Source of the DNA: a virus
Reading direction: 5' to 3' (one strand)
DNA: 64,000 nucleotides
Virus record (IMG/VR): IMGVR_UViG_3300012162_000002
Span: 3,096-67,095 of that record
Part shown: positions 1 to 64,000 of the stretch, one piece after another
How positions within the stretch are numbered: position 1 is the stretch's first letter
Layout of the letters: each line of letters starts with the position of its first letter
Notes under the pieces: model-generated
Told to the model about the DNA's origin: nothing
Databases searched by the model: none
Seen by the model: only the letters and a program-made list of their open reading frames with translations
Position numbers and translations under genes: made by a program

Positions 1-320
1 CAACCATATCCTTTACCATTTCATCAATTTCACTATATTGGAACAATCTTTCTCGTGCAAAATCATAAATTTCATAAAGATCATTATCTCCTATAATGCT
101 CTCATAAACAGAATTATCTATATTTGGTTCAAACGTTAAACCTTCAACGGCATATAGAAAAAATGCAGTTATATCATTTATTTTCTTAAAATATGGTGTA
201 TATAAGGTATTTCCATTTTCATCCGTGGTAAAATTTCCTGCTACTAAATATTTAATAATGTTAATTCTATCTACGTCACTGAGTCTTTCTTTGACACGCA
301 CATTTTCTTTTATCATACAT
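1..320 (-). CDS. hypothetical late-region protein (runs off window start)
   Basis: ATG at 320 with AGGAG RBS; frame open to the window edge (MYDKRKMRVKERLSD...). Confidence 0.7.
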
Positions 321-330
321 AAATCTCCTT

Positions 331-552
331 TTAATTTTTTAATTTAATTGTCCACTCACGACCATCTTTCGTTGCTAAATAAAAAGTGTTATCAAAATTA
401 TTCTTGATAACAGCAATTTGCGGACTTGACTTAGTATCCGTTATAAATAGGTATTCTTGAGATGTAAGTAAATAATTTCGTTGCTGTAAATAAGTCTGAA
501 TTTCATATGAATACATACTAATTACCAAACCGATTAATTGCGGCTTTGCCAA
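331..552 (-). CDS. hypothetical protein
   Basis: ORF in the operon direction, overlaps the upstream gene end. Confidence 0.55.
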   Translation of the reverse strand: MAKPQLIGLVISMYSYEIQTYLQQRNYLLTSQEYLFITDTKSSPQIAVIKNNFDNTFYLATKDGREWTIKLKN

Positions 553-994
553 TTAAAATAGCCTCTGCTACATCATCACTTACATTGATATTAAATTCTT
601 TCGCAACCATTTCAATTGCAGATTTCTTTAATTCTTCACGTTTATTTTTTGATTGATCTAACCCAGCCAGCTTACGCCATTCACTGGGTCGAATAACATT
701 AAACTCACAATCATTCATAATGCAATAACCATAAACCACTCCCTGTAGTCTAGTTAAAAATCTTTGAACTGCAACATTTCGATTAACAACAGTTTCCTCT
801 ATATATATAATATCTGGGTCTAAATTACATAAATAATCTATAATAGCATTAGACATTTTTTTAAATCTTGAATCCATATTTTTATCATAACTATAATCCA
901 ACAATTTATTTTCTGTTAGTTGTCCATTATCAAATATAGCAAGTCCAGTTTTTTTAGTTGCTGAATCTATACATACCATTCTACATTTTTTAAT
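518..994 (-). CDS. RuvC-like Holliday junction resolvase
   Basis: CIDSATKKTG N-terminal motif, IYIEE, and DDVAEAILIG C-terminal helix give the RuvC acidic tetrad; the RBS position favours ATT at 994 over ATG at 979. Confidence 0.8.
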   Translation of the reverse strand: MKKCRMVCIDSATKKTGLAIFDNGQLTENKLLDYSYDKNMDSRFKKMSNAIIDYLCNLDPDIIYIEETVVNRNVAVQRFLTRLQGVVYGYCIMNDCEFNVIRPSEWRKLAGLDQSKNKREELKKSAIEMVAKEFNINVSDDVAEAILIGKAAINRFGN

Positions 995-1118
995 ATTAAA
1001 TACCTTCTTTCTTCGTTAAGGGGTAGGAGAGTGCTTCAGACAGACACCCTCCAAACAAAATACAACCCTTACCCACTGTCTGAATTATTAATGGGTAAAG
1101 ATTGTATCTGATTTTTTA

Positions 1119-1301
1119 CTAACACAGACCGTCATAAAATTCTGATAAAGCATTAAATAATTTATGACTCTTTTTATATTTCCAAGTTGTAACCCCATCT
1201 ATTTCTTTAACAAACTCATATCTAATACGCCTATCCGTTAAATAGCGTACTTCTTCATACTGATTAGTCGCGTATTCTTTATCAATGTATCCGATAATAA
1301 T
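1119..1301 (-). CDS. small hypothetical protein (about 60 aa, non-canonical ATT/ATC start)
   Basis: AAAGGAGAG RBS then ATT ATT ATC GGA...TGT TAG; no in-frame ATG/GTG/TTG; missed by the ORF track. Confidence 0.55.
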   Translation of the reverse strand: MIIGYIDKEYATNQYEEVRYLTDRRIRYEFVKEIDGVTTWKYKKSHKLFNALSEFYDGLC

Positions 1302-1387
1302 CTCTCCTTTCTAAACCGTAAAAAATAAGGGAAGTAAAGTATACATAATCAATGTTAGATTAACGTATATTTACCTCCCTTATTTAA

Positions 1388-1750
1388 TTACGCTAATTTA
1401 TCATCACTATTTTGGGTTTGTTTTGTTCTTTTCTTAGATTGCTTGGTAACTGAAGTAGTAGAGTTAGTATGTTCTTTTATAATATCCTCATTTAAGATTT
1501 CTTCAATTAGTCTCTTTGAACCATCTTTAAAATTCTCCCAACCAGAAATATCTACTAAAGTCAACTTCGCTTTTGCTTCAATTTTAGATATAATCTTATT
1601 ATTATAATCTTGTAAGATCATGAAGATCTTATAGTGACTAATAGAATCAGTAATAGATCTCCAAGGAGTAAATGATTTTTCATTTAAACAAGAATCACAC
1701 GAATTATAACCAACCCCGCATACTACGCACCAATGATTTATTTCGTTCAT
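1388..1750 (-). CDS. hypothetical protein with Cys-rich (Zn-binding) N-terminus
   Basis: CVVC...CDSC; GAGGTG RBS. Confidence 0.7.
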   Translation of the reverse strand: MNEINHWCVVCGVGYNSCDSCLNEKSFTPWRSITDSISHYKIFMILQDYNNKIISKIEAKAKLTLVDISGWENFKDGSKRLIEEILNEDIIKEHTNSTTSVTKQSKKRTKQTQNSDDKLA

Positions 1751-1802
1751 TTAAACACCTCATTCATACAGGGAGACTTAATAATCTCCCTAAAAATCAT
1801 TC

Positions 1803-2576
1803 TTATTCTGCTACATGTACTGAGAACAAATCCGCATTTTCATCACAGAAGTCTTTCGTGAATTTTACTGTAAATGGGTGTTTCCCTGTACTAGTTAAAG
1901 CATGTTCTACCGAAGATGGGTCTAACTTACCTTTCTTAGCAACTATAACACCTGCATATTTAATAGCATCATTACATTTATCCCTAAAAATAACAAAGAT
2001 TCTAACGCCTACTGACGTTGGGAAGTTGTTTGTGTTATTAGAGACTTTTACGCCAGACTCAGTTTCATATTCATATTCGACATAAAAGTACCCAGTCATT
2101 CCGGTTGGTACAGTAATAACTTTATCATTAATTGAAAATTCTTCATTACTTACAGCTACCCCAACATTGATTTTTTTAGAAAGGCTACCACTCTCAAGTT
2201 TATAGATATATTTTAAATCACCCACTGGCTTATGTGATAAGGTAATCTTCCCGTTACTATCGACCGTCAAAGTTTCACCTGCTGGCATAATTATTTTATT
2301 TACTGAATCTGCTACTTGTTTAGTTGTCCCGTATTGCATAGCGGCCAGATCCAAACTAAATAGTGAATTATTTGCTGAAAATTCGGCAGTTTTTGCGCGA
2401 TATAAAGTAGTGATTACAGAGCCAATTGCGTCTGTAACGTCTTCTCCTTCCGATGCCGTATTTAAAGACGGATCTTCAAGAGAAGTTAATCTCCCAATTA
2501 TTGAACCATCCAAAAGATCACTAAAAGTCATATGTCTAACTCTATCCAAAATTAGTTCATCTAAGTTTATTCCCAT
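1803..2576 (-). CDS. major tail (tube) protein, putative
   Basis: Size, beta-rich acidic/Thr composition and position downstream of the head-tail genes; start at MGINLDEL with GGAGG RBS. Confidence 0.6.
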   Translation of the reverse strand: MGINLDELILDRVRHMTFSDLLDGSIIGRLTSLEDPSLNTASEGEDVTDAIGSVITTLYRAKTAEFSANNSLFSLDLAAMQYGTTKQVADSVNKIIMPAGETLTVDSNGKITLSHKPVGDLKYIYKLESGSLSKKINVGVAVSNEEFSINDKVITVPTGMTGYFYVEYEYETESGVKVSNNTNNFPTSVGVRIFVIFRDKCNDAIKYAGVIVAKKGKLDPSSVEHALTSTGKHPFTVKFTKDFCDENADLFSVHVAE

Positions 2577-2610
2577 GTTTATTTCCTCCTTTAAAATAAA
2601 AAGGAGAACT

Positions 2611-3345
2611 TTAAAGTTCTCCCATCCAATCAATTTCTTTTTTGTCTATATCTTTTAAATCTATTCCAAACCCAGAATATCCACTCTGTATTAAAAACTT
2701 TGAACTGCTTATTTTAGCGATCCTTTTAACACTATCCATAAAAGTATATATTGGCATTAAAAAAACGGTTTCGTTATCTTTCTTGAAACCGTCGCTATTT
2801 ACCAATGCTGACACATAGTGTAGAAGAGAAGATTTATAGGGCTTATTTTTGTTCATTTCATATTCTTCTTTTGCATCAATTATTAAAATTTCTCTAGTTG
2901 ATTCATTCCCTGGCATTTCATTGTTTCTTTCTATACCATGCATTTTCCGGATACAGCCAATTAATTCATTGTATATATATCTGTTTATAGTAATGTCGTT
3001 TTCAGAATCATGTAATACAACTTCATCAATATTTAAATTAATCATAAGTTCAAATTTAGACAAATCCAATTCGCCAAGCAGGATTTCCGTGTCTTCTTTT
3101 TTGTATAAACGACTTATATATTGACAAAATAAATCATAATCTGAAATCTTTGTATAATCAATACCATTTTCGTCCAGCTGCCATTTTAAATCCGCACCAA
3201 CATAACACAATTGATGAACCATACTATAATATCTCTGTTCTCCATGATCACATATATCCCCAACTGTCGGATGTCTTACTATAATTTTATCAGTTATAGA
3301 ATGACCATTCCCACGATATAATCTCAATTCATCTATTTTGTTCAA
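2611..3345 (-). CDS. tail/neck region hypothetical protein
   Basis: ORF track; position in structural operon. Confidence 0.6.
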   Translation of the reverse strand: MNKIDELRLYRGNGHSITDKIIVRHPTVGDICDHGEQRYYSMVHQLCYVGADLKWQLDENGIDYTKISDYDLFCQYISRLYKKEDTEILLGELDLSKFELMINLNIDEVVLHDSENDITINRYIYNELIGCIRKMHGIERNNEMPGNESTREILIIDAKEEYEMNKNKPYKSSLLHYVSALVNSDGFKKDNETVFLMPIYTFMDSVKRIAKISSSKFLIQSGYSGFGIDLKDIDKKEIDWMGEL

Positions 3346-3860
3346 TTAACATCATTCCAATCATTGCATTTTGAAGCATTTAAATCAACTGTTTCAAATA
3401 TCATTTTACGATATAAATGTTCTGAAGAAAATGCCCCCTCGACATTAGTCTCTAATTTTAATTCCCCAAGACCATAATCATTTTTACCATTTAATTTATT
3501 GTCAATTAACTGAGATAGATAGTCGTTTCGATTAACAGTTATCTTTGGGATATTGTTTATCTTCATATTTTTTTCATGAGATATTATCCAAATTTCTAAG
3601 ATAGGCTTAACAAAAGTTTTATTTCTATCATGTGATCTTGGTATTTGAACTTGAATTGTAATAAAAGTAATGCTATCTTTAATAGTATTAGGGTTCTGAT
3701 GATATGGGAATATATGTGTATTAATAAGTTGATCCGATAAATCAAAATCTTTTATGTTGGGGCTATTTATGGCATGAAATATATCTTCATCATTTGTTAG
3801 TGCAGACATTATTCTATCTTTAATAATCGTTATTATTGAACTATTAGCTATACATACCAC
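3342..3860 (-). CDS. tail terminator/completion protein, putative
   Basis: Size and synteny just upstream of the tail tube gene. Confidence 0.5.
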   Translation of the reverse strand: MVCIANSSIITIIKDRIMSALTNDEDIFHAINSPNIKDFDLSDQLINTHIFPYHQNPNTIKDSITFITIQVQIPRSHDRNKTFVKPILEIWIISHEKNMKINNIPKITVNRNDYLSQLIDNKLNGKNDYGLGELKLETNVEGAFSSEHLYRKMIFETVDLNASKCNDWNDVN

Positions 3861-3870
3861 CCCCCCCCCA

Positions 3871-4959
3871 TTAATAATAGCTGTCTATATTAATTCTAAT
3901 TTCAGATTGGGTTACTAAGCCGTTTTCTGAATCCAAACGTAATATAAAACTTTCACCGATCAGAGAATTATCTAAAACATTCAATTTAATTACATTATCA
4001 TAAATATCATAAGTAAGTAATTCTTGATCAAACCCACAAACGAATGTCCATTTTGGTATTAAATCATCTAAAATGTTGTCATTGTCATCAGAAAATTTAG
4101 CTATAAATTCTCTTGGTTTCCCAATTTTCAAAGTAGAAGACTTGTACTGAATCTCAGATAAAATACTACTTTCATTCGCATCCGGTACTGATGGTAGTGG
4201 GAGAGTAGTGGGGTCTATGTAGTCTGGTATACCATTTTTAAGATCTTTATCAGTTGCCGTATGTTGTGTTTCAGTAAACATCAATGACATATAACCTTTG
4301 CCCATATAAGAATAATTGACCGTATCAATTTTTGTTAATTTATATGCAGTTGGAGTTTCGTCATCATTATCTATGAAAAATTTTTTATCATGATTTAGTA
4401 TTTTAGTATTTTCATTTAATTCTGTATAAGTCATGATTTGATCGGCTCCAATAGTCATTACCTTATCCTTATTTTCACCATTATTATATTGAGTAGCATT
4501 CCTGGAAATCATCGGAATCTCATGTATAACACATTTTTCATCCTGCCATCTTAACATTTTATTACATTTTCCTAATTTACCCTCATAATTTATCTCTCCA
4601 CGAATATATGACTCAATACACAGCCAATAATCATCATATTTTTCATCATATATAATCTCTCCCAATTTTAACGGATCTGTTATTTCTGTTTGAAATTTGG
4701 TGACAACACCATAAGAAGCATTGTATTTCCCATCATATAATCTTGGGGATATTTTGTCTTTGGTATTATAAAATACCATATACGGATTATGCGAAGGATC
4801 ATCTTCAAAAGTACAATTTATTAACATTTTTGCATTTTTTATATTTTCTTCACGCAATGATTTTCCACTTGTAAGTTCCATTCTACGTTTAAATCTGTTC
4901 AATCCTTCAATATTAATCACCCCACTAAATAGTTTTTTTTGTTTTATTCTTCCACGCAT
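3871..4959 (-). CDS. head-closure/neck structural protein, putative
   Basis: ORF track; synteny after the adaptor gene. Confidence 0.5.
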   Translation of the reverse strand: MRGRIKQKKLFSGVINIEGLNRFKRRMELTSGKSLREENIKNAKMLINCTFEDDPSHNPYMVFYNTKDKISPRLYDGKYNASYGVVTKFQTEITDPLKLGEIIYDEKYDDYWLCIESYIRGEINYEGKLGKCNKMLRWQDEKCVIHEIPMISRNATQYNNGENKDKVMTIGADQIMTYTELNENTKILNHDKKFFIDNDDETPTAYKLTKIDTVNYSYMGKGYMSLMFTETQHTATDKDLKNGIPDYIDPTTLPLPSVPDANESSILSEIQYKSSTLKIGKPREFIAKFSDDNDNILDDLIPKWTFVCGFDQELLTYDIYDNVIKLNVLDNSLIGESFILRLDSENGLVTQSEIRINIDSYY

Positions 4960-5353
4960 ACCTTACAAGCAATGTTTCATTCTCTGCTAAATAAGTTTTG
5001 TGCATATTCATTAGTTTATCTAAAAAATTAGCGGGGGAAAATGCATTAAAATCAGAAGAACTTAAATTTGCTTTTAAAATAGTAGGAACTTTAATATAAT
5101 TAGCATCTAAAAATGACAACACCATATAATTACTTAAGATTTCTATTTCATCATCATCAAGATCATTATTAAACTCCTCATAATCATCATCTCTGTCCCT
5201 TAAATTTGTTTTACAAACATGAAATGATACAATTGCTGGACGCAAATAATCATGGAGCAATTCTTTTACTTCTTTGACGGACATTACCGGGATATCAAAA
5301 TCTTTAAACTTAGGCAATACGCTTTCATATATAGATTCATATGGAGTTGACAT
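4925..5353 (-). CDS. head-tail adaptor protein, putative
   Basis: 142-aa helical protein following the capsid cluster. Confidence 0.5.
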   Translation of the reverse strand: MSTPYESIYESVLPKFKDFDIPVMSVKEVKELLHDYLRPAIVSFHVCKTNLRDRDDDYEEFNNDLDDDEIEILSNYMVLSFLDANYIKVPTILKANLSSSDFNAFSPANFLDKLMNMHKTYLAENETLLVRYAWKNKTKKTI

Positions 5354-5368
5354 TTTGACACCTCCATT

Positions 5369-5932
5369 CTAATCAATCAAAATGAGCAAATCTACATTTA
5401 AAAGCTTCTCTAAATTTCTGATTACTTGTGCATCTGAAACATCGCCGTTTATGATTAAATTTTTAAGTTTCTTAATCAATGTTTCCCTAAGTCCTTTAGG
5501 AATTGATTGTATTTTGGACTCTATCTCATTATTATTAGCTTTTGTATAAGACTTTGCATCCATTAGAAAATCATAACTTTCATATGTTTTTACTAATCCA
5601 AATTCTTTAATAATTCTATCGTCATGTAGCTTTAACCACATGTTTTTGAAATAAGACTTTGAGTTTCGCCACATATCTTTAATGGCTGAATATGACATTT
5701 TTTCTTCATGACCTATATCTTCCCACGTATAAAAATCATTATTTTTACTATCTTTATATGACACATGTGGTATAACAGAAGTAACAACAAGTTCATCATC
5801 GTTTTGTAATGGTATTACTCTTTTTGCCTTGGTTGTTGATTTTCCACTTACAGCAACAGAAGATGTTGTCTCGGTATTATTTGAGACAACATCTCCAACA
5901 TTGGTAGTGGTTTTACTTTTTGTGTTTGCCAT
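5369..5932 (-). CDS. hypothetical structural-operon protein
   Basis: ORF with AAGGTGG RBS after the capsid gene. Confidence 0.6.
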   Translation of the reverse strand: MANTKSKTTTNVGDVVSNNTETTSSVAVSGKSTTKAKRVIPLQNDDELVVTSVIPHVSYKDSKNNDFYTWEDIGHEEKMSYSAIKDMWRNSKSYFKNMWLKLHDDRIIKEFGLVKTYESYDFLMDAKSYTKANNNEIESKIQSIPKGLRETLIKKLKNLIINGDVSDAQVIRNLEKLLNVDLLILID

Positions 5933-5957
5933 TTATAAACCACCTTTACTAATTTTT

Positions 5958-6995
5958 TTATTGCGCAATTTCAAACACCCCAAAATATTGCGGTAAAATA
6001 AGACCCATGCCCATTTTAGTCTGAACCTGAACGTCAACGGACATGTCATTATTCTTTTTGCCTGTAGTATCCAACTCAGAACGCGTATCTCCCTCAAACT
6101 CCAATTTGATTGGCTTTACGTCACTTCCAAAAATGAAAACCTTATTGTTAGATAGAGCAGGATTATATGTACCAGACTTCAAAGCTTGAGGAACAACTAA
6201 TAAGGAATTACCCTCCCAATCACCAATAGAACCAGTCTTGGCTTTTGCTTCTTTTTGAGAATTTGCAAATGTTTTATCCGGTATAATATTAGTTAATTTT
6301 CTAAGAGATCCTGGTGTTCCTGCAACTGTCATCTCGCCATAACCACCAGCAGCTTGAATGACATCAACCAAATCTCCAAGTGCTTCTTCGCTATTTCCTT
6401 GGCGACTAAATTCTGACGGAACGGCATCTGCAATGTTTTCAAATTGAATGTGTATTCTATCTTTGATATGTTTGTTAATAGACTTATAAATCTTGTCCAA
6501 TATTTTTTCAAGAGTACCAATACCCAACAAGAATCTTTCAAGATCCTCATAACAATGAATGTAAATCCACTCCTTCGGCAAAGTAATTTCCTCACCGATA
6601 TCTAAAGCCTGTCTGTTTGTATCCCAGTGATTGCCAGCAAAGCTAGCTACAGACAACAGTCCACCTTCAGAATAGAATGCAGATTTGTCACCTAAAACTC
6701 TATTTTTTACTTCAACAAAAGAGTCAATAAATGGAGAATTTAATACATCCTCTCCAATCGTAACATTAACGATTTCTTCCATGATTTCATATAAAACAAT
6801 ATTGTTTCTACGTATTGCTTGATAAAAGGTTGCCCCTTTTAATATATCCTTGTTAATTTTATCTCTCAGATAATTCTCCAAATCAGTACGACCAACTTTT
6901 TCCGAATCCACATGTAAGGAAAAATCGCCCCTAGCTAAATCAAGAGTTAAGTCATAAATTTTAGTAATTTCTTTAGAAAAATTTGTTCTAGACAT
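5958..6995 (-). CDS. major capsid protein (HK97 fold, putative)
   Basis: 345 aa, strong GGAGG RBS, follows protease/scaffold and decoration genes. Confidence 0.7.
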   Translation of the reverse strand: MSRTNFSKEITKIYDLTLDLARGDFSLHVDSEKVGRTDLENYLRDKINKDILKGATFYQAIRRNNIVLYEIMEEIVNVTIGEDVLNSPFIDSFVEVKNRVLGDKSAFYSEGGLLSVASFAGNHWDTNRQALDIGEEITLPKEWIYIHCYEDLERFLLGIGTLEKILDKIYKSINKHIKDRIHIQFENIADAVPSEFSRQGNSEEALGDLVDVIQAAGGYGEMTVAGTPGSLRKLTNIIPDKTFANSQKEAKAKTGSIGDWEGNSLLVVPQALKSGTYNPALSNNKVFIFGSDVKPIKLEFEGDTRSELDTTGKKNNDMSVDVQVQTKMGMGLILPQYFGVFEIAQ

Positions 6996-7024
6996 GTTAT
7001 GTATCCTCCTTGTTTATTTTATAA

Positions 7025-7573
7025 TTACGCCAAAGTGGTAACTTCGACTTTGTAAAGCTCAATTGAGTAGCCATATGTATGAGCGTTTGTTACTAAAGTT
7101 CCACCCTGAATTTTCTTATATGATACTGTTGCTTCAAATTGGGCACTCGCAGTTGTTGATGCTTTTGCGATTAACTTACCGGATGTATCAACTGTTAAAA
7201 AAGCATCAACTTTTAAGTCACCAACACTATCTTCGGTTACAGCCGCCGGGTTAATTTCAAACTCGTCACCCATATATAGCTTACGCACTCTAAATTTTGT
7301 CCCCACATCAATTTTAAACTTATCTTTCCTTTGGTTGGTTCTACGACATTCGTCATAATCCCATGCAGGCTGATCAACAATTACTAATTTCTTGCCAGCC
7401 GCAACTCCAGGTTTAAAATTATAGACAGCGTCTTCACCGTCCACCAAACCATCTAAATAACCAATCATTGCATTTTCAATTTCTACATCTGCAACAACAT
7501 CATAGGATCTTCCACCACCACGATAAGTGCTAACCATATTTGTAGAATTAATTACACCAGTTGTTTTTCCCAT
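7025..7573 (-). CDS. capsid-associated/decoration protein, putative
   Basis: 182 aa, between scaffold and capsid genes. Confidence 0.5.
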   Translation of the reverse strand: MGKTTGVINSTNMVSTYRGGGRSYDVVADVEIENAMIGYLDGLVDGEDAVYNFKPGVAAGKKLVIVDQPAWDYDECRRTNQRKDKFKIDVGTKFRVRKLYMGDEFEINPAAVTEDSVGDLKVDAFLTVDTSGKLIAKASTTASAQFEATVSYKKIQGGTLVTNAHTYGYSIELYKVEVTTLA

Positions 7574-7590
7574 TTTAAAATCCTCCTTAA

Positions 7591-9066
7591 TTATTTGTTA
7601 ACCGGAATATAACCGTATTTAGTTTCAATAAATCCATCATCATCTATAGGATCTATAACATCAGCAGCAAAGGATGAATCTTTTGCTTTCTTTGAAAAAT
7701 TAGCACTGAGACTTTTTTTCGTAAACAATAAAGCACACTGTCCTTCAATATCTTCCAAATTTAATTCATCTTTATTTTTTTTGATTTTTAAATACTCAGT
7801 ATTGTCCGATAAATGTTCATCAAATTTTGTGAACAACTCGTCTTTTCTTTTGCTTAATTCCTTTTCTTCATTTTCTTTTTCTTTCTTTACAAAATTTTCA
7901 TACTCTGGTTTAATCTTGTCTAATTCTGTTTTTACAACAGAATAATTAGTTTCCAATCCCGACTTTTCAGAATCCAAAGTATCTATTTTTTCGGTTACAG
8001 TTTGTTCAAATTCTTCAATATGTTTTGCAAAAGAAAAAGCACCTTCATATAAAGCGCCATCTACATAATCAACATATTGAGTTTTCTTACGACATCTGGT
8101 AGCAAAATCAATTACAGACTTATCCTCATTAACTGAAAACTTAAATCCATAGTAATTGTAATTGTCACCTCGGTCTGTAACTATTACTTCATCTCCCTGA
8201 ACATCAACAGCGTAATATCGCTGAACTTCATCTCCCCAATAATTCTTAGTTTTCTCATAAGAAGATACGATATTGCTTATTTCAGAAAACTGTTCCATAA
8301 CAGTTAATGAAAAATCTTTTTTTGTGTCACTTGGGTTTGCCATTGGCTGACCTCCTTCTTTTAATTCTTTTTGATTATTTTGCTTTTTAATGTAATCTGT
8401 AAAAGCAGTTAATTTATTAGACAATTCACTTTGAATGTTTTTAACAAAATCATTCATTGTAAATTGAACTTCAATAGTAGAATTTTGCATTCCAGGTTCT
8501 TGATCTTCACCTAAAATACAAGCAGCTTGAAAAGTTATTTTTGTAAAATGAAACAACGAATCTTCATCTTCATAGCCATCAATATATCCATCCTTATCAA
8601 ATAGTTCCATACTGTGACTTTTTATAAGATCCCTGTTCATGATTTCAGCACCATCTTCAAATTGATTCCATATGAGTCCATTTACAACTAAAAATGTTCT
8701 TGTTATGCCGTCATCACACAGTCTTTCCTCATAACGAGCATCGTTGTCCCCACTGCTCAACACACAGCCGTAAGGATGTCCAATGTAAGTTCTTGTAATT
8801 TCACCATCTTTTCTTGTTAGAATATATCTGTGATCACTAAAATCTTCTTCGCCACTTTTATTTTTTTCGATAAATCCAACAATAGGTATATAACCAAGTG
8901 TTGGTAGTGCATCATCAACAACTTCTTTATCTATAATAGAACCATTGAAATTTTCTCCAAGATGCATCATCCATATTTTCACTCTTGTAAACCTATCATC
9001 GTTTATATCCAAATCGTCTAGTTTTTGAAACATGATTGGGAATTTATATCTTGATTGCTTTGCCAT
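7591..9066 (-). CDS. prohead protease/scaffold protein (SPbeta YonD-like)
   Basis: N-terminal globular domain (HLGENFNGS...HSMEL...AACILG) plus C-terminal coiled coil; downstream of portal; start MAKQSRY after GGAGG. Confidence 0.6.
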   Translation of the reverse strand: MAKQSRYKFPIMFQKLDDLDINDDRFTRVKIWMMHLGENFNGSIIDKEVVDDALPTLGYIPIVGFIEKNKSGEEDFSDHRYILTRKDGEITRTYIGHPYGCVLSSGDNDARYEERLCDDGITRTFLVVNGLIWNQFEDGAEIMNRDLIKSHSMELFDKDGYIDGYEDEDSLFHFTKITFQAACILGEDQEPGMQNSTIEVQFTMNDFVKNIQSELSNKLTAFTDYIKKQNNQKELKEGGQPMANPSDTKKDFSLTVMEQFSEISNIVSSYEKTKNYWGDEVQRYYAVDVQGDEVIVTDRGDNYNYYGFKFSVNEDKSVIDFATRCRKKTQYVDYVDGALYEGAFSFAKHIEEFEQTVTEKIDTLDSEKSGLETNYSVVKTELDKIKPEYENFVKKEKENEEKELSKRKDELFTKFDEHLSDNTEYLKIKKNKDELNLEDIEGQCALLFTKKSLSANFSKKAKDSSFAADVIDPIDDDGFIETKYGYIPVNK

Positions 9067-9079
9067 TTTAAACCTCCTT

Positions 9080-10639
9080 TCACCGTTTAGAATTACTATC
9101 ATTATTCTGCGTCTGTTCCCCTGAATCACTTAGTATTTCCCCTTGTGATTCGCTAGTTGGTCTTCCAACATCGGCAGAATTTTGTGTGTGAGAAGATTTA
9201 AGTGGTATCCATCTTTTATCCCATTGAAAAACATCTTTTTCCAAAACTAAAGCCCCCTCAATTCGAGAAGGGGTCATATCTAAAGCAGCCATAAATTTAT
9301 CTTTTACAGGAGCACCATACTGACATGCATTTTGATATTTATTAATGACCTTATCTTTGTTGTATATGGTCATATCTAAAATATAAAAAAGAAATTTGAA
9401 TAATGGTTTATTATATTTGTTGATTTTAATATATCTGTTAATCCATCTCTCAAACTGTCGGTATATTCCATATATAATACCTGAATCATTTTCCAACGAA
9501 TATGTCATGGAAGTACCACTAGCAGAACCATTAAAGGCTTCTTTAGGAACTCCGGACGAATTATAAATATCATCAGTGGCATCGGCTACATTATTTCTAC
9601 TATTCGCAGAATCTTTAAATGAAACAGCTTTACCTTCAGAACCAAGAGTGTGTATGAGTCCAATATCATCAGACATACTTTCTTTATTCATTTCGGCAAA
9701 TATACCCAATGTATCAGGAGTTAATAATGGTTTATCAATAGTAGCTTCATCTATTGGAACTTTAATAATTATTGCTTTATAATTATCAGTTCTGGCAGAC
9801 TGTAGTTTCAACTTTTTATAAGTGTCTAAATCAAAAATATCCCTCACAATTGCTATCAGCATTGGGAAAGGATAAATAAGATGGCTATTTAGTTTTAAAC
9901 ATATCTGCTTATCTGCCGGTGGAGAATACCATCTATCAATTTCTCCTTGTTGAAACTGTAAGTAAGCCTGTTGTATATATATAGGATAGGCATTGATATT
10001 TATCGGATTAATACCTGAAAGATTTATTTTAAAATTATAAACACCATCTTGTATTTGTGATATTTTACAAATACGATAATCTAACTGCTGAATAAAAAAG
10101 TCTGTAGTATTTTCCATTATTACACCGCAATAAACATCCATGTACGGTAGCGTTTTCATAATCCTTGCAAATTCATGCTTCAAAGACATTTTTTCCAACT
10201 GAGACGACAAACTATAATACGCCTTTTTTAGTTTATCAGGACTATAATCTTCTTTGACATCATAAATATCAAGACCCCAATTCAGTACAGCCATATTGCT
10301 AAAATATGTATTCACTTTATTGTAATGAGGTGAAATACGCATCAAATAATCACTTGTGTCTAATAAGATTCTATATCCAGTAGTTGGATGTTCCAATGCT
10401 GCGTTGATAGATTCTAAAGAATGATGTCCACAGTAAAACGTATCTATAGTATTATTCATACATAAATCATGCATCATAAGCCGCTGGAAGGACGACCAGT
10501 TTACCGGTTTATTGTTGTCTATAGAATCATTTAATGATTTTTCGTCTTCATTATATTGCCCCTTTGAATAGATAGTTTTTGTACAAAAATCCTTGCTTTT
10601 TTTATTTTTATATCTATTCTTATTTCGATTATAACTCAA
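9080..10639 (-). CDS. portal protein, putative
   Basis: 519 aa directly after terminase; C-terminal VGRPT motif typical of siphophage portals. Confidence 0.7.
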   Translation of the reverse strand: MSYNRNKNRYKNKKSKDFCTKTIYSKGQYNEDEKSLNDSIDNNKPVNWSSFQRLMMHDLCMNNTIDTFYCGHHSLESINAALEHPTTGYRILLDTSDYLMRISPHYNKVNTYFSNMAVLNWGLDIYDVKEDYSPDKLKKAYYSLSSQLEKMSLKHEFARIMKTLPYMDVYCGVIMENTTDFFIQQLDYRICKISQIQDGVYNFKINLSGINPININAYPIYIQQAYLQFQQGEIDRWYSPPADKQICLKLNSHLIYPFPMLIAIVRDIFDLDTYKKLKLQSARTDNYKAIIIKVPIDEATIDKPLLTPDTLGIFAEMNKESMSDDIGLIHTLGSEGKAVSFKDSANSRNNVADATDDIYNSSGVPKEAFNGSASGTSMTYSLENDSGIIYGIYRQFERWINRYIKINKYNKPLFKFLFYILDMTIYNKDKVINKYQNACQYGAPVKDKFMAALDMTPSRIEGALVLEKDVFQWDKRWIPLKSSHTQNSADVGRPTSESQGEILSDSGEQTQNNDSNSKR

Positions 10640-10657
10640 TGTCTGTATTTCACCTCC

Positions 10658-12370
10658 TTAATATAGTTTCGGCTTACGGTTCAATTTTGATAATGCTTGT
10701 GCATAAGATTGAGCGTTGAAATTATTTTTTCTGACATTAGATTGAAATTCAATAATGTAATATATTAGATATGCTAATGCTGAAAATCTATCTTTATCCA
10801 TTTTTTTAACAACCTTTTCAATAGAAAGCCCGTTGGTATCTTTTAATTTTAAGTTCGCAATTTCATCAAATAGGTTATTAGTTTGAATAAATGGAAGCAT
10901 TTTTTCTATTGGATTTTCTCTATCTTTTAAAGAAAATTCACTGTCTTGCTTCTTTATTAATAATCTTAATTTACCACCATCAACAACATCAATAAAATCA
11001 GTTATAATTTTACTTTGACAAGATTGTGCTTTTAGATCAAACAAACAGGATTCGGCATCACTAACCTCTGGTTCATTCGTAGTATTTATTGTATTCCAAC
11101 ATCCTAAATATTCTTTTGTAATTGGATCATAGCTTTCTTTAAGTAATTCATCAATCAACCCCGCACCAAGTCCATTACCATCAGCAACTACCATTTTGGC
11201 ACAAAAGTCTCTTTTTATTTTTTTAACAATACTTGCTTGCGTAGAAAAATTTAAAACATTTGAGATGGTTGTTATATTTGGGACTTCTATAGATGTTATC
11301 CTGTTAGTATCTTTATGTCTTATTACTTGTCCTACTGCAGCAGATGATTGATTATTGTTGGTATTTTGAGATCTTGCAACGTCTACACCAATGTAAAATT
11401 CTTCATCGTAATGATTCATATTTATCATTGGAACGGTTAGTGAACGACAATTCATTAGTTTATTTATATCTACCAATGCTGAATCGGAACTACCGACCCA
11501 TTTTGATTCATAATTTCGAGCAAAAGAAATAGGAGACATTTCTTTTTTCTTTTGTAATATCTGACTTTTATTAGATCCTCTACCATACCAGCATGGAAGC
11601 ATCCAGTTAGAACCAAGTACTATTTCTCCTTTTAAATTAACCATATTTTTAACCATAGTAATACTTCTTTGGAACTCATCTGATCCTCTAAATCCAGATG
11701 TTGTAAAAAAATGTATTTGTTGATTTAATTCTTGTGGATCTGGTATGGCTAATTTACCAATTGTATATCTTGGAACTTCAACAATTGGCTTTAACGAATC
11801 TTGATATATTTCATTATTTAACAATGCGGATTCTTCTATTTTAATTCTTTTTCTTCTTTGTCCTTTTGAAGATTGAGCATTTGCTAAAATATCAATGCGA
11901 GCACCACTTTTAAATTTAACTTCTGCGTCATTTTTAGAAAACCTTGGTTTTTCAAGTAATTCATTTTGAATCAGAGGATAGTATTTTAATATTTCATTTG
12001 TTTTATCTTTTAATAACTCAGCTGCATTTTCTTTTGTTTGAGCAGTAAGTGCTAGTTCAATATCCGGGAAAAGCATAGCAACAACGAACATATCAAGTAC
12101 TTCATCGAATGTTTTTCCATATCCACGGGTAAAAGTTCCATACATACTCATAAATCTTATATCTGAACGAAGAAATATACGCTGGTCTAAATGCAAATTA
12201 ATACCACCGGTCTCTGGCTTTAATAAATCTAAAAACAAATCAGGATAAAACCGCGCCCATGAAATAAATTCGTAATAATTATATAAATTTTTACCAAAAA
12301 TAGAATCGTCCTGTAGTTCAAGTATTCTCTCTTTATTCATTATCCTCACCATCCGGCACATCATAATCAT
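10658..12370 (-). CDS. terL: terminase large subunit
   Basis: Walker A TRGYGKT, Walker B-like IKIEES, FTTSG motif III, nuclease GVDVAR and DGNGLG. Confidence 0.9.
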   Translation of the reverse strand: MIMMCRMVRIMNKERILELQDDSIFGKNLYNYYEFISWARFYPDLFLDLLKPETGGINLHLDQRIFLRSDIRFMSMYGTFTRGYGKTFDEVLDMFVVAMLFPDIELALTAQTKENAAELLKDKTNEILKYYPLIQNELLEKPRFSKNDAEVKFKSGARIDILANAQSSKGQRRKRIKIEESALLNNEIYQDSLKPIVEVPRYTIGKLAIPDPQELNQQIHFFTTSGFRGSDEFQRSITMVKNMVNLKGEIVLGSNWMLPCWYGRGSNKSQILQKKKEMSPISFARNYESKWVGSSDSALVDINKLMNCRSLTVPMINMNHYDEEFYIGVDVARSQNTNNNQSSAAVGQVIRHKDTNRITSIEVPNITTISNVLNFSTQASIVKKIKRDFCAKMVVADGNGLGAGLIDELLKESYDPITKEYLGCWNTINTTNEPEVSDAESCLFDLKAQSCQSKIITDFIDVVDGGKLRLLIKKQDSEFSLKDRENPIEKMLPFIQTNNLFDEIANLKLKDTNGLSIEKVVKKMDKDRFSALAYLIYYIIEFQSNVRKNNFNAQSYAQALSKLNRKPKLY

Positions 12371-13475
12371 CTGGTAATGTGATAAATTGCTTTACTTTTG
12401 GACGCATCTTTTCTAAATCTGGCTCATCAGTGAAAATTCCATAAGGATCCCCATATTGAGATAAGTATTCCTGTTTCTTCTTATCATAAAACTTGTAAAC
12501 ATCTTCGTAATTTATTTGTGGTAAGTTGTGTAAATCTCTTTCATAATTTATATAACACCATATAATAAAATCAGCCATGTCATTTGGAGCAAATTTAAAA
12601 CGTGGGAGTATTTCTATAATATCAACAGCCTGCTCAACAGCTCTTGAAATTTCACTGATACTGGTAATTCCACCCTGTAAATCAGCTTTTGTTAATTGTT
12701 TTGGTGTTAATCTGGCTTTATCAGCCGCATTGATTGCTGCATCATACCATTTTTTAGCTTCCTCAACATTTCCCTTTGCTGTAGCTTCTTCTTCTTTTAC
12801 TTTAAACCTTACATATGTAGCAAGAGATTCTTGGTGTAAATTTGTTTGGAGACTATAATTTATTTTTAATTTCTCATACTTATCATGCATTTTTTTATAC
12901 ATGTTTGTAGAATAACCTTCCCCAAACAGATTTTTAATTTCATCTGTTACCTCAAAATCGCCAATATTTAAAGTATGCTTATTATCTTCAACAGTATCCG
13001 CTTTATCAGATATATTCATATCAACATTAAATTCTTTTCTTCTTAGTTCTGGATTGTTAATAAATCCTTCTTTTACGCTATCTTCATATGATTTGGCAGT
13101 AGCTTGACGTAGAGTTTGAATATTTTTAAAATATAGCCCTATTATCTTTTCACCAAATGTTTTTATTTCTTCTTCTAAAACAAAACTGTGCTCTTTCTTA
13201 AATTGATTTATAGAAGATTGAAGAATATCTTTATAATATGGTTTGTTGACTTGCTGCAAAACATTCTTTAATTTTGTCTCATCAATTTCTCCATTGCTAT
13301 TTAAACTATTCCTTTTAACACATTCTTTACACCAAGGAAGGAACCCGTCTTGATGCATTGGGTTTTTACTTATGTAAAAATTTCTTATTGATTGTTCCGC
13401 ATTTTCTGACGGACAAGCGAGACATTTTTTTTTAGGCGTTTCTTTTTTTTGTTTTGTCGCCAAAATTAACTTCAC
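12333..13475 (-). CDS. terminase small subunit-like protein with N-terminal Zn finger, putative
   Basis: CLAC...CKEC; immediately upstream of terL. Confidence 0.45.
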   Translation of the reverse strand: MKLILATKQKKETPKKKCLACPSENAEQSIRNFYISKNPMHQDGFLPWCKECVKRNSLNSNGEIDETKLKNVLQQVNKPYYKDILQSSINQFKKEHSFVLEEEIKTFGEKIIGLYFKNIQTLRQATAKSYEDSVKEGFINNPELRRKEFNVDMNISDKADTVEDNKHTLNIGDFEVTDEIKNLFGEGYSTNMYKKMHDKYEKLKINYSLQTNLHQESLATYVRFKVKEEEATAKGNVEEAKKWYDAAINAADKARLTPKQLTKADLQGGITSISEISRAVEQAVDIIEILPRFKFAPNDMADFIIWCYINYERDLHNLPQINYEDVYKFYDKKKQEYLSQYGDPYGIFTDEPDLEKMRPKVKQFITLPDDYDVPDGEDNE

Positions 13476-13579
13476 AACCTTTCATTATTTATTTGAACTA
13501 AAAAACACCCTTCGAGATAGAAGAGTGGATTTAAATATATTGTTTTCTCACCCAATAAAAGAGTGCTTTGGTTGTATAA

Positions 13580-14605
13580 TTACTCCACAAATAATTCATC
13601 ACTTTCCGATTCCGAATCAATGCCACATACATAAATTTTGGTTGTCTCAGATGACTCATGTCCTAATAAGGCACGTACAGCCTCAATATTCTTACCATCT
13701 TCCACGACACTTACAGTCGCTTGTGCTTCGCGGAGACAATGTGGATGAAAACGACGACCAAGCATAGGTGTTAAAATTTTCACACTCCAACCATTAAAAG
13801 TGCTTTCTGATACTTGTCTGACCTGTTTTTTTGATTTTGTCACAAACATATAAGGACAATCATCGTCTCGTTCAGATACCCACTCTTTAAAAGCATTCAT
13901 GGAATAATTAGAAAATTTTAATTGACGAATTTTTCCTGTTTTCCCTTTACCTTTACAACGTATTTTAGGAGTGAGATAATATTTAGCTTCTTTTTCAACG
14001 AAATTACCGTTTTCGTCTTTAGTTTTAATTGACTTAACTGTAAGAGGTGTCTCAATAATATTCTTCAGTATTTGTCTGGTTTCAGCTCTACGACATCCAG
14101 TCTCAAAAGTGAATTTTAAATAAGCAATTAATTGTTTCTTTTTTTTCACATTTGACTCTTCCAACTTTTGAACTAGCATATCCATTTCAGCCCTAGTGGG
14201 TGGATTTTTATCGTTTACAAATGACTTTTCTGGTTTCTTAATGCTTTTATTGATGAAATTATGGAACATAGGGTATTCTTCAGCGTAGTATGTAACAATA
14301 TAATTATTGAAAGTACTTATAGCTGATCTCTTATTCCCAATATCAGAAGATGAGTGTCCTTTGTTTAATAGCCAATTTTGAAATCTTAAATACTCTCTTG
14401 GTTTAACATCAATTTGTTTTTTATCATTTAGGTTGTCTCTTACCCAAACCAACCATATTCTTAGGTTTGAACGATAAGCAATCAAAGACTTATCTGCCAG
14501 TTCAGTTGAGTTTGAAAGAAAATCTTCAAACATATCTCTATTAAATTTAGAACACAATGCGAAATCTTCATCGGTAATTGATTTTAATCTTTCCAATATT
14601 TTCAC
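13580..14605 (-). CDS. tyrosine recombinase (XerC/D-like)
   Basis: TGCRRAE, KGK, HCLR, LLGH and C-terminal Y all present. Confidence 0.9.
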   Translation of the reverse strand: MKILERLKSITDEDFALCSKFNRDMFEDFLSNSTELADKSLIAYRSNLRIWLVWVRDNLNDKKQIDVKPREYLRFQNWLLNKGHSSSDIGNKRSAISTFNNYIVTYYAEEYPMFHNFINKSIKKPEKSFVNDKNPPTRAEMDMLVQKLEESNVKKKKQLIAYLKFTFETGCRRAETRQILKNIIETPLTVKSIKTKDENGNFVEKEAKYYLTPKIRCKGKGKTGKIRQLKFSNYSMNAFKEWVSERDDDCPYMFVTKSKKQVRQVSESTFNGWSVKILTPMLGRRFHPHCLREAQATVSVVEDGKNIEAVRALLGHESSETTKIYVCGIDSESESDELFVE

Positions 14606-14963
14606 TTCCTTTCATTACAAAAAGAAGTGATATATTTTCACTTCTTATATGTCAAACTTATCTAGTTTTTCTAATATTCCCTCAACTGTAAACTCTTCGG
14701 CAATCCCAATACACGTTTCTTGACGTCTTTCAAGAGCAGTCTTTAAAATCTCTATCTCGTCCGCAGTTAAAGGTAGATTTTTTATCACTTGATCATACAC
14801 ATTTAATCGCTCCTTCTATTAATATTTCAGATGAGCTACCTGTAATCACTCATCTGTATGGGTGGATATATTAATTCACACGTATTCACCACCATATACC
14901 ACGTATTTAGTACAGGAATTTACCAAAATAAAAACCACCCAATCGTGGCAGTCGTGATTGTAT

Positions 14964-16175
14964 TTAAAATATTATTTTTTCATGTCCCGTATATCCTTTA
15001 TCTGTAAGTTTCAGTATTTTAACTGCACCTTTACAATTCTTTAATAATGTATCTGAGTAAGGACAACTACCTTCAAATCCATCAGCAACAATTACTTCGT
15101 TGTTATTTTTAGCAGAAGCACTAACCGTAGATTCCTTTCCGGCATGTAAGTGTCCTAATATGGCATAATCATAAAATACTTTGTAAAAATCATTTAAATC
15201 TTTCAATACACTATCATTTGCATTTTTTAACCTATGTCCATGTTGTGCAATAATTTTAAACCCTTTGATTTCAAATGTGACTGGCATGTCCTCAAATTCT
15301 TTATGTACTATAATACGAGGATTCCCTTCCAACAAATCGTAAATATAATTTACTATAATTTTCTCAACATCTTCGGCAGAAAGTTCACTAGCTTTCGTTC
15401 CAAGAGGTCTATTTTGTGTATGGTTTGAACTCATAACAGAATAGTATTCTACTTCACAATAAGCGGATAGTTCTTTTAAGAATGTTGCAATAACTCTTGG
15501 ATACTCTACGATGGCATTAACTACCGGAATCTGATTAATCATCAAATCAGTTAAATGAATAATCCCTTGAATATCATCGCCAAGTCCAAGAACTGTTAAT
15601 TTTTTAATATGTCGTTCTTCTATTAATGCAATCAGTTCAGTAAGTAATTGACTAAATCTTTCTTTTACTATCTCAATAGAGTATTCATTGTGTATAGATT
15701 TAAATTTTGCCCCAAAATGAACGTCAGCAATGCAAACAATGTATTCGTCTTCAGAATATTTTTCCCAATTATATGCATGAATTTGAGGCATTGGCAAACT
15801 CTTTATAGCATCTTTGATATTTTCATACAACAATTCAAATCTACTAGCATGTCGCTCCTGTCTGTCTCGTTCCAATTTTGTTGCTTGAAGTTTATATCGT
15901 TCTTTACGAATTTTTTCTTCAACTTGCTCATTTTTTTTAATTAATTCTGTAAGTTGGAAATCCGCACTTCCTAACTCCTTTTTTGCGTCATCATATCCAT
16001 CAAGATAGGGTTTAACATATTTTCTATGAGCGGACTCATCATAATTCACACCAAATACTTTATTACACAACGCACCAATCTGTTTATTTGTTAATCTATA
16101 ACTAGATTGATTCCTATATAATCTTAATCTATATGCTTCATTTGTTTCTTCTGTGGTTTTAAAATATTCTGAAAT
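14964..16175 (-). CDS. calcineurin-like metallophosphoesterase
   Basis: IADVHFG, LGDDIQG, SNH, QHGH and LGHLH motifs; frame extends 35 codons beyond the ORF-track start to an ATT preceded by AAGGGTGGTG. Confidence 0.85.
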   Translation of the reverse strand: MSEYFKTTEETNEAYRLRLYRNQSSYRLTNKQIGALCNKVFGVNYDESAHRKYVKPYLDGYDDAKKELGSADFQLTELIKKNEQVEEKIRKERYKLQATKLERDRQERHASRFELLYENIKDAIKSLPMPQIHAYNWEKYSEDEYIVCIADVHFGAKFKSIHNEYSIEIVKERFSQLLTELIALIEERHIKKLTVLGLGDDIQGIIHLTDLMINQIPVVNAIVEYPRVIATFLKELSAYCEVEYYSVMSSNHTQNRPLGTKASELSAEDVEKIIVNYIYDLLEGNPRIIVHKEFEDMPVTFEIKGFKIIAQHGHRLKNANDSVLKDLNDFYKVFYDYAILGHLHAGKESTVSASAKNNNEVIVADGFEGSCPYSDTLLKNCKGAVKILKLTDKGYTGHEKIIF

Positions 16176-16363
16176 AGGTCACACCACCCTTACTCATCAT
16201 TTACTTCTATAGAACAATTATGTTCACATGAATCAATAGTGATATTAACTCCTAAATCTTTTTTTGCTTCTTCATGAAATTTAGCTAATATGTCATTAAC
16301 TTTACATACCGCCACTTTATCACATGTCTCACATATATAATTTTTAATCATTAATTATCTCCT

Positions 16364-16966
16364 TTAAACTACTTCATTAATATCGCAATCAACACCGACA
16401 ATATAATCAGCAACACCATATTTCTTTGCTTCTTCAGGGTAGAAGTACCACTCAACCCGATATTTTTCTTCATATAATTTATCGTCAATTTTTGTTCTTG
16501 ATAAAATATAGCTCTTTGTATATACTTCAACCTGGTTCGTTTCAAAATCCATTCGGTCTTTTGCTTTTGCGGTAGAGTCCCAAGTTGCGGTATCTCCGTC
16601 ATGCATCAAAAATGTAGCACTTGGCATTGAGTATCTTTTATGTCCGGCTAAAAATATAAGAAATCCCATAGAATAACAATATCCTTGGTTTACAGTAAAA
16701 ACAGGAGTTTTACTATTTATAATAGCGTCAATTACAGCATATCCATCTGGTACAGAACCACCATTACTATTTATGTATAAGATAATAGGCTTACGATTGG
16801 ATACTTCTATTCCTTTATCTTCGCGATTGTAACGCATAATATGATATACAATATCATCAACTATATTTGAATCAATATTGTAATTTATATATAGTCTTCG
16901 TCCTTCAAGATCTTCAATGTTATATTTATCTTCCAAACAATAATTGAACAATTCTTTAATTTCCAT
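16364..16966 (-). CDS. clpP: ClpP-like serine protease
   Basis: INSNGGSV, CYSMG (catalytic Ser), FLMHDG (catalytic His), EEAKKYGVAD. Confidence 0.9.
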   Translation of the reverse strand: MEIKELFNYCLEDKYNIEDLEGRRLYINYNIDSNIVDDIVYHIMRYNREDKGIEVSNRKPIILYINSNGGSVPDGYAVIDAIINSKTPVFTVNQGYCYSMGFLIFLAGHKRYSMPSATFLMHDGDTATWDSTAKAKDRMDFETNQVEVYTKSYILSRTKIDDKLYEEKYRVEWYFYPEEAKKYGVADYIVGVDCDINEVV

Positions 16967-16992
16967 ATAAGAAATCCTCGTTTTCTAAATAT

Positions 16993-18456
16993 TTACAATC
17001 TGATAACTGTAGATTTGTTAACTACACATACCTTTGTACTTTTACACATATTTCTTAGTTCTTTTTCTAATTCTTCTTTTAATTCAATACGACTTTCTTT
17101 ATCTCCATGCAATAAGTAAATTTTATCGGCTTGAATATTCTTATAGTAGTTAAGCAATTCATTGTGCTGCATGTGGGACGAGAAAGAAAATAACTCAACA
17201 ATTTGGCATCTGTTTTTTACAACCTTATTATTAATTTTGATTGTTTTCTGTGATTTAGCATGTTTAATTCTCCACCCAAGAGTGTCAACTCCGCAATACC
17301 CGCAAAATAATATACAGTCATTTTCACATGGTATTACATTTTGCGCCCACTGAACGGATCTACCACTTTGTAACATACCACCAGATGATATAATTACTTT
17401 TGGACTTTTATCTTCTATACAAGCAGCACTTTCTTCATATTCAGTTATTAATCTTAAATTTTTCCAGTTCATCATATCATCGAATTTTTTCTTTTTGTCT
17501 CCCTGTAGAATAGAAGAGTAGTGTTTTAATAAACGAATAGCTAATGGGCTATCTACAATGATAGGAATATTAAAATCTTTATCTTTAAACATTTCATATA
17601 AAATCCAGATCATAATAGGAGTTTTATCCAAACTGAATGTTGGAATTAAAACCCTGTTGTTGCGCTCTATGCAAAATTGTTCTATTACGGATTTTATTTT
17701 TGAAAAATCTTTTTCTAAATCTTTTTTGGTATTACGTTTGCTTTTTAATCCATAAGTAGATTCACCAATTACGATATTTGACTTAGATATGGATTTAAAA
17801 TTTTCTACGAAGATACGATTATCTTCAGTAATAGCATTGCCCAAATCACTAGTAATAAGAATTTTGCTAGTATGATTATTAATACTGATAAATAACTCAA
17901 GCTGCTGTGATAGCATGATATGACCGGCAGGAGTGTAGCGGAATGATAATTCGTCTGTAATTTTGAAAACCTCATCGGATTCAAATTCAACAATTTGATT
18001 TAATGCAACATTTATTTCTTCTTCGGTATAAAATGGTTTATAACACCTATTAAATTTCTTACTTAAATACTCACAATCTTTCTTCATTATCTTTACACTA
18101 TCCATCCACATTTCTTGCAATATAAGTCTACTGCCCGTTGGGACTATAATCTTAGCATTACATTTACCATTAGAGAATACGGAGGGTATTAAACCAATGT
18201 GATCAAAATGATTATGGCAAACAAAAATATAATCAAGCTGTTGTGGCTTGATTTTCGATAACATTTCCTTATTCATGTTGTAGTTTGAAAGAATTGTATG
18301 TCCTTCTTGAATTCCGCCAAGTTCAACTGCTATTGTTGTATTATCCCAATTTATAATATTACAACTGCCGGTAACTTTTTGTGCGGAATATCCAATTGGA
18401 ATTATTGAGATTTCACGTTTTCTTTTTTTAGTGATGGTATTCCAACCACCTTTCAT
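16993..18456 (-). CDS. metallo-beta-lactamase/beta-CASP ribonuclease
   Basis: HNHFDH motif, AGHIMLS, TSDLG, GESTYG, SSGGML, FSSHM. Confidence 0.85.
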   Translation of the reverse strand: MKGGWNTITKKRKREISIIPIGYSAQKVTGSCNIINWDNTTIAVELGGIQEGHTILSNYNMNKEMLSKIKPQQLDYIFVCHNHFDHIGLIPSVFSNGKCNAKIIVPTGSRLILQEMWMDSVKIMKKDCEYLSKKFNRCYKPFYTEEEINVALNQIVEFESDEVFKITDELSFRYTPAGHIMLSQQLELFISINNHTSKILITSDLGNAITEDNRIFVENFKSISKSNIVIGESTYGLKSKRNTKKDLEKDFSKIKSVIEQFCIERNNRVLIPTFSLDKTPIMIWILYEMFKDKDFNIPIIVDSPLAIRLLKHYSSILQGDKKKKFDDMMNWKNLRLITEYEESAACIEDKSPKVIISSGGMLQSGRSVQWAQNVIPCENDCILFCGYCGVDTLGWRIKHAKSQKTIKINNKVVKNRCQIVELFSFSSHMQHNELLNYYKNIQADKIYLLHGDKESRIELKEELEKELRNMCKSTKVCVVNKSTVIRL

Positions 18457-18459
18457 ATG

Positions 18460-18630
18460 TTATTTTGAAATTATAATGCTTTTTCTATGCTCGTAAAGAG
18501 TCTTTTTTGCTTTCTCCGATTCTGTCATGTAATAGGTCTTGTTTTTTGTATATGTAGGGTGTAGTTCATCATGAACTTTAAAACCTTTTGACAGAAGATG
18601 ATTGTACTCATTTTTTGTAATTTTTAACAA
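18460..18630 (-). CDS. small hypothetical protein (56 aa)
   Basis: TTG start after GAGG; LLKITKNEYNHLLSKGF...; missed by the ORF track. Confidence 0.5.
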   Translation of the reverse strand: MLKITKNEYNHLLSKGFKVHDELHPTYTKNKTYYMTESEKAKKTLYEHRKSIIISK

Positions 18631-18938
18631 GTGATATTTAACCCTCTTTCATTTAATAATATTTTTTTAAATGCTTCTGCTGGCTGGCAGCTATGTGTTC
18701 TTTCTGCTGAACACCTAATATGTCCATAGGAATATTAAGTCCCCTATGTGGACTACATCTGTGTCTCAGATGCCAAGCCCGATATTCTGACGAATATCTA
18801 ATTTTTGACTACGTTCTTTTTCGTTATTCACTCTCAGGTACGGGTGCAGACTTCCCGAATTAATCCCCGCTTTCGCCTTTTCTTGCATACCTGATATCAC
18901 AAGCGTCATGGGAAAATGATTCACCACAAATCATTAAA

Positions 18939-19013
18939 AGCTCCATGTGTGATTTGAACACACAACTTCCTGTTTACAAAGCAGGTACTCTTATCCAGTT
19001 GAGTTAATGGAGC
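18939..19013 (-). tRNA. tRNA-Thr(UGU)
   Basis: Cloverleaf GCTCCAT/ATGGAGC acceptor, ACTC/GAGT D stem, TT-TGT-AA anticodon loop (C-A pair at loop base), GTGTG-TTCAAAT-CACAC T arm; no encoded CCA. Confidence 0.9.
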
Positions 19014-19182
19014 AAATTCACTCCAAGAGTGAACCCCCCGTGTCCGACGACATTACATGTCGCTTAAACGCTAATTCGGATACACGAGTATACAGCCTAT
19101 CTGCATATTACGAAAAATCCTGTGACCGGCGAATAGAAAAGGAGAGGAGTTCACCAGCCACAGGATTAGAGAATGTCTTGAA

Positions 19183-19518
19183 TTATGTATTATTACTTTT
19201 TAAATTTTTATTTAATTTACGATTATAATTCCTGGTCAATTTCGCCTTGCCCCAAATTTTTTCCGGAACAATAGTTTTTTCTTTGGTATCAGGATGAATT
19301 ACCTCTTTTTCTGGAACATACCCACATTCCAAGCTTAATCCTTCAAATAATTTTATATTTGTTTTTTCAGTGAGAGTAGTAGAAGATAAATGGTCAAATA
19401 TGATATTTTCCATCGCATTATATAAATTACGAACTGTTGCCACTTTCTTACCTTCTCTCCTTGCTATCTGTTTAATGATCATTTCTTTCGTAATGGTCAA
19501 AATAAGCATTCCTCCCAA
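19183..19518 (-). CDS. HU-like DNA-binding protein (SPbeta YonN-like)
   Basis: Helical N-terminus, IKLFEGLSLE strand, HPDTKEKTIVP arm; follows the YonO-like gene as in SPbeta. Confidence 0.8.
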   Translation of the reverse strand: MGGMLILTITKEMIIKQIARREGKKVATVRNLYNAMENIIFDHLSSTTLTEKTNIKLFEGLSLECGYVPEKEVIHPDTKEKTIVPEKIWGKAKLTRNYNRKLNKNLKSNNT

Positions 19519-19760
19519 CTGTACTAAATTTAGTAATTATTACTGGTGACAATTCTGTTCTTTTTGTGCTATATAATAACATTTAATTTTTCTCCTTTAT
19601 ATGCTATATGTTGAACAGTCCACTATGTCCTCCATAGTAGACGCTAAATGAAAATTAAAGTTAACGCCCACATTACATGGGCATATTTCCTATTTTTGAG
19701 ATCTTAGATATTTTTTATACGCCCACATTTCATGGGCGTTTGTGGATATGGAGGCTGGTT

Positions 19761-22502
19761 CTAGTTTTTACTTTTTCTCCAATACTCTCTCTTTTTGCGT
19801 TTATTTTCTTCATACTGACACGATTCACACCTGCGAGCTTTAGTGTTTAAAACATCTACTTCAATCCAATCTCCACAATCAACACACTTAATAATTCTTG
19901 TATCCCTTGGTCTGATATTCTTATTAAGATTTTCAACAATATATTTTCCGTAACAGAACCATAAGGATTCCTTGAACTTACTTTTCTTTTTATCATACAA
20001 ATATTTAACCAACATATCGCATACTTCTGATTCAGAATATCCAAAATAAGACAACTGCTCACGTATATCTTTTGCTATATAATTTATATTATTTTTCATA
20101 TCATCTTGCATATTTACTTTAAAGTGATATTTCTGGTTTAACTCGTCGTATTTATCAATAACAGTCATATTAATTTGAATTTCAGGATGTTTCATAAGTA
20201 ATCTGTAGTCAATTTTACCTATATTTGCTTTTCTGAAATTAAGTCTTATATTTGGTATGATATCATCAAGCTTATTCACTAAACTACTATTCATGGCCAC
20301 AACCTGATCTTTCGTTTTATCTTTTGCATAAGTAAAGAACGCTGGAACTTTTAAGTTGGAGATTTTTTTGATTAAATCATTTTTATCTTTTGGTCTGATT
20401 GGTTTGTACAGTGTTTTGGCATAGTCAATACAGAAATTATTCTCCATACATAATATCTTTACAATATTAATTGCTTCCTGTTTTTCTTTATCAGAGCCAT
20501 TTATAAAAACATCACTATTCCATATTTTTGAAATGTCATTACTATAAGCTCCAATATTACCACCTACAAATGCTGCATTTAATCCGTTATAAATATTTTC
20601 ATTATTCAGTTTCTGAGGTTCCGCTTTTCTCATATTATAATAAAGTGGAACAATACCGTTCATATTACGCTCTGCGATGTGAATAAAATTCTGATCTCCT
20701 GTAACCAACGATTTATCACCGTCAAAATCACATTGGAGAACCTTACTAATTAAATCATGTGAGCTTATATAAACGCCACTTGTTACAAACCATTTTCGTA
20801 TTTTTTCATTTCTATCCTCGAATGCCTTATTTGCAACATTATATCTAATGGCATGTTCCTTGTATAAATGTGGACTTCTCAAACAATCTAACTTCTCCTC
20901 ATGTTTGAATAACCAGCAGAAAACTTCACCATCAGAGAGTAATCCATTTGGTTGCTTAATCTGACCAAACCAATATTCACACGCCGCATAATAATCTGGG
21001 AGTATAAAAGTATATCTACCATTTATTTCTAGTTTCCCAGATTTATATTCCTTTGTTAGACTATCCTTTATATCCCTTATGACTATTTTTAAATACTCAT
21101 CATTCAGGAGGTTAGGATATATTTTGATTGCCTGCTGTAAATAAGTCATCTTTGTATTATATGGAGTTACACCAAAAGCCGACATCATGTTCTCTTTGGA
21201 TGAACAAAGATTGTTAAGTTTATCAACGGACTCGCTTGCAATCATTTTAATTTCATCATCTGAAATATTAGTGAGCGTTTGTAACATCTGATAATTAATT
21301 TTCGCTTTCTTGATGCGGTTTTCTTCAATATTACACAGACCTGCAGTGCACTTGTGATCTTTGTAACAATTTATATAGTCATCCCAAGATTCATAATATT
21401 TCCACATTTTAAATTGGCTTTTAGTGAAAATTATCTGAATATTTTCAGCGACAACATCATGTTCTTGTCCGTAAATATCTTTAATCACTGGGGAGTAATT
21501 ATTTTCATCTATCATTTTAATGAAGTCAAATACTCCCAATAGACCCTTTATCCATGGCGCACGGAACATTGCATTTTTATTTAGCAGAGATGGTAATGCC
21601 ATTCCTGCTCCATCCGTATGTGATATAGGAACATAATCTGACTTCCTGATAATCGAATAATCTTTATCATCAATGAAATCATAAGTTCCAAACACATCCG
21701 TTTCAAAATCATCAATTACAATACACTTATCAATATTAAATTTCTTCCATTCATCTGTTGCGGAATTAGAGAGGGCTAAATATGCCAAATGCTTATTTAC
21801 ATTATTCCCGCCTTTTTCGTTTATTTTATCTATCGTAAGTCCGCACATAATAGTTTCTTCATATTCGTTCCAAACAGATTCTTTAATGAATACTGCCTTT
21901 TTCTTGCGGATCTGCCCCGCAGAAGAAGTGTAATATTTATATTTTTCCCCATTATATGTAAATCCAAAATGAAAAATATCTTTGAAAACATCAAAATAAT
22001 AAATTTGCACTACCATCAAATCATCTGTAAGTTCATCTTGCTTCAAACCAATCATACGGGTAAGTGATGATTCAAATAAAGAAATTATATTACTCTCTTT
22101 AAGATTCTCCGATTTTATTTCCCTTACATTTTTTTTACCTTTTGATATTATATTTTGTCCTACTTTATTGGCGAGAACCTTTAATAATTTTTTCTTTGAT
22201 TGCCTAGCTTTATATCCTTTGTGTCTCATTAAATGATTCCAATAAAGATATTCTCTTAATACTTCCCCAGTATCAGAAATATAATTTTCCATTTCATTTA
22301 TTTCGCCAGATTTAAATTTATCTAAATCTATCTGCTTGTAGCCCAGTAAATATAACAGATCTTCAAATTCTATAAATTTATTTTTAATATAATTTCTTTC
22401 CTGTCGGTACTTCCTGTTCTGATTGTGTAAATAGGATTCGTAGTTACTATAAAAGTGACCGGTGTCAACACTGTATAAGTTAATCTGTTTATCTAAAGCC
22501 AA
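19761..22502 (-). CDS. yonO: YonO-like single-subunit RNA polymerase (RdRP-related double-psi-barrel family)
   Basis: Catalytic CDFDGD motif, RSPHL, HTDGAG and PWIKGLL motifs, C-terminal CVDC...CESC; synteny with HU and the late operon. Confidence 0.85.
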   Translation of the reverse strand: MALDKQINLYSVDTGHFYSNYESYLHNQNRKYRQERNYIKNKFIEFEDLLYLLGYKQIDLDKFKSGEINEMENYISDTGEVLREYLYWNHLMRHKGYKARQSKKKLLKVLANKVGQNIISKGKKNVREIKSENLKESNIISLFESSLTRMIGLKQDELTDDLMVVQIYYFDVFKDIFHFGFTYNGEKYKYYTSSAGQIRKKKAVFIKESVWNEYEETIMCGLTIDKINEKGGNNVNKHLAYLALSNSATDEWKKFNIDKCIVIDDFETDVFGTYDFIDDKDYSIIRKSDYVPISHTDGAGMALPSLLNKNAMFRAPWIKGLLGVFDFIKMIDENNYSPVIKDIYGQEHDVVAENIQIIFTKSQFKMWKYYESWDDYINCYKDHKCTAGLCNIEENRIKKAKINYQMLQTLTNISDDEIKMIASESVDKLNNLCSSKENMMSAFGVTPYNTKMTYLQQAIKIYPNLLNDEYLKIVIRDIKDSLTKEYKSGKLEINGRYTFILPDYYAACEYWFGQIKQPNGLLSDGEVFCWLFKHEEKLDCLRSPHLYKEHAIRYNVANKAFEDRNEKIRKWFVTSGVYISSHDLISKVLQCDFDGDKSLVTGDQNFIHIAERNMNGIVPLYYNMRKAEPQKLNNENIYNGLNAAFVGGNIGAYSNDISKIWNSDVFINGSDKEKQEAINIVKILCMENNFCIDYAKTLYKPIRPKDKNDLIKKISNLKVPAFFTYAKDKTKDQVVAMNSSLVNKLDDIIPNIRLNFRKANIGKIDYRLLMKHPEIQINMTVIDKYDELNQKYHFKVNMQDDMKNNINYIAKDIREQLSYFGYSESEVCDMLVKYLYDKKKSKFKESLWFCYGKYIVENLNKNIRPRDTRIIKCVDCGDWIEVDVLNTKARRCESCQYEENKRKKREYWRKSKN

Positions 22503-22781
22503 TGTATAACCACCACTTTTATTTTATATAATTTACTTATATCTTTCTCCTCCATTTCATATTAAATTTTCATAGCACATATTTGTTTGAATTTAAACGA
22601 TTCACTAGTCTCTATCTTTCTCAATAATCAATAAGCCGCCAAACCTATTGTTATTTCTATTAATTAATACATAAATTTTACATCAATGTTCTTTACCCTA
22701 TACTTATATCATCTTTACCGTTAGAATTTTCTGTGTACAGTAGCGTATGTATGTAGATTCAACATATAGGTATTCCACACA

Positions 22782-23084
22782 TTATTTAGTACGTGAATTT
22801 CTTAAACGTTCCCCAACTGCCTGTTTTTGTTCATCAGTCATATTCTTCTTTACAGCCTTACCTCTAAATGAAATCAAAGATTTAGGATTACAGCGATAGG
22901 TGGTAAACACTTCGTCTTTTGCGATAATTTCCCAACGGCCCGGATTTTCAGCCACTAATTTATTTAACCTTGTCTTCTGTGTGCTGTCCGATGTGCAAAT
23001 CGTAGCGTAATTATTTACTCTTGAATATTGTACCGTTGTTTCCTGTTCTTCAAATAAGCAATATGCTGTTCCATTCTTTCCCAT
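22782..23084 (-). CDS. hypothetical protein
   Basis: ORF with GGAGG RBS. Confidence 0.7.
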   Translation of the reverse strand: MGKNGTAYCLFEEQETTVQYSRVNNYATICTSDSTQKTRLNKLVAENPGRWEIIAKDEVFTTYRCNPKSLISFRGKAVKKNMTDEQKQAVGERLRNSRTK

Positions 23085-23112
23085 TATTTTTCCTCCAATA
23101 TTTATGATTTTT

Positions 23113-23316
23113 TTAATATGTTGACTTTTCTCTGGTTCTAAGCAACTGTGACTGTATATGTAAAGAATCCTTGTCCCAATGATCAGCGGGATAGAAATCT
23201 TGTTCTGTGAGTACCGGGTGTGGCTTACGGTGAAACTCCTCGCGGGTTGGTATAGGTCTTGGCTTGTAGTTTGAATTAGTTTTAGTTGAGTTGTTAATTC
23301 TCATTGCTTTTGTCAT
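23113..23316 (-). CDS. hypothetical protein
   Basis: ORF with AGGAG RBS. Confidence 0.55.
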   Translation of the reverse strand: MTKAMRINNSTKTNSNYKPRPIPTREEFHRKPHPVLTEQDFYPADHWDKDSLHIQSQLLRTREKSTY

Positions 23317-23356
23317 TGATTATTATTTTCTCCTTTTTTATTTTATTATGAATTTA

Positions 23357-23659
23357 TTATTCAAAATCACAGGGTTTATAGTTCTTGAAAAATTTATCAG
23401 CTATTACACTTCCGTTTTTCATCACAATGCCTCGCGGTAAGGATTGACGAAAATAAGAAATTTCTAATATGCAATCGTCATGGTAGCTTTCTAAAAACCA
23501 CTTCATAACACATAATATTTGTTTCATTGCTACCAAACCGTAATGCTTCTGTAATATTCGAGACTTAAAAATGGTTCCTATTTTAATAATATCAGGATTA
23601 TACAGGTCATCAAATTCCTTATAAAATTCTTTCAAAAATTTTTCATCTTTCTTTTTCAA
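23357..23659 (-). CDS. hypothetical protein
   Basis: ORF overlapping the upstream gene stop. Confidence 0.6.
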   Translation of the reverse strand: MKKKDEKFLKEFYKEFDDLYNPDIIKIGTIFKSRILQKHYGLVAMKQILCVMKWFLESYHDDCILEISYFRQSLPRGIVMKNGSVIADKFFKNYKPCDFE

Positions 23660-24591
23660 CTCAGTTCCTCCTCTGATAGATATTTGTTAAAAATATCCGT
23701 ATCTCTTATTTTTTCAATGTGGCTATCTTGTCCGTCTTTTTCATATAGGGATTGATATTTCTTATTTTCGGACTTTACGTAGTGATAAATCTGAAGTATT
23801 TCTTCATGTGAATATTCGCGCCCATTGACTAACCCGTTATATTTTTGAGCCTTACTGCGGTTATTATTGCTTTTCTCTTTTTTACCAGTTACATAATTAT
23901 AAGATCCCTTATATTTTTTGACGTTTGTTGCAAATTCATCAATATATAATTTATCCTCTGATCGCCCATACACATTCGCCAAAGATTTAAGGTTGTTTTC
24001 TTTTTGATCTAAAATGAAATCATTTGAACGATTTATATATAAAAGACCATTCTGCTCCAATAATTTGTTATATTCAATAATACTCCTTTGGGATATTCCT
24101 GATTTATTCGAAATAAATGACATAGGCAAATTCCCAACCACCCGATTTTTCGAATCAACCACATTTAAATATACGGTTATGTTACCGTGCAGGGTTCCGA
24201 TAAGGAAAATAAAATATTTCAATATCAAAAACTTATTTCTTGAATTGATGTTTAATATTTTTTTTATCTCATCATGATTGATGATGGTAAACTTGTCCTG
24301 TTCAGTATCTACCGTTATTTTTCCAAGGTTTAAAATATAACGCTTATCAGAACGGTATATGGCATTAACAATATCCTGATCAATTAATTCTTCTAATCCA
24401 TGCTTAATGGATTTTACAAATTTTCTTGATGGTGAACTACTGCCTGAGAGATAAAATGCCATCTGGTCAATATTTACATGATACTCGCTTAAATCTTTTT
24501 TCATTATGATTCTTAATCCACAATAGGCAGCTACCCCATAAGGAGTTATTTCTGACGAAGATGTTACTTCCTCAGATAAGTACAATTGCAT
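23656..24591 (-). CDS. winged-HTH protein, possible replication initiator
   Basis: MSFISNKSGISQRSIIEYNKLLEQNGLLYI wHTH-like segment; function inferred only. Confidence 0.45.
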   Translation of the reverse strand: MQLYLSEEVTSSSEITPYGVAAYCGLRIIMKKDLSEYHVNIDQMAFYLSGSSSPSRKFVKSIKHGLEELIDQDIVNAIYRSDKRYILNLGKITVDTEQDKFTIINHDEIKKILNINSRNKFLILKYFIFLIGTLHGNITVYLNVVDSKNRVVGNLPMSFISNKSGISQRSIIEYNKLLEQNGLLYINRSNDFILDQKENNLKSLANVYGRSEDKLYIDEFATNVKKYKGSYNYVTGKKEKSNNNRSKAQKYNGLVNGREYSHEEILQIYHYVKSENKKYQSLYEKDGQDSHIEKIRDTDIFNKYLSEEELS

Positions 24592-24776
24592 ATTTTAATA
24601 GTTCCTTTCATAAAAATATTTTTCCCATGGTGCATGAAAGTGCAAATTCTTGTACTCTCTATCTAAGACGTTTTGACACGAGAGTACAGAAATCGAACAT
24701 TTCGCGCACACAATTCAATAGTTACCTTATTATTCAATATATATGTATCTAATTCTACACTCCTTTCGGAGTGCCC

Positions 24777-25670
24777 TCACATTGTTACGCTTACATTTGA
24801 GTTTTCATCCATGAGAATTTTATTTTCCAAATTTAATTTCCTCCTCTCAATCAGCTCGTCAATAATAGTTCTCTTATGTATTGGCTTCTCTTCCTGGATA
24901 CCTAACCCTTCCAATTTTGAGTCCAGTGTAAATGTGAACATATCCCTTACTTCTTTGTAATGCTCTATAGCAGTCAGAGGATATGGCTTGTCCACTTGAA
25001 ACTCACATTCGTACATGCTTACATAATCTGCGACTTCTATGTCATAGGTATCCTCGGTTTCCCGGATCATCATATGGATGATATTTGGTAGAGTAAGCTG
25101 CTCACTGCTATTGGCGTTTATGTATTTCAATATGGAATTCAACTTATCAAACGTTTTGGAAGTCCATCTGGAATATCGTTTCTTTGGCAGCTTGGGTTGG
25201 CTTTGCTGTTCTTCAATTTTAGATAGTCTGTCTGATATTGAGGTCATTGCTTCTGTCACTGGTTTTAGTGTGGATGAGAATGCTTCTGCAACTTTATTAA
25301 AATCTATTGATTGCTGATTAGGTTCCTCATTCCTATACTTCTCCACAATATCCCACACCCAGTCCATGAACTTGTTGGCGTTAGGTTTATTACTCCACCG
25401 GCAGATTTCCATGATGCCTTTTTCGGAATAAAGATGTGTCCTATACAACTTCCCGTCAGTACCTTCCAGTTTGGTAGTTACTGATAACGAATCGAGTCTG
25501 TCCTTATGACGAATATGAATTTTTGTTATTGCTGTAGACGGATCAGCATAGCCAAGTGCTGTCCCAACTTGTTCTCTGGTTAATAAGATATCATCATTCA
25601 TGTTGCGGTAGAAATTACATTCAATTTCTCCAAAATTTTCTGTGGTTACTAATTTTAAATTACTAATAAT
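24777..25670 (-). CDS. BRO-N domain (antirepressor-like) protein
   Basis: FGEIECNFY...LTREQVGTALGY...LYSEKGIMEICRWSNKPNANKFMDWV; frame extends 23 codons to ATT after the AAGGA RBS. Confidence 0.85.
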   Translation of the reverse strand: MISNLKLVTTENFGEIECNFYRNMNDDILLTREQVGTALGYADPSTAITKIHIRHKDRLDSLSVTTKLEGTDGKLYRTHLYSEKGIMEICRWSNKPNANKFMDWVWDIVEKYRNEEPNQQSIDFNKVAEAFSSTLKPVTEAMTSISDRLSKIEEQQSQPKLPKKRYSRWTSKTFDKLNSILKYINANSSEQLTLPNIIHMMIRETEDTYDIEVADYVSMYECEFQVDKPYPLTAIEHYKEVRDMFTFTLDSKLEGLGIQEEKPIHKRTIIDELIERRKLNLENKILMDENSNVSVTM

Positions 25671-27397
25671 AAATCATCCTTTCTTTCTGAAATTTGGTTA
25701 ATAGGTTACGATGATGTGATTATAAGGTTATGGATGGGATATGCAGTAGACGCATTTTTAATGGGTCTAAGGTAATATACACTTTTTGTCTTTGGAAGTT
25801 ACCCTTGTAATTCTAAAAACTTTATAAACTTTTATTTTGTTATTTTTTATATTGCTTACGGAGCTAATGCCAATACTGAATTTTTCTATAGTTAGAATAG
25901 TAAATTTCAGATTTAATTATCTCAGACGATACTTTTATCATCTGTAGTATGGTAGGTGACTGTTTTAAGGAGTACAGCTTGTACAGAATCAACATATGGG
26001 TATCTGGTGAGTTATTTGGTTGGTGGTTCTAATGGAGAGTAGTTTTATTTTCCATATACAAGTCAGTTTGTCCAGGTTCCTCGATGAGGATAGGGTGATG
26101 CTTTTTTTGCATCTATAGTAATATACACTTTTCAGATTCGAAAGTTACCCCTGTTTTGAAAAAAATTAAATTATTTTTTGGTTACTTCGGTGAGAGGGTA
26201 TTTTATAGAAGAAGTTTTGCTTTAGGAATGGGAGAGAAGTATTGATTTTACTGGCTTTATGAGAGTTTTGACTAGATTTATGGATGAGAAGGTTTCTTAT
26301 ATAATAGAAATAATTTCGTGAGTATATGGCGAAAACGGTGTTCGTTCGGCTGAAGGTGCTTAAATACTGCATTTGTTGGGATTTAGGATGGAATAATTGG
26401 ATGATTGGAGAAAAAATAGGTGGTTGAAATGTGAGAAAATCCAGTGTTTATGCATGTTTGCTCGAAGCGAGTACCGAAGTATTTTGGGTGATTTTAGGGG
26501 TTTCGGAGTTGAATTTGGGATGTGAGGAGTGAGTGGAACACATACACTGTTTTTGGCAAAAATGGACATGCTCTAAAATGTAAATATACCCCCTCAAGGC
26601 GCATAAACAGGGGCTTTCTGGGTATCCTGGAGGTTGTTTCAATGGCAAATCAGGGCATGAAAAATGAGATAGAAAATGATAAATTATAGTGTAATAGTAT
26701 AGTAGTATATCATAATTATATTACTACGATAGACGTAGTAAAAGTTCGAATCTGTCAAGTAAAATTACTTGACAAAAATAATAATAACAATAATCATTAC
26801 TATTAACACAAAACAATATAAAACTAAATAAATAATCAAATAATAGTAATCATTACTAATATCATGCCAAATCAACTCCATCTAACAATCATGTCAAGTA
26901 CTTTTACTTGACACTATCATATATTACTACGACAGTCATAGTAAAGTATACTTTACATTAAACTGCATCTAAACACGACATAATTATGACATGTTTAAAA
27001 TACAATCCTACATCTTCCATATTTCTATTGATCAATCCATCACATCCACCTAAACACTTATGATAAGTATACTTGACAATACCTAACATAAATATACACA
27101 AATCTGCTATTTTATCAATCCACTTAATCCCATTTCAACCCCATATATCCCTCTTCATTCTATCTTATTCGTTACTATTGTGCAATATTACAACAACCCA
27201 ACACGCACTCACACAATCCATCCTATACAATATAACCAATTATTACGCTTATTACACGTCATATTTTATGCACTATCCATTTTCTGACATTGCCAACTAA
27301 CACGCATAGTATTATACTGCATATACAGACACAACATAGTGTTGCATAATTGTTACGCTAACATATTTCCTGCATTATATTATAGTTACATTTGCTA

Positions 27398-27426
27398 TTG
27401 ACAAACAAGTGTTTGCAGTATATTAT
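27398..27426 (+). promoter_or_regulatory. sigma-A promoter with SOS-like box
   Basis: TTGACA-17-TATTAT; AAACAAGTGTTT between the hexamers and AAACAAGTGTTC at 27447-27458. Confidence 0.65.
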
Positions 27427-27632
27427 ACTAAGCACAGATATAACACAAACAAGTGTTCTGTTTTATAGGCTGACTAAAAATGTATTGATATATGCACACA
27501 CTTAAACAACGTCTTAAAACGTCCATATAGACACTTAAAATGATCAACCCTAATGTGCACTAGCATAAAGTATATAAAATCAATTCTAGACGCTATACAC
27601 GGCGTTACAATGGCTATTGGTATATTAGCAGC

Positions 27633-27670
27633 AAAAACAAAACGCCATATGAATTAAATATGGCGTTGAG
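27633..27670. terminator. probable bidirectional intrinsic terminator
   Basis: AACGCCATAT/ATATGGCGTT hairpin between convergent units. Confidence 0.6.
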
Positions 27671-27712
27671 ATATAGTATAAATTATAGGGTTATAGGTAT
27701 TGTAATAGTTAC

Positions 27713-28042
27713 TTACTTGTCTGCATCCGTATTGTTAGTATCCTTAATTACATCGTAGTTACTATTATCGTCGTTATAATAAGCTTGTAGGCGGTTTAAA
27801 CGCTCCATGAGTGTATTATTATCCGCAGGTTGTACATCTATATTAAACGTGCAATCTATAGCATCTAAAAGTTTTTGTAAGTCCGCAAGTGTTATGCTTT
27901 GATCTCCATTTAGCAGCCTATACATTTGTTGTCTACTAACACCAACATGTTGCGCAATATAACTTACGCTTATACCCTTTTGTTTAATTATTGTATTTAT
28001 TACAGCACCAAATTGCTTATTATTATCATATTTTATTAACAT
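27713..28042 (-). CDS. Cro/CI-type HTH transcriptional regulator
   Basis: ISVSYIAQHVGVSRQQMYRLLNG HTH. Confidence 0.85.
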   Translation of the reverse strand: MLIKYDNNKQFGAVINTIIKQKGISVSYIAQHVGVSRQQMYRLLNGDQSITLADLQKLLDAIDCTFNIDVQPADNNTLMERLNRLQAYYNDDNSNYDVIKDTNNTDADK

Positions 28043-28145
28043 TTTAACCTCCTATATATACTAACGATTATTACTTATATAACAGTATACATTAGTGTAA
28101 TAAAAAAGTAAAATAAAATTAATTTTACAAATCGTAAATATACAC

Positions 28146-28174
28146 TTGACATATTGTAAAGATTCTGATATTAT
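28146..28174 (+). promoter_or_regulatory. sigma-A promoter (extended -10)
   Basis: TTGACA-17-TATTAT with TG upstream of the -10; divergent from the HTH gene. Confidence 0.75.
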
Positions 28175-28180
28175 AAATAC

Positions 28181-28715
28181 AAGCTTAAATATAAGCTTAA
28201 AAACAACTAAATAAGCAAGCAAGAAGTTGGTCAGCTAAGATAGCAGCGAGGAAAAGGATAACAACCTGACAGCGAGAGTAACAGAAAATAAGTTCTGTGA
28301 AGCTGTGTAGACCTGTCGGAAATGATACAGCCGCCAACGAATAGCACGAAAAAGTGACAAACATACGGCAATACTTGTTAACTGACAGAAATTAGTAAGT
28401 AGTTAATACTATAACAAGCAACCGGAGCGGTGTGTAAAGTAAAACGTGCGAAGCGAGATATCACAGCACTTATTTAGTTGTTTTAGTGGTATTGCGGTAA
28501 CTGCGTAAAACGAACCTTATTACAGGTCGCAGCGTTGCCACGTAATAATTGTAACCAGACAAAAAAGTACCTGTCAGACGGCAATCTAACAGGCACAGGG
28601 AATATAGGCTAGCTATACTCACACAAATATACATCGTAAGTATAGCAGAAACGTCTAGATCTGTCAATCTCTGGCAGTAATTCCCAACACTTTACTAGGA
28701 TTTTTGAATATTGAA
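28181..28715 (+). ncRNA. candidate large structured ncRNA/leader 1
   Basis: No credible ORF; several helices visible (28281-6/28293-8, 28302-8/28325-31, 28570-4/28589-93, 28612-9/28639-46); strong promoter upstream. Confidence 0.5.
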
Positions 28716-28778
28716 CCTTGAAAAGTGAATAAAAGTGTATTAGATTTTTCTTATATCATATGGTATAATCATTCTTAA

Positions 28779-29015
28779 ATGGAGGTGATTTTTTTGAAAC
28801 TAACAATCCAACAAAAGATTGATATAGCCTGTAAATATGCCGGAATAAGCCAAACGGAATTAGCAAAGCGGTTAGGAACAACGCAAGGAGCATTTTGGCA
28901 ACGACTAAAAACTGGTAAATTTTCGGACTCTGATTTTGAAAACATAGCAAAAGCATTAGGGGCAGAATATCACTCTGGATTTAGGTTCCCAAATGGCTAT
29001 GATATAGAGGACTAG
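28779..29015 (+). CDS. Cro/CI-type HTH protein
   Basis: ISQTELAKRLGTTQGAFWQRLKTG HTH; GGAGG RBS. Confidence 0.85.
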   Translation: MEVIFLKLTIQQKIDIACKYAGISQTELAKRLGTTQGAFWQRLKTGKFSDSDFENIAKALGAEYHSGFRFPNGYDIED

Positions 29016-29033
29016 AAAAAACTTTTAAATTAA

Positions 29034-29074
29034 TAGAAAAACCTATTGATAATTAGAAAAACCTATGATATCAT
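29034..29074 (+). promoter_or_regulatory. sigma-A promoter with tandem operator-like repeats
   Basis: TTGATA-17-TATCAT overlapped by TAGAAAAACCTAT x2 (29034, 29054). Confidence 0.65.
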
Positions 29075-29339
29075 TGTATTATCAACAAAAGGAAATAGAG
29101 AAAAGGCAGCACACAAGCCTGAACAACTTTAGCAGCTACCTTTTCCAGCAACACTTGATAATACAAGCGATACATTAAATCTAACACATTTTTATTCGCT
29201 TTTCAAGTGTATTCACACAAAAATTTCCTAAATTATGCAACTTAATAATTTGTAAAAAAGTGGAGTGCTTTCTTACATAGCAACCGAAAAACCGTAACAT
29301 TCGTTTTTCGCAAGGAGGTTTTCATAAAAAATAAAAAAT

Positions 29340-29730
29340 AAAACGAGAATCGAGCGTAACCGCAAAATGGGTAGGGAAACACCATTAAATTGTTTCCGCT
29401 GTCAACTGGACAGTCTGACTACATCCCAGATAGATGGGCGAACCATCCGAGACGTAGTAGGGATACCACCCTAAACCAGAACATATACATATAGAGACGC
29501 AACAACGTCAAGAGCTTATGCATTTGCTGAATCTGGAAATGTGATCCGTGGAGAGGTATATCCATAGCGGAAACGAGAGTCTAGTTACTATTATATAGGA
29601 CAACTCAACAATCGTGATAATTAACCTGTCAGAGTAGGGAGTCAGGCGAAAACTGATTTTTGAAACTGTATAACATATAGTTGTAGAAAACCGTGGTAAT
29701 TAAATCCGCTACACAAAAAAGCGGTATACA
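29340..29730 (+). ncRNA. candidate large structured ncRNA 2
   Basis: No ORF, GC-enriched; long-range helix 29392-400/29566-74 and at least five local hairpins. Confidence 0.5.
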
Positions 29731-29792
29731 AATACATAGACAAGATTTAATCAAAATGCTATAATCAAACTACATTGTAGGGAGGTGATAGC

Positions 29793-30041
29793 TTGACCGA
29801 TAGAGAAATGTTAGAATTGATTCTAACAAAAGTAACAACGCTGGATTCTGATATGCAGAATGTCAAAACGGACATTCAGGACATGAAAACAGATATCAAG
29901 GAAACAAAATCCGACATTATAGAAATGAAGTCAGATATCAAGGAAATGAAAGAAATGGATAAAGATATTCTGAATGAGGTTGAAAGAGTCCATGAAATAT
30001 TTGAAAAGAAATATAATGAACTAAACAGAAAAATATCATAA
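29793..30041 (+). CDS. small coiled-coil protein with heptad repeats
   Basis: DIQDMKT/DIKETKS/DIIEMKS/DIKEMKE; GGAGG RBS; terminator hairpin at about 30053-30087. Confidence 0.75.
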   Translation: MTDREMLELILTKVTTLDSDMQNVKTDIQDMKTDIKETKSDIIEMKSDIKEMKEMDKDILNEVERVHEIFEKKYNELNRKIS

Positions 30042-30268
30042 ATGTAACTTTTTAAGAGTAACCTATAAAACGGTTGCTCTTTTTATTATTTACCATGCAA
30101 ACAATTATAGAAGCAACAAACAATAATCACTTTTCTAAGAATCCTAACCACCGCTCAAACGGGACATACGGCAAACTTAGAAATGGTTTAGATGTTAATT
30201 GAAAAATGCTAATGATTGCTTGTATGAATAAGTGATAAAAGAAAAATCAAAGCAGGAGGGTTAAAAAC

Positions 30269-31423
30269 ATGGCAATCAAAACAGTATCTTTTTACCACAT
30301 TGAAGAAATACAAAAGACACTTGACAGGCTTGTTAAAAAGTCAGAAAAACACGGCATCGAATTTAGCTATACAGTATCAGGTAATCCGTATTATAAAACT
30401 GTATATGTGTACAATACAGACGGTCATACAGTTGATAATAAGCCGACAGCAGAATATAAAGTTGAAGTAATCGACATTGAATTAACGGATACTATCATAT
30501 GTGCTAATGGATGGACAGTAGCAGCCCATATCGAGCATTTAGAAGGTGGAAATATCATAACTCCTATTGGTCACTCAGGAGAAATTCCGAAAGAATGGTA
30601 TAATATATCTGGTAACTGTGATCACTGTAATAGTAATCGACACAGAACGAAAACATACATTGTAGAACGCAATGGTGAATACAAACAAGTCGGTTCCGGC
30701 TGCCTAAAAGAATATACTGGGATTTATCCGGAATTAGCCATCAAATGGGCACAAATACATGATATGGTTATTGAAAATGTTATAGGTGATGAAAGCCTAT
30801 ACGATATGTTTGGAGGTAATCTTCCTAAAGCATATGACGTTATTAAAGTCGTAGCACTTGCAATTGATAGCATAAAAGAATTTGGCTACTGCAAAGCTGA
30901 TGCTATACCTTCTACCAAAACTAGAATTTTAAAAATGTTTGATACAGAGGAACCAACTTCTGAAGCATTAAATAAGGCTAATATCTTTTGCGAATATGTG
31001 AAAAACTACAAAGGAACGGAAGATATTATTCTTAATGTAAAAGCAATTGTTCTATCTGGATACTGTAAATACAAGCATTTTGGACGCCTTGCGTATCTTC
31101 CGGTTGCCGTAGAACGAGAACTAGAACGTATCAAACAAGCCGAAGAGAGAGCGATTGAAGCAGCGAAAAGCAACTATATAGGAGAAATTGGCGAACGCTT
31201 AAAAATTTCATTAGCAAATGCAAAGTTGATAAGCAGCTATGAAAATCAATACGGATACACATACATTTACAGATTTGTTGATACCGAAGGGAATATATTA
31301 ACATGGTTTGCAAGCAAATCTATAGAAACGGATACAATAAAAACAGTTACCGGGACAATCAAAAACCACAAAGAGTATAACAGTGAAAAGCAAACAATTT
31401 TGACACGTTGTAAAGTAGCATAA
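30269..31423 (+). CDS. hypothetical phage protein with C-terminal OB-like domain
   Basis: CDHC...GSGCLK; C-terminal GEIGERL...GTIKNHKEY...TILTRC strand pattern. Confidence 0.65.
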   Translation: MAIKTVSFYHIEEIQKTLDRLVKKSEKHGIEFSYTVSGNPYYKTVYVYNTDGHTVDNKPTAEYKVEVIDIELTDTIICANGWTVAAHIEHLEGGNIITPIGHSGEIPKEWYNISGNCDHCNSNRHRTKTYIVERNGEYKQVGSGCLKEYTGIYPELAIKWAQIHDMVIENVIGDESLYDMFGGNLPKAYDVIKVVALAIDSIKEFGYCKADAIPSTKTRILKMFDTEEPTSEALNKANIFCEYVKNYKGTEDIILNVKAIVLSGYCKYKHFGRLAYLPVAVERELERIKQAEERAIEAAKSNYIGEIGERLKISLANAKLISSYENQYGYTYIYRFVDTEGNILTWFASKSIETDTIKTVTGTIKNHKEYNSEKQTILTRCKVA

Positions 31424-31672
31424 TAAACAAAGGAGTAAATTTACTTTGAAAAAATATTACTATTGTGACGGCGAATCAGAAAAAAGAAATTTTTCAGACC
31501 GTGACATGTTTCGTTCCTATCTTATCAATGTAGACAAGAAAGAATATCCGACTTTTGCGGGCTGGAAGTGGGACATGTTAAGAAGTGGAGTATTTAAAAA
31601 TCAATCAATCAAAAGCTACTGACTCAATAAGTTGGTAGCTTTTAAAATTCAGAAAAAATGGAGGAAAATATT

Positions 31673-31906
31673 ATGAAAAAAATAGCTTTATTAGATTTAT
31701 TAACAAAAGAAAAGGAGATTTGTTATAATATAGACTTTCTAAATGATAAAATTTATGAGCAGGAACAAATGATTTTATTAGAATATTCTTTCTTAAGTAA
31801 TACCGTTATAAGAGATAAAGAAAAATTGAAAACAGAAAATGAAAACCTTTTAAGAATTAGAAATGGAATAAAGGAATATATCCATGAATATTTAGGAGGG
31901 GTATGA
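31673..31906 (+). CDS. hypothetical protein
   Basis: GGAGG RBS. Confidence 0.6.
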   Translation: MKKIALLDLLTKEKEICYNIDFLNDKIYEQEQMILLEYSFLSNTVIRDKEKLKTENENLLRIRNGIKEYIHEYLGGV

Positions 31907-31968
31907 AATGACAATTCAGACGGTGAAACATGGTCGGCTTTTAAAATTCAGAAATGGAGGAAAGTATT

Positions 31969-32433
31969 ATGCATAAATATATATTTGTCAATGGGAAAGA
32001 ATTATCAGTATTTCCCCAAACTTATACTGTACACCACGAAAACTATCACGCAATATCTTATAAGGGGTATCCGATTATAGAAATCGAAAACGAAAAAATT
32101 GCGGATGCTATTAGAGAAATCGAAGTAACTGGAAAATATAACGGCTTTTCTTTTGTGGATGCCATACAAGAAGTTGATAAAAAAGAGGATGTAAGACTAC
32201 AGAAAATATGCGAAAAATGGGATAAAATCCATGAAGAAATCAAGAAAAAAGAAGCTGAAAAAGAGAAAAGAAAGAAGAAAATAGTAGAATATGTGGATAC
32301 AATTCTATCTAAAAAGTATCCATTCTGTCGCTTAGTTTACAATATGTTGGATGAAAATATTGAAAAATATGGAACGTTTACAATTCATTATTCTGGCAGG
32401 TGGATCAATATACCGGTATCAGAAGCGTTATAA
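31969..32433 (+). CDS. hypothetical protein
   Basis: GGAGG RBS. Confidence 0.65.
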   Translation: MHKYIFVNGKELSVFPQTYTVHHENYHAISYKGYPIIEIENEKIADAIREIEVTGKYNGFSFVDAIQEVDKKEDVRLQKICEKWDKIHEEIKKKEAEKEKRKKKIVEYVDTILSKKYPFCRLVYNMLDENIEKYGTFTIHYSGRWINIPVSEAL

Positions 32434-32450
32434 GAAAGAGGGGGAATATT

Positions 32451-32696
32451 ATGTGTACTATTGATTGGATTTTAAGCAGAGAAGAAAGTTTTCGTTATCA
32501 AATGCTTAGTAGGTTAAAATTAGATTGTGATTATTATTTAGGGTATGGGAACAGAAACCATAAAAACCTTTGGTCGGGCGATGAAAGAGAACAAATAGAA
32601 ATCATGAAAGCTATCTGGGATAGCTTTTCGTTAGAAGAAAAACCGGAATGGTTAACATTGGAGAAAATTGAAAAATATGAAAATGAGATGCTTTAA
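32451..32696 (+). CDS. LPD11-like domain protein
   Basis: RYQMLSRLKLDCDYYLG...LWSGDEREQI...KPEWLT pattern recalled for this family. Confidence 0.55.
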   Translation: MCTIDWILSREESFRYQMLSRLKLDCDYYLGYGNRNHKNLWSGDEREQIEIMKAIWDSFSLEEKPEWLTLEKIEKYENEML

Positions 32697-32728
32697 AATA
32701 TCCAATTTATTTTAGGAGGTATTAGGAG

Positions 32729-33172
32729 ATGAAAAGAATCAAAAGTTTAACAAATCATGTCGTGTGTGAATTATCAAATAGAGAAATGAAAGACAGGAAT
32801 ATATCAAGATATGTATTAATCACGAGGGAAGAAATGGAATATCAAAGTAATATGAGAGAAATTGAATTTGAAGCTGATAGCATACAAGAGTTAATTGACT
32901 TTGTAAATAGTAAGGAGGAAGGGGCAGTCATGACAAAATCAGAGTATGTAAAATGTGAAAAACTTATGATTAATGCTATTTGTTTAGGAAAACAGGTTAA
33001 TGATGAATTTAAAAAGGCTGATGCATACCTTAAAGTTGCAGAACTACATAAATGGGAAATTGAACAAAGAAAAGCTGATCAACACTATGGTCAAGTTATT
33101 GGAGTGAATCAAGTGCTTGTTTCGTTAGGTTTTAAGCATGAAAAAATGAAAGAACTTAGTAGACTATTATAA
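32729..33172 (+). CDS. hypothetical protein
   Basis: ORF track, RBS. Confidence 0.6.
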   Translation: MKRIKSLTNHVVCELSNREMKDRNISRYVLITREEMEYQSNMREIEFEADSIQELIDFVNSKEEGAVMTKSEYVKCEKLMINAICLGKQVNDEFKKADAYLKVAELHKWEIEQRKADQHYGQVIGVNQVLVSLGFKHEKMKELSRLL

Positions 33173-33427
33173 AATGAATCTTTGAAGGAGGAAAAAGTAT
33201 GTTACTCAGAAAACGTATGGTAGACAGATTATGTACTATAACAAGAATTCCTGAAGTTGAAATTTTGGAATATTTAGATAATAATCCGATTGTTGAAGTA
33301 GACATAAAAGAGCTGTTAAGAGATGGTAAACCATTTGAAGATATATTAACAGATATAGCACATTGTATAATGGATTAACTAAGATATTAGTCTCCGGCGG
33401 TATTCAGGAGAAAGAGAGGAATATGAA

Positions 33428-33760
33428 ATGAGACTTAGAGAGAAAAATATAGCAGAAAAATTCAATATTTTAGATAAAGTTCAGAAGTTAGAATTTGACC
33501 TTTTGAACATTGAAGGTGTGACAGAGGTGGAGTTTGATCTTTGTGGATTTTACGACAATATGAATCAAGTGATATTCCTTACTAAATATGATATTACTGT
33601 AAATATAAAAGATTACTTCCAGAAGAGAGAACAATTAATAAACAAAGTTATTGATGTTTCAAAAGCCAATGGACTAGAACGGACAGAGGATAGAATTGAA
33701 GACTATGGAGAACATTTCTATTTTGTTATGAAACATGATAAAAATTGGTTAACTCAATAA
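33428..33760 (+). CDS. hypothetical protein
   Basis: ORF track, RBS. Confidence 0.65.
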   Translation: MRLREKNIAEKFNILDKVQKLEFDLLNIEGVTEVEFDLCGFYDNMNQVIFLTKYDITVNIKDYFQKREQLINKVIDVSKANGLERTEDRIEDYGEHFYFVMKHDKNWLTQ

Positions 33761-33769
33761 AAACTAAAT

Positions 33770-34117
33770 TTGAAAGGGAGAAAAGTCATGAAAAGAACAT
33801 TTAAAGCGGCAATATTGCTTATATTAGCATTATTAATCTTACTAACACCTATCGCATCACAAGCCAAAATACCCGCAACACGTACGTTTACAGGCACATA
33901 TTATGATTATATGTGTATTATTACTAAGTCTGGTAAAGAAATACTTTTACCGGATAGGCAGGCAGCAAGCAATAAATACATGAGATGGAGTAAGAATAAG
34001 GAATGTTATATTCCTATATTCAGAGATGGACAAAAGGTTAAAGTAACGCTTAAAGTCGGAATACATGGAAAATATAGAGTTTTGAAAGTGGTTAAGATTA
34101 AAAATAGAAAATATTGA
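33770..34117 (+). CDS. putative secreted protein
   Basis: Signal peptide MKRTFKAAILLILALLILLTPIASQA. Confidence 0.65.
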   Translation: MKGRKVMKRTFKAAILLILALLILLTPIASQAKIPATRTFTGTYYDYMCIITKSGKEILLPDRQAASNKYMRWSKNKECYIPIFRDGQKVKVTLKVGIHGKYRVLKVVKIKNRKY

Positions 34118-34159
34118 AATCTCTATAAAATGTGATATAATCAAAGAAAATGGGAGTGG

Positions 34160-34519
34160 ATGGACATGAATTTATATGAAATAAGAATGCGGCATTATGC
34201 CCCAAAAGACAGTAAAGAAGGAATCATCTGCTATTTATTAACAGAATCGAATGAAAAGGTCTATGAATGGATAAAGTCAGAGCCTAAAATTGAAGGATGT
34301 GAGTTATATAATTCATGGATGTATGATGATGATCCCAACGAAGAGGGATTCAAAGAGAGAATCATTAAGTGTAATGGTGATATGTATGACGATGAATCGG
34401 AAGTATATGACTTATATTATGGAGCAACCCAATATGGGTGGAGATTGATAAAAGAAAATATTTCAGAAGAAACAGTTTTGATAATTAAAGCGTGCGGAAT
34501 AAAGGTATTTACATGTTAG
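34160..34519 (+). CDS. hypothetical protein
   Basis: ORF track. Confidence 0.65.
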   Translation: MDMNLYEIRMRHYAPKDSKEGIICYLLTESNEKVYEWIKSEPKIEGCELYNSWMYDDDPNEEGFKERIIKCNGDMYDDESEVYDLYYGATQYGWRLIKENISEETVLIIKACGIKVFTC

Positions 34520-34564
34520 AAGTAAGGTAATTGAAAATTATTTATACATAGAATTGTGATTTGA

Positions 34565-34792
34565 ATGACAATAATAATGGAGGTAAACAAAATGAATATA
34601 GAAGAAGCATGGGAGAACATGACACAACTTGTAGGGGTAGGGATATATGATAGTTACAGGCAATCCATAGATCCCGATCAGTCCGTGGACGATAACGGGA
34701 CTGCTTGTTATAATGGATATATCATAACGGTAAATAATATAGACTATCATTATACAGCGGCAGAAATGGAAGCATTTGCGGAGACATGGTGA
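34565..34792 (+). CDS. hypothetical protein
   Basis: GGAGG RBS before MNIEEAW. Confidence 0.6.
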   Translation: MTIIMEVNKMNIEEAWENMTQLVGVGIYDSYRQSIDPDQSVDDNGTACYNGYIITVNNIDYHYTAAEMEAFAETW

Positions 34793-35096
34793 CAGATGAG
34801 GGATAGGACTAAGACAATGAATCAGTGAAATAATGTGGGAATTGAAAGCAGTATATCAGGATTTATGCACTAAAAAATAAGACTGCTTATAAACAGCCTT
34901 ATTTTTTAGGTTAGTACCTAAGCATATGCATATATCATTGTTTCAATCCACGGCGGTCAGAATTGGTAACCGCTCCAAACATAATACCATCCTACTATGT
35001 TTGACATTTTCATTATAATAGGTCAAGATAGTGCTGTCAAGTGGAATCTTATCAAATTTATTATGATAATTATGCTTTTATAAGGGGGAAAAAACG

Positions 35097-35609
35097 ATGT
35101 TAAAAAAATTACGCATCAACAATGAATGGGTATATCATTCGTCAAAATGGTGTAAAGGTATTAAGAATATAAGCGATATTTTGTATATTACCCATGATGC
35201 TATTAGAGATGACACATCTCAAATAACGGTAAACTACAATAAGGGAAATCCAATAATATACAGACGTTCAAATTGGGAAAAGACATGGGTGGAATGTAAC
35301 CGCTCTAGAATAGTAGAAGAAATATTAAATCGCTTCAAAAGGTGGGAATCCTTAATAATATCAAAAGAAGAATGCTATTTTTTTGAAAATAGCGTCGATT
35401 TGCTATGTGAATTATTTCCTGATGCAGAAATAGCGCACAAAGATGAATTTAATTTACATCTTGGCTGTGAAATAAAGGTAGAAAGAGATAGGATGTACAG
35501 AAATTGCTCACAAATAAAAATCATACCTATGGAGCATAACAAATATGGAAATTTGTATCCCGGTCATACAAATTTTCTATTTGCAAGAACAGAAATAAAT
35601 ATTACCTAA
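35097..35609 (+). CDS. hypothetical protein
   Basis: ORF track, RBS. Confidence 0.6.
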   Translation: MLKKLRINNEWVYHSSKWCKGIKNISDILYITHDAIRDDTSQITVNYNKGNPIIYRRSNWEKTWVECNRSRIVEEILNRFKRWESLIISKEECYFFENSVDLLCELFPDAEIAHKDEFNLHLGCEIKVERDRMYRNCSQIKIIPMEHNKYGNLYPGHTNFLFARTEINIT

Positions 35610-35785
35610 AGCGTAATTACCCCCTACGGAGTACCTGAGATGATGGATACACCGCCCATCCAAAATAATTACGCTTTTATTATGCTTAAAAACAATATTA
35701 TACATGTTTTTATGTGTTATTACTTCCATTATATAGTAATAAGTGGTATAATTTGACTTATTAAAATATTTGGAGGTATGAGGGT

Positions 35786-36943
35786 ATGGGAAGAAAAATT
35801 ATTTTAATGATTCTTTGTACAATGCTGGGATTTGTATTTGTAGCGTGTGGATATAATAGAGACAATGAGAGAAATACCACGGATATATCCGAAGCAAAAG
35901 AATCGGATTTTATTTTAGACATGATAAAAGGACTTGAGGCACGCTGGGAGGTTCCTGACAATAGCGAAGGTATAGATATTGACGTGGACAAATCAGAACA
36001 AAGAGTACAAGTAGAATTGGATAATATTGAAAAATACAAGTTGGCGAAATTTTCTGACAAAGACTTTCAAACACTTGCAATGGATTATCTGGATGCTGTT
36101 TTAATACAGAAAGAAGCAATATTGCATGCAAAGTCAGGTGACTACACGAAGTATGACGAGCTATGGGGAAAAGGATATAAAAAACGTAGCTTAATCATTT
36201 ATCAACTTTTTGAAAATTACAATTTAAAAGTTTCGGACAAATATAATGACAGCATTCAAGAATTAATTAGTGTTGGAGAGATACAGTTAAAAACTGAAGA
36301 AAATAAAAAAGAAATAGAAGAATGGCTTAAAACAATTAAATTCTCTAAAGGGGATAAGGATTATACTTATCAAGCAATTACTCAAAATCCAACAAATATT
36401 ACATTTTCATATATAAACTTAAATATTAATTTAATTGACAAAGACGGCATTGTGATAAATTCTACATATTCCTCTATTAATAATATTGATCCTAATTCAA
36501 AAATACGTTTTGAATTTTATAATGATAAAGATTTTGTGCAAACAGACGCAACAGCAGATTATCAAATAGCTGACAGTGAGAATTATATAACTGAAAAAGT
36601 TAGAGGTATTATAAATGATGTTGATTCGCCTACTATAATGGACACTTTAAGTGATGAAGAAAAGGAAAGATATGATATTGCAATAATGGGATATAATAAA
36701 ATATATGATAATCTTAAAAATCCAAGTAGTTTAACAATTTATGGAGTAAAATACAATGAAAATAAAAAAATGGTTATCTTTAAATATACGGCTTCAAACA
36801 GTTTTGGTGGTGAAGTAACAGAGTATGCAGCGTATTCTTCTTCAGGTATAATTGACACAGAATATGGAAGTTCATATTGGCAATCTAATAATGCCATTGA
36901 TATGGATTGGAATAAAATACTAGAATATAGTAACTCGAAGTAA
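35786..36943 (+). CDS. lipoprotein (moron-like), FxLYD-like central domain
   Basis: Signal II with FVAC lipobox; NPTNITFSYINLNINLIDKDG beta-sandwich. Confidence 0.7.
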   Translation: MGRKIILMILCTMLGFVFVACGYNRDNERNTTDISEAKESDFILDMIKGLEARWEVPDNSEGIDIDVDKSEQRVQVELDNIEKYKLAKFSDKDFQTLAMDYLDAVLIQKEAILHAKSGDYTKYDELWGKGYKKRSLIIYQLFENYNLKVSDKYNDSIQELISVGEIQLKTEENKKEIEEWLKTIKFSKGDKDYTYQAITQNPTNITFSYINLNINLIDKDGIVINSTYSSINNIDPNSKIRFEFYNDKDFVQTDATADYQIADSENYITEKVRGIINDVDSPTIMDTLSDEEKERYDIAIMGYNKIYDNLKNPSSLTIYGVKYNENKKMVIFKYTASNSFGGEVTEYAAYSSSGIIDTEYGSSYWQSNNAIDMDWNKILEYSNSK

Positions 36944-37127
36944 AGAAATCTAATATATTTTCGATAGTATTAAACCTGATACATCAGTTATAATGAACAA
37001 TATAAAATAATAATAAAAACATCAATCGAATATGGTTGATGTTTTGTTTTGGAAAAATAATATGAAAACTAGTTGACAACGTGATAACTATATGATATCA
37101 TGTATTTATCAACAGGAGGGAACAATT

Positions 37128-37307
37128 ATGGCAAGAAAAAACTTTGCAACCTCTATTGATGAAGAAATATCAAAGGAGTTTAAAATTACTTGTATAAAAA
37201 ATAATGAGCCAATGAACACAGTATTAGAAAGGTTCATGGATGCTTATTCTAAAGGAAAATTTAAATTAGAACTCCGATATGAAAATAATCAATACGAGGA
37301 AAAATAA
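37128..37307 (+). CDS. ribbon-helix-helix (CopG-like) regulator
   Basis: RKNFATSIDEEISKEFKITC; promoter TTGACA-17-TATCAT upstream. Confidence 0.7.
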   Translation: MARKNFATSIDEEISKEFKITCIKNNEPMNTVLERFMDAYSKGKFKLELRYENNQYEEK

Positions 37308-37648
37308 GAATGACGGTTGCCGACTACCAATCAAACAAACCGCCATTCACTAGACAATAGACCTAAGTCTAAAGCTATCTTAATTATAGCAAATCTTAAG
37401 ACTTTTGTCAAAAGTCAGTTTTCCCAATTGATAAAGGAAAATTGAATAAACTGGGACGTAGCCAGTATAAAAACGTAGCGTGAAGTGAAATAGTCCAACG
37501 GATGAAGCATGAATCATAATTATATTGTGGTGGTCTTTCCGTAACTTGCAAAAGTAGACACGTTTAATAGGTCTTTTAGATAAATAAAAATAAAAGGCTG
37601 ATACTGATAATATCAACCTTTTACATAACATTGACACCTATAGAAAGT

Positions 37649-37660
37649 GAACAAATGTTT
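37649..37660 (+). promoter_or_regulatory. LexA (SOS) box overlapping a promoter
   Basis: GAACAAATGTTT, downstream of TTGACA at 37631. Confidence 0.55.
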
Positions 37661-37695
37661 CGATTCCAGATTCATTTTACACTTTCTTTTGTTAT

Positions 37696-38610
37696 ATGTC
37701 AATGGAAAATAAAAACATAAAAAAGAAAGGTGAAGAAAAAATGAAAGAAAAAATTATGGTTGGAACTATGGAAAATTCCATAACAAGAAAGAAAAGAGCA
37801 AAGGACATTACTCAAAATGCATTCTCAATCGGAACTAAGAAAGTTGCATGGATTCCGGTTGAATTATTGGTAATCAAACAGTACCAACGGAACCGGCAGA
37901 AACATATAACCTCTATCGCTGAAAACTGGGACAATAGCAAATGTAATGTTCTGTTAGTGTCTTATGACAGCGTAAATGGTGTATTCAACGTCATGGACGG
38001 GCAGCACAGAGCCGCTGCCGCCAGAATGAGGGGCGTTGAATACCTGGTCTGTGAAATATTCCAGGATATGACCATTTCAAAAGAAGCATTATATTTTGTA
38101 AGCCAGAACATCAACACAAAGAAACTCAGCCCGTTTGACACGTTCAATGCCAATCAGTATATAAACGGTGAGGACGAAACAGATCTTTGCAAACTTGACA
38201 AAGAAATCAAAGCCGTTTGTGAAAAATACAATGTTGATGTTAAAAAGTCAAACGCTGCGAACTGTATCAAAAGTGTAAGTGAAGCACGTTCCATTGTTAA
38301 ACGGGACGGTAAAGAAGGACTCTCTTATGTAATTGAAATCATTCAGGAAAGCAACTGGGACAGCTTCACAGACGGTTATGCAGGAGATTTAATGAACGCT
38401 TTAGGAAAAGTATACTTTAAGACAAAAGGTGGATACGATGAAAGAATGCGGTTAATTGGATTTTTCAAAGGCAGCAACCCCACGGAGCTTGTAGCTATCG
38501 CAAACAATAATCATCCTAATTTGGGTAGACGGGCAAGGCTCAATGCTACCATTGATGAAATTATAGCAGAGCCGGAAAAACCAAGTAAAAAGGTAACTGC
38601 AATTGCATAG
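37696..38610 (+). CDS. ParB/Srx-fold protein (DUF6551-like)
   Basis: YQR...LLVSYD...FNVMDGQHRAAA motif. Confidence 0.7.
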   Translation: MSMENKNIKKKGEEKMKEKIMVGTMENSITRKKRAKDITQNAFSIGTKKVAWIPVELLVIKQYQRNRQKHITSIAENWDNSKCNVLLVSYDSVNGVFNVMDGQHRAAAARMRGVEYLVCEIFQDMTISKEALYFVSQNINTKKLSPFDTFNANQYINGEDETDLCKLDKEIKAVCEKYNVDVKKSNAANCIKSVSEARSIVKRDGKEGLSYVIEIIQESNWDSFTDGYAGDLMNALGKVYFKTKGGYDERMRLIGFFKGSNPTELVAIANNNHPNLGRRARLNATIDEIIAEPEKPSKKVTAIA

Positions 38611-38982
38611 CAAATAACTTGTATGTAACTTGTGTCACGTCAAATAGATATAATCCGTGACGTAATCAAACTGTATATTGATACGGTTGATCGGATGTTA
38701 AAAGAAGTTGGAACAAGTAATTAAAACTTAGGAATTGTACTTGTCAAATGGTACAAGTCCTTTTCTATTAAAACCAATAAGTAAAGGAGAAAAAATATGG
38801 CTCATAAATTATGGTGTGGAAAAGAATGTTGTAAATGCAAAGGGTGTAACCTGGATGAAAAAATTCCATGTTCTCCAAATTGTGAAAATTTAAATCAGGA
38901 CGGAACAAGAGAAATTAAAAAATGCATTGAATGTAAATGTGATGCTATTGAAGATGAAGAACGCTAACAACGTTCTTTTTTA

Positions 38983-39606
38983 ATGCCTAGAATGGCAGGA
39001 AGAGAGGTAAATATTATGTTAGATAAAAATAATAATATAATTAAAATAGGCGATATAGTGAGAATCGAGGGATCACCAATTAAATCAGATAATGCGGTTT
39101 ATGTAGTTGTGCAGGACGGAACAAGTAAATTGTATTCTGATAAAGATAATTTAACAATGTATAAAGTTGCCAAATATCAAGGAAGTTACACATTGTCCAA
39201 AGCAAAATATAATATTTGCTTTTACCCTCTTTCCAATTTCTCAAATAAATATAAATTTACAAGAGAAGAAATGAACGCTGCAACGATTGGAATAATAGAG
39301 CAAGCGAAACCGGAAGTATTTGAAATTGTGAAAACTGATAACAGATCAGAGGCAACCGGCTACGGATTCGAGAAGCCCGAAGATGATTATTTTCGAGCGG
39401 TAGTGTCAGAAGGTGAAAGACAAATTGAAGACTTTACCTATTTGGTATCAGAAGCAGACAAAATGAAAGCGGTATTCTCTAATATTATCATAAAAGAAGG
39501 GCAGGTACTGGAAATTACAAAAAATAATAATAATTGGGGTTATCCTTACAGAACCGGTTACAAATATATATTGAGGAACATTGAGTTAAAAAAAGAAACA
39601 AAATAA
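38983..39606 (+). CDS. hypothetical protein
   Basis: ORF track; likely start MLDKNNN. Confidence 0.65.
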   Translation: MPRMAGREVNIMLDKNNNIIKIGDIVRIEGSPIKSDNAVYVVVQDGTSKLYSDKDNLTMYKVAKYQGSYTLSKAKYNICFYPLSNFSNKYKFTREEMNAATIGIIEQAKPEVFEIVKTDNRSEATGYGFEKPEDDYFRAVVSEGERQIEDFTYLVSEADKMKAVFSNIIIKEGQVLEITKNNNNWGYPYRTGYKYILRNIELKKETK

Positions 39607-39667
39607 TCACGGCAGTGAATTCGTCATTGAAATTTAGTATTGCATAGAATGGCAGGAAGGTAAAAAT

Positions 39668-40324
39668 ATGAAAATTATAATAAAACAAGAAAGAGAATGG
39701 CATAGACCATATATAGTAAACGAAAAAGAAATAGAAAAGATTATCATTTATAAAGATGGGAAGATTTTAATTAATGTTCACAGAGGATGTTTAGAAAATG
39801 TCAACGAAAAATTTGAATCTTCATATGATTCAGATATTCGAGAAATTACAATTGACGGAGAAGTTAAAAGCGCAAGAAAAGAAAACTTAAACAGAAAAGA
39901 CAACTATTTACTAAGAGGACGGCGAACATATTCATTTGACAGAGGATATATTTTATATATTTATGTAACTAACATTTTTTCTGAATATAGTGAATTGCCA
40001 AAAGTAAAATATAATAGTGAATTGCTAAAAGTAGAATATAAAGATTATTTTTTATATGGTTATAAAGTAGAAATGAAATACAGTTCTATGATTCATGATC
40101 ATTACTTGAAATATTATGAAAAGAATGAAAATATAGACCCAGAGGATAGGCATAAAACTTTAGAACATCCGTTCTTAAAAGATTCTGAAGGAAATCTGAT
40201 TAAAACTCCCGATGGAAAAGAATTTGTAAGAGACGAAGACCGTTATTATTGTCTAAGAGCTAAAAATACATGGAGGAAAGATTTTATTATCTATAACGGT
40301 CTGTATATAAAAGAAGGGAAATAA
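39668..40324 (+). CDS. hypothetical protein
   Basis: ORF track. Confidence 0.65.
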   Translation: MKIIIKQEREWHRPYIVNEKEIEKIIIYKDGKILINVHRGCLENVNEKFESSYDSDIREITIDGEVKSARKENLNRKDNYLLRGRRTYSFDRGYILYIYVTNIFSEYSELPKVKYNSELLKVEYKDYFLYGYKVEMKYSSMIHDHYLKYYEKNENIDPEDRHKTLEHPFLKDSEGNLIKTPDGKEFVRDEDRYYCLRAKNTWRKDFIIYNGLYIKEGK

Positions 40325-40362
40325 AACCACATAAATAAAAAAGATAATGGAGGTATTATATT

Positions 40363-40839
40363 ATGTTTACACAACAGGAATGTATTTTAATGAAATTATT
40401 GGACTGTGGTAGTGCAGACTTATCCATTTTAGAAGACATACAATATGATCTAGATGATATTGTACAAGAGCTGTTAGATGATGGCTGTTTATCACTACAT
40501 GATATTTTAAGAAAAGTTTTTCAAGAAGGTATTTTAGAATTAGAGAATATATTGGAAATAAAAAAAGAAGAAGTAAAAGAAAATATTATTGATGAATTAA
40601 AAGAATTAATAGAAAAAATCACAGAAGACGAAGAAGAACAAATTGAATTGGAAATAAACCTGGAAACAGATCTGAAAACATTAGATGAATTAAATCCTGA
40701 AACGGATATCGATTATTATTTGAATTGTCTTGATACCCATGTGTATTTAAAACATTATGATATCTATTTAAAATATTTTGAAAGTGAAATTGGACAAATT
40801 GAAAATAACATGGGATGGGATTTTAAAATGGCATGTTAA
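40363..40839 (+). CDS. acidic hypothetical protein
   Basis: GGAGG RBS. Confidence 0.65.
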   Translation: MFTQQECILMKLLDCGSADLSILEDIQYDLDDIVQELLDDGCLSLHDILRKVFQEGILELENILEIKKEEVKENIIDELKELIEKITEDEEEQIELEINLETDLKTLDELNPETDIDYYLNCLDTHVYLKHYDIYLKYFESEIGQIENNMGWDFKMAC

Positions 40840-41022
40840 TTACAATAAAAGTCTTAATTGAAAAGGAGGAATAAAACTATGAACTATCTTGATTTAAAAG
40901 AAAATTGGTATGCTTTATATTTATCAATAGTGAACTACATGACATCTGATGATGCTATAAGAGTGATGATTGGCACTAGAGAGTATAATTTCAATAACCG
41001 CTAATTTGGAGGTGTAAGTAAA

Positions 41023-41229
41023 ATGAAAGATATAATGAAATATATATGGAGGTACTATTTTAGGACGGAATGCTCCGGAGGTATAGCTATAGCTAATTCA
41101 AAAGAAGAAGCTGAAAATAAAATTAAAAAAATGTACTTGGATTACGACCATGACGAGTTGGTGGTCTGGGAAGCTATGCTAGACGATGACTACAAAGAAG
41201 AGTTCCCAGATGTATTGGAAGTTTACTAA
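41023..41229 (+). CDS. hypothetical protein
   Basis: GGAGG RBS. Confidence 0.6.
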   Translation: MKDIMKYIWRYYFRTECSGGIAIANSKEEAENKIKKMYLDYDHDELVVWEAMLDDDYKEEFPDVLEVY

Positions 41230-41253
41230 ATTAAGAAAGGTTAAATAATAATC

Positions 41254-41580
41254 ATGGAAGAAAAAGTTGTATGGGAATATGACTATTATACGCTGCAACA
41301 AGCCCGCAAACTAATCTATCAGGAAATGCGTTATGATCGACTACAAAGGGAATATACAATTAAAAGAAAAGAAAAATTAAGACGTAAACGGAAAATTTAT
41401 TACATAAAACAGAGATTAATTGGATTGATGGTTTGTATGCTGTCAATCCTTTTGTTTTACATAGCAGACGGGACTATAATGTCAGTCTTGTTGTTTACAT
41501 GTGGCTTGTGGATTATAGGCACAAAACAGAAACTATTCATTAACCTATTTAATGATATCAAAGAATCTTTTGAAAGGTAA
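41254..41580 (+). CDS. membrane protein
   Basis: Basic segment followed by two hydrophobic helices. Confidence 0.65.
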   Translation: MEEKVVWEYDYYTLQQARKLIYQEMRYDRLQREYTIKRKEKLRRKRKIYYIKQRLIGLMVCMLSILLFYIADGTIMSVLLFTCGLWIIGTKQKLFINLFNDIKESFER

Positions 41581-41594
41581 GAGGTGATGACGGA

Positions 41595-41786
41595 ATGATA
41601 AAATTCAAAACTGTAGAACCAGATCCAACAAAATTATTTGATTTAATCTTTGGTACAGATGGAGAAATTTATTTGTATCACCGTGGGAAGTTTGTAGCAG
41701 CCTGTGGAAATTTTCTAGAAGTAGAAGAGGAACAACAACGGATTCTGAAAGATGACAAGAAAGAATTAGCAAAGGAGAGTGCTTAA
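41595..41786 (+). CDS. hypothetical protein
   Basis: GAGGTG RBS. Confidence 0.6.
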   Translation: MIKFKTVEPDPTKLFDLIFGTDGEIYLYHRGKFVAACGNFLEVEEEQQRILKDDKKELAKESA

Positions 41787-42203
41787 ATGGGTAAGATAAT
41801 TTTTAAAAATAGTGAACACTTGAAATTCTACGAGAATTTTTTACAAAAGTGCGGAGGTAGAGATGTATACCACAAAGCGTTGATGTATTGTCTTGGGATC
41901 GATGAAAATACGAGAAAAAATATATATAGAATATATGATTTCAAAACAGAGTGTGTAAAACCGGAATGTTTACACGATGGATGGATTACCAGCGGAAGTG
42001 CAAAGATAATCCGCATAGCATTCAATCTTTACTGTAATGGTACTCCAAGTGTATATGAGTATGAAAATGACCAAGAAGAGGCTTTAAAAGAGTGTAAAAG
42101 GTATACTGTGGAGGACTTGTTCTGCTGCGGTTATGCACGGTATTTCTGGGAAGCGGTTAAAATCAGATATCCGGAATATTGTTGCAATAAAACGGAGGAT
42201 TGA
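41787..42203 (+). CDS. DUF6075-like protein
   Basis: IIFKNSEHLKFY...YHKALMYCLGI...WITSGSAKIIRIAFNLY pattern (recalled). Confidence 0.6.
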   Translation: MGKIIFKNSEHLKFYENFLQKCGGRDVYHKALMYCLGIDENTRKNIYRIYDFKTECVKPECLHDGWITSGSAKIIRIAFNLYCNGTPSVYEYENDQEEALKECKRYTVEDLFCCGYARYFWEAVKIRYPEYCCNKTED

Positions 42204-42206
42204 TAT

Positions 42207-42449
42207 ATGGACGTACCAATGTGCAAATGTGAAAGAGATGGTTGTGAGTATAATTTGGATGGGTATTGCACTAACGGAGCAATGCTGTTGTTACTTGAAC
42301 TTGATGATATAGCCTATAGAGAAATTCCTTTTAGTGAAACATGCTCATATTATAGTTATACTCCCGATTTTATTGATGATGATGATGATGACATTGACGA
42401 ATATGTATTTGTAGATGATTATTGTGATTATCTTTGGGATGGTGAATGA
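42207..42449 (+). CDS. Cys/Asp-rich hypothetical protein
   Basis: ORF track. Confidence 0.55.
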   Translation: MDVPMCKCERDGCEYNLDGYCTNGAMLLLLELDDIAYREIPFSETCSYYSYTPDFIDDDDDDIDEYVFVDDYCDYLWDGE

Positions 42450-42531
42450 AGATTAAAATAAGATCAATTTGAAGATTAATACATGTAAATTGGTGGTACG
42501 CCAATGAATCCAGAAAAGGAGGGAAAATTAT

Positions 42532-42837
42532 ATGAAATTTTATGAAGCATTTGAATATGTGAAGAATGAACTTGAAGGTAAAACTTTGACGTTGGGTGAA
42601 ATAGATAAAATTACTATGTCAACAGATCAATTCTATGATGGACTCTCCATTGATATTCTTTACAGATGTAAAGTAAGAAAAAATTTATATTCTTATAATG
42701 GTGAAGAGTATGACAATCAAGTCATAGCTATTGATTTTAGTTTTGTGGAAGATTTAGAAAGAATCAAATTACAGAATGATGAACTAGATGGATTTGAAGG
42801 TGTTATAGTTACCGTTAAAAAGGTTTATTTATTTTAA
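42532..42837 (+). CDS. hypothetical protein
   Basis: GGAGG RBS. Confidence 0.65.
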   Translation: MKFYEAFEYVKNELEGKTLTLGEIDKITMSTDQFYDGLSIDILYRCKVRKNLYSYNGEEYDNQVIAIDFSFVEDLERIKLQNDELDGFEGVIVTVKKVYLF

Positions 42838-42872
42838 TGTAAAAACAAAATATAAAAATGGAGGATTAAGTA

Positions 42873-43199
42873 ATGGGTTATTATACTGATTATACTTTGG
42901 AAACTCACAAATCTAAAATGAATATATCAGATATTTTAGGCAATTTATCTGAAAATGATTTTGGTGGATTAAATTATGCAATAGATGTTTATGGGGAATA
43001 TTATGAATCCGTCAAATGGTACGACCATGAAGATGATATGAAAAAATTATCATTAAAATTTCCAGATGTAATTTTTAAGTTACATGGAGAAGGGGAAAAT
43101 TCAGGAAATTTATGGGATAAATATTTTAAAAATGGAAAAATGCAAACTTGTTATGCAGTAATTACTTTTGATGATTATGATGAAAGTAAATTAGAATAA
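42873..43199 (+). CDS. hypothetical protein
   Basis: GGAGG RBS. Confidence 0.7.
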   Translation: MGYYTDYTLETHKSKMNISDILGNLSENDFGGLNYAIDVYGEYYESVKWYDHEDDMKKLSLKFPDVIFKLHGEGENSGNLWDKYFKNGKMQTCYAVITFDDYDESKLE

Positions 43200-43231
43200 A
43201 TAGAGTTGAAGATTGAAAGGGTGATAATAAA

Positions 43232-43510
43232 ATGAAGAAATGTGCAGATTTTATAACAGTAAAAGGAAAACATTTTCGAATTTGTTACCCATTAGGGTTA
43301 ATGGGTGTGAAAGGAAATGAAATTTATGAACTAGAAAAATATTGTCAATGTCGCTATTGTAAAACCAGAAGATCCTATAATAGAGAACCAGCTAATACTC
43401 TAATTGCATCAACAACGGATATTCTAAAATTAAATGATATTGCCGACTTCGTAAATGATTGGACTTGTGGGAATGAAAGGCAACTGGAAAGATTATATGT
43501 AAAATTTTGA
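43232..43510 (+). CDS. hypothetical protein
   Basis: ORF track. Confidence 0.6.
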   Translation: MKKCADFITVKGKHFRICYPLGLMGVKGNEIYELEKYCQCRYCKTRRSYNREPANTLIASTTDILKLNDIADFVNDWTCGNERQLERLYVKF

Positions 43511-43572
43511 CTTGTGGTAGAAAGAGGAAATATATAAACAATTAAATATGATATTGAAAGGGCTGAAATTAT

Positions 43573-43857
43573 ATGAGAATAACAGAAGAAATGGTATTCC
43601 GTTTTAATAATATGCTTTTATTAACAGAAGGATGCAGTTTTAAACTTCAACTTAATTATGGCGTAGGGAGTAATATGCAGTGTGAAATAGTTCCAAGGTC
43701 TGGAAAATTTTTAGACAGTTGGGTGCTAAATGCATCCAAGGAATTTTATTTTACTCTAGAAAAATTTTTCAAATCAGAAGGAATTGAATTAAGCTACAAT
43801 AATGACGGTAGTATTTTCTGGAGTAAATCAGGATTTACGGATAAAATCAATATTTGA
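43573..43857 (+). CDS. hypothetical protein
   Basis: ORF track. Confidence 0.6.
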   Translation: MRITEEMVFRFNNMLLLTEGCSFKLQLNYGVGSNMQCEIVPRSGKFLDSWVLNASKEFYFTLEKFFKSEGIELSYNNDGSIFWSKSGFTDKINI

Positions 43858-43873
43858 GAGGATGGTTTAAAAT

Positions 43874-44116
43874 ATGATCAGTAGATATCAAATAAAAGAA
43901 ATTATCAAGTCTTGGAGAGATGAAAGTGGAATATGTGATATTTTTACTGATAGAAAAATCATGTATAGACTTAGTTCTAATAATAAGTTATCTATTTATA
44001 CTTCGTGTCCAGGATTTTTAATTGGGAAGGCTGGACATCTATATAATAAGTATGAGGAACTATTGAAGGGTGTTGGAGTAAGTGATGTAGAACTTATTGA
44101 AACACACGTTATATAA
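43874..44116 (+). CDS. stand-alone KH-domain-like protein
   Basis: LSIYTSCPGFLIGKAG resembles the type II KH GxxG loop of ribosomal protein S3. Confidence 0.5.
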   Translation: MISRYQIKEIIKSWRDESGICDIFTDRKIMYRLSSNNKLSIYTSCPGFLIGKAGHLYNKYEELLKGVGVSDVELIETHVI

Positions 44117-44159
44117 ACGATAAAAATAGTATTTGAAAAGATAAAAGGAGGATAAAAGT

Positions 44160-44771
44160 ATGAAGATCAATAAAGAACAAGAACAGGTAATTATTACATT
44201 ATATAATGAAATTATGAAAGAAAGAGGGCAGAATAAACAAATCGCAGTCCAAGACATAGATTTTAAAAAATCAATTCAGGTTGGTGATTATACATGGAGT
44301 GCATTTTCTGGTGATAAAGATGGTAATACGGGCATTTTGTTAGATAAAAAACATACAATTAAGGGCGTTCAATTTGGCGAAGATAATAATTATTCAACTA
44401 GCAACGTTAGAAATGTAGCTAATGATTGCGAGCCATCAAAACAAGCATTAAAAATTTTCGGTAAAGATGCATTTATTCCACTTGAAATTGATTTGCTTAG
44501 TCATGATGGATTAAGGGATTATGGAGTCTGTAGAGGTGATCTATTTGGAATTTTGAATTATGATATGTATCGGAATAATCGTGAAAATATTGATTACAGT
44601 GCAATGCTGCTTGCTACACCAGAATCAACACCTTCCGGCGATGGCCCATCTTATGTTCGGTGTGTTTGCTCCGGCGGCGGCGTGGGCTGCGGCGGTGCTG
44701 GCTGGGATGGCGGGGGTGTCCGTCCGTTTTATATCCTTAAATCTGATATCTTCGTATCTTTGGTAGAGTAG
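44160..44771 (+). CDS. DUF6273/C-lectin-like protein, probable DGR target
   Basis: C-terminal ATPESTPS...VRCV...GVRPFYIL with a GC-rich, NNC-codon-rich variable-region-like end. Confidence 0.6.
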   Translation: MKINKEQEQVIITLYNEIMKERGQNKQIAVQDIDFKKSIQVGDYTWSAFSGDKDGNTGILLDKKHTIKGVQFGEDNNYSTSNVRNVANDCEPSKQALKIFGKDAFIPLEIDLLSHDGLRDYGVCRGDLFGILNYDMYRNNRENIDYSAMLLATPESTPSGDGPSYVRCVCSGGGVGCGGAGWDGGGVRPFYILKSDIFVSLVE

Positions 44772-44846
44772 TGGGAAGCCGATAGCGTAGTCTAGGGTGT
44801 AAACCCTCTAGTAAGCTACCGATAAAATATAATTTTGAAAGGATGA

Positions 44847-45224
44847 ATGGAGGATAAATTTATGAATACTATGAATACATCAAATGAATCAAGGATTAAA
44901 ACAGTCAGAGATTTAAAAGAATTATTGGAACATGTGGGTGTGGATATAATGTCACTAGAGTTTGATTTTAATTCTTTGAAAGAAAAAGGAACTTGTTATG
45001 TTGTGCAATGTATTTGTTATTCTGATGATGATAGCACTTCAGTATTCTGGAAAGAAGAGGATGCTTATAAATCCATGATTGAAGATATGGAAACAGAAAT
45101 AACAAATCTTCAAGACGGTGGTTATGAATTTGTATCATCAGAAAATGACACTAGTGCTGAAGTACATGTGCCTGATTCTGATATATACTATGAATGGGAA
45201 ATCATTGAAACAGATATTCAGTAG
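44847..45224 (+). CDS. hypothetical protein
   Basis: GGAGG RBS. Confidence 0.6.
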   Translation: MEDKFMNTMNTSNESRIKTVRDLKELLEHVGVDIMSLEFDFNSLKEKGTCYVVQCICYSDDDSTSVFWKEEDAYKSMIEDMETEITNLQDGGYEFVSSENDTSAEVHVPDSDIYYEWEIIETDIQ

Positions 45225-45254
45225 ATAAATTCAGCTTTTGAAAGGAAAGGAGAA

Positions 45255-45608
45255 ATGAAAGTTATGAATCTTTTAGATAAGGAAGAAGCTTTGTATAAAC
45301 AAGATATGGAGAATAGAGAGGAATTAATAAAAAAATCATTGTTAATTGGTACTGATTCTCTTAGTAGGGTGGAATTAGATCAAATTGTACAAAGCGGAGT
45401 TATGGGTATTTCAAAGTTATATAAAAGTCAGATAATAAAATACAATGGAAATATGTTAACATCTGAAATTTATAAAGCCGCTGATTTTCATTTTAATGAT
45501 GCTGGGTTTCAGTTTAAATGGAGAAATCATCGAGGAATAATTCAACTAGAATGTCTTACATGGAAAGAAGTATTAAGAAGAATTAAAAGTATAAATAAAA
45601 CTCATTAA
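45255..45608 (+). CDS. hypothetical protein
   Basis: AAGGAG RBS. Confidence 0.6.
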   Translation: MKVMNLLDKEEALYKQDMENREELIKKSLLIGTDSLSRVELDQIVQSGVMGISKLYKSQIIKYNGNMLTSEIYKAADFHFNDAGFQFKWRNHRGIIQLECLTWKEVLRRIKSINKTH

Positions 45609-45767
45609 AAACACTGATTGAAAAGGAGATTGAAAAACATGTTTAGGGGATATGTAAATGGAACTTGTTATTATAGCTATAAAGCTTTTAAGATTGCCAA
45701 GGCAGAATATGAAGAAAAACTAAAAACGTTTCAATGTAAATAGTTCAGCTTTTGAAAGGAGAAATAT

Positions 45768-45977
45768 ATGACTGTTAAAGAAGCCGGAGAAGGTATTGTA
45801 ATAGAAGAAGAAACTACGTATTTAATTGATTTTGTAAATTATGATAGAGAAGATGATCAAACAGATTTTACCGCTACAGGAATGGATGATTTAGAAGAGT
45901 TATACAATAACTTTTGTGTAGAAAATGGGTTTGAAAATAATACAGTGATCTATATTATGATTGCTGAAGATGATTGA
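45768..45977 (+). CDS. hypothetical protein
   Basis: AAGGAG RBS. Confidence 0.6.
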   Translation: MTVKEAGEGIVIEEETTYLIDFVNYDREDDQTDFTATGMDDLEELYNNFCVENGFENNTVIYIMIAEDD

Positions 45978-46244
45978 AAGAGATAAATTCGACATTTGAT
46001 ATGAAACAAAAATTAAGAGTTGATTGGCGAAAACTTTTAATTGTAAATTAGATAGAGACTAAGGAGGGAATTATGTTAATAGATGTAAAATTGTTATCTG
46101 AGTTTAATGTGAATGGAAAAACATATTGCATCGTCAGAATAAAAGGTGGTGCATGCACTTTGGAAAAACATGAATATCTTGAGTTGCTGGAATTATATAC
46201 TCATGATACAATAGAAAAAATAGCTTAAAAGAAAGGAATTTACT

Positions 46245-46439
46245 ATGGGAACCGTTGAAACTGTTATTTGTATTATATTGCTTGTATGTATAGTTAAACT
46301 AATATTTGGTGAAACATCTCAACAAAAGAGGAGAACAATAGAAAGAAATGCTGCTTGCAAAAACATGATAAAAAACGGAGATGGAAAAGATGCCCTGGAA
46401 TACACTAAAAAATATGGTGGAGATTACTACTTGAAATAA
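46245..46439 (+). CDS. small membrane protein
   Basis: N-terminal hydrophobic helix. Confidence 0.55.
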   Translation: MGTVETVICIILLVCIVKLIFGETSQQKRRTIERNAACKNMIKNGDGKDALEYTKKYGGDYYLK

Positions 46440-46449
46440 AGGCGGTGTT

Positions 46450-46668
46450 TTGATGTATATAATCAAATTGAATAAGAATTTTATTATGAGCTGTGGTAGT
46501 ATGAAAGAGTGCCAGCAGCTTATTTTACGCTACAAGAAGAAATTCGGGAAAGATTCCTTTAATGAATTCGATCCGGAATTATATTCAAATGGTGTGTTGA
46601 TAGGATATTTTACTCAAAAAGGTAATTTGTATGTGCCTGTAGATTTAAAAATACGGAAGGTGGGGTGA
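46450..46668 (+). CDS. hypothetical protein
   Basis: ORF track. Confidence 0.55.
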   Translation: MMYIIKLNKNFIMSCGSMKECQQLILRYKKKFGKDSFNEFDPELYSNGVLIGYFTQKGNLYVPVDLKIRKVG

Positions 46669-46672
46669 GAAA

Positions 46673-47650
46673 ATGTGTTATAAAACAGAGAAGCATCAGC
46701 AGTTACGGATAAACTTAGAAGGACTAACAAAGGATTACCCTTTATTCATTAAGGGATTTTTCGCAGAACAGAAATCAGCCAGGAGTAGTTATAATTATTT
46801 TGGGTGTATCAATAATATGTTAACATGGTTAATTGAAAATAATATCGTTGATAAAAAATCTATATCTGAAATAACCGCAGAAGATTTGAACGGCGTTCTC
46901 CCATCTCATGCTACATTGTATTTTTCGCAACTTCAGACAAATGGAAATGAGTTAGATACAATTGGTACTAAGATAAATTATTGCAGTTCATTTTGGACGT
47001 ATCTTAAATGCAATAAATATGTGATTGAAAATATTATATCTTTAATCAACAAAAGCAGATTTAAATCCGAAAAAACAACACATGATGTAAAAATCCCAAG
47101 TGAAGAAGAACTTTCTGAATTTCTGATCAATATACAGTCAGGAAATAGCAAGGGATATGATTGCATCCGGAACTTAACTATAGTAAAATTACTATTGGGC
47201 AGTGGTATACGGTCAGAAGAGTTGATAGGGTTGGATGTGCAAGATCTGTATTTGAATAATGATGCCTACATTATGATTATGGGTAAAGGACGAACAGAGC
47301 AGCAAGAGAAAGTAATGATAACTCCAGAAGCTAAAAAGCAGTTGAAAAAATATTTACTTGTTAGGAGTGAATTTGCAGAAGAAAAAGAGATTGATACTAA
47401 CGCTTTATTTTTATCAAATCGTAGACAGAGGATATCTAAAGGGGCATTAGACAATATTTTCTTGATTAATAGTAATAAAAAAATCACACCTCATATGCTG
47501 CGACATTATGTCGGAACTATGATCTATAGAAATACAAGAGATATTGTCTTAGTACAAAATCAACTAAGACACTCTAGCTTAGAAACGGCTGCCAAGTATT
47601 ATGTACAGGCAGACGAAAAAAAATTAAGAGAAGTGTTGAATACATTGTAA
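46673..47650 (+). CDS. tyrosine recombinase/integrase
   Basis: GIRSEE, GKG, HMLRH, LRHS and AKYY catalytic motifs. Confidence 0.9.
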   Translation: MCYKTEKHQQLRINLEGLTKDYPLFIKGFFAEQKSARSSYNYFGCINNMLTWLIENNIVDKKSISEITAEDLNGVLPSHATLYFSQLQTNGNELDTIGTKINYCSSFWTYLKCNKYVIENIISLINKSRFKSEKTTHDVKIPSEEELSEFLINIQSGNSKGYDCIRNLTIVKLLLGSGIRSEELIGLDVQDLYLNNDAYIMIMGKGRTEQQEKVMITPEAKKQLKKYLLVRSEFAEEKEIDTNALFLSNRRQRISKGALDNIFLINSNKKITPHMLRHYVGTMIYRNTRDIVLVQNQLRHSSLETAAKYYVQADEKKLREVLNTL

Positions 47651-47692
47651 AATAAATAGAATACAGTTTTGAAGAGATAGGAGGAAATTTAG

Positions 47693-48016
47693 ATGGTAAT
47701 AAAAGCGTTGGAATTTAAAAAGGAAGATGGAACTAATATAATTATATATGTTTCTTTATATAACGATTTCTATGGTGCAATAGAATGGAGAATAGACGAT
47801 ATTCAATATAATCCTGTTGGAAAGATAAAATGGCTATGGTTAAATAAAATATTTGATGAATCATCTGAATACCGACGTCTTGAAATTGAAGAACGAGAGC
47901 AATTTAAAATGAATAAATATATAGAATTCGTTGGCAAAGAAAGAGTGATCGAAGCTTTCTTGAGTGCTTGGGAAAAGTTAAAACCTAGTTTACCAGATGT
48001 TTATATTAACTTATAA
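47693..48016 (+). CDS. hypothetical protein
   Basis: GGAGG RBS. Confidence 0.6.
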   Translation: MVIKALEFKKEDGTNIIIYVSLYNDFYGAIEWRIDDIQYNPVGKIKWLWLNKIFDESSEYRRLEIEEREQFKMNKYIEFVGKERVIEAFLSAWEKLKPSLPDVYINL

Positions 48017-48068
48017 ATGATAAAATCAAAGGCAGATTTGATGTAAATTTTTGAAGGAGGAAAATTAA

Positions 48069-48521
48069 ATGTGGAAATATAAATGTCCTATTTGTGGAGA
48101 AATAATCACTGAGGATTATACAATTGATATAGTAAAAGACTACATTGGAGCAACACATGATTGCCCAAAATGTGATGGTCTTTTGATGATTGAAAAAGAC
48201 CTATCTGTATCGGAATTTGGAAATGAACTGGTTCATCGTTATAATGAATTGGGAGTAGACGTATCAAAAGAAGATGCAACAGGTACATTTATTGAATTTG
48301 AACAGGAAATAAATGAAGTAATAATTAAATTATGGGGTGCAGTGGATCAAGCACAAATAATGGACTTAGTAGAATATGCCTTTAAATGCTGTCCTTATAT
48401 AATTAAAAAGGATATATTGAGACATCTGTATCAATATGCTAAGCAAGATGGTTGTAAAAGTGGAGTACTGTCACAAGATGAAATTGAAGAATGGTTAAAA
48501 AAGGCAGAGCAAATTATTTGA
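48069..48521 (+). CDS. Zn-ribbon hypothetical protein
   Basis: CPIC...CPKC. Confidence 0.6.
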   Translation: MWKYKCPICGEIITEDYTIDIVKDYIGATHDCPKCDGLLMIEKDLSVSEFGNELVHRYNELGVDVSKEDATGTFIEFEQEINEVIIKLWGAVDQAQIMDLVEYAFKCCPYIIKKDILRHLYQYAKQDGCKSGVLSQDEIEEWLKKAEQII

Positions 48522-48548
48522 GATAAATTTCGCATTTGAATTCATTTT

Positions 48549-48788
48549 TTGGTTATATCTTTAATAAAGAAAGGTGTTAAAATGAAAGAAAAAGAAGATA
48601 AGTCTTCTAAAATAAGTGAAGAAGATGATTCTATGATTACATCAACTGTGAAAAAAGAAAATATATTTGCAGAATTTTTAAAAACCAACCAAGAAAAGAT
48701 ACAAAAAATCACTCCTAAAAATAAAATTATCAAAAATGACGATGACTGGACAAAAGAAACCTTTTGGGATAACGATTATAAGAAGTAA
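48549..48788 (+). CDS. hypothetical protein
   Basis: ORF track; likely start MKEKEDK. Confidence 0.5.
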   Translation: MVISLIKKGVKMKEKEDKSSKISEEDDSMITSTVKKENIFAEFLKTNQEKIQKITPKNKIIKNDDDWTKETFWDNDYKK

Positions 48789-48950
48789 TTAGCTATGAGT
48801 AAAGACATGTACAGACGTATGTGTCTTTGTGGTTAAAATGGAAGAATGGAGGGTGTTGGATTTGTTGTCCAAACAAATAAAAAGAACTTGATATTAGTAT
48901 GAGGATATGGTAAATTGTAGATATGAAAAATTTAGAAAAGGGGTAATAAT

Positions 48951-49424
48951 ATGATGTATGTTTTTAGTATTGAAGATAATGAGCAGCTTAGTGACGAAAA
49001 ACTTGTTGATAAAATTATTAAGGATGGGCTAGTGGTTGAGACTGGAGACATGTTTTTATTAGCTAAAACTAATATAATAAATATTGATGGGATAAAAATT
49101 GAAGCTGGACTTAAATTGGAGGATTACATAAATTGTTTCGATGGCGGGGAATACATTACATTAATAAAAGACATACAAATAGGGAAAGATAACGCTATCG
49201 AAGCTTTATGTGGAAATTTATACTGTTCATATGGAGATGGCGATGAAACATATGCGGAAAGAATATATAACTCCGAAAATCCTTATGTTGAAATAGAAAA
49301 ATTAATTGATGAATTTTTATTGATTACTATTGACATTAAAATAGCAGATATAGAAAATGAGATCAAAAAGAATAAAAAGAAAATAAAAGAGCAAGTTAAT
49401 CTTGGTTGCGTTGAATGGGAATAA
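48951..49424 (+). CDS. hypothetical protein
   Basis: ORF track. Confidence 0.6.
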   Translation: MMYVFSIEDNEQLSDEKLVDKIIKDGLVVETGDMFLLAKTNIINIDGIKIEAGLKLEDYINCFDGGEYITLIKDIQIGKDNAIEALCGNLYCSYGDGDETYAERIYNSENPYVEIEKLIDEFLLITIDIKIADIENEIKKNKKKIKEQVNLGCVEWE

Positions 49425-49506
49425 ATTGTAAATTAATATGAAACGTTAATGGGCATGTACAAATGTATGTGTCTTTTTTAGTGGAAAAATTAAGGAGGAA
49501 ACGACA

Positions 49507-50691
49507 ATGCAACAAATAAAAATATCAGAATTAAAATCACATCCACGTAATACAGAGTTTTTCGATGATATATCCGGCGAGAAATGGACTGAATTTTTAG
49601 AGTCCATAAAGACAAGCGGTGTTATTGAGCCTGTGATTATTACAGCGGAAAAAATTATTGTATCAGGGCATCAGAGGACACGAGCCTGTAAGGAATTAGG
49701 GATTGAGTCGGTATTATGTGAGGTACACGCTTATGAGAATGAAGACCAGATTCTTAAAGATTTATTGGAGACGAATATCAGGCAGCGTGGAGATGTTGGC
49801 GGTTCCGCTAAGAAAGTCGGGAAGAGGATTAAGGAATTGGAGAGGTTGTATGGGATTAGAAATGGTTCTGCTGGTGGGACAGGGGTTAACCAGTATACAA
49901 AAGAGCTTGAACGAAATAATTTCGCTCAAGCAACTCAGGAAACTTTAGCAAGTGATTTAGGAATAGAAGTACGGACTCTTCAAAACTATAAACTCCTAGC
50001 TGATATGATCCCGGAACTAGAAGACTTACTTGATACGGGCATCGTAACCAAAACCACAGCCCTGGCCATTATGAAAAATTTATCAGATTCAGAACAGGAA
50101 GAACTAATTTCTTCTATGGATACAACTAAACGAATCACTCAAAAACAGGTACAGCAGTATATTGATGAAATTAAAGGGTTGGAAGAAAAAATTGCCGATC
50201 AGGATATTGATGATTTGGTAGAAAAAAAAGAAAAAGCACAAGAATCTGAAAGGAAAATGTATGAAAAATTACAGACACAGAAGAAAGAAAATGAAGAACT
50301 AAAAAAGAAAGCCAAGGATTCGGTTGAAAATGAGGTAGTGCCGGATGATTATGAAGAAACAAAATTAATGTTGGAGGGGATAACAGAAATCAAAGAGAGG
50401 TTAGAAGAAGAACTTAACGAAGCACAGCAGGAACTTGCTGCTATTAAATCGGAATTAGATATGCAAAAAAGACTGGTGAAAACAACATCAGATGAGAGAG
50501 CAATTACATCGACCAATATGAGAAACATTAAAAATGAAATTCTTGCGGTAATGCGACCATTTACGATTATGAAAGATACATATGTGAAGTTGCCGGTAGA
50601 AGATCAGCATGAAATTCATTTAAGTGTTGAAAAAATACAAGAATGTATTGATGAAGTAAAAACACAATTAATAAGTAGAAAGGTAGGATAA
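49507..50691 (+). CDS. ParB N-terminal domain protein with HTH and coiled coil
   Basis: IKISELKSHPRN...LESIKTSGVIEPVI...IVSGHQRTRACKELG; TQETLASDLGIEVRTLQNY HTH. Confidence 0.85.
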   Translation: MQQIKISELKSHPRNTEFFDDISGEKWTEFLESIKTSGVIEPVIITAEKIIVSGHQRTRACKELGIESVLCEVHAYENEDQILKDLLETNIRQRGDVGGSAKKVGKRIKELERLYGIRNGSAGGTGVNQYTKELERNNFAQATQETLASDLGIEVRTLQNYKLLADMIPELEDLLDTGIVTKTTALAIMKNLSDSEQEELISSMDTTKRITQKQVQQYIDEIKGLEEKIADQDIDDLVEKKEKAQESERKMYEKLQTQKKENEELKKKAKDSVENEVVPDDYEETKLMLEGITEIKERLEEELNEAQQELAAIKSELDMQKRLVKTTSDERAITSTNMRNIKNEILAVMRPFTIMKDTYVKLPVEDQHEIHLSVEKIQECIDEVKTQLISRKVG

Positions 50692-50695
50692 TAAT

Positions 50696-51514
50696 ATGGG
50701 AATTATGTCAATGAAGGAAATTAAAGAAGAAAGAAGATTGGAGTCTATACCTAAAATAGTAGAAGTTAAGATTGATAATATCTGCATTGCAGAGTATCAG
50801 AGAACGCCAGATTCAAATGAAATCAGAAAAATCCAAGATAAATTTGATCCTCGTATGGTTGGTATTGGATTGGTAAGTAAAAGGGATGGAAAATATTTTA
50901 TAGTAGACGGGAATACAAGAAAAACTGCTATGAAGAGTCTTGGCTATAAACAAATGAGTGTTATGTTAGTGGAAGGATTAGATTATTCCGAAGAAGCCGA
51001 CTTATTTCTGAAGTTTAATAAAAATAGGAAAAATTTAAACCCTAATCAATTATTTTTCGCTGAAGTAGAAGCAAAGCATGAGAAAGCACTTGATATGGTT
51101 CGTATATTTAATAAAAGAGGTTTCAAGTATAACAGGCATGACGGAGCAAAAGATGACTATATGATAGGTGCTATCGCAAGCTGCCGTTTTGTTTATAAGA
51201 AAGGTGCGGAGTATTTAGATACAACGTTGGAAGTAATTAAAAATTCATGGGGAGGACAGAAAGATGCCTTATCAGGAAATATTATCAAAGGTATTGGAAT
51301 GTTTATTCTTCTGTATAAGGATGTATATAATGTTGACACATTAGTTAATATATTGGGGAAATTGTCTCCAAGCGGCTTTGAAAATCAAGCCAAGGAAAGA
51401 GCCAATGTAAGAAAATTTTCAACCAGAAGAGATGGGACGTGCAAATTTATAGCAAAAGATATTTGGGAGAGATATCAAAAGTATACCGGAATAAAATTGG
51501 ATTATAGGTTTTAA
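50696..51514 (+). CDS. ParB/Srx-fold protein (DUF6551-like)
   Basis: EYQR...LVSKRDGKYFIVDGNTR; resembles 37696-38610. Confidence 0.7.
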   Translation: MGIMSMKEIKEERRLESIPKIVEVKIDNICIAEYQRTPDSNEIRKIQDKFDPRMVGIGLVSKRDGKYFIVDGNTRKTAMKSLGYKQMSVMLVEGLDYSEEADLFLKFNKNRKNLNPNQLFFAEVEAKHEKALDMVRIFNKRGFKYNRHDGAKDDYMIGAIASCRFVYKKGAEYLDTTLEVIKNSWGGQKDALSGNIIKGIGMFILLYKDVYNVDTLVNILGKLSPSGFENQAKERANVRKFSTRRDGTCKFIAKDIWERYQKYTGIKLDYRF

Positions 51515-51583
51515 TTAAAGTGTTGCCCGAAAGGGCAGCATTATATTATAATAAAAGAATCAAAAAATAATTGGAGGTTTTGT

Positions 51584-51805
51584 ATGTGGAAATATTATAT
51601 TGTCTTATTTAGAGATGACTGTTACGGAGATTTAGTTGAGGGAGCAGAATATAATGATGAGCTTCCTGTATGCGTTGATTATAATGTTGCAAAAGAGTTT
51701 GATAGCACTGGCGAGTTATTGGTGTGGGTGAAAAAGAATACTTCGTTGGAAGATGGAGAATATGGTATTAGTGGCATTTTCTATGAGAATATAATAAAAG
51801 AATAA
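51584..51805 (+). CDS. hypothetical protein
   Basis: GGAGG RBS. Confidence 0.6.
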   Translation: MWKYYIVLFRDDCYGDLVEGAEYNDELPVCVDYNVAKEFDSTGELLVWVKKNTSLEDGEYGISGIFYENIIKE

Positions 51806-51820
51806 ATTGAAAGGGGAAAT

Positions 51821-52033
51821 ATGGAGAATTTAAAAATAATTAAAGAATATAAATTTATAAGAGGAGGTTCCTCTATTGTTTTAGAGATTGGAAATAGGGT
51901 TAGGGTGAAAACCAATAGGGGTATAATTGAAGGAGCGTTGAGTTCAGTAAATGAATCATGCGATGCTTTTGTTGTTGATAATGGTTATACAATGAATAGA
52001 ATTACTTGTGATGAAGTTATTGATATGATTTAA
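51821..52033 (+). CDS. hypothetical protein
   Basis: ORF track. Confidence 0.6.
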   Translation: MENLKIIKEYKFIRGGSSIVLEIGNRVRVKTNRGIIEGALSSVNESCDAFVVDNGYTMNRITCDEVIDMI

Positions 52034-52287
52034 AATGTTGTTTTGAATTATAAAAGGAGGTTACATTATGAAAGCATCTGAATTGATTTTGGAGCTTGTT
52101 CAAATAATTGCAAAAGAAGGAGATTTATGTGTTGTAGCATTTGATTTGGACAGGTGTATTGAACCAGTAACAGAAGTTGAATTAGCAACTAGCTCTTATA
52201 ATGGAAAAGTTATATTAATTGATGCATAGCTGCCGACTATAATAGTTGGTGGCTTTTTAATTTTAAAAGTAGAATGAGAGGTGGTTT

Positions 52288-52695
52288 GTGATGACAAAAA
52301 AAGATTTAAACAATGAACTTGGCGAATATAAGAAGTTAGAGGAGAAAGGATTACTTTTACATTTGCCATGTAATTTCAACGATGATTTGTATTGGGTTGA
52401 AAAAGGGGAGGTAAAGAAAATAATATTTAAGGGAATTCGGTGCGATAAGGGATTTAAGCCGCAAATCATAGGAGGTTATGTTGATGTTTATAATACTGGC
52501 GATGTTGATAGAGTTAGGTATGTAGAAAAACCCATAACTTTGCTTGATAATATTGGCAAAACCTTATTCTTATCATTGGAAGAAGCGGAGGTTTCACTAG
52601 CGAATATCCAAAGGAACGAATATGCGCAAAAAATTGAGAAATACAAAAAAGAGTTTAAAGAATATCAAAATAAATATAATGAAGTAGGAATGTGA
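52288..52695 (+). CDS. hypothetical phage protein
   Basis: LGEYKKLEEKGLLLHLPC...IGKTLFLSLEEAE, a common siphophage pattern. Confidence 0.65.
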   Translation: MMTKKDLNNELGEYKKLEEKGLLLHLPCNFNDDLYWVEKGEVKKIIFKGIRCDKGFKPQIIGGYVDVYNTGDVDRVRYVEKPITLLDNIGKTLFLSLEEAEVSLANIQRNEYAQKIEKYKKEFKEYQNKYNEVGM

Positions 52696-52704
52696 GGGAC
52701 TTAT

Positions 52705-53088
52705 ATGAAAAAAAGAACTATTTTAACAGCGGTGATTATTTTATTACTTTTACCGGGAACAAAAACATTAAAAACATTAGCAAGTGAGGATTACCCAAGA
52801 TACCCCTATACTACACTAGATAGACCTTCTAACGTGAAATGTAGTGTCAATAAAAGGAAGGTCACATTGACATGGAAGAAGTCAAAAGGGGCTACTGAAT
52901 ATGAGATACATCGCAAAACAGGGAGTGGTGGTAAGTATAAATGGATTGGCAATACCCATGTGAACGTATTTTTGGACAAAGTACCTTCATTGAGAAAATC
53001 CAGAACCTACTATTATAAAATTGTTGCTATTAATTCTCATTGTGAGAGTAAATATAGCAAGGTGAAAAAGGTTAGGATAATACGATGA
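52705..53088 (+). CDS. secreted fibronectin type III domain protein
   Basis: Signal peptide; VTLTWKKSKGATEYEIHR...YYYKIVA. Confidence 0.8.
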   Translation: MKKRTILTAVIILLLLPGTKTLKTLASEDYPRYPYTTLDRPSNVKCSVNKRKVTLTWKKSKGATEYEIHRKTGSGGKYKWIGNTHVNVFLDKVPSLRKSRTYYYKIVAINSHCESKYSKVKKVRIIR

Positions 53089-53250
53089 ATGAAACAGAAA
53101 AAGCTTTACAGGAATTTTATGATAATGCATTCCATAACTCATTAAAGCCAGATATAAGTGATGATGCGAAAGCGGCAGCTATAGTTGCTTTGCAAGAAAA
53201 AATTAACAGGGAGAAGGGGAAAAATATTTGATAAATATTTAAAATAGGTA

Positions 53251-53279
53251 TTGACAATTAAGTGTGTATATGATATATT
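53251..53279 (+). promoter_or_regulatory. sigma-A promoter
   Basis: TTGACA-17-TATATT upstream of the MazF-like gene. Confidence 0.7.
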
Positions 53280-53327
53280 ATTCTCATGTTAATGATAAAT
53301 AAGTCTAAAAGGAGGAGAAATTATAAT

Positions 53328-53732
53328 ATGTCAGTGATAGCAGAGAATAAAAAAGAAAGACTGGAGAAAAACGAAAAACACGTCAGCGTACATGCTTGGG
53401 AGATATGGTTAATAGATGTTCCTGCCTATGCTGACACATCACAATTTAGAGGAATGCATTATTATTTAATGACTTGCAATGATAAGGGTGGTAAATATTC
53501 TCCCATGTTAGGAGCTATGCCATTTACCTCAAAAGAAGCGAGTCTTCCAACTCACATATCCATCATTCATGATTTTGATAAGATTGGATTGAGAAAACCG
53601 TCAATATTATCTGTTGAATCTAGACATAAGGTGGACAGACGATGGTTAAAAAAGAAAGTTGGATATATCTCAAATGAATATGTAAGAGAGAAAATAAGAG
53701 CAGCTTTTATTTATGATTCAGGGCTGTTTTAA
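53328..53732 (+). CDS. PemK/MazF-fold protein (divergent active site)
   Basis: Aligns by eye to MazF (WEIWLIDV..SQ..NDKGGKYSP..PFTS..LPTHI..SIL..E..KVDRRWL); the RP motif is replaced by HY. Confidence 0.7.
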   Translation: MSVIAENKKERLEKNEKHVSVHAWEIWLIDVPAYADTSQFRGMHYYLMTCNDKGGKYSPMLGAMPFTSKEASLPTHISIIHDFDKIGLRKPSILSVESRHKVDRRWLKKKVGYISNEYVREKIRAAFIYDSGLF

Positions 53733-53740
53733 TAAAAAGG

Positions 53741-53769
53741 TTGACAACCACTTGTAATAGGACTATACT
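53741..53769 (+). promoter_or_regulatory. sigma-A promoter
   Basis: TTGACA-17-TATACT upstream of the MrpR-like gene. Confidence 0.7.
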
Positions 53770-53805
53770 AATTCATATTACAAAGGATATTACGGGAGGG
53801 GTCGT

Positions 53806-54765
53806 ATGGATGCATTAAAAATTATAGATGATTATATTTCTACTATTAATAAGCATAAGGTTATTTACAAGAATATATTAATGAGGACTTATGAATGTAA
53901 CAATGATTTTATTGAATTAGATGTTACAGGGATGATTTCCTTACTTATTGATGATTTAAAAATCAATAAAGTATCCGTTGCAAAGAATTTCTATCATACA
54001 TTAAGTATGTTTTTTAGATATCTCAACCAGCAAGGGATTGTTGAAGAAAATTTATTTGATTTTATTTCTTATGAACAAATAAAAAAATTAACTTATAAAA
54101 ACTTATGCATTTTAACAGAAAACGATATAAACAAATTGATAGATAATTTATATAATCAGAATAGCAACAATGCCCCTTACGAAGAAGTTGTAATAAGATT
54201 GTGTTATGAATGTATTTCGGATTCAATATCAGAAATATTAAAGATCAAAAGAAGTAATGTGTTATTACAAGATAAGTCTATCAACGGTATTGATATATCA
54301 GATAAACTTATAGATGCAATATTAAAAATGTACAGTATGGATTCTTGGCTGTATAAAGAGTCAAGAAGAGACTTATATTCCCCTTTAGAAAACATTGACA
54401 ACAAACGGTTGATTAGTTATGCGATTAGAGGAAAGGCTCCGGCAGAAACTGTTGAAAAAAGAGAGGATACAGCGCACCTATTTATTCAGAGAAACATTTT
54501 TAGCGGTTTAGAATTTAATGGATATAGCATAGATCCACAAATTCTTTACTGCTGCGGACTCACAAATAAAATTATAAAAGATTTCGGAATGGATTATTTT
54601 AATACTATGTTTTCAAAGACTCGACTGGATGGAAAAAAATATTATCTGAAAGATGAAAACTATAGTTTTAAACGTTTGAAAGAAAAATATAAAATCAAAT
54701 GCGAGTTGGATACACTAAAAGAAAAAATGATGCCATACTCCATCGCTTTAAAGAATAAGAAATAG
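53806..54765 (+). CDS. integrase-fold protein lacking catalytic motifs, MrpR(YopR)-like repressor, putative
   Basis: SAM-like N-terminal domain (LSMFFRYLNQQGIVEENLF), ILTENDINKLI...VVIRLCYECI...EILKIK box without Arg; no HxxR. Confidence 0.5.
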   Translation: MDALKIIDDYISTINKHKVIYKNILMRTYECNNDFIELDVTGMISLLIDDLKINKVSVAKNFYHTLSMFFRYLNQQGIVEENLFDFISYEQIKKLTYKNLCILTENDINKLIDNLYNQNSNNAPYEEVVIRLCYECISDSISEILKIKRSNVLLQDKSINGIDISDKLIDAILKMYSMDSWLYKESRRDLYSPLENIDNKRLISYAIRGKAPAETVEKREDTAHLFIQRNIFSGLEFNGYSIDPQILYCCGLTNKIIKDFGMDYFNTMFSKTRLDGKKYYLKDENYSFKRLKEKYKIKCELDTLKEKMMPYSIALKNKK

Positions 54766-54832
54766 TTGATTTTAAGAGTACCGTTGGTGCTTTTAAAATA
54801 GAGTTTCACATGTATTATTAATAGGACTAAAT

Positions 54833-55168
54833 GTGCGGAGGTACAAAGTAGTGCAAAGAAATATAGAATTTTTAGAGCAACTATTAAAAACCAAAAATAA
54901 TAGTATAGAAATAATGTTAGGAATTAAAATAGGCAACAAAAGAATAACCACAAGAAGAACACTGGATGAATATTATTGCGAATGTGATAACTTAACTGAA
55001 ACAATAATAATAAAAATATCAAAGAATATGGAGGTAAAAGAGTTTGAATTACCATTGGAATTTATTATTGAAGGAAATATAAATTTTGATGATGATGTTA
55101 TTTTTTCACTTGAATATATATCAGAGAGCAAAGATATACATATGGTTATTGTTATGCATCTGATGTAA
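54833..55168 (+). CDS. hypothetical protein
   Basis: ORF track. Confidence 0.5.
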   Translation: MRRYKVVQRNIEFLEQLLKTKNNSIEIMLGIKIGNKRITTRRTLDEYYCECDNLTETIIIKISKNMEVKEFELPLEFIIEGNINFDDDVIFSLEYISESKDIHMVIVMHLM

Positions 55169-55193
55169 AAACAATCAAAAAGGAGATTAAAAA

Positions 55194-55472
55194 ATGAAAC
55201 CTGAAATGAAAAAACTTAACACACAACCATTAGGAGAGGCTTTACTAGAACATTTTGATATTTTAACAGACAAAGACACATATTGTTTATTGATTGATGC
55301 AAGAGGTAATTTACACATTTATGATAAGATGCTAAATTGCTCAGTCCAACAACTTGGATATATAAATCCTAATGCAATAGATGTGATTTCTAAGATTTCA
55401 AATTATTTTTTATGGGAAATGAATTCCACAGGCGAATACTCTGTGTTCAAAAAGAGGACAAGTGCAAATTAG
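55194..55472 (+). CDS. hypothetical protein
   Basis: AAGGAG RBS. Confidence 0.6.
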   Translation: MKPEMKKLNTQPLGEALLEHFDILTDKDTYCLLIDARGNLHIYDKMLNCSVQQLGYINPNAIDVISKISNYFLWEMNSTGEYSVFKKRTSAN

Positions 55473-55667
55473 ATAACAAAAAGAGAACCATCATCGTATT
55501 GGCGTACTCCGGTTCTCTTTAGATAGAGACTAATGTTCTTGATAAAAAGAATCATTAGACACGCAATAGAATTATTACGCATTTCTATTATAACATCAAT
55601 ATTTACATAAATCAAAGGAAAATTTTATTTAGAAAATTAATCTTTAGGAAAGGACTTGAAATGATAA

Positions 55668-55961
55668 ATGGCAAGTGACAATGTTTTGAAATTGACCAAA
55701 CGGTTGCTGGACGAATTTAATATCATTGTGAATCCAAATTCCTATTATACTACACGAGCGGGCAAACATCAAAGAGCGGGAGGATCGTATCTATGGATAT
55801 TTTCTTTGGAGCATCCTAGGTCAGGATTTGTCGGAGGATCCGAACCAATGAGTAAATACCTTCCAAAACGCAACAAATTAGAAATATCTATAAGATATTA
55901 CGGAACTGATATTGAGGTCTTTGCTTACGCACCGGGAGAACCAGGATATGATTTGCAGTAA
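55668..55961 (+). CDS. hypothetical protein
   Basis: ORF track. Confidence 0.6.
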   Translation: MASDNVLKLTKRLLDEFNIIVNPNSYYTTRAGKHQRAGGSYLWIFSLEHPRSGFVGGSEPMSKYLPKRNKLEISIRYYGTDIEVFAYAPGEPGYDLQ

Positions 55962-56018
55962 TTTGATAAACTGAACTTTAAGAAAATAAATTTACGCTTT
56001 TGAAAGGAGCAAAACAAA

Positions 56019-56402
56019 ATGAAAAAGATACTATCAATAATTATATTAATAGCAACTATGGGGATGTTGACAGGTTGTACCGATGCTGATGTTGTATCAA
56101 GCAATATAAGCAAGGAAGCGGACTCATTCAAAGTGCTAAGAAAAATTACATTCATTAATACAATAACAGATGAAGTTTTGTATACGGTTGAGGGCAACTT
56201 TTCTATTTACGCTGATACTAATGATAATCAATTGGAAATTATAGCCAGAACAGGAGAGGATTTATATGAAAAGCACTTTCTAGGATTATCACCAACGACA
56301 GTCTATATAGTTGAACAAGTAGAATGGGTTGAAGCAGACAAATATCGATTTAAAATTATAGTAAAGCCGAGTGCACTGATTCCGAATATTGATTTGCAAT
56401 AA
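56019..56402 (+). CDS. small phage lipoprotein
   Basis: Signal II with LTGC lipobox. Confidence 0.75.
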   Translation: MKKILSIIILIATMGMLTGCTDADVVSSNISKEADSFKVLRKITFINTITDEVLYTVEGNFSIYADTNDNQLEIIARTGEDLYEKHFLGLSPTTVYIVEQVEWVEADKYRFKIIVKPSALIPNIDLQ

Positions 56403-56677
56403 CTCCAAACTTTAAGAAAATAGAATCACTCTTTTATTGGAATCCGGCGTACATGAAATCTGCTACCGTTCACGACTAAAGTTCCCGTTTGAAATAACCT
56501 CTCTTAGGAGAACGGGTAAAAACATGAGTGAAGTCGAATTGAGCAAGTCCGGATTTAAAAAAGCAGAATCCAATTATGATATTTTTATTTGAGCGAAAGC
56601 AGAGGACGGAATAGGCAGCCGTCACCCAATGTTAGGAGATGTAGGAATGTCACCCTACCTATTTCGTTCAAATTTTT

Positions 56678-56750
56678 AGCCCAGTAGTTTAATTGGTAGA
56701 ACAACAGGTTTTGAACCTGTAGGTTGCACGTTCAAGCCGTGCCTGGGTTG
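56678..56750 (+). tRNA. tRNA-Gln(UUG)
   Basis: AGCCCAG/CTGGGTT acceptor, GTTT/GAAC D stem, ACAGG-TTTTGAA-CCTGT anticodon arm, GCACG-TTCAAGC-CGTGC T arm, G discriminator; no CCA. Confidence 0.9.
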
Positions 56751-56775
56751 TTGCTAAATTATTAGCAAATTATTA

Positions 56776-57062
56776 GGCTATAAATAAAACTTCCTTCTAT
56801 ACCCTATAGGGATCGACTGGTAATCGAATTATAGTTTTATTACTTACCTAATGTTTTAGTAAAATGTAGGCTATTAAAATTCTTCCTTCTATAAAAATTC
56901 AATATAAATGGTATGATTAGAATTTTATATCACCTACAGGAAATGATAATGGCTATATAAAATCTTCCTTCTTTTTATTATCTCGAAAGAGATGAAGACT
57001 ACATACAAGTTTTAGATTTTATATTTACCATGTAACAACAGGCTATGGAGGCGGTTCCTTCT
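56776..57062 (+). repeat. array of four GGCTAT-N8/9-TTCCTTCT repeats (period 82-93 bp)
   Basis: Copies at 56776, 56869, 56951, 57041. Confidence 0.85.
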
Positions 57063-57117
57063 ATTACATAAGAATATTAAGAATAACCACCTCCAATTAC
57101 ATTAAAAGGAGATTATT

Positions 57118-59229
57118 ATGAACGAAATTTTATTAAGAAGAAAAAATAAGATTATAGTAAAAAGAGGAAACGAGAGTGAACCAAATAATCAATACATAGT
57201 TACAATTTGTAAAAATATTGAATCACTTGGTTATACTTTTTCAGAGAATTTGTTTGAGCAATTACAAACATTATCTAAGGATGAATTGCAAAAATTCTAC
57301 TTGGAATTAGTTCCGGAATTAAAAAAATTAATTGGAGCTGATGTAGTGTATAAACCAATGTATCCAAATTTTCCTGAATCTGTCATGAATGCTGATTATA
57401 TTGACCTGTTCATAAATGCTATTATCCATTATTGGAGTGAAGGTAAACTATACCCATATGAAGAAAAGAAGGAAAGACTTCCGTTATTTGATGAAACTAG
57501 AATAAAAGTCATAGACCTTGGAACGGAAGAAGATTTGCTTGATATATTTAAAAACTTAGTATCTTCTAAGACTTCTATATCACAGTCAGATAAAGAGGAT
57601 CTGGAATCATTGTTTAAAAATGGTTTTGGTACTGCTGGAAATTTACCAGATGAAATACCATTAAAAGAAAATACAGCATTGATTGGTAAGTTGTACCTTG
57701 AATGTAATCCATTAGCAAAAGCGGCAGATGTTCAAAAATATTTTAAAACAGCAACTGATATATTAAGGTTGGTTACTGCAATGTCTGATGGAGACATCAG
57801 CTTATCAACTAATACTAAATATAGAAGCTTTAAAAGGAAAGAAAGGCGTATCTTACTGGAACTTTTGCAAAATTGTGGAGCGATAGAAGAAGATATGCTG
57901 AGATATAAAAATAAATGGATTCGTGTAGGGGAGAGATTACATCCGGGAGAATATAGTACTGAACAGTATGGAAAAGTATTAGTAGCATTTGGGAAACTAA
58001 GGAACAATGATAAGATTACTACTTTCGGTGGAAGGGTTGTAAAAGCAATAGAATCGGAAGATTTTAAAGCAGCATTGAATTTATTAAAGAAACGTCCTGG
58101 TGAATTGGCTCGTAAATTAGATCATTTATTAAGGATCTCTGATGATAAAAATGTAATAATTAACACTTTCAAGGATGTTGCAACGGATGTTTCCACTCCT
58201 GTTTTGTTGCAAGTCAAAGAGCATTTTGCACATAGGTTTGACAACAAATCAGATATTAGAGTATTTTTCCCAAAGGGGAATCTTGCAAGGTCACATTGTA
58301 TAGATAATAATTTGCCTGATATTGATAGTAAATATTGTAAGGCTATTATGAAAATATGCGAAAATGCATTGATTGAAAATTATAAGACAAATGATTTCCT
58401 TGGAAATGTATACCTATCAGAAGAATTTAGAAATTACATCGTTCCATTTAGTCAAAGAAGTGCAAGTAAAGCATTAAAAACTATCGTTAGAGGATCTAAG
58501 CTACCAATTAATGAAAATATTAATGCACTCAGAGCATTTATCTGGTGGACTAATGTAACTGATAGAAGAGTGGATATTGATTTGTCCGCTGCAATCTTTG
58601 ATGAGAATTGGAACTATATGGAACATGTATCCTATACAAAACTGCGTTCAGAAAAATACAATGCTTGTCATTCCGGTGACATTACTGATGGTGGAGACAT
58701 AAACGGAGATGGAGTAAGTGAATTTTTAGATGTAGATATTAAATCTGTCGTGAAATTTGGAGCCAGATATGTTGTGTACCAAGTTTATAACTATACAGAA
58801 CAAAATTATAGTGACTTACCTCACGTTATGTTTGGGTGGATGGGAAGACGGAATGTAAATTCTGGGGAAATATATGAACCCAAAACAGTAGAGCAAAGGA
58901 TGGATTTAACATCTCAAAGTAACGTTTGTATTCCTGTAATTTTTGATTGTATGGAAAAAGAGATTACTTGGTGTGATATGAATCTTTCTTTGGAAAGAAG
59001 TAGAAATAATTATGGTGGAAATAATCTTGAGAGCAATTTATCTGGAGTTGCCCTTACCTGCTATAGCATGGTTAATATGATAAAACCGAACTTATACGAC
59101 TTGATTGATTTACATATTAAGGCGAGAGGACTAAAGGTAGAGTCCAAAGAAGATGCAGATATCATATTTGATGTTCAAGACGGTATCACGCCGTTTGACA
59201 CGGACATCTTTGTCGGAAACTATTTATAA
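57118..59229 (+). CDS. large helical protein with C-terminal TerD domain
   Basis: TerD motifs VDIDLSA, HSGDI, SEFLDVD; alpha-helical N-terminal about 440 aa including RPGELARKLDHLLR. Confidence 0.75.
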   Translation: MNEILLRRKNKIIVKRGNESEPNNQYIVTICKNIESLGYTFSENLFEQLQTLSKDELQKFYLELVPELKKLIGADVVYKPMYPNFPESVMNADYIDLFINAIIHYWSEGKLYPYEEKKERLPLFDETRIKVIDLGTEEDLLDIFKNLVSSKTSISQSDKEDLESLFKNGFGTAGNLPDEIPLKENTALIGKLYLECNPLAKAADVQKYFKTATDILRLVTAMSDGDISLSTNTKYRSFKRKERRILLELLQNCGAIEEDMLRYKNKWIRVGERLHPGEYSTEQYGKVLVAFGKLRNNDKITTFGGRVVKAIESEDFKAALNLLKKRPGELARKLDHLLRISDDKNVIINTFKDVATDVSTPVLLQVKEHFAHRFDNKSDIRVFFPKGNLARSHCIDNNLPDIDSKYCKAIMKICENALIENYKTNDFLGNVYLSEEFRNYIVPFSQRSASKALKTIVRGSKLPINENINALRAFIWWTNVTDRRVDIDLSAAIFDENWNYMEHVSYTKLRSEKYNACHSGDITDGGDINGDGVSEFLDVDIKSVVKFGARYVVYQVYNYTEQNYSDLPHVMFGWMGRRNVNSGEIYEPKTVEQRMDLTSQSNVCIPVIFDCMEKEITWCDMNLSLERSRNNYGGNNLESNLSGVALTCYSMVNMIKPNLYDLIDLHIKARGLKVESKEDADIIFDVQDGITPFDTDIFVGNYL

Positions 59230-59241
59230 TTTGAAACATTA

Positions 59242-59412
59242 GGCTATATAAATTCATCCTTCTTATAAATGATGCCAACTGGGATCGTAGGTTCAAATCC
59301 TACCAACTACATGACTGTAGTTGTAGCCAAGAGGTAAGGCTCCAGTAATAATTTGAATTTGTAATTCCCTAATATAATAGAAAAATTAGTGGCTATATTA
59401 TTTCTTCCTTCT
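59242..59412 (+). repeat. two further GGCTAT...TCCTTCT repeats bracketing the permuted tRNA-like RNA
   Basis: Copies at 59242-59263 and 59391-59412. Confidence 0.8.
59278..59346 (+). ncRNA. circularly permuted tRNA-like RNA (YrlA Y-RNA-like topology)
   Basis: Order T arm, acceptor stem closed by a 6-nt loop, D arm; all four stems perfectly paired. Confidence 0.8.
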
Positions 59413-59460
59413 AACTCAAAGCGAAAACAGAAATGATAATTACCACAATTAAAAACATCT

Positions 59461-59522
59461 GAGCCTAAATGGAAATATCTAAAAATATTTTAGAGTTGCC
59501 GGTTCAAATCCGGCTAGGCTCC
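59461..59522 (+). ncRNA. D-arm-less tRNA-like element
   Basis: GAGCCTA/TAGGCTC acceptor, GCCGG-TTCAAAT-CCGGC T arm, TCTAA/TTAGA arm; no D stem. Confidence 0.6.
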
Positions 59523-59809
59523 TAAACTTTCTATTGACCGGCTAATAGGACAAGTGAGACTGGATGAATGAAACCAGCATAAAAAATAATTGGAGCAAAA
59601 CCAATCCAAAAAAACCTTACAAATAGTATTTAATTACAAATGTAAAAGAAGACTTTGTATATCATAGTGTGGTGATAAAGACCTGAATTAGATTTCAAAT
59701 ACTATGGAATGTATTATGAGTATTGTCATACAAAATAATGTGAAATAAAAATTTCACTTGTGCTATTAGCAGCTATTAGAAAATATTTTTTAGAAAGGAA
59801 ATAATTAAA

Positions 59810-60424
59810 GTGGGTAATTACTTAATTACAGATGGTGATAGATTTATATATCGCAATCATTCTGGCAAATATGTTCCTGTTAAAAGCGAATCTATGGCTG
59901 ATTTATACAGTAAGAAACAAGCGGAAGCAATACATGCTAATTGCATTCCGAAATCCTTACGAAAGCTATTCCGTGTTGAACGAAGTAGTGTAATACAAGT
60001 TGATAAGAGCATTAAACCGCCAGATGCGGTTCAAATAAGTAATAATACGGAAAAGGTAATGTTATCAACGAATATACAGCTATGGGTAGATAAGATCAAA
60101 GATTTAAATGGGTTGGCTGCGGAGGTATCTGAAAGAAAAGAGACTTTATTAAACCAACTAAGAGATGTTGATAAAAAGATATCGGATATTAATCATTACA
60201 TAGAATTTACTAAATTAAATGCTAGTCAAGGATTTAAAGCTTATAAACTGATAAAAGATAATCTTTCTCATAGAAGAGTTGTTAAGAATGAACTCACTGT
60301 GTTGAATATCATTCTTGATTATAAACTTGACGAGGCTGTTGAAGAGGAAATAATGAAAAGAATCGAAGGTCTGGACAAAAGAAATTATAAACCAAGGATA
60401 CTGGAAGAGTTGTTTGATATATAA
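59810..60424 (+). CDS. coiled-coil hypothetical protein
   Basis: ORF track; GTG start after AAAGGA. Confidence 0.65.
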   Translation: MGNYLITDGDRFIYRNHSGKYVPVKSESMADLYSKKQAEAIHANCIPKSLRKLFRVERSSVIQVDKSIKPPDAVQISNNTEKVMLSTNIQLWVDKIKDLNGLAAEVSERKETLLNQLRDVDKKISDINHYIEFTKLNASQGFKAYKLIKDNLSHRRVVKNELTVLNIILDYKLDEAVEEEIMKRIEGLDKRNYKPRILEELFDI

Positions 60425-60449
60425 AACAGTTATTTGAAAAGGTGAAAAA

Positions 60450-60668
60450 ATGAATAAAAGAAAGTTAAAGAAAAATAGGAAATTAAGATGTACTTATTGT
60501 AACGATGTAGGCATGTCACAGGACGGGTGTGTTGGAAGAATTGAGAGAGTTTTAGTAGGAAGAATTCCTGATTGTGTAATATTAGAAAGGGAGATAAATT
60601 GTTGTCCGTATTGTGGAAGAGACTTACTTAAATTCAGAAGACGAAAAAGGAGAGGAAAGAAAATATGA
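60450..60668 (+). CDS. small Cys-rich basic protein
   Basis: CTYC...CPYC. Confidence 0.55.
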   Translation: MNKRKLKKNRKLRCTYCNDVGMSQDGCVGRIERVLVGRIPDCVILEREINCCPYCGRDLLKFRRRKRRGKKI

Positions 60669-60988
60669 GTAATGTTAAAGAAAGGATTGACGAAGTAATA
60701 TCTTATTCTGCTCTTATTGATTTCATCGGAGTAGGTAATGTTAAAAAACTGCAAGACGGTTTTACGGATCTACTGTTGAATAGATTACAGAATGATTTAG
60801 ATGAATATAGTAGATTTTTGTTCTATCCACCAGATCACGAAGATGTTATTGAGGAAGCATTTGATAAAGTAAAGAAAAAATTGGTGAAGTCATACAGTGA
60901 TGCTATGTTGGATGTTGCTCAAAAATCCGTAGAGAAGTGGAAAGAAACCGCATTGTCTGATATGGAAAAGCTTAAAGATAAGGAATAG
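60665..60988 (+). CDS. hypothetical protein
   Basis: ORF track, coupled start. Confidence 0.65.
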   Translation: MSNVKERIDEVISYSALIDFIGVGNVKKLQDGFTDLLLNRLQNDLDEYSRFLFYPPDHEDVIEEAFDKVKKKLVKSYSDAMLDVAQKSVEKWKETALSDMEKLKDKE

Positions 60989-61027
60989 GAATAGAAGACT
61001 CATTTGATGAGAATGGAGTGAAATTAA

Positions 61028-61136
61028 CCTGTGTTGGTACAAGGCGTTAGCTCGACGGAGCCAAACGAGTGCAAGTCTCGTAAATCGGGGGCAGCCGACA
61101 GGGAGTAAGAATAGGTTCGAATCCTATCGCCAACAA
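61028..61136 (+). ncRNA. tRNA-like RNA with extra arms
   Basis: TGTTGGT/GCCAACA closing stem, ATAGG-TTCGAAT-CCTAT T arm and three more hairpins. Confidence 0.6.
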
Positions 61137-61171
61137 TCAAATACATTTTTGATAGAAAGGATAATAGTTGA

Positions 61172-61711
61172 ATGAAAAAAAGTGATTTAAAGACAGGTAT
61201 GAGAGTTAAGTTAGGGAACGGTGATTTATGTTTGGTTTTCAAAGATTGTGAAACACAACACTACGGACATCAAGAATTATTGTTTGCTAATTTTAATTAT
61301 GGTTTTTTAATTGGAGATAATTACAATGAGGATTTAAAACATGTAAGTGATGATAAGGGTTATAGTATTGTAGAAGTATTTACAACAGAAACTGGTTTAT
61401 GTGATTCTAATATCCTTAATAAAAATAGGCTTAACAGTATATGGAAAAGAAAAATTGAATACAGTTATGATGGATTTATTAATGGTGATTTCGCGGTATG
61501 TTGTAGAACCGAACAAGATTCATATTTATTTCTGGCTTTTTTAACCGGGAAAGGAATTACATGGATAAAAGGAGAAAAATTATTTACAGATCCCCCAGAT
61601 GAATTTGAAGAAGATACATGTTTCAGCTATAAACTCTATAATAAAACTCTTACCTATGGAAATGTGAAAGATTTTAAGTCTGTAGTTTATTTTGAAAAAA
61701 GTATGTTATGA
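61172..61711 (+). CDS. hypothetical phage protein
   Basis: MKKSDLKTGMRVKLGNG, a common phage N-terminal motif. Confidence 0.65.
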   Translation: MKKSDLKTGMRVKLGNGDLCLVFKDCETQHYGHQELLFANFNYGFLIGDNYNEDLKHVSDDKGYSIVEVFTTETGLCDSNILNKNRLNSIWKRKIEYSYDGFINGDFAVCCRTEQDSYLFLAFLTGKGITWIKGEKLFTDPPDEFEEDTCFSYKLYNKTLTYGNVKDFKSVVYFEKSML

Positions 61712-61758
61712 AAATAAATACTCATTCAACGCAGTGAAGGGAGGTATATAAAATAACC

Positions 61759-62079
61759 ATGAATGACTTTGAAAAATTATATAAACAAATTGAAGATAAT
61801 AAGCTTGCTAATATTCACGATGAGCGTGAAATAAATATTATTCTTCATGCCTTAAAAAAGCAGATACCAATGGAAGCGCAGAAAATTACTAAATGGGAGG
61901 ATTATTATATCTGTCCTGCTTGTAATTATGAGTTTCCAGATATCGGCGGTATGTGTGAAATTTACGGTGTTTCAGAGACTCCCAGTTTTTGTGAATGTGG
62001 ACAGCGATTAAAATATAGTAATAAGTTTGTTTATAATGAATTCGGTGAAGCTATTGAAAGGATAATAAATGTAAATTGA
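61759..62079 (+). CDS. Zn-ribbon protein
   Basis: ALKKQIP...CPAC...FCECGQRL. Confidence 0.7.
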   Translation: MNDFEKLYKQIEDNKLANIHDEREINIILHALKKQIPMEAQKITKWEDYYICPACNYEFPDIGGMCEIYGVSETPSFCECGQRLKYSNKFVYNEFGEAIERIINVN

Positions 62080-62300
62080 TAATTGCGATAAGTACAAGAC
62101 AGTGTTTATGAAATTAAAATGCCAATTTGATATTGAAAAGTAGGAGGATAATAATATGCTTTGTCCTAAATGCGGAAGAAAAATGAAACATATTTTAAGT
62201 TTCGACAACACCAGAAACTATCAATCTTACGTTTGTAAATGTTTATTCAAGACAAAAAAGAAAAGAATACATTTTGAGGATATTGTAAAAGAAAAATAGG

Positions 62301-63020
62301 GTGGTGATTATGGGATTAAAAAAGAAATATCAAGGTTTATGGTTCTCTTATAAGTTTGGAAATAAATTAATGAAAGATAAATATCAAACAGTGGAAGAAT
62401 TTTTAAAAACAGCTTTAATAAAAAATAACTTAAACGCCCCTAAAGGTGGTACTGAAATTTTTAATATTCGTTACAATGGTGATTATGTAAATGCAAATTT
62501 GATAGTAAATACATTAAAAGATTTATATACGAACATTCTAAATAATGCTACATATTCATTAAAAAAATATGTTTATGCAAGAAAAGAAATAAAAAAATAT
62601 GTTTATGTAAGAAAAGAAATTTATTCAATTGATGATGTATATGTAAAAATAAAGGATGTTTTGGATATTGAAAAAAAGTGTAATTATACCATTGTGAACT
62701 TTGATGGCGATTTGATTTATGGAAACAGCCAACGATACCAACTCTTCTTTCACAAAGGAGTGAAATGTGTGTCTTGTGGAATTACAGGGGAATTTTTTGC
62801 TAAAGAAAAAGGAAGAAATGATAATTCATCAAGATACCATTTAAATTTATACGCCATCGATAAAGATGGAAACGAAGTTTTAATGACGAAAGATCATATA
62901 GTACCAAAATCACGAGGAGGTAAAGATTGCTTGGATAATTATCAGCCAATGTGTGCTATATGCAATAGTGATAAAGGAAATAAAATGGAGGATGAAAAAT
63001 TTTGTACAGTGCTTATATAA
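62301..63020 (+). CDS. HNH endonuclease
   Basis: CVSC...MTKDHIVPKSRGGKDCLDNYQPMCAICNSDKG. Confidence 0.85.
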   Translation: MVIMGLKKKYQGLWFSYKFGNKLMKDKYQTVEEFLKTALIKNNLNAPKGGTEIFNIRYNGDYVNANLIVNTLKDLYTNILNNATYSLKKYVYARKEIKKYVYVRKEIYSIDDVYVKIKDVLDIEKKCNYTIVNFDGDLIYGNSQRYQLFFHKGVKCVSCGITGEFFAKEKGRNDNSSRYHLNLYAIDKDGNEVLMTKDHIVPKSRGGKDCLDNYQPMCAICNSDKGNKMEDEKFCTVLI

Positions 63021-64000
63021 CAACTTTAAAAGAGTTAAGAAAACATGAAAACGCAGACAGGTTGCAGTGTTGTGTGGTATTTGGAAACAATGTAATAGTT
63101 GACTTATCATATAAAGAAGGACAAAAAGTCGTATTTTTTCCAGTAGATGGTCAGTTAAGTGAAGAGTTTGCAAATGATAATAATTTGGTAAGAAAAAAAG
63201 ATGAAGATGGAAACAATATTGGTGGTTATCTTAATCCGGATAAAAGAAATATTACAGCCTTGAAGCTAAGAGGAGAAAAATCCGAAGGTCTTGCTCTTCC
63301 TGTGGAAGTTTTAGATAAATATACTGATAGTTCTAAACTAGAAGATGGAGAACAAATTACGGTTCTTAACGGATATGAAATTTGTAAAAAGTATATTCCA
63401 GAAAACAGACAGATTAGTGAAAATAAGAGTAAAAATAAAAGTAAAACAAAGAAAAGTAAGGAAAAGATTACATACCCATTATTTATTGAACATAGTGATA
63501 CAGCACAGCTTGCTTATGCACAAAGAAATTTTAAGTATGGTGATACCTGTTACATAACATTGAAGATGCATGGAACTTCAGCCAGAACAGCAAACACTAT
63601 TCAAGTGATAAAAAAGAAACGGAAATTATTTTTGAAAAAGATATTTAAGTTAAAGGATAAGGAAATTAAAAAATTTACATGTACAAGTGGTACAAGAAGA
63701 ACTATTTTAAATAATTATGTCGGCGGTTATTACGGAAGCAATGAATTCCGTCAAAAATATCATGAATTATTTAAGGATAAGTTGCCAAAGGGCATGGAAG
63801 TATACTATGAAATTGTGGGATGGGATAAACCGGAACACACTATCATGGGGACATGCTCTAATAGTAAGGTAAAAGATAAAGAGTTTGTAAAACAATATGG
63901 TAAGAATACAGTATTTTCTTATGGATGTAAAGCCGGTGAAAATGATTGTTATATCTACCGAATGACCATGATGAATGAGGATGGGTTTATGGTAGAACTC
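63002..64000 (+). CDS. ATP-dependent RNA ligase (Rnl2/DRB0094-like) with N-terminal OB/tRNA-binding-like domain; runs off window end
   Basis: Translated by hand with no stop: KHENADRLQ...KLRGEKSEG N-domain, motif I TLKMHGTS, SGTRR, motif III YYEIVG; missed by the ORF track. Confidence 0.85.
   Translation, partial: MYSAYITTLKELRKHENADRLQCCVVFGNNVIVDLSYKEGQKVVFFPVDGQLSEEFANDNNLVRKKDEDGNNIGGYLNPDKRNITALKLRGEKSEGLALPVEVLDKYTDSSKLEDGEQITVLNGYEICKKYIPENRQISENKSKNKSKTKKSKEKITYPLFIEHSDTAQLAYAQRNFKYGDTCYITLKMHGTSARTANTIQVIKKKRKLFLKKIFKLKDKEIKKFTCTSGTRRTILNNYVGGYYGSNEFRQKYHELFKDKLPKGMEVYYEIVGWDKPEHTIMGTCSNSKVKDKEFVKQYGKNTVFSYGCKAGENDCYIYRMTMMNEDGFMVEL

Follow-up and report, generated by a model that had tools for sequence, protein, structure and literature searches.

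A recurring fixed-spacing motif at gene junctions in the right arm of a viral genome, and crossovers at its copies in natural variants

The 64,000-nucleotide stretch of viral DNA analysed here (the window; positions 3,096 to 67,095 of IMG/VR record IMGVR_UViG_3300012162_000002) carries in its right arm a motif, TAAAW-N6-WTTGAW, that fills the space from a stop codon to the next Shine-Dalgarno sequence (SD) and joins about two dozen small early genes. The complete linker reads [stop] TAAAW-N6-(G)CTTTTGAW-[SD]-N7-12-ATG. Each of the twelve strict copies listed in a preliminary description was found at its coordinate, and the six copies listed there as 'near' are real. To these we add three strict copies on the + strand (42188, 47841 and 51795) and near copies at 43201, 45740, 48026 and 55987, the last with a spacer length (k) of 7. 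The copies and two proteins encoded in the same arm are as follows.

33170..33186, +, strict copy; TAA is the stop of 32729-33172, SD directly after
33758..33774, +, strict copy; TAA is the stop of 33428-33760, SD directly after
34549..34565, +, near copy (TAGAA...TTTGAA) preceding 34592
40846..40862, +, strict copy 6 nt past the upstream stop; SD directly after
41558..41574, +, near copy (TCAAA...TTTGAA) in the final codons of 41254-41580; identical in L003
42188..42204, +, strict copy; SD within N6, start codon 3 nt downstream
43201..43217, +, near copy (TAGAG...ATTGAA) 1 nt past the upstream stop
43542..43558, +, near copy (TTAAA...ATTGAA)
43842..43858, +, near copy (TAAAATCAATATTTGAG); TGA is the upstream gene's stop
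44121..44137, +, strict copy preceding 44160-44771
44823..44839, +, strict copy following 44160-44771
45226..45242, +, strict copy 1 nt past the upstream stop
45606..45622, +, strict copy; TAA is the upstream gene's stop
45740..45756, +, near copy (ATAGT...TTTGAA) with 17 identical nt in common with copy 45226
45984..46000, +, strict copy 6 nt past the upstream stop; SD not adjacent
46673..47650, +, Xer-like tyrosine recombinase, 325 aa (Pfam Phage_integrase, 2.5e-24)
47657..47673, +, near copy 7 nt past the recombinase stop
47841..47857, +, strict match within gene 47693-48016, probably by chance
48026..48042, +, near copy (TCAAA...TTTGAT)
48524..48540, +, strict copy 3 nt past the upstream stop, 42 nt before the next start
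51795..51811, +, strict copy; upstream stop within N6
52031..52047, +, strict copy; TAA is the stop of 51821-52033
53806..54765, +, MrpR/SroF/YopR-fold protein, candidate master repressor (AF2 model, pLDDT 88.6)
55987..56003, +, near copy with a 7-nt spacer (TAAAT...GCTTTTGAA, then SD)
60422..60438, +, strict copy; TAA is the stop of 59810-60424
61137..61153, +, near copy (ATCAAA-N6-TTTGAT, palindromic arms)
62115..62131, +, strict copy

The window holds 19 strict copies where 4.94 would be expected (100 shuffles: sd 2.1, maximum 10). Fifteen of the 19 lie on the + strand of the right arm; the others are at 9384 (+) and at 4804, 16871 and 55611 (-). When the spacing was varied from k=0 to k=20 on the right-arm coding strand, we obtained 15 copies at k=6 and 0-6 at each other value, while the remaining three strand/arm combinations gave 1-2 copies. 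The 50 nt preceding 65 right-arm starts contain 11 strict copies, with a sole spacing peak at k=6. Three nulls were applied to these pre-start sequences: mononucleotide shuffles (mean 0.14), dinucleotide shuffles (0.20) and a column permutation that preserves the positional stop/SD composition (0.12), the maximum under each being 2. Since 11 copies face 0.12-0.20 in the nulls, stop-plus-RBS composition is no explanation for the motif. It was not found before about 40 genes of the left (late) arm, though those genes have SDs. The enrichment proposed for checking against shuffles and against the left arm is thus present, solely at the 6-nt spacing, and the core length described as fixed is indeed so over the values scanned. 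The recurring fixed-spacing junction motif is confirmed as real.

Most copies begin 0-7 nt past the upstream stop, and in most the TTGAW abuts the SD. As first observed, the TAA doubles as the upstream stop in five cases (33170, 33758, 45606, 52031 and 60422). Copies 45984 and 48524 stand 42-73 nt from the next SD, so that a neighbouring SD is not a general feature of the copies, as a neighbouring upstream stop is. The right block exceeds its original version, reading (G)CTTTTGAA and continuing into the SD: CTTTT is seen 12 times against 2.1 expected and GCTTT 8 times against 1.4. The highest information in the motif lies in the TT and G of TTGA; pairing with the 16S rRNA 3' end accounts for nothing beyond GAA in this conservation, and SDs of the left arm have no TTGA. 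The description of the motif as an interrupted palindrome has to be abandoned: the motif is directional, with TAAAW as the left block in most copies and TCAAW in four only, and W5 and W12 show no covariation.

Similarity extends beyond the motif, whole linkers being paralogous across 41-47 nt; gene 44160-44771 is bracketed by two copies as reported (44121 and 44823), with 47 nt of similarity between the two junctions. The right arm also holds other, unrelated linker families, and about half of its junctions lack the motif, which is therefore not needed for expression. No strong promoter or terminator was found in the dense stretch at 40.8-48.6 kb, which holds the majority of the copies, so the copies there are transcribed within polycistronic RNA. 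The RNAs of the junctions show no structure: seven of eight gave z-scores that were about 0 or positive.

We then compared the array with natural variants. These were a variant phage that is nearly identical, a relative at 75–93% and contigs of further samples. Set against variant V (L011 and L020), against L003 and against contigs from runs X2 and X4, the array shows insertions, deletions or replacements of one to three genes. Three events (45226 × 45740, the doubled 33170 junction and 51814>52052) are in-register crossovers of one copy with another. V is without 45247-45743, through an in-register crossover inside the 17 nt common to copies 45226 and 45740, and V (L020) has the 33170 junction twice, on either side of a 506-nt two-gene insert, with copy 33758 conserved at 8992. 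Gene 42207-42449 is deleted in V and X2, the left end lying at copy 42188; this deletion went via a 15-nt imperfect repeat (GATTGATA / GATTAATA) overlapping the copy, and the crossover falls in the right block plus start codon, outside the core. In X4 a gene replacement has its left end at 51810 (copy 51795) and its right end exactly at 52031, and X2 skips in register from 51814 to 52052, with the left end at copy 51795, joining copies with unlike N6.

Other breakpoints coincide with copy edges. L003 homology starts no more than 1 nt from the 5' edge of copy 40846, with unrelated genes upstream, and copy 42188 sits in a 53-bp island of L003 homology with unrelated genes on either side. For V, X2 and X4, homology picks up again at 43841, at the 5' edge of copy 43842, whose allele (16 nt including N6) recurs in L003 at 2988 between two unrelated genes; the left and right partners of this junction allele differ among the window, V and L003. 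Homology is lost at 44825 (copy 44823) in a second contig of run X1, and an X4 contig diverges at 45611 (copy 45606). The 5' edge of copy 45984 is a breakpoint relative to L003 and, in V and X2, also the point where a gene insert of 566-570 nt ends on its right; the copy is identical over 17-18 nt in L003, where the neighbouring non-coding sequence is heavily diverged. Percent identity at these joints switches among 99.6, 94.4, 99.2, 89.2 and 100. A distant lineage (L004/L005) has another word, TTGATTTTATTGG, before the SD, and there homology breaks where that word ends, at its 3' edge.

Not all events involve the motif. The deletion of 31676-32429 passed through repeated SD/start linkers without it, several events stop on one side at an ordinary gene boundary (41249, 41764, 42514, 42830 and 45975), and others have one or neither end at a copy (49560>51497 and 46529>46656). 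Of about 14 events scored, at least one end touches a copy in 10 of 14. Because the motif stands at about half of the junctions in the dense stretch, one-end contact is close to chance expectation, and the specific evidence is consequently limited to the in-register crossovers. The expectation that gene gain and loss would break in the motif is largely borne out, with crossovers in register or at copy edges, but some breakpoints lie away from it.

We propose, with a probability of about 0.5, that the motif is a lineage-specific linker of the translation region that doubles as a substrate for short-homology recombination. On this view, the long early operons of an SPβ-like phage would carry a standardised intercistronic linker that joins about two dozen small, unrelated genes, and the motif would be its core. 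A signal at the RNA level is the most likely primary function. The position of the motif suggests that it moves together with the translation-initiation region of the next gene and most probably acts for that region, providing an open, A/U-rich leader directly against an extended SD; a factor of host or phage origin may recognise the motif. Since over 20 similar copies all point the same way, recombination through short homologies, whether inside a single genome or between co-infecting relatives, could delete, duplicate, insert or swap the intervening genes, and the array would in this way act as a cassette set. The joints were probably made by general recombination of this kind and not by a dedicated site-specific enzyme. 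Against this reading, the 17-26 identical nt are few for RecA-type recombination, and we identified no phage annealing protein in the window.

The closest analogues appear to be the PeSLs of T4-type phages and the start-associated sequences of Cluster K mycobacteriophages. PeSLs (promoter-early stem-loops) combine a sigma-70 promoter with a terminator hairpin, and their mini-circles have been shown physically (PMC2839356, PMC4122927). Like PeSLs, the motif forms short direct repeats that separate small, non-essential genes in a hyperplastic early region, and recombination between copies would account for insertions, deletions and replacements among close relatives; unlike them, it is an unstructured pre-SD linker inside operons, with neither promoter nor terminator hairpin. 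The shuffling looks like the repeat-mediated shuffling of T4-type phages and not like an integron. The Cluster K sequences (SAS/ESAS) are 13-bp, highly conserved, include the SD and prefer junctions longer than 50 bp; a role in translation is suspected and none in recombination is described (PMC3203893). They share with the motif an asymmetric form, a single orientation, restriction to the non-structural right arm, a location a few nt from start codons, an upstream stop sometimes within the repeat and downstream genes of unrelated families. Copy numbers are 11-19 for SAS and about 24 here. The motif differs in that its two short blocks, separated by a free 6-nt spacer, lie 5' of the SD and mostly in very short junctions; neither the sequences nor the host phyla are related.

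Alternatively, the motif may have no function of its own, the linkers being paralogs multiplied as each linker-mediated insertion duplicates a junction. Conservation would then reflect the needs of a stop (TAA[A]) and a strong SD (GAAAGGAGG) together with recent descent or gene conversion, and the 6-nt spacing would be inherited. Junction duplication on insertion is seen directly in the doubled 33170 junction of V and in the 17 nt shared by 45226 and 45740. The 41-47 nt common to whole linkers also fit, as do sub-families with common N6 parts (GAATCTTT(T)GAA at 33170 and 41558; TTCAGCTTTTGAA at 45226 and 45740), the unrelated linker families in the same arm, the different words of other lineages and the many junctions that manage without the motif. 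However, neither a stop codon nor SD pairing needs the TT and G of TTGA, the positions of top information, and TTGA is missing from left-arm SDs. Copy 45984, preserved in L003 amid heavily diverged non-coding sequence, also speaks against simple inheritance. That both blocks are kept while N6 is randomised suggests selection on the blocks, and we consider a functionless motif unlikely.

Rather less probable is a protein-binding site at the DNA level, oriented with transcription: stoperator-like repressor sites acting against read-through in the early operons, or ParB/KorB-like sites, three such proteins being encoded. The two conserved blocks are spaced by roughly one turn of the helix, and the phage encodes ParB_N/DUF6551 proteins as well as the protein at 53806-54765, for which the top six Foldseek PDB matches are SroF, MrpR and YopR, with no Pfam or BLASTP match. 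We regard this protein, on its predicted fold, as a candidate master repressor not linked to the motif. The stoperators of Cluster A mycobacteriophages offer a similar L5-type anatomy, with more than 20 asymmetric, transcription-oriented sites in short intergenic spaces of a temperate phage, but they are high-information 13-mers on both arms, identical to the early-promoter operator (PMC9283540). The motif is confined to one arm and is missing from the strong early promoters at 29046, 29737, 34114, 37073, 53251 and 53741, although stoperator systems reuse the same site as operator there. With about 14 bits and a free N6, it would be expected in the host by chance alone at a rate of about one site in 20 kb on each strand.

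The preliminary description had suggested operators for the MrpR-like protein, which we disfavour. SPBRE, the operator of the SPβ master repressor MrpR/YopR/SroF, was published as a 15-bp MEME motif, and the operator read by SroF spans 24-26 bp (PMC10516654; bioRxiv 10.1101/2025.11.27.690993); from the SPβ genome we derived a near-invariant box of about 21 nt. SPBRE resembles the motif in phage family, directionality and a frequent position immediately 5' of the RBS, and an MrpR-fold protein is encoded here too. Yet these operators (21-26 bp) are nearly invariant, lie at about 10 promoters and are read base by base, centre included, by a monomer. The motif, by contrast, is degenerate and leaves its centre free, and the strong promoters lack it.

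The integron-like hypothesis, in which the Xer-like recombinase would excise and integrate cassettes by using the copies as core sites with 5-nt arms and a 6-nt overlap region, we judge very unlikely. The recombinase does lie within the array with copy 47657 just beyond it, as described, and its catalytic Arg, HxxR, His and Tyr are present in alignments to XerH and XerA, so that it is apparently active. Partly inverted arms (TNAAW / WTTNA) surround a spacer of 6 nt, as in Xer cores; the in-register differences (45226/45740 and the 33170 pair) are flanked by the same or nearly the same N6, as an overlap region requires; and the sites recur, as in integrons, between co-oriented genes that in the dense stretch have no strong promoter of their own. 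Against this, breakpoints are not confined to the motif, many events having one or no end at a copy; the 42188 crossover avoids the core, the 31676-32429 deletion used motif-less linkers, and the 51814>52052 skip pairs copies of unlike N6. The conserved arms are asymmetric and only 4-5 nt long, compared with 9-13 bp in known core sites and about 11 in dif, of which there is one and not dozens. The unstructured junctions provide no imperfect attC-like hairpin, and the recombinase best matches XerH and XerA, IntI4 being marginal, so that no IntI-type integrase is at hand. Its homologues at ~50% identity are common on 70-140-kb contigs and reside in arrays without TAAAW-N6-WTTGAW, and SPβ also has a tyrosine integrase (YopP) in the corresponding operon. 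Of the cassette-shuffling system first envisaged, gene gain, loss and swapping by crossovers at copies therefore stand, while the site-specific mechanism is unsupported.

We give least credence to another transcript-level signal, either a promoter, used by a phage-specific transcription factor or polymerase, at which the mRNA of each small gene would begin just before its SD, or an endoribonuclease cleavage site (for the phage's MazF-fold protein, for example) at which polycistronic RNA would be cut into units: YonO-type polymerase transcribes the SPβ late genes, the late arm here is without the motif, and inspection reveals no match to sigma-A geometry up- or downstream of the blocks, even though the motif keeps a fixed position just 5' of SDs on one strand of one arm and a PemK/MazF-fold gene lies at 53328-53732. 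Promoters do precede each small gene in T4-type hyperplastic regions (PMC2839356).

The window (G+C ~31%) covers 64 kb of a 69.5-kb virus record, and the same sequence lies within a 138-kb metagenomic contig; the runs containing it carry the label 'fungus metagenome', and no RNA dataset is listed among the sequencing runs that contain it. It encodes a 913-aa YonO-type single-subunit RNA polymerase, 43-51% identical to its counterparts in SPβ-like Bacillus phages and in Clostridium phage D-1873. Its layout is of the SPβ type: larger minus-strand genes make up the left arm and, from ~29.8 kb, many small plus-strand genes make up the right arm. A megablast search of the phage collection with window positions 40-52 kb gave 0 matches, no relative was found when viral contigs were searched for loci related to the window recombinase (46673-47650), and exact look-up of this recombinase and of the 52068-52229 product matched no record.

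Every strict copy of the junction motif TAAAW-N6-WTTGAW listed in the preliminary description was found at its window position. The motif occurs 19 times in the window against 4.9 expected, and 15 strict copies lie on the plus strand of the right arm (a 15:1 strand bias), 13 of them at gene junctions. When spacings were scanned on the right-arm coding strand, N6 alone was enriched, with 15 copies versus 0-6 at any other spacing; the remaining combinations of strand and arm hold 1-2 copies each at N6 spacing. Eleven strict copies fall in the 50 nt 5' of 65 right-arm starts, where mononucleotide shuffle, dinucleotide shuffle and a column permutation keeping positional stop and Shine-Dalgarno (SD) composition predict 0.12-0.20, with a maximum of 2 each. 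Stop codons plus ribosome-binding sites, which had been named as the refuting explanation, thus fail to account for the motif. Since the composition-matched nulls are far lower, and since TTGAA precedes the SD in 0 of roughly 40 left-arm genes, the motif is real and not a by-product of stop and ribosome site.

The motif is directional, not palindromic as first described: W5 and W12 do not covary, and in most copies the left arm is TAAAW, not the symmetric TCAAW. Information (~14 bits over a conserved part of 17 nt) is confined to TAAAW and WTTGAW, the six-base centre being free and the flanks at <=0.4 bit. On the right, the block is longer, (G)CTTTTGAA, and in most cases AGGAGG follows directly. 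Counting degenerate copies, about 24 are present at gene junctions; a PWM iteration drifted to A-rich sequence and served solely to nominate near copies. Most copies lie 0-7 nt 3' of the upstream stop, and TAA is indeed the stop codon itself in five. No strong promoter or terminator was found in the dense stretch at 40.8-48.6 kb, which argues that most copies lie within a polycistronic transcript. Genes 3' of the copies show no paralogy among themselves.

Several simple explanations were tried and rejected. An RNA hairpin between the two blocks would place an A-G mismatch in TAAAW copies, shuffled sequences fold as well as the junction RNAs do, the W positions lack covariation, and no junction matched an Rfam family. 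Extended 16S pairing accounts for the GAA before AGGAGG, leaving the TT and the SD-distant copies unexplained, and as a three-frame stop, TAA plus TGA would span two frames only. At the level of whole junctions, the exact pattern of the 40846 junction had no match in viral contigs; that of the 45984 junction matched only contig L010, a chance match, as L010 has no other homology.

Natural variants show how the array changes. Joints against the window were taken from assembled contigs of three other samples, and three with sides of 20-26 nt (36674>52621, 40583>45197 and 41117>47734) were set aside as unreliable.

Joints against the window in contigs of other samples
42202>42479: single-gene scale
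42830>43841: single-gene scale
45970>45983: single-gene scale, 570 nt inserted
51810>52031: single-gene scale, 202 nt replaced
51814>52052: single-gene scale, run X2, joining copies with unlike N6
46529>46656: away from copies
49560>51497: away from copies, X2 contig; most of the ParB-like gene and the following DUF6551 gene skipped, no junction motif

In V, a near-identical variant phage (L011, L017 and L020/21; 99-100% identical in shared parts), events were checked base by base. Two genes (45247-45743) are missing, and the joint lies inside 17 nt common to copies 45226 and 45740. Elsewhere, a 506-nt two-gene insert stands between two near-identical copies of the entire 33170 junction. Gene 42207-42449 is absent by way of a 15-nt imperfect repeat overlapping copy 42188 and the start codon; here the crossover falls in the right block and start codon, outside the 'core'. 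In place of three genes (42831-43840) V has 59 nt, whose right end is exactly at copy 43842, and a 566-nt unit (L011:2506-3071) is inserted immediately 5' of copy 45984 (window 45975/45983). This unit is one 153-aa gene ending in a terminator-like hairpin, and it resembles a 'moron'. Segment 31676-32429 was lost by a crossover between two similar SD/start linkers without the motif. Identity to the window switches at the V joints (99.6, 94.4, 99.2, 89.2 and 100%).

Against L003, a relative at 75-93% identity, homology breaks <=1 nt from the 5' edges of copies 40846 and 45984 and at four plain gene boundaries; an isolated 53-bp stretch of homology surrounds copy 42188, between genes that are unrelated. 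The left partner of the 43842 junction allele (N6 included) differs between the window on one hand and V and L003 on the other, and its right partner differs between L003 and the other two; from these alignments, it has the appearance of a crossover point. L003 lacks the DUF6075 gene (41787-42203, Pfam 2.8e-56). In all four runs a separate contig covers 42002-42183, within this gene, at 2-4 times higher depth; other, more abundant elements of those samples therefore share this segment.

In several events, one of the two ends is a plain gene boundary and, because copies occupy about half of the dense-stretch junctions, contact with a copy at one end is close to what chance would give. On sequence comparison, the specific evidence for a role of the motif in shuffling is the in-register crossovers (45226 x 45740, and the duplicated 33170); other breakpoints in relatives lie at copy edges or elsewhere. 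The proposal that the array is shuffled in cassettes with the motif involved is supported by V, L003 and the contig joints. Its other half, a dedicated site-specific system, is not supported, given motif-less crossovers and joints between unlike N6.

We favor, at about even odds (roughly 0.5), a reading in which the motif is a standardised linker between cistrons, specific to this lineage and part of the region where translation of the downstream gene is initiated, and also serves as a short-homology recombination substrate. Recombination between copies would add, remove or swap genes, a role suggested by the repetition of the linker more than 20 times in direct orientation. The expression role, the weakest link, is inferred from where the motif lies, its orientation, its confinement to one arm and its unstructured state; two copies far from an SD and the motif-free half of the junctions point against it.

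Some entire linkers are paralogous over 41-47 nt, so that junctions were duplicated along with insertions. That the motif is simply a functionless family of paralogous linkers is unlikely, yet this ranks first among the alternatives.

A stoperator-like or other DNA-binding site comes next and is rather improbable. As in stoperators (PMC9283540), the sites are asymmetric, intergenic and in one orientation relative to transcription; however, stoperators double as the operator of the early lytic promoter and occur in both arms, and the window motif does neither. The window does encode a protein of the MrpR/SroF/YopR fold (53806-54765; AF2 model pLDDT 88.6, top six PDB fold matches SroF, MrpR and YopR), placed by fold search only, as Pfam and PDB sequence searches returned nothing. 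BLASTP of either recombinase-fold protein of the window against SPβ YopR or YopP was not significant. From the SPβ promoters named in PMC10516654 we derived SPBRE, the operator of the master repressor MrpR/YopR/SroF: a near-invariant box of ~21 nt (CAAATACAAAWAATATGTATA), always beside a promoter, from whose consensus SPβ copies differ at 0-3 of 21 positions. The related repressor SroF binds its operator in monomeric form; of the 26 bp it reads 24, the central six among them. This 21-26-bp asymmetric operator, read throughout and sited at early promoters, contrasts with a ~14-bit motif whose centre is free and whose copies mostly lie inside an operon. None of six strong early promoters has a copy (0/6), and the earlier suggestion of MrpR operators is disfavoured.

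It is very unlikely that the copies are true core sites, reduced to a minimum, for the Xer-like recombinase encoded among them, forming a candidate integron-like cassette system in which the N6 overlap decides exchange partners. If true, SPβ-like phages would carry site-specific capture and excision of single-gene cassettes inside their early operon. The recombinase is intact as described and has all catalytic residues, the dense-stretch genes are co-oriented without a strong promoter, and variation on the scale of cassettes reaches the sites; many breakpoints, though, are found away from them. The best solved relatives of the enzyme are XerH (5.6e-15) and XerA; its match to IntI4 is marginal (2e-4), no matched stretch passing alone. 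It is XerH/XerA-like rather than IntI-like. Integrons have an IntI-type integrase with an integron-specific extra domain, and attC sites of 57-141 nt whose imperfect inverted repeats fold as single-stranded hairpins; here the recombinase is not of the IntI type and the element has 17 nt, no fold and arms that do not covary. Likewise, Xer/dif cores have two inverted arms of ~9-13 bp flanking a 6-8-bp overlap, whereas only the asymmetric TAAAW and WTTGAW are present. The integron-like mechanism thus lacks its integrase, its attC fold and recombinase-type arms. Against core sites also stand the unlike N6 joined in X2, the 42188 event outside the core, the 31676-32429 deletion through motif-less linkers, ends at ordinary gene boundaries, near-chance contact at one end given copies at half of the junctions, and the 41-47-nt linker paralogy. 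Moreover, recombinase homologues of ~50% identity are common in arrays without the motif, and SPβ has the tyrosine integrase YopP in the operon corresponding to the window array. The distant lineage L004/L005 breaks homology at the 3' edge of a different word. Least probable of all is a promoter or RNA-processing signal. A sigma-A promoter reading was rejected, as neither TTGAAA as a -35 nor TAAAAT as a -10 has a consistent partner hexamer.

The preferred linker reading includes lineage specificity, which the sequences compared indicate: L003, with a recombinase 75% identical, keeps five copies of the motif within 5 kb, all on the plus strand, and it is absent from D-1873, L004, L006/7 and L009. 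L004/L005, whose recombinase is 49% identical, uses a pre-SD word of its own, TTGAWNNNTTGATTTTATTGGAGG (TTGATTTTATTGG in L004), and 99.4% homology between the pair stops at the 3' edge of this word.

Sites of the pre-SD word in the distant lineage
L004:4290-4310
L004:4845-4867
L005:3160-3176
L005:3874-3896

Since integrons, Xer/dif sites, SPBRE and stoperators each have defining features that were tested and are lacking here, the element is outside these classes. Closest in behavior are the promoter-early stem-loops (PeSLs) of T4-type phages (PMC2839356, PMC4122927), recurrent regulatory cassettes that recombine and so shuffle small genes. Here too, repeats recombine to give indels or replacements between close relatives (45226 x 45740, the 33170 duplication, the 42188 event), with similar edges at copies 40846, 43842, 45984 and 52031; however, each PeSL comprises a promoter and a terminator stem-loop, whereas window copies have no promoter or terminator match and no stable fold. 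Closest in anatomy, by analogy only, is the start-associated sequence (SAS) of Cluster K mycobacteriophages (PMC3203893), likewise an asymmetric repeat by the starts of unrelated genes, in one orientation and only in the non-structural arm. Its consensus, GGGATAGGAGCCC, is unrelated and contains the SD, whereas our motif sits 5' of it.

Whether phage mosaicism arises by homologous exchange at short boundary sequences or by random illegitimate joins followed by selection is an old question, and clear boundary sequences have rarely been found (PMC3029335). Here a large SPβ-like lineage has a recognisable boundary word at about half of its early-gene junctions, co-occurring natural variants show crossovers inside it, and the same behavior is seen in a second lineage, whose word differs. 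This would extend the PeSL idea past T4-type phages, with a translation-region linker as the repeat in place of a promoter-terminator unit, and would give unexplained 'start-associated' repeats a testable second role. The system is tractable for measuring cassette turnover between defined copies and, for annotation, motifs of this kind show where modules border on each other within arrays of small uncharacterised genes.

Further observations concern the switch region and small RNAs. At 29020-29075, two copies of TAGAAAAACCTAT in direct repeat span the -35 and spacer of a promoter-like site (TTGATA-17-TATCAT); this candidate switch-region operator has no relation to the junction motif. At window 28501-28503, V contains an insert of 733 nt (L020:3209-3941) encoding two small genes, of which one weakly matches a ParE toxin; together they resemble a toxin-antitoxin-like pair within the region of the lysis-lysogeny switch. 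A PemK/MazF-fold gene (53328-53732, Pfam 4.2e-8) lies directly 5' of the MrpR/SroF-fold gene; near-consensus promoters are present for the former at 53251 and for the latter at 53741, and the L004 array also contains a PemK gene. Rfam and ARAGORN identify the following RNAs.

RNA features of the window
56595-56665, plus strand: skipping-rope RNA, directly 5' of the next feature
56677-56751, plus strand: tRNA-Gln(ttg)
18939-19013, minus strand: tRNA beside the YonO-like gene, overlapping the end of the next feature
19004-19111, minus strand: DUF3800-I RNA

Around a 703-aa gene, four copies of the 23-nt repeat GGCTATATAAAATCTTCCTTCTT (83-100% identity; 56869-56891, 56951-56973, 59242-59264 and 59391-59413) each adjoin tRNA-like T-arm pieces (GGTTCAAATCC). 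This repeat was also considered as a candidate MrpR-type operator, and may represent small-RNA promoters or processing signals.

What the first reader, a model, noticed from the sequence alone, without database searches (positions are those of the whole stretch)
44160..44810. Orphan diversity-generating-retroelement target with a VR-like 3' end
The last about 45 codons switch abruptly to high GC and are dominated by NNC codons (TCC GGC GAT GGC...TGC TCC GGC GGC GGC GTG GGC TGC GGC GGT GCT GGC). This is the pattern left when AAC template codons undergo adenine mutagenesis. The segment ends in a fixed GVRPF motif typical of C-lectin-fold DGR targets, and an AGGGT-GTAA-ACCCT GNRA hairpin follows at 44794-44807. 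I found no template repeat or reverse transcriptase in the window. The gene lies among early genes, not tail fibres, so it may be diversified in trans for an intracellular role.
Basis: partly seen in the sequence, partly recalled or inferred. Interest (0 to 1): 0.6.

Follow-up and report, generated by a model that had tools for sequence, protein, structure and literature searches.

The report
Second target of a phage DGR
The GC-rich tail of this small phage gene really is a hypervariable region rewritten by a diversity-generating retroelement, but it is not an orphan: the template repeat, helper gene and start of the reverse transcriptase lie 21.5 kb downstream in the same phage genome, just past the end of the window.

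Summary
Observation confirmed; the "orphan" reading is not.

**Target and template.** The 203-aa ORF (window 44160-44771) ends in an 81-nt variable repeat, VR2 (44648-44728).
- The whole 69.5-kb contig holds a matching AAC-rich template repeat (TR), 21.5 kb downstream and outside the window.
- The cassette there reads: paralogous target (VR1), Avd, TR, RT start. The contig end cuts the RT after 29 aa.
- VR2 differs from the TR at 22 of 25 adenines and at 0 of 56 other bases.

**Evidence of activity.** An independent metagenome contig is 99.2% identical over 1406 nt. All 11 differences lie in VR2, at TR-adenine positions, which points to diversification in nature.

**Relatives.** Prophages of mouse-gut Lachnospiraceae carry the full target-Avd-TR-RT cassette. 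Two relatives keep the same remote short target about 20-28 kb upstream.

**Downstream hairpin.** The hairpin (44794-44807) is homologous to one conserved after the cassette-adjacent VRs of most relatives, with covarying stems.

**Protein.** It is a DUF6273-type C-type-lectin fold.

**Novelty.** Non-adjacent phage DGR targets and DUF6273 targets are both published, so this is a well-supported new member of a known kind. An intracellular role remains speculation.

The parts
44147..44151 (+). Shine-Dalgarno GGAGG, 8 nt before the ATG of the target gene
   Evidence: Read directly.
44160..44771 (+). Remote (non-adjacent) DGR target gene, 203 aa: N-terminal helix (residues 5-25) plus a DUF6273-type C-type-lectin-like domain
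   Evidence: ORF. phrog_9958 at E 5e-19. 217 homologues, many carrying PF19789. AF2 model with pLDDT 92. Fold matches: 9qa6 DUF6273 N-terminal domain Z 13.9, Lcl C-terminal domain Z 9.8, TvpA Z 7.2, Mtd Z 5.4.
44616..44647 (+). 32 nt just upstream of VR2, identical to the same place upstream of VR1 but absent from the TR. Encodes the near-invariant TPESTPSGDGP scaffold motif.
   Evidence: The same sharp onset of identity is seen in two relatives.
44648..44728 (+). Variable repeat VR2, 81 nt, homologous to the TR. The TR and the rest of the cassette lie OUTSIDE the window, on the same strand. In contig coordinates (window coordinate + 3095): adjacent 254-aa target 67942-68706 with VR1 at 68607-68687; Avd-like gene 68810-69178; TR 69205-69285; RT start 69402, cut at the contig end 69489.
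   Evidence: 22 of 25 TR adenines changed (21 to G, 1 to T), 0 of 56 other bases changed. All 11 differences from a 99.2%-identical metagenome contig fall here, at TR adenines. Cassette anatomy. Avd NF033474 at E 4e-6. RT start 72% identical to the 345-aa RT of L003.
44715..44731 (+). IMH-like 3' end of VR2 (GGTGTCCGTCCGTTT+T). Encodes GVRPF. The TR has the IMH* variant ...CCGTTC followed by unrelated sequence.
44732..44765 (+). AT-rich stretch with repeated ATCT(T) words, conserved at DNA level after VRs of the whole family whether or not it is translated
   Evidence: most relatives have their stop codon early in this stretch, while here it is read through as ...SDIFVSLVE. Also.
44771..44825 (+). 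Conserved post-VR element shared with VR1 (GTGGGAAGCCGAT...GTAAGCTACCGATAA), containing the hairpin
44794..44807 (+). Hairpin AGGGT-GTAA-ACCCT (5-bp core, 4-nt loop). Homologous to the 7-9-bp hairpins after the adjacent VRs.
   Evidence: A compensatory T-A to C-G change against VR1 (AGGGC-GCAA-GCCCT). Same distance from the IMH start, about +82 to +84, in most relatives. 8 of 9 stem pairs show changes on both sides, and 0 of 500 shuffles reach the observed pairing. DNA fold -7.2 kcal/mol, z -1.6.

Best explanation
The gene at 44160-44771 is the second, non-adjacent target of a diversity-generating retroelement carried by the same phage. The phage is a roughly 150-kb (pro)phage of the kind found in mouse-gut Lachnospiraceae.

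Inferred mechanism, from the established DGR pathway: the RT with Avd copies the TR transcript into cDNA and misincorporates opposite template adenines. The cDNA then replaces the 81-nt variable repeat of either target. It is directed by the IMH-like 3' end (GGTGTCCGTCCGTTT), and probably also by the conserved AT-rich stretch and the GC hairpin downstream.

The outcome is a rewriting of about a dozen codons on the ligand-binding face of a small DUF6273-type C-type-lectin-fold protein, while the scaffold stays fixed.

Shown here: the TR/VR relation, the cassette anatomy, the fold, the conserved cis elements, and natural A-site-only variation at VR2.

Inferred: the enzymology, the role of the hairpin, and the ligand. 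The ligand is most likely a cell-surface structure, with the protein acting as a virion-borne or released binding module.
For: - **TR/VR relation.** BLASTN finds two further copies of the VR region at the contig's 3' end. Aligned on the IMH, every TR/VR2 difference (22) and every TR/VR1 difference (20) lies at a TR adenine, with 0 of 56 non-A positions changed in either.
- **Cassette order.** Target, Avd-like gene, TR, RT start. The order is the same, with a complete 345-aa RT (RVT_1 3e-15; LGNQVSQ, YMDD), in the relative read in full (L003), and most of the 21 viral and 11 bacterial-genome loci show the same VR/TR spacing around Avd.
- **Family-wide TR/VR pairs** show A-only changes, 77.5% of them A to G.
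- **Natural variation.** Metagenome contig L044 is identical to the window over 1406 nt except for 11 positions, all in VR2 and all at TR adenines. Its ORF is intact.
- **Hairpin and post-VR element** are conserved with covariation, matching the target-recognition hairpin of Guo et al. 2011 (PMC3240598).
- **Fold.** C-type lectin, including the DGR targets TvpA and Mtd. Homologues carry PF19789.
- **Conserved layout.** Two related genomes have the same arrangement, a short target 20-28 kb upstream of the cassette on the same strand.
Against: - The RT of this contig is seen only as 29 codons. Its completeness and activity are inferred from relatives.
- Avd scores below NCBIfam's curated cut-off (27 against 80 bits) and has no Pfam hit.
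- The window's hairpin has only a 5-bp core, against 7-9 bp after the adjacent VRs, and it folds no better than many shuffles (z -1.6). The remote copies in two relatives lack a GC hairpin altogether. So the hairpin may not be needed at remote sites, or homing there may be less efficient.
- VR2 here is extreme: 88% of adenines changed, 21 of 22 to G, giving a Gly-rich SGGGVGCGGAGWDGGG. This particular allele could be a poorly functional variant.
- Nothing here shows where the protein acts.
Confidence: 0.93

Rival explanations
1. VR2 is a relic. It was a DGR target once, or a duplicated VR module copied from the adjacent target, and is no longer diversified. The A-specific pattern would then be a fossil.
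For: The hairpin is weakened (5-bp core). A remote target in relative G002 (L029) has indels and non-A mismatches to its TR, so decayed remote VRs do occur in this family. The Gly-rich allele in the window looks unselected.
Against: There are zero non-A mismatches to the TR in 56 positions, while the flanks shared by the two paralogues downstream are only about 85% identical. Two otherwise identical natural genomes differ at 11 positions, all TR adenines in VR2, which points to turnover more recent than any other mutation in 1406 nt. The ORF is intact in both, and all family-invariant residues are present.
Confidence: 0.04
2. A true orphan target served in trans by a DGR of the host or of another element.
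For: No TR or RT lies inside the 64-kb window.
Against: A TR matching at every non-A position lies on the same contig, 21.5 kb away, inside a canonical cassette. The same spacing and strand are kept in two relatives.
Confidence: 0.01
3. The GC-rich tail is a compositional or low-complexity feature (a Gly/Cys-rich tail, or a horizontally acquired GC-rich segment) unrelated to retro-mutagenesis.
For: The GC jump is abrupt and the peptide is Gly-rich.
Against: The TR relation, the family-wide A-only pattern and the natural A-site variation are not expected from composition alone.
Confidence: 0.01

Closest known systems
Phage DGRs with a non-adjacent second target inside the same (pro)phage (Wu et al. 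2018, NAR, PMC5758913: 45 of 372 DGRs have non-adjacent targets; in phage-associated DGRs these are nearly all within 50 kb of the RT)
   Same: One TR serves an adjacent and a non-adjacent VR. The remote target lies 21.5 kb from the cassette, within the same phage genome and on the same strand, and the differences are A-to-N only.
   Different: Nothing fundamental. Here the two targets are diverged paralogues (38% aa identity) with different N-terminal parts. They share a sharply bounded module that begins 32 nt before the TR-homologous part.
DUF6273 (PF19789) DGR targets of gut phages: large and small targets of the Faecalibacterium prophages Lelie and CP11 (PMC11792537), and the DUF6273 targets in the tentaclin study of human-gut phages, including single-domain nd4_tgt2 and nd12_tgt2 (PMC10743442)
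   Same: Small, essentially single-domain DUF6273 / C-type-lectin-like protein flanked by a short helix, with the VR at the C-terminal end of the domain. Two targets per DGR. Host in the gut Bacillota.
   Different: The window protein itself does not reach any Pfam threshold; the family link comes from homologues and from the fold. The hosts here are mouse-gut Lachnospiraceae. The cassette and both targets lie in the non-structural arm of a roughly 150-kb genome.
Bordetella phage BPP-1 DGR (mtd-avd-TR-brt), with its IMH and downstream hairpin/cruciform (Guo et al. 2011, PMC3240598)
   Same: Target-Avd-TR-RT order, adenine-specific mutagenesis, IMH at the 3' end of the VR with a variant in the TR, a 4-nt-loop GC hairpin downstream, and a C-type-lectin-fold target with a C-terminal VR.
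   Different: The hairpin stem starts about 60 nt after the end of TR homology, against the 4-34 bp reported. The loops are GTAA, GCAA, GTCA or GTAG rather than GRNA. The target is not Mtd-like in sequence (Z 5.4 only) and is not in the tail module. An AT-rich ATCT-repeat stretch lies between the IMH and the hairpin.
N-terminal DUF6273 domain of Thomasclavelia ramosa IgA peptidase (PDB 9qa6; EMBO J 2025, PMC12402451)
   Same: Best structural match: Z 13.9, 164 residues aligned, rmsd 2.9 A, covering model residues 28-203.
   Different: That domain is part of a sortase-anchored multidomain protease and is not DGR-diversified. Sequence identity is 19%. A shared fold does not transfer function.

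Membership tests
Diversity-generating retroelement (target/VR of a DGR) | A TR/VR pair whose differences are (almost) only at TR adenines | tested here: met
   VR2: 22 of 25 A changed, 0 of 56 non-A. VR1: 20 of 25 and 0 of 56.
Diversity-generating retroelement (target/VR of a DGR) | A DGR-clade reverse transcriptase next to the TR | tested here: inconclusive
   Only 29 N-terminal codons remain before the contig end. They are 72% identical to the start of the 345-aa RT of relative L003, which matches RVT_1 (3e-15) and shows LGNQVSQ and YMDD. RVT_1 finds nothing in the contig itself.
Diversity-generating retroelement (target/VR of a DGR) | Accessory gene (Avd) between target and TR | tested here: met
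   A 122-aa ORF in the canonical position. NF033474 DivGenRetAVD at E 4e-6 over profile positions 2-104 of 104, but below the curated cut-off. No Pfam hit. So this is a distant member, supported by position and conservation.
Diversity-generating retroelement (target/VR of a DGR) | IMH at the 3' end of the VR differing from IMH* in the TR, followed by an inverted repeat with a 4-nt loop | tested here: met
   Both VRs read ...CCGTTTT and share downstream sequence. The TR reads ...CCGTTCT and then diverges. Hairpin at 44794-44807, with covariation across the family. Its distance and loop consensus differ from Guo et al..
Diversity-generating retroelement (target/VR of a DGR) | Evidence of ongoing diversification (variants differing only at A-sites) | tested here: met
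   L044 against the window: 11 of 11 differences in 1406 nt fall in VR2 at TR adenines. This compares two assemblies, not read-level data.
C-type-lectin-fold DGR variable proteins | C-type-lectin fold with the variable residues in the C-terminal part of the domain | tested here: met
   AF2 model with pLDDT 92.1 and pTM 0.83. VIA-align: Lcl C-terminal domain Z 9.8, TvpA Z 7.2, Mtd Z 5.4, and dozens of animal C-type-lectin domains at Z 5.5-6.7. The VR covers residues 164-189 of 203.
Pfam DUF6273 (PF19789) | Match to the family HMM above the gathering threshold | tested here: not met
   There is no PF19789 hit for the window protein, even at E<=1, or for the adjacent paralogue. However, more than 50 of the 120 listed homologues carry PF19789. 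The best PDB match is the DUF6273 domain of 9qa6, and the best BFVD matches are DUF6273 proteins. It is therefore best filed as a divergent relative of DUF6273, not a scored member.

The most novel reading that the evidence does not exclude
In this clade of large Lachnospiraceae phages, the DGR and both of its small neck-plus-lectin targets sit in the non-structural, early-like arm, and neither target has a recognisable virion-attachment domain or a signal peptide. The evidence does not exclude that these diversified proteins act away from the virion, for example as intracellular or lysis-released binders of a variable host or rival-phage molecule, rather than as receptor-binding proteins. A second unexcluded point: the two VR modules may be homogenised by a TR-independent process (gene conversion). 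This is suggested by the sharp 100%-identity block that begins 32-45 nt upstream of TR homology in three genomes.
Probability: 0.12. Interest if true: 0.7.

Novelty: new member of a known kind. Interest (0 to 1): 0.33.

Why it matters
It also shows that "orphan" calls must be checked against the whole genome.

Biologically, it adds a clean, naturally varying two-target DGR in phages of mouse-gut Lachnospiraceae, including relatives integrated in cultured strains such as ASF492 and Lachnospiraceae A4. Those strains could serve as tractable models for asking what small DUF6273 lectin-fold targets bind. They could also be used to test how a remote VR with a weak hairpin, or none, is recognised.

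It does not change what is known about DGRs.

Tried and rejected
- **Pfam and NCBIfam on the window protein:** no significant family. Only phrog_9958, of unknown function.
- **RVT_1 search of the whole contig:** nothing. The RT is cut by the contig end.
- **The search for related loci with the single protein in viral contigs:** no relative. It worked only with the alignment.
- **Exact-pattern scans of viral contigs** for the VR2 flank and for the TR-RT spacer: no match.
- **blastn of 41000-48000 against GenBank phages:** no match.
- **RNAalifold on the MAFFT alignment of the post-VR region:** no consensus structure, because indels misaligned the loop. This was replaced by a loop-centred alignment and pair counting.
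- **Rfam on the cassette region:** no family.
- **The hairpin as an intrinsic terminator:** rejected, since no T-run follows it. The scan instead flags a chance stem inside the IMH.
- **The near-exclusive A-to-G spectrum of VR2 as a sign of a different mutational process:** rejected as weak. The family-wide share of A-to-G is 77.5%, so 21 of 22 has a probability of about 0.03 by my own binomial arithmetic.
- **First submission:** returned because cassette parts outside the window cannot be listed as parts. Their contig coordinates are now given in the text of the VR2 part.

Full report
**1. What is in the sequence**

An ATG ORF runs from 44160 to 44771 on the + strand (203 aa), with GGAGG eight bases upstream. 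GC in 100-nt windows is 0.24-0.39 on both sides and 0.59-0.61 at 44600-44750. The C-terminal peptide reads ...TPESTPSGDGPSYVRCVCSGGGVGCGGAGWDGGGVRPFYILKSDIFVSLVE.

**2. The template is in the same genome, outside the window**

The window is bases 3096-67095 of a 69,489-bp IMG/VR viral contig, which is linear and about 46% complete by CheckV. BLASTN of 44560-44830 against the whole contig finds two more copies:
- contig 68575-68784 (84% identity over 210 nt);
- contig 69204-69292 (72% identity).

Reading the contig's last 1.6 kb gives a textbook cassette:
- a 254-aa paralogous target (contig 67942-68706) ending in VR1;
- a conserved post-VR element;
- a 122-aa Avd-like ORF (68810-69178);
- an AAC-rich template repeat that reads SYVQYVNSNGNVNYNNANWNDKGVRP;
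- a 115-nt spacer;
- an ORF starting at 69402 with MTENSKTDFEVITDFGNLYRAYKKSKSGK, which the contig end cuts after 29 codons.

Anchored on GGTGTCCGTCCGTT, the 81-nt TR (contig 69205-69285) has 25 adenines.
- VR2 (window 44648-44728) differs at 22 of them (21 to G, 1 to T) and at none of the 56 other positions (Fisher p = 6e-17).
- VR1 (contig 68607-68687) differs at 20 adenines and at no other position.

After ...CCGTT the two VRs continue alike (TTTATATCC... and TTTGTATCA...), whereas the TR continues CTGGATCGG.... This is the expected IMH against IMH* distinction.

**3. Relatives supply the missing RT and the host**

The Avd-like protein has 21 relatives in IMG/VR, in contigs of up to 216 kb. 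It has 11 more in bacterial genomes: Lachnospiraceae bacterium A4, Eubacterium plexicaudatum ASF492, Roseburia sp. 1XD42-69, several MGBC Lachnospiraceae and Konateibacter massiliensis. This is therefore a clade of large, at least partly temperate, phages of mostly mouse-gut Lachnospiraceae.

In L003 the order is target (256 aa), Avd, TR, RT (345 aa). That RT matches RVT_1 at 3e-15 and contains LGNQVSQ and YMDD. By established knowledge of DGR RTs, these are the family's motif-4 signature and the catalytic motif. The 29 residues left in our contig are 72% identical to its N-terminus. Avd matches NCBIfam's DivGenRetAVD over the full profile at E 4e-6, below the curated cut-off.

Fifteen distinct TR/VR pairs in the family show A-only changes, with 162 of 209 (77.5%) being A to G.

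**4. VR2 is being diversified in nature**

A scan of metagenome contigs for the unique flank just upstream of VR2 returned one 4.2-kb contig (L044, Ga0153952_1005859). Over 1406 nt spanning the gene it is 99.2% identical to the window. All 11 mismatches lie inside VR2, each at a TR adenine. The ORF is intact, and the peptide reads SCVQCVSSRGCVRYGGARWNDWGVRP instead of SYVRCVCSGGGVGCGGAGWDGGGVRP. By chance, 11 of 11 mismatches falling in 81 of 1406 nt has a probability of about 2e-14.

**5. Cis elements**

After the IMH, all family members have an AT-rich stretch with repeated ATCT(T) words. It is conserved at DNA level whether it lies after the stop codon (most relatives) or is translated (here...SDIFVSLVE).

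Most then have a hairpin with a 4-nt loop whose first loop base lies about 82-84 nt from the IMH start. The stems differ: AGGGC/GCCCT, GGAATGC/GCATTCC, GCTGC/GCAGT and others.

On a loop-centred alignment of 12 distinct copies:
- 8 of 9 stem pairs have changes on both sides;
- 73% of cells pair, against 59.5% in shuffles (0 of 500 shuffles reach it);
- every slid register pairs worse.

This matches the target-recognition hairpin/cruciform of Guo et al. 2011, described as 7-10-bp GC stems, 4-nt GRNA loops and 4-34 bp from the VR (PMC3240598). Here it lies farther away and the loops are GTAA, GCAA, GTCA or GTAG.

The window's copy keeps only the 5-bp core, with a compensatory T-A in place of VR1's C-G, and has lost the outer GGC/GCC pairs.

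**6. The protein**

A search of 5.8 billion proteins gives 217 homologues, mostly 195-215 aa. More than 50 of the 120 listed carry PF19789 (DUF6273). The consensus shows fixed scaffold residues and variable positions exactly where the TR has adenines.

An AF2 model on 80 sequences has pLDDT 92. It has an N-terminal helix (residues 5-25) and then a mixed alpha/beta domain. An exhaustive structural comparison ranks:
- the DUF6273 N-terminal domain of T. ramosa IgA peptidase (9qa6): Z 13.9;
- the Legionella Lcl C-terminal domain: Z 9.8;
- Bd2740 C-terminal domain: Z 7.8;
- a Bacteroides fimbrial protein: Z 7.5;
- the DGR target TvpA: Z 7.2;
- dozens of animal C-type-lectin domains: Z 5.5-6.7;
- Mtd: Z 5.4.

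Collectin entries (CL-K1, tetranectin, SP-D) align from residue 6-9 onward, that is, including the helix. This hints at a neck-plus-CRD arrangement (inference only). BFVD matches are viral DUF6273 proteins, some fused to proteins annotated as tail or receptor-binding proteins.

**7. Layout and context**

Structural genes occupy the minus strand up to about 25.6 kb: terminase 10658-12370 and portal 9080-10639. The target sits in the + strand arm among small unknown ORFs, a DUF6075 gene, a tyrosine recombinase (46673-47650) and a ParB-like gene. The cassette lies in the same arm, next to an RNA ligase.

Two relatives keep the same layout:
- in IMGVR_UViG_2513237315_000004, a short-form target 56% identical to ours lies 20 kb upstream of Avd on the same strand;
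- in 3300045988_162364, it lies about 28 kb away.

The first of these remote VRs matches its TR at all but one non-A position (my reading of the sequences).

**8. Comparison with what is known**

Non-adjacent targets within 50 kb are described as common for phage-associated DGRs (Wu et al. 2018, PMC5758913). DUF6273 targets, including small single-domain ones and two-target cassettes, are described for Faecalibacterium prophages and human-gut phages (PMC11792537, PMC10743442). This is a new, well-documented member of that kind.

**9. What remains open**
- Where the protein acts.
- Why the window allele is almost entirely A to G and Gly-rich.
- Whether the weakened hairpin matters.
- Why the two paralogous targets become 100% identical 32-45 nt before TR homology begins, in three genomes. 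This cannot come from the TR and suggests gene conversion between VR modules.

Noticed in passing
window 44616-44647 vs contig 68575-68606; L045/L009 and L046/L010: In three genomes the remote and adjacent targets are unrelated at DNA level upstream. They then switch sharply to 100% identity 32-45 nt before the TR-homologous part starts. That stretch is not in the TR, so homing cannot explain it. Gene conversion between VR modules, or a recent module duplication, would.
   Followed up: partly
L046:6350-6595 and L010:5666-5910 (IMGVR_UViG_3300045988_162364): The remote and adjacent VRs of this relative are identical over about 180 nt, including every A-derived variant. This could be recent conversion between the two VRs or an assembly collapse. 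Its TR (L010 6382-6469) has GGAGTGTTCGCCCG in place of the usual GGGGTG anchor.
   Followed up: partly
L029:1830-1920 (G002 = IMGVR_UViG_3300006143_000333): A second, long-form target 33 kb from that genome's cassette has indels and several non-A mismatches to its TR. It is a decayed or foreign-derived VR, in contrast to the window's VR2.
   Followed up: partly
L001:3287-3402 vs L003:6475-6592: The TR-to-RT spacer is about 90% conserved. It holds a hairpin whose stem covaries (CCTGCC...GGCAGG against CCTGA...TCAGG). It may be the counterpart of the spacer structure of BPP-1 DGR RNA that primes cDNA synthesis.
   Followed up: no
window 42209-42471 and 45246-45983 vs L044: The otherwise 99-100% identical metagenome contig L044 has different or much more diverged sequence in these two intervals (89-94% or no match). 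Small-gene cassettes are being swapped between near-identical phages.
   Followed up: no
window 44121-44140 and 44823-44842: The motifs TAAAA-N6-TTTGAA lie just before the RBS of the target gene and of the next gene. It could be a phage promoter or a junction signal.
   Followed up: no
L001:98-1396 (contig 66097-67395; window 63002-64000 and beyond): A 432-aa RNA ligase (PF09414 1.4e-8, plus a weak sub-threshold PHA02142 OB-fold match) lies just upstream of the DGR cassette.
   Followed up: no
window 44648-44728: 21 of 22 changed adenines in this VR2 allele became G, and 88% of adenines are changed. The family averages are 77.5% A to G and roughly 60% of adenines changed. The result is an unusually Gly-rich binding face.
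   Followed up: partly
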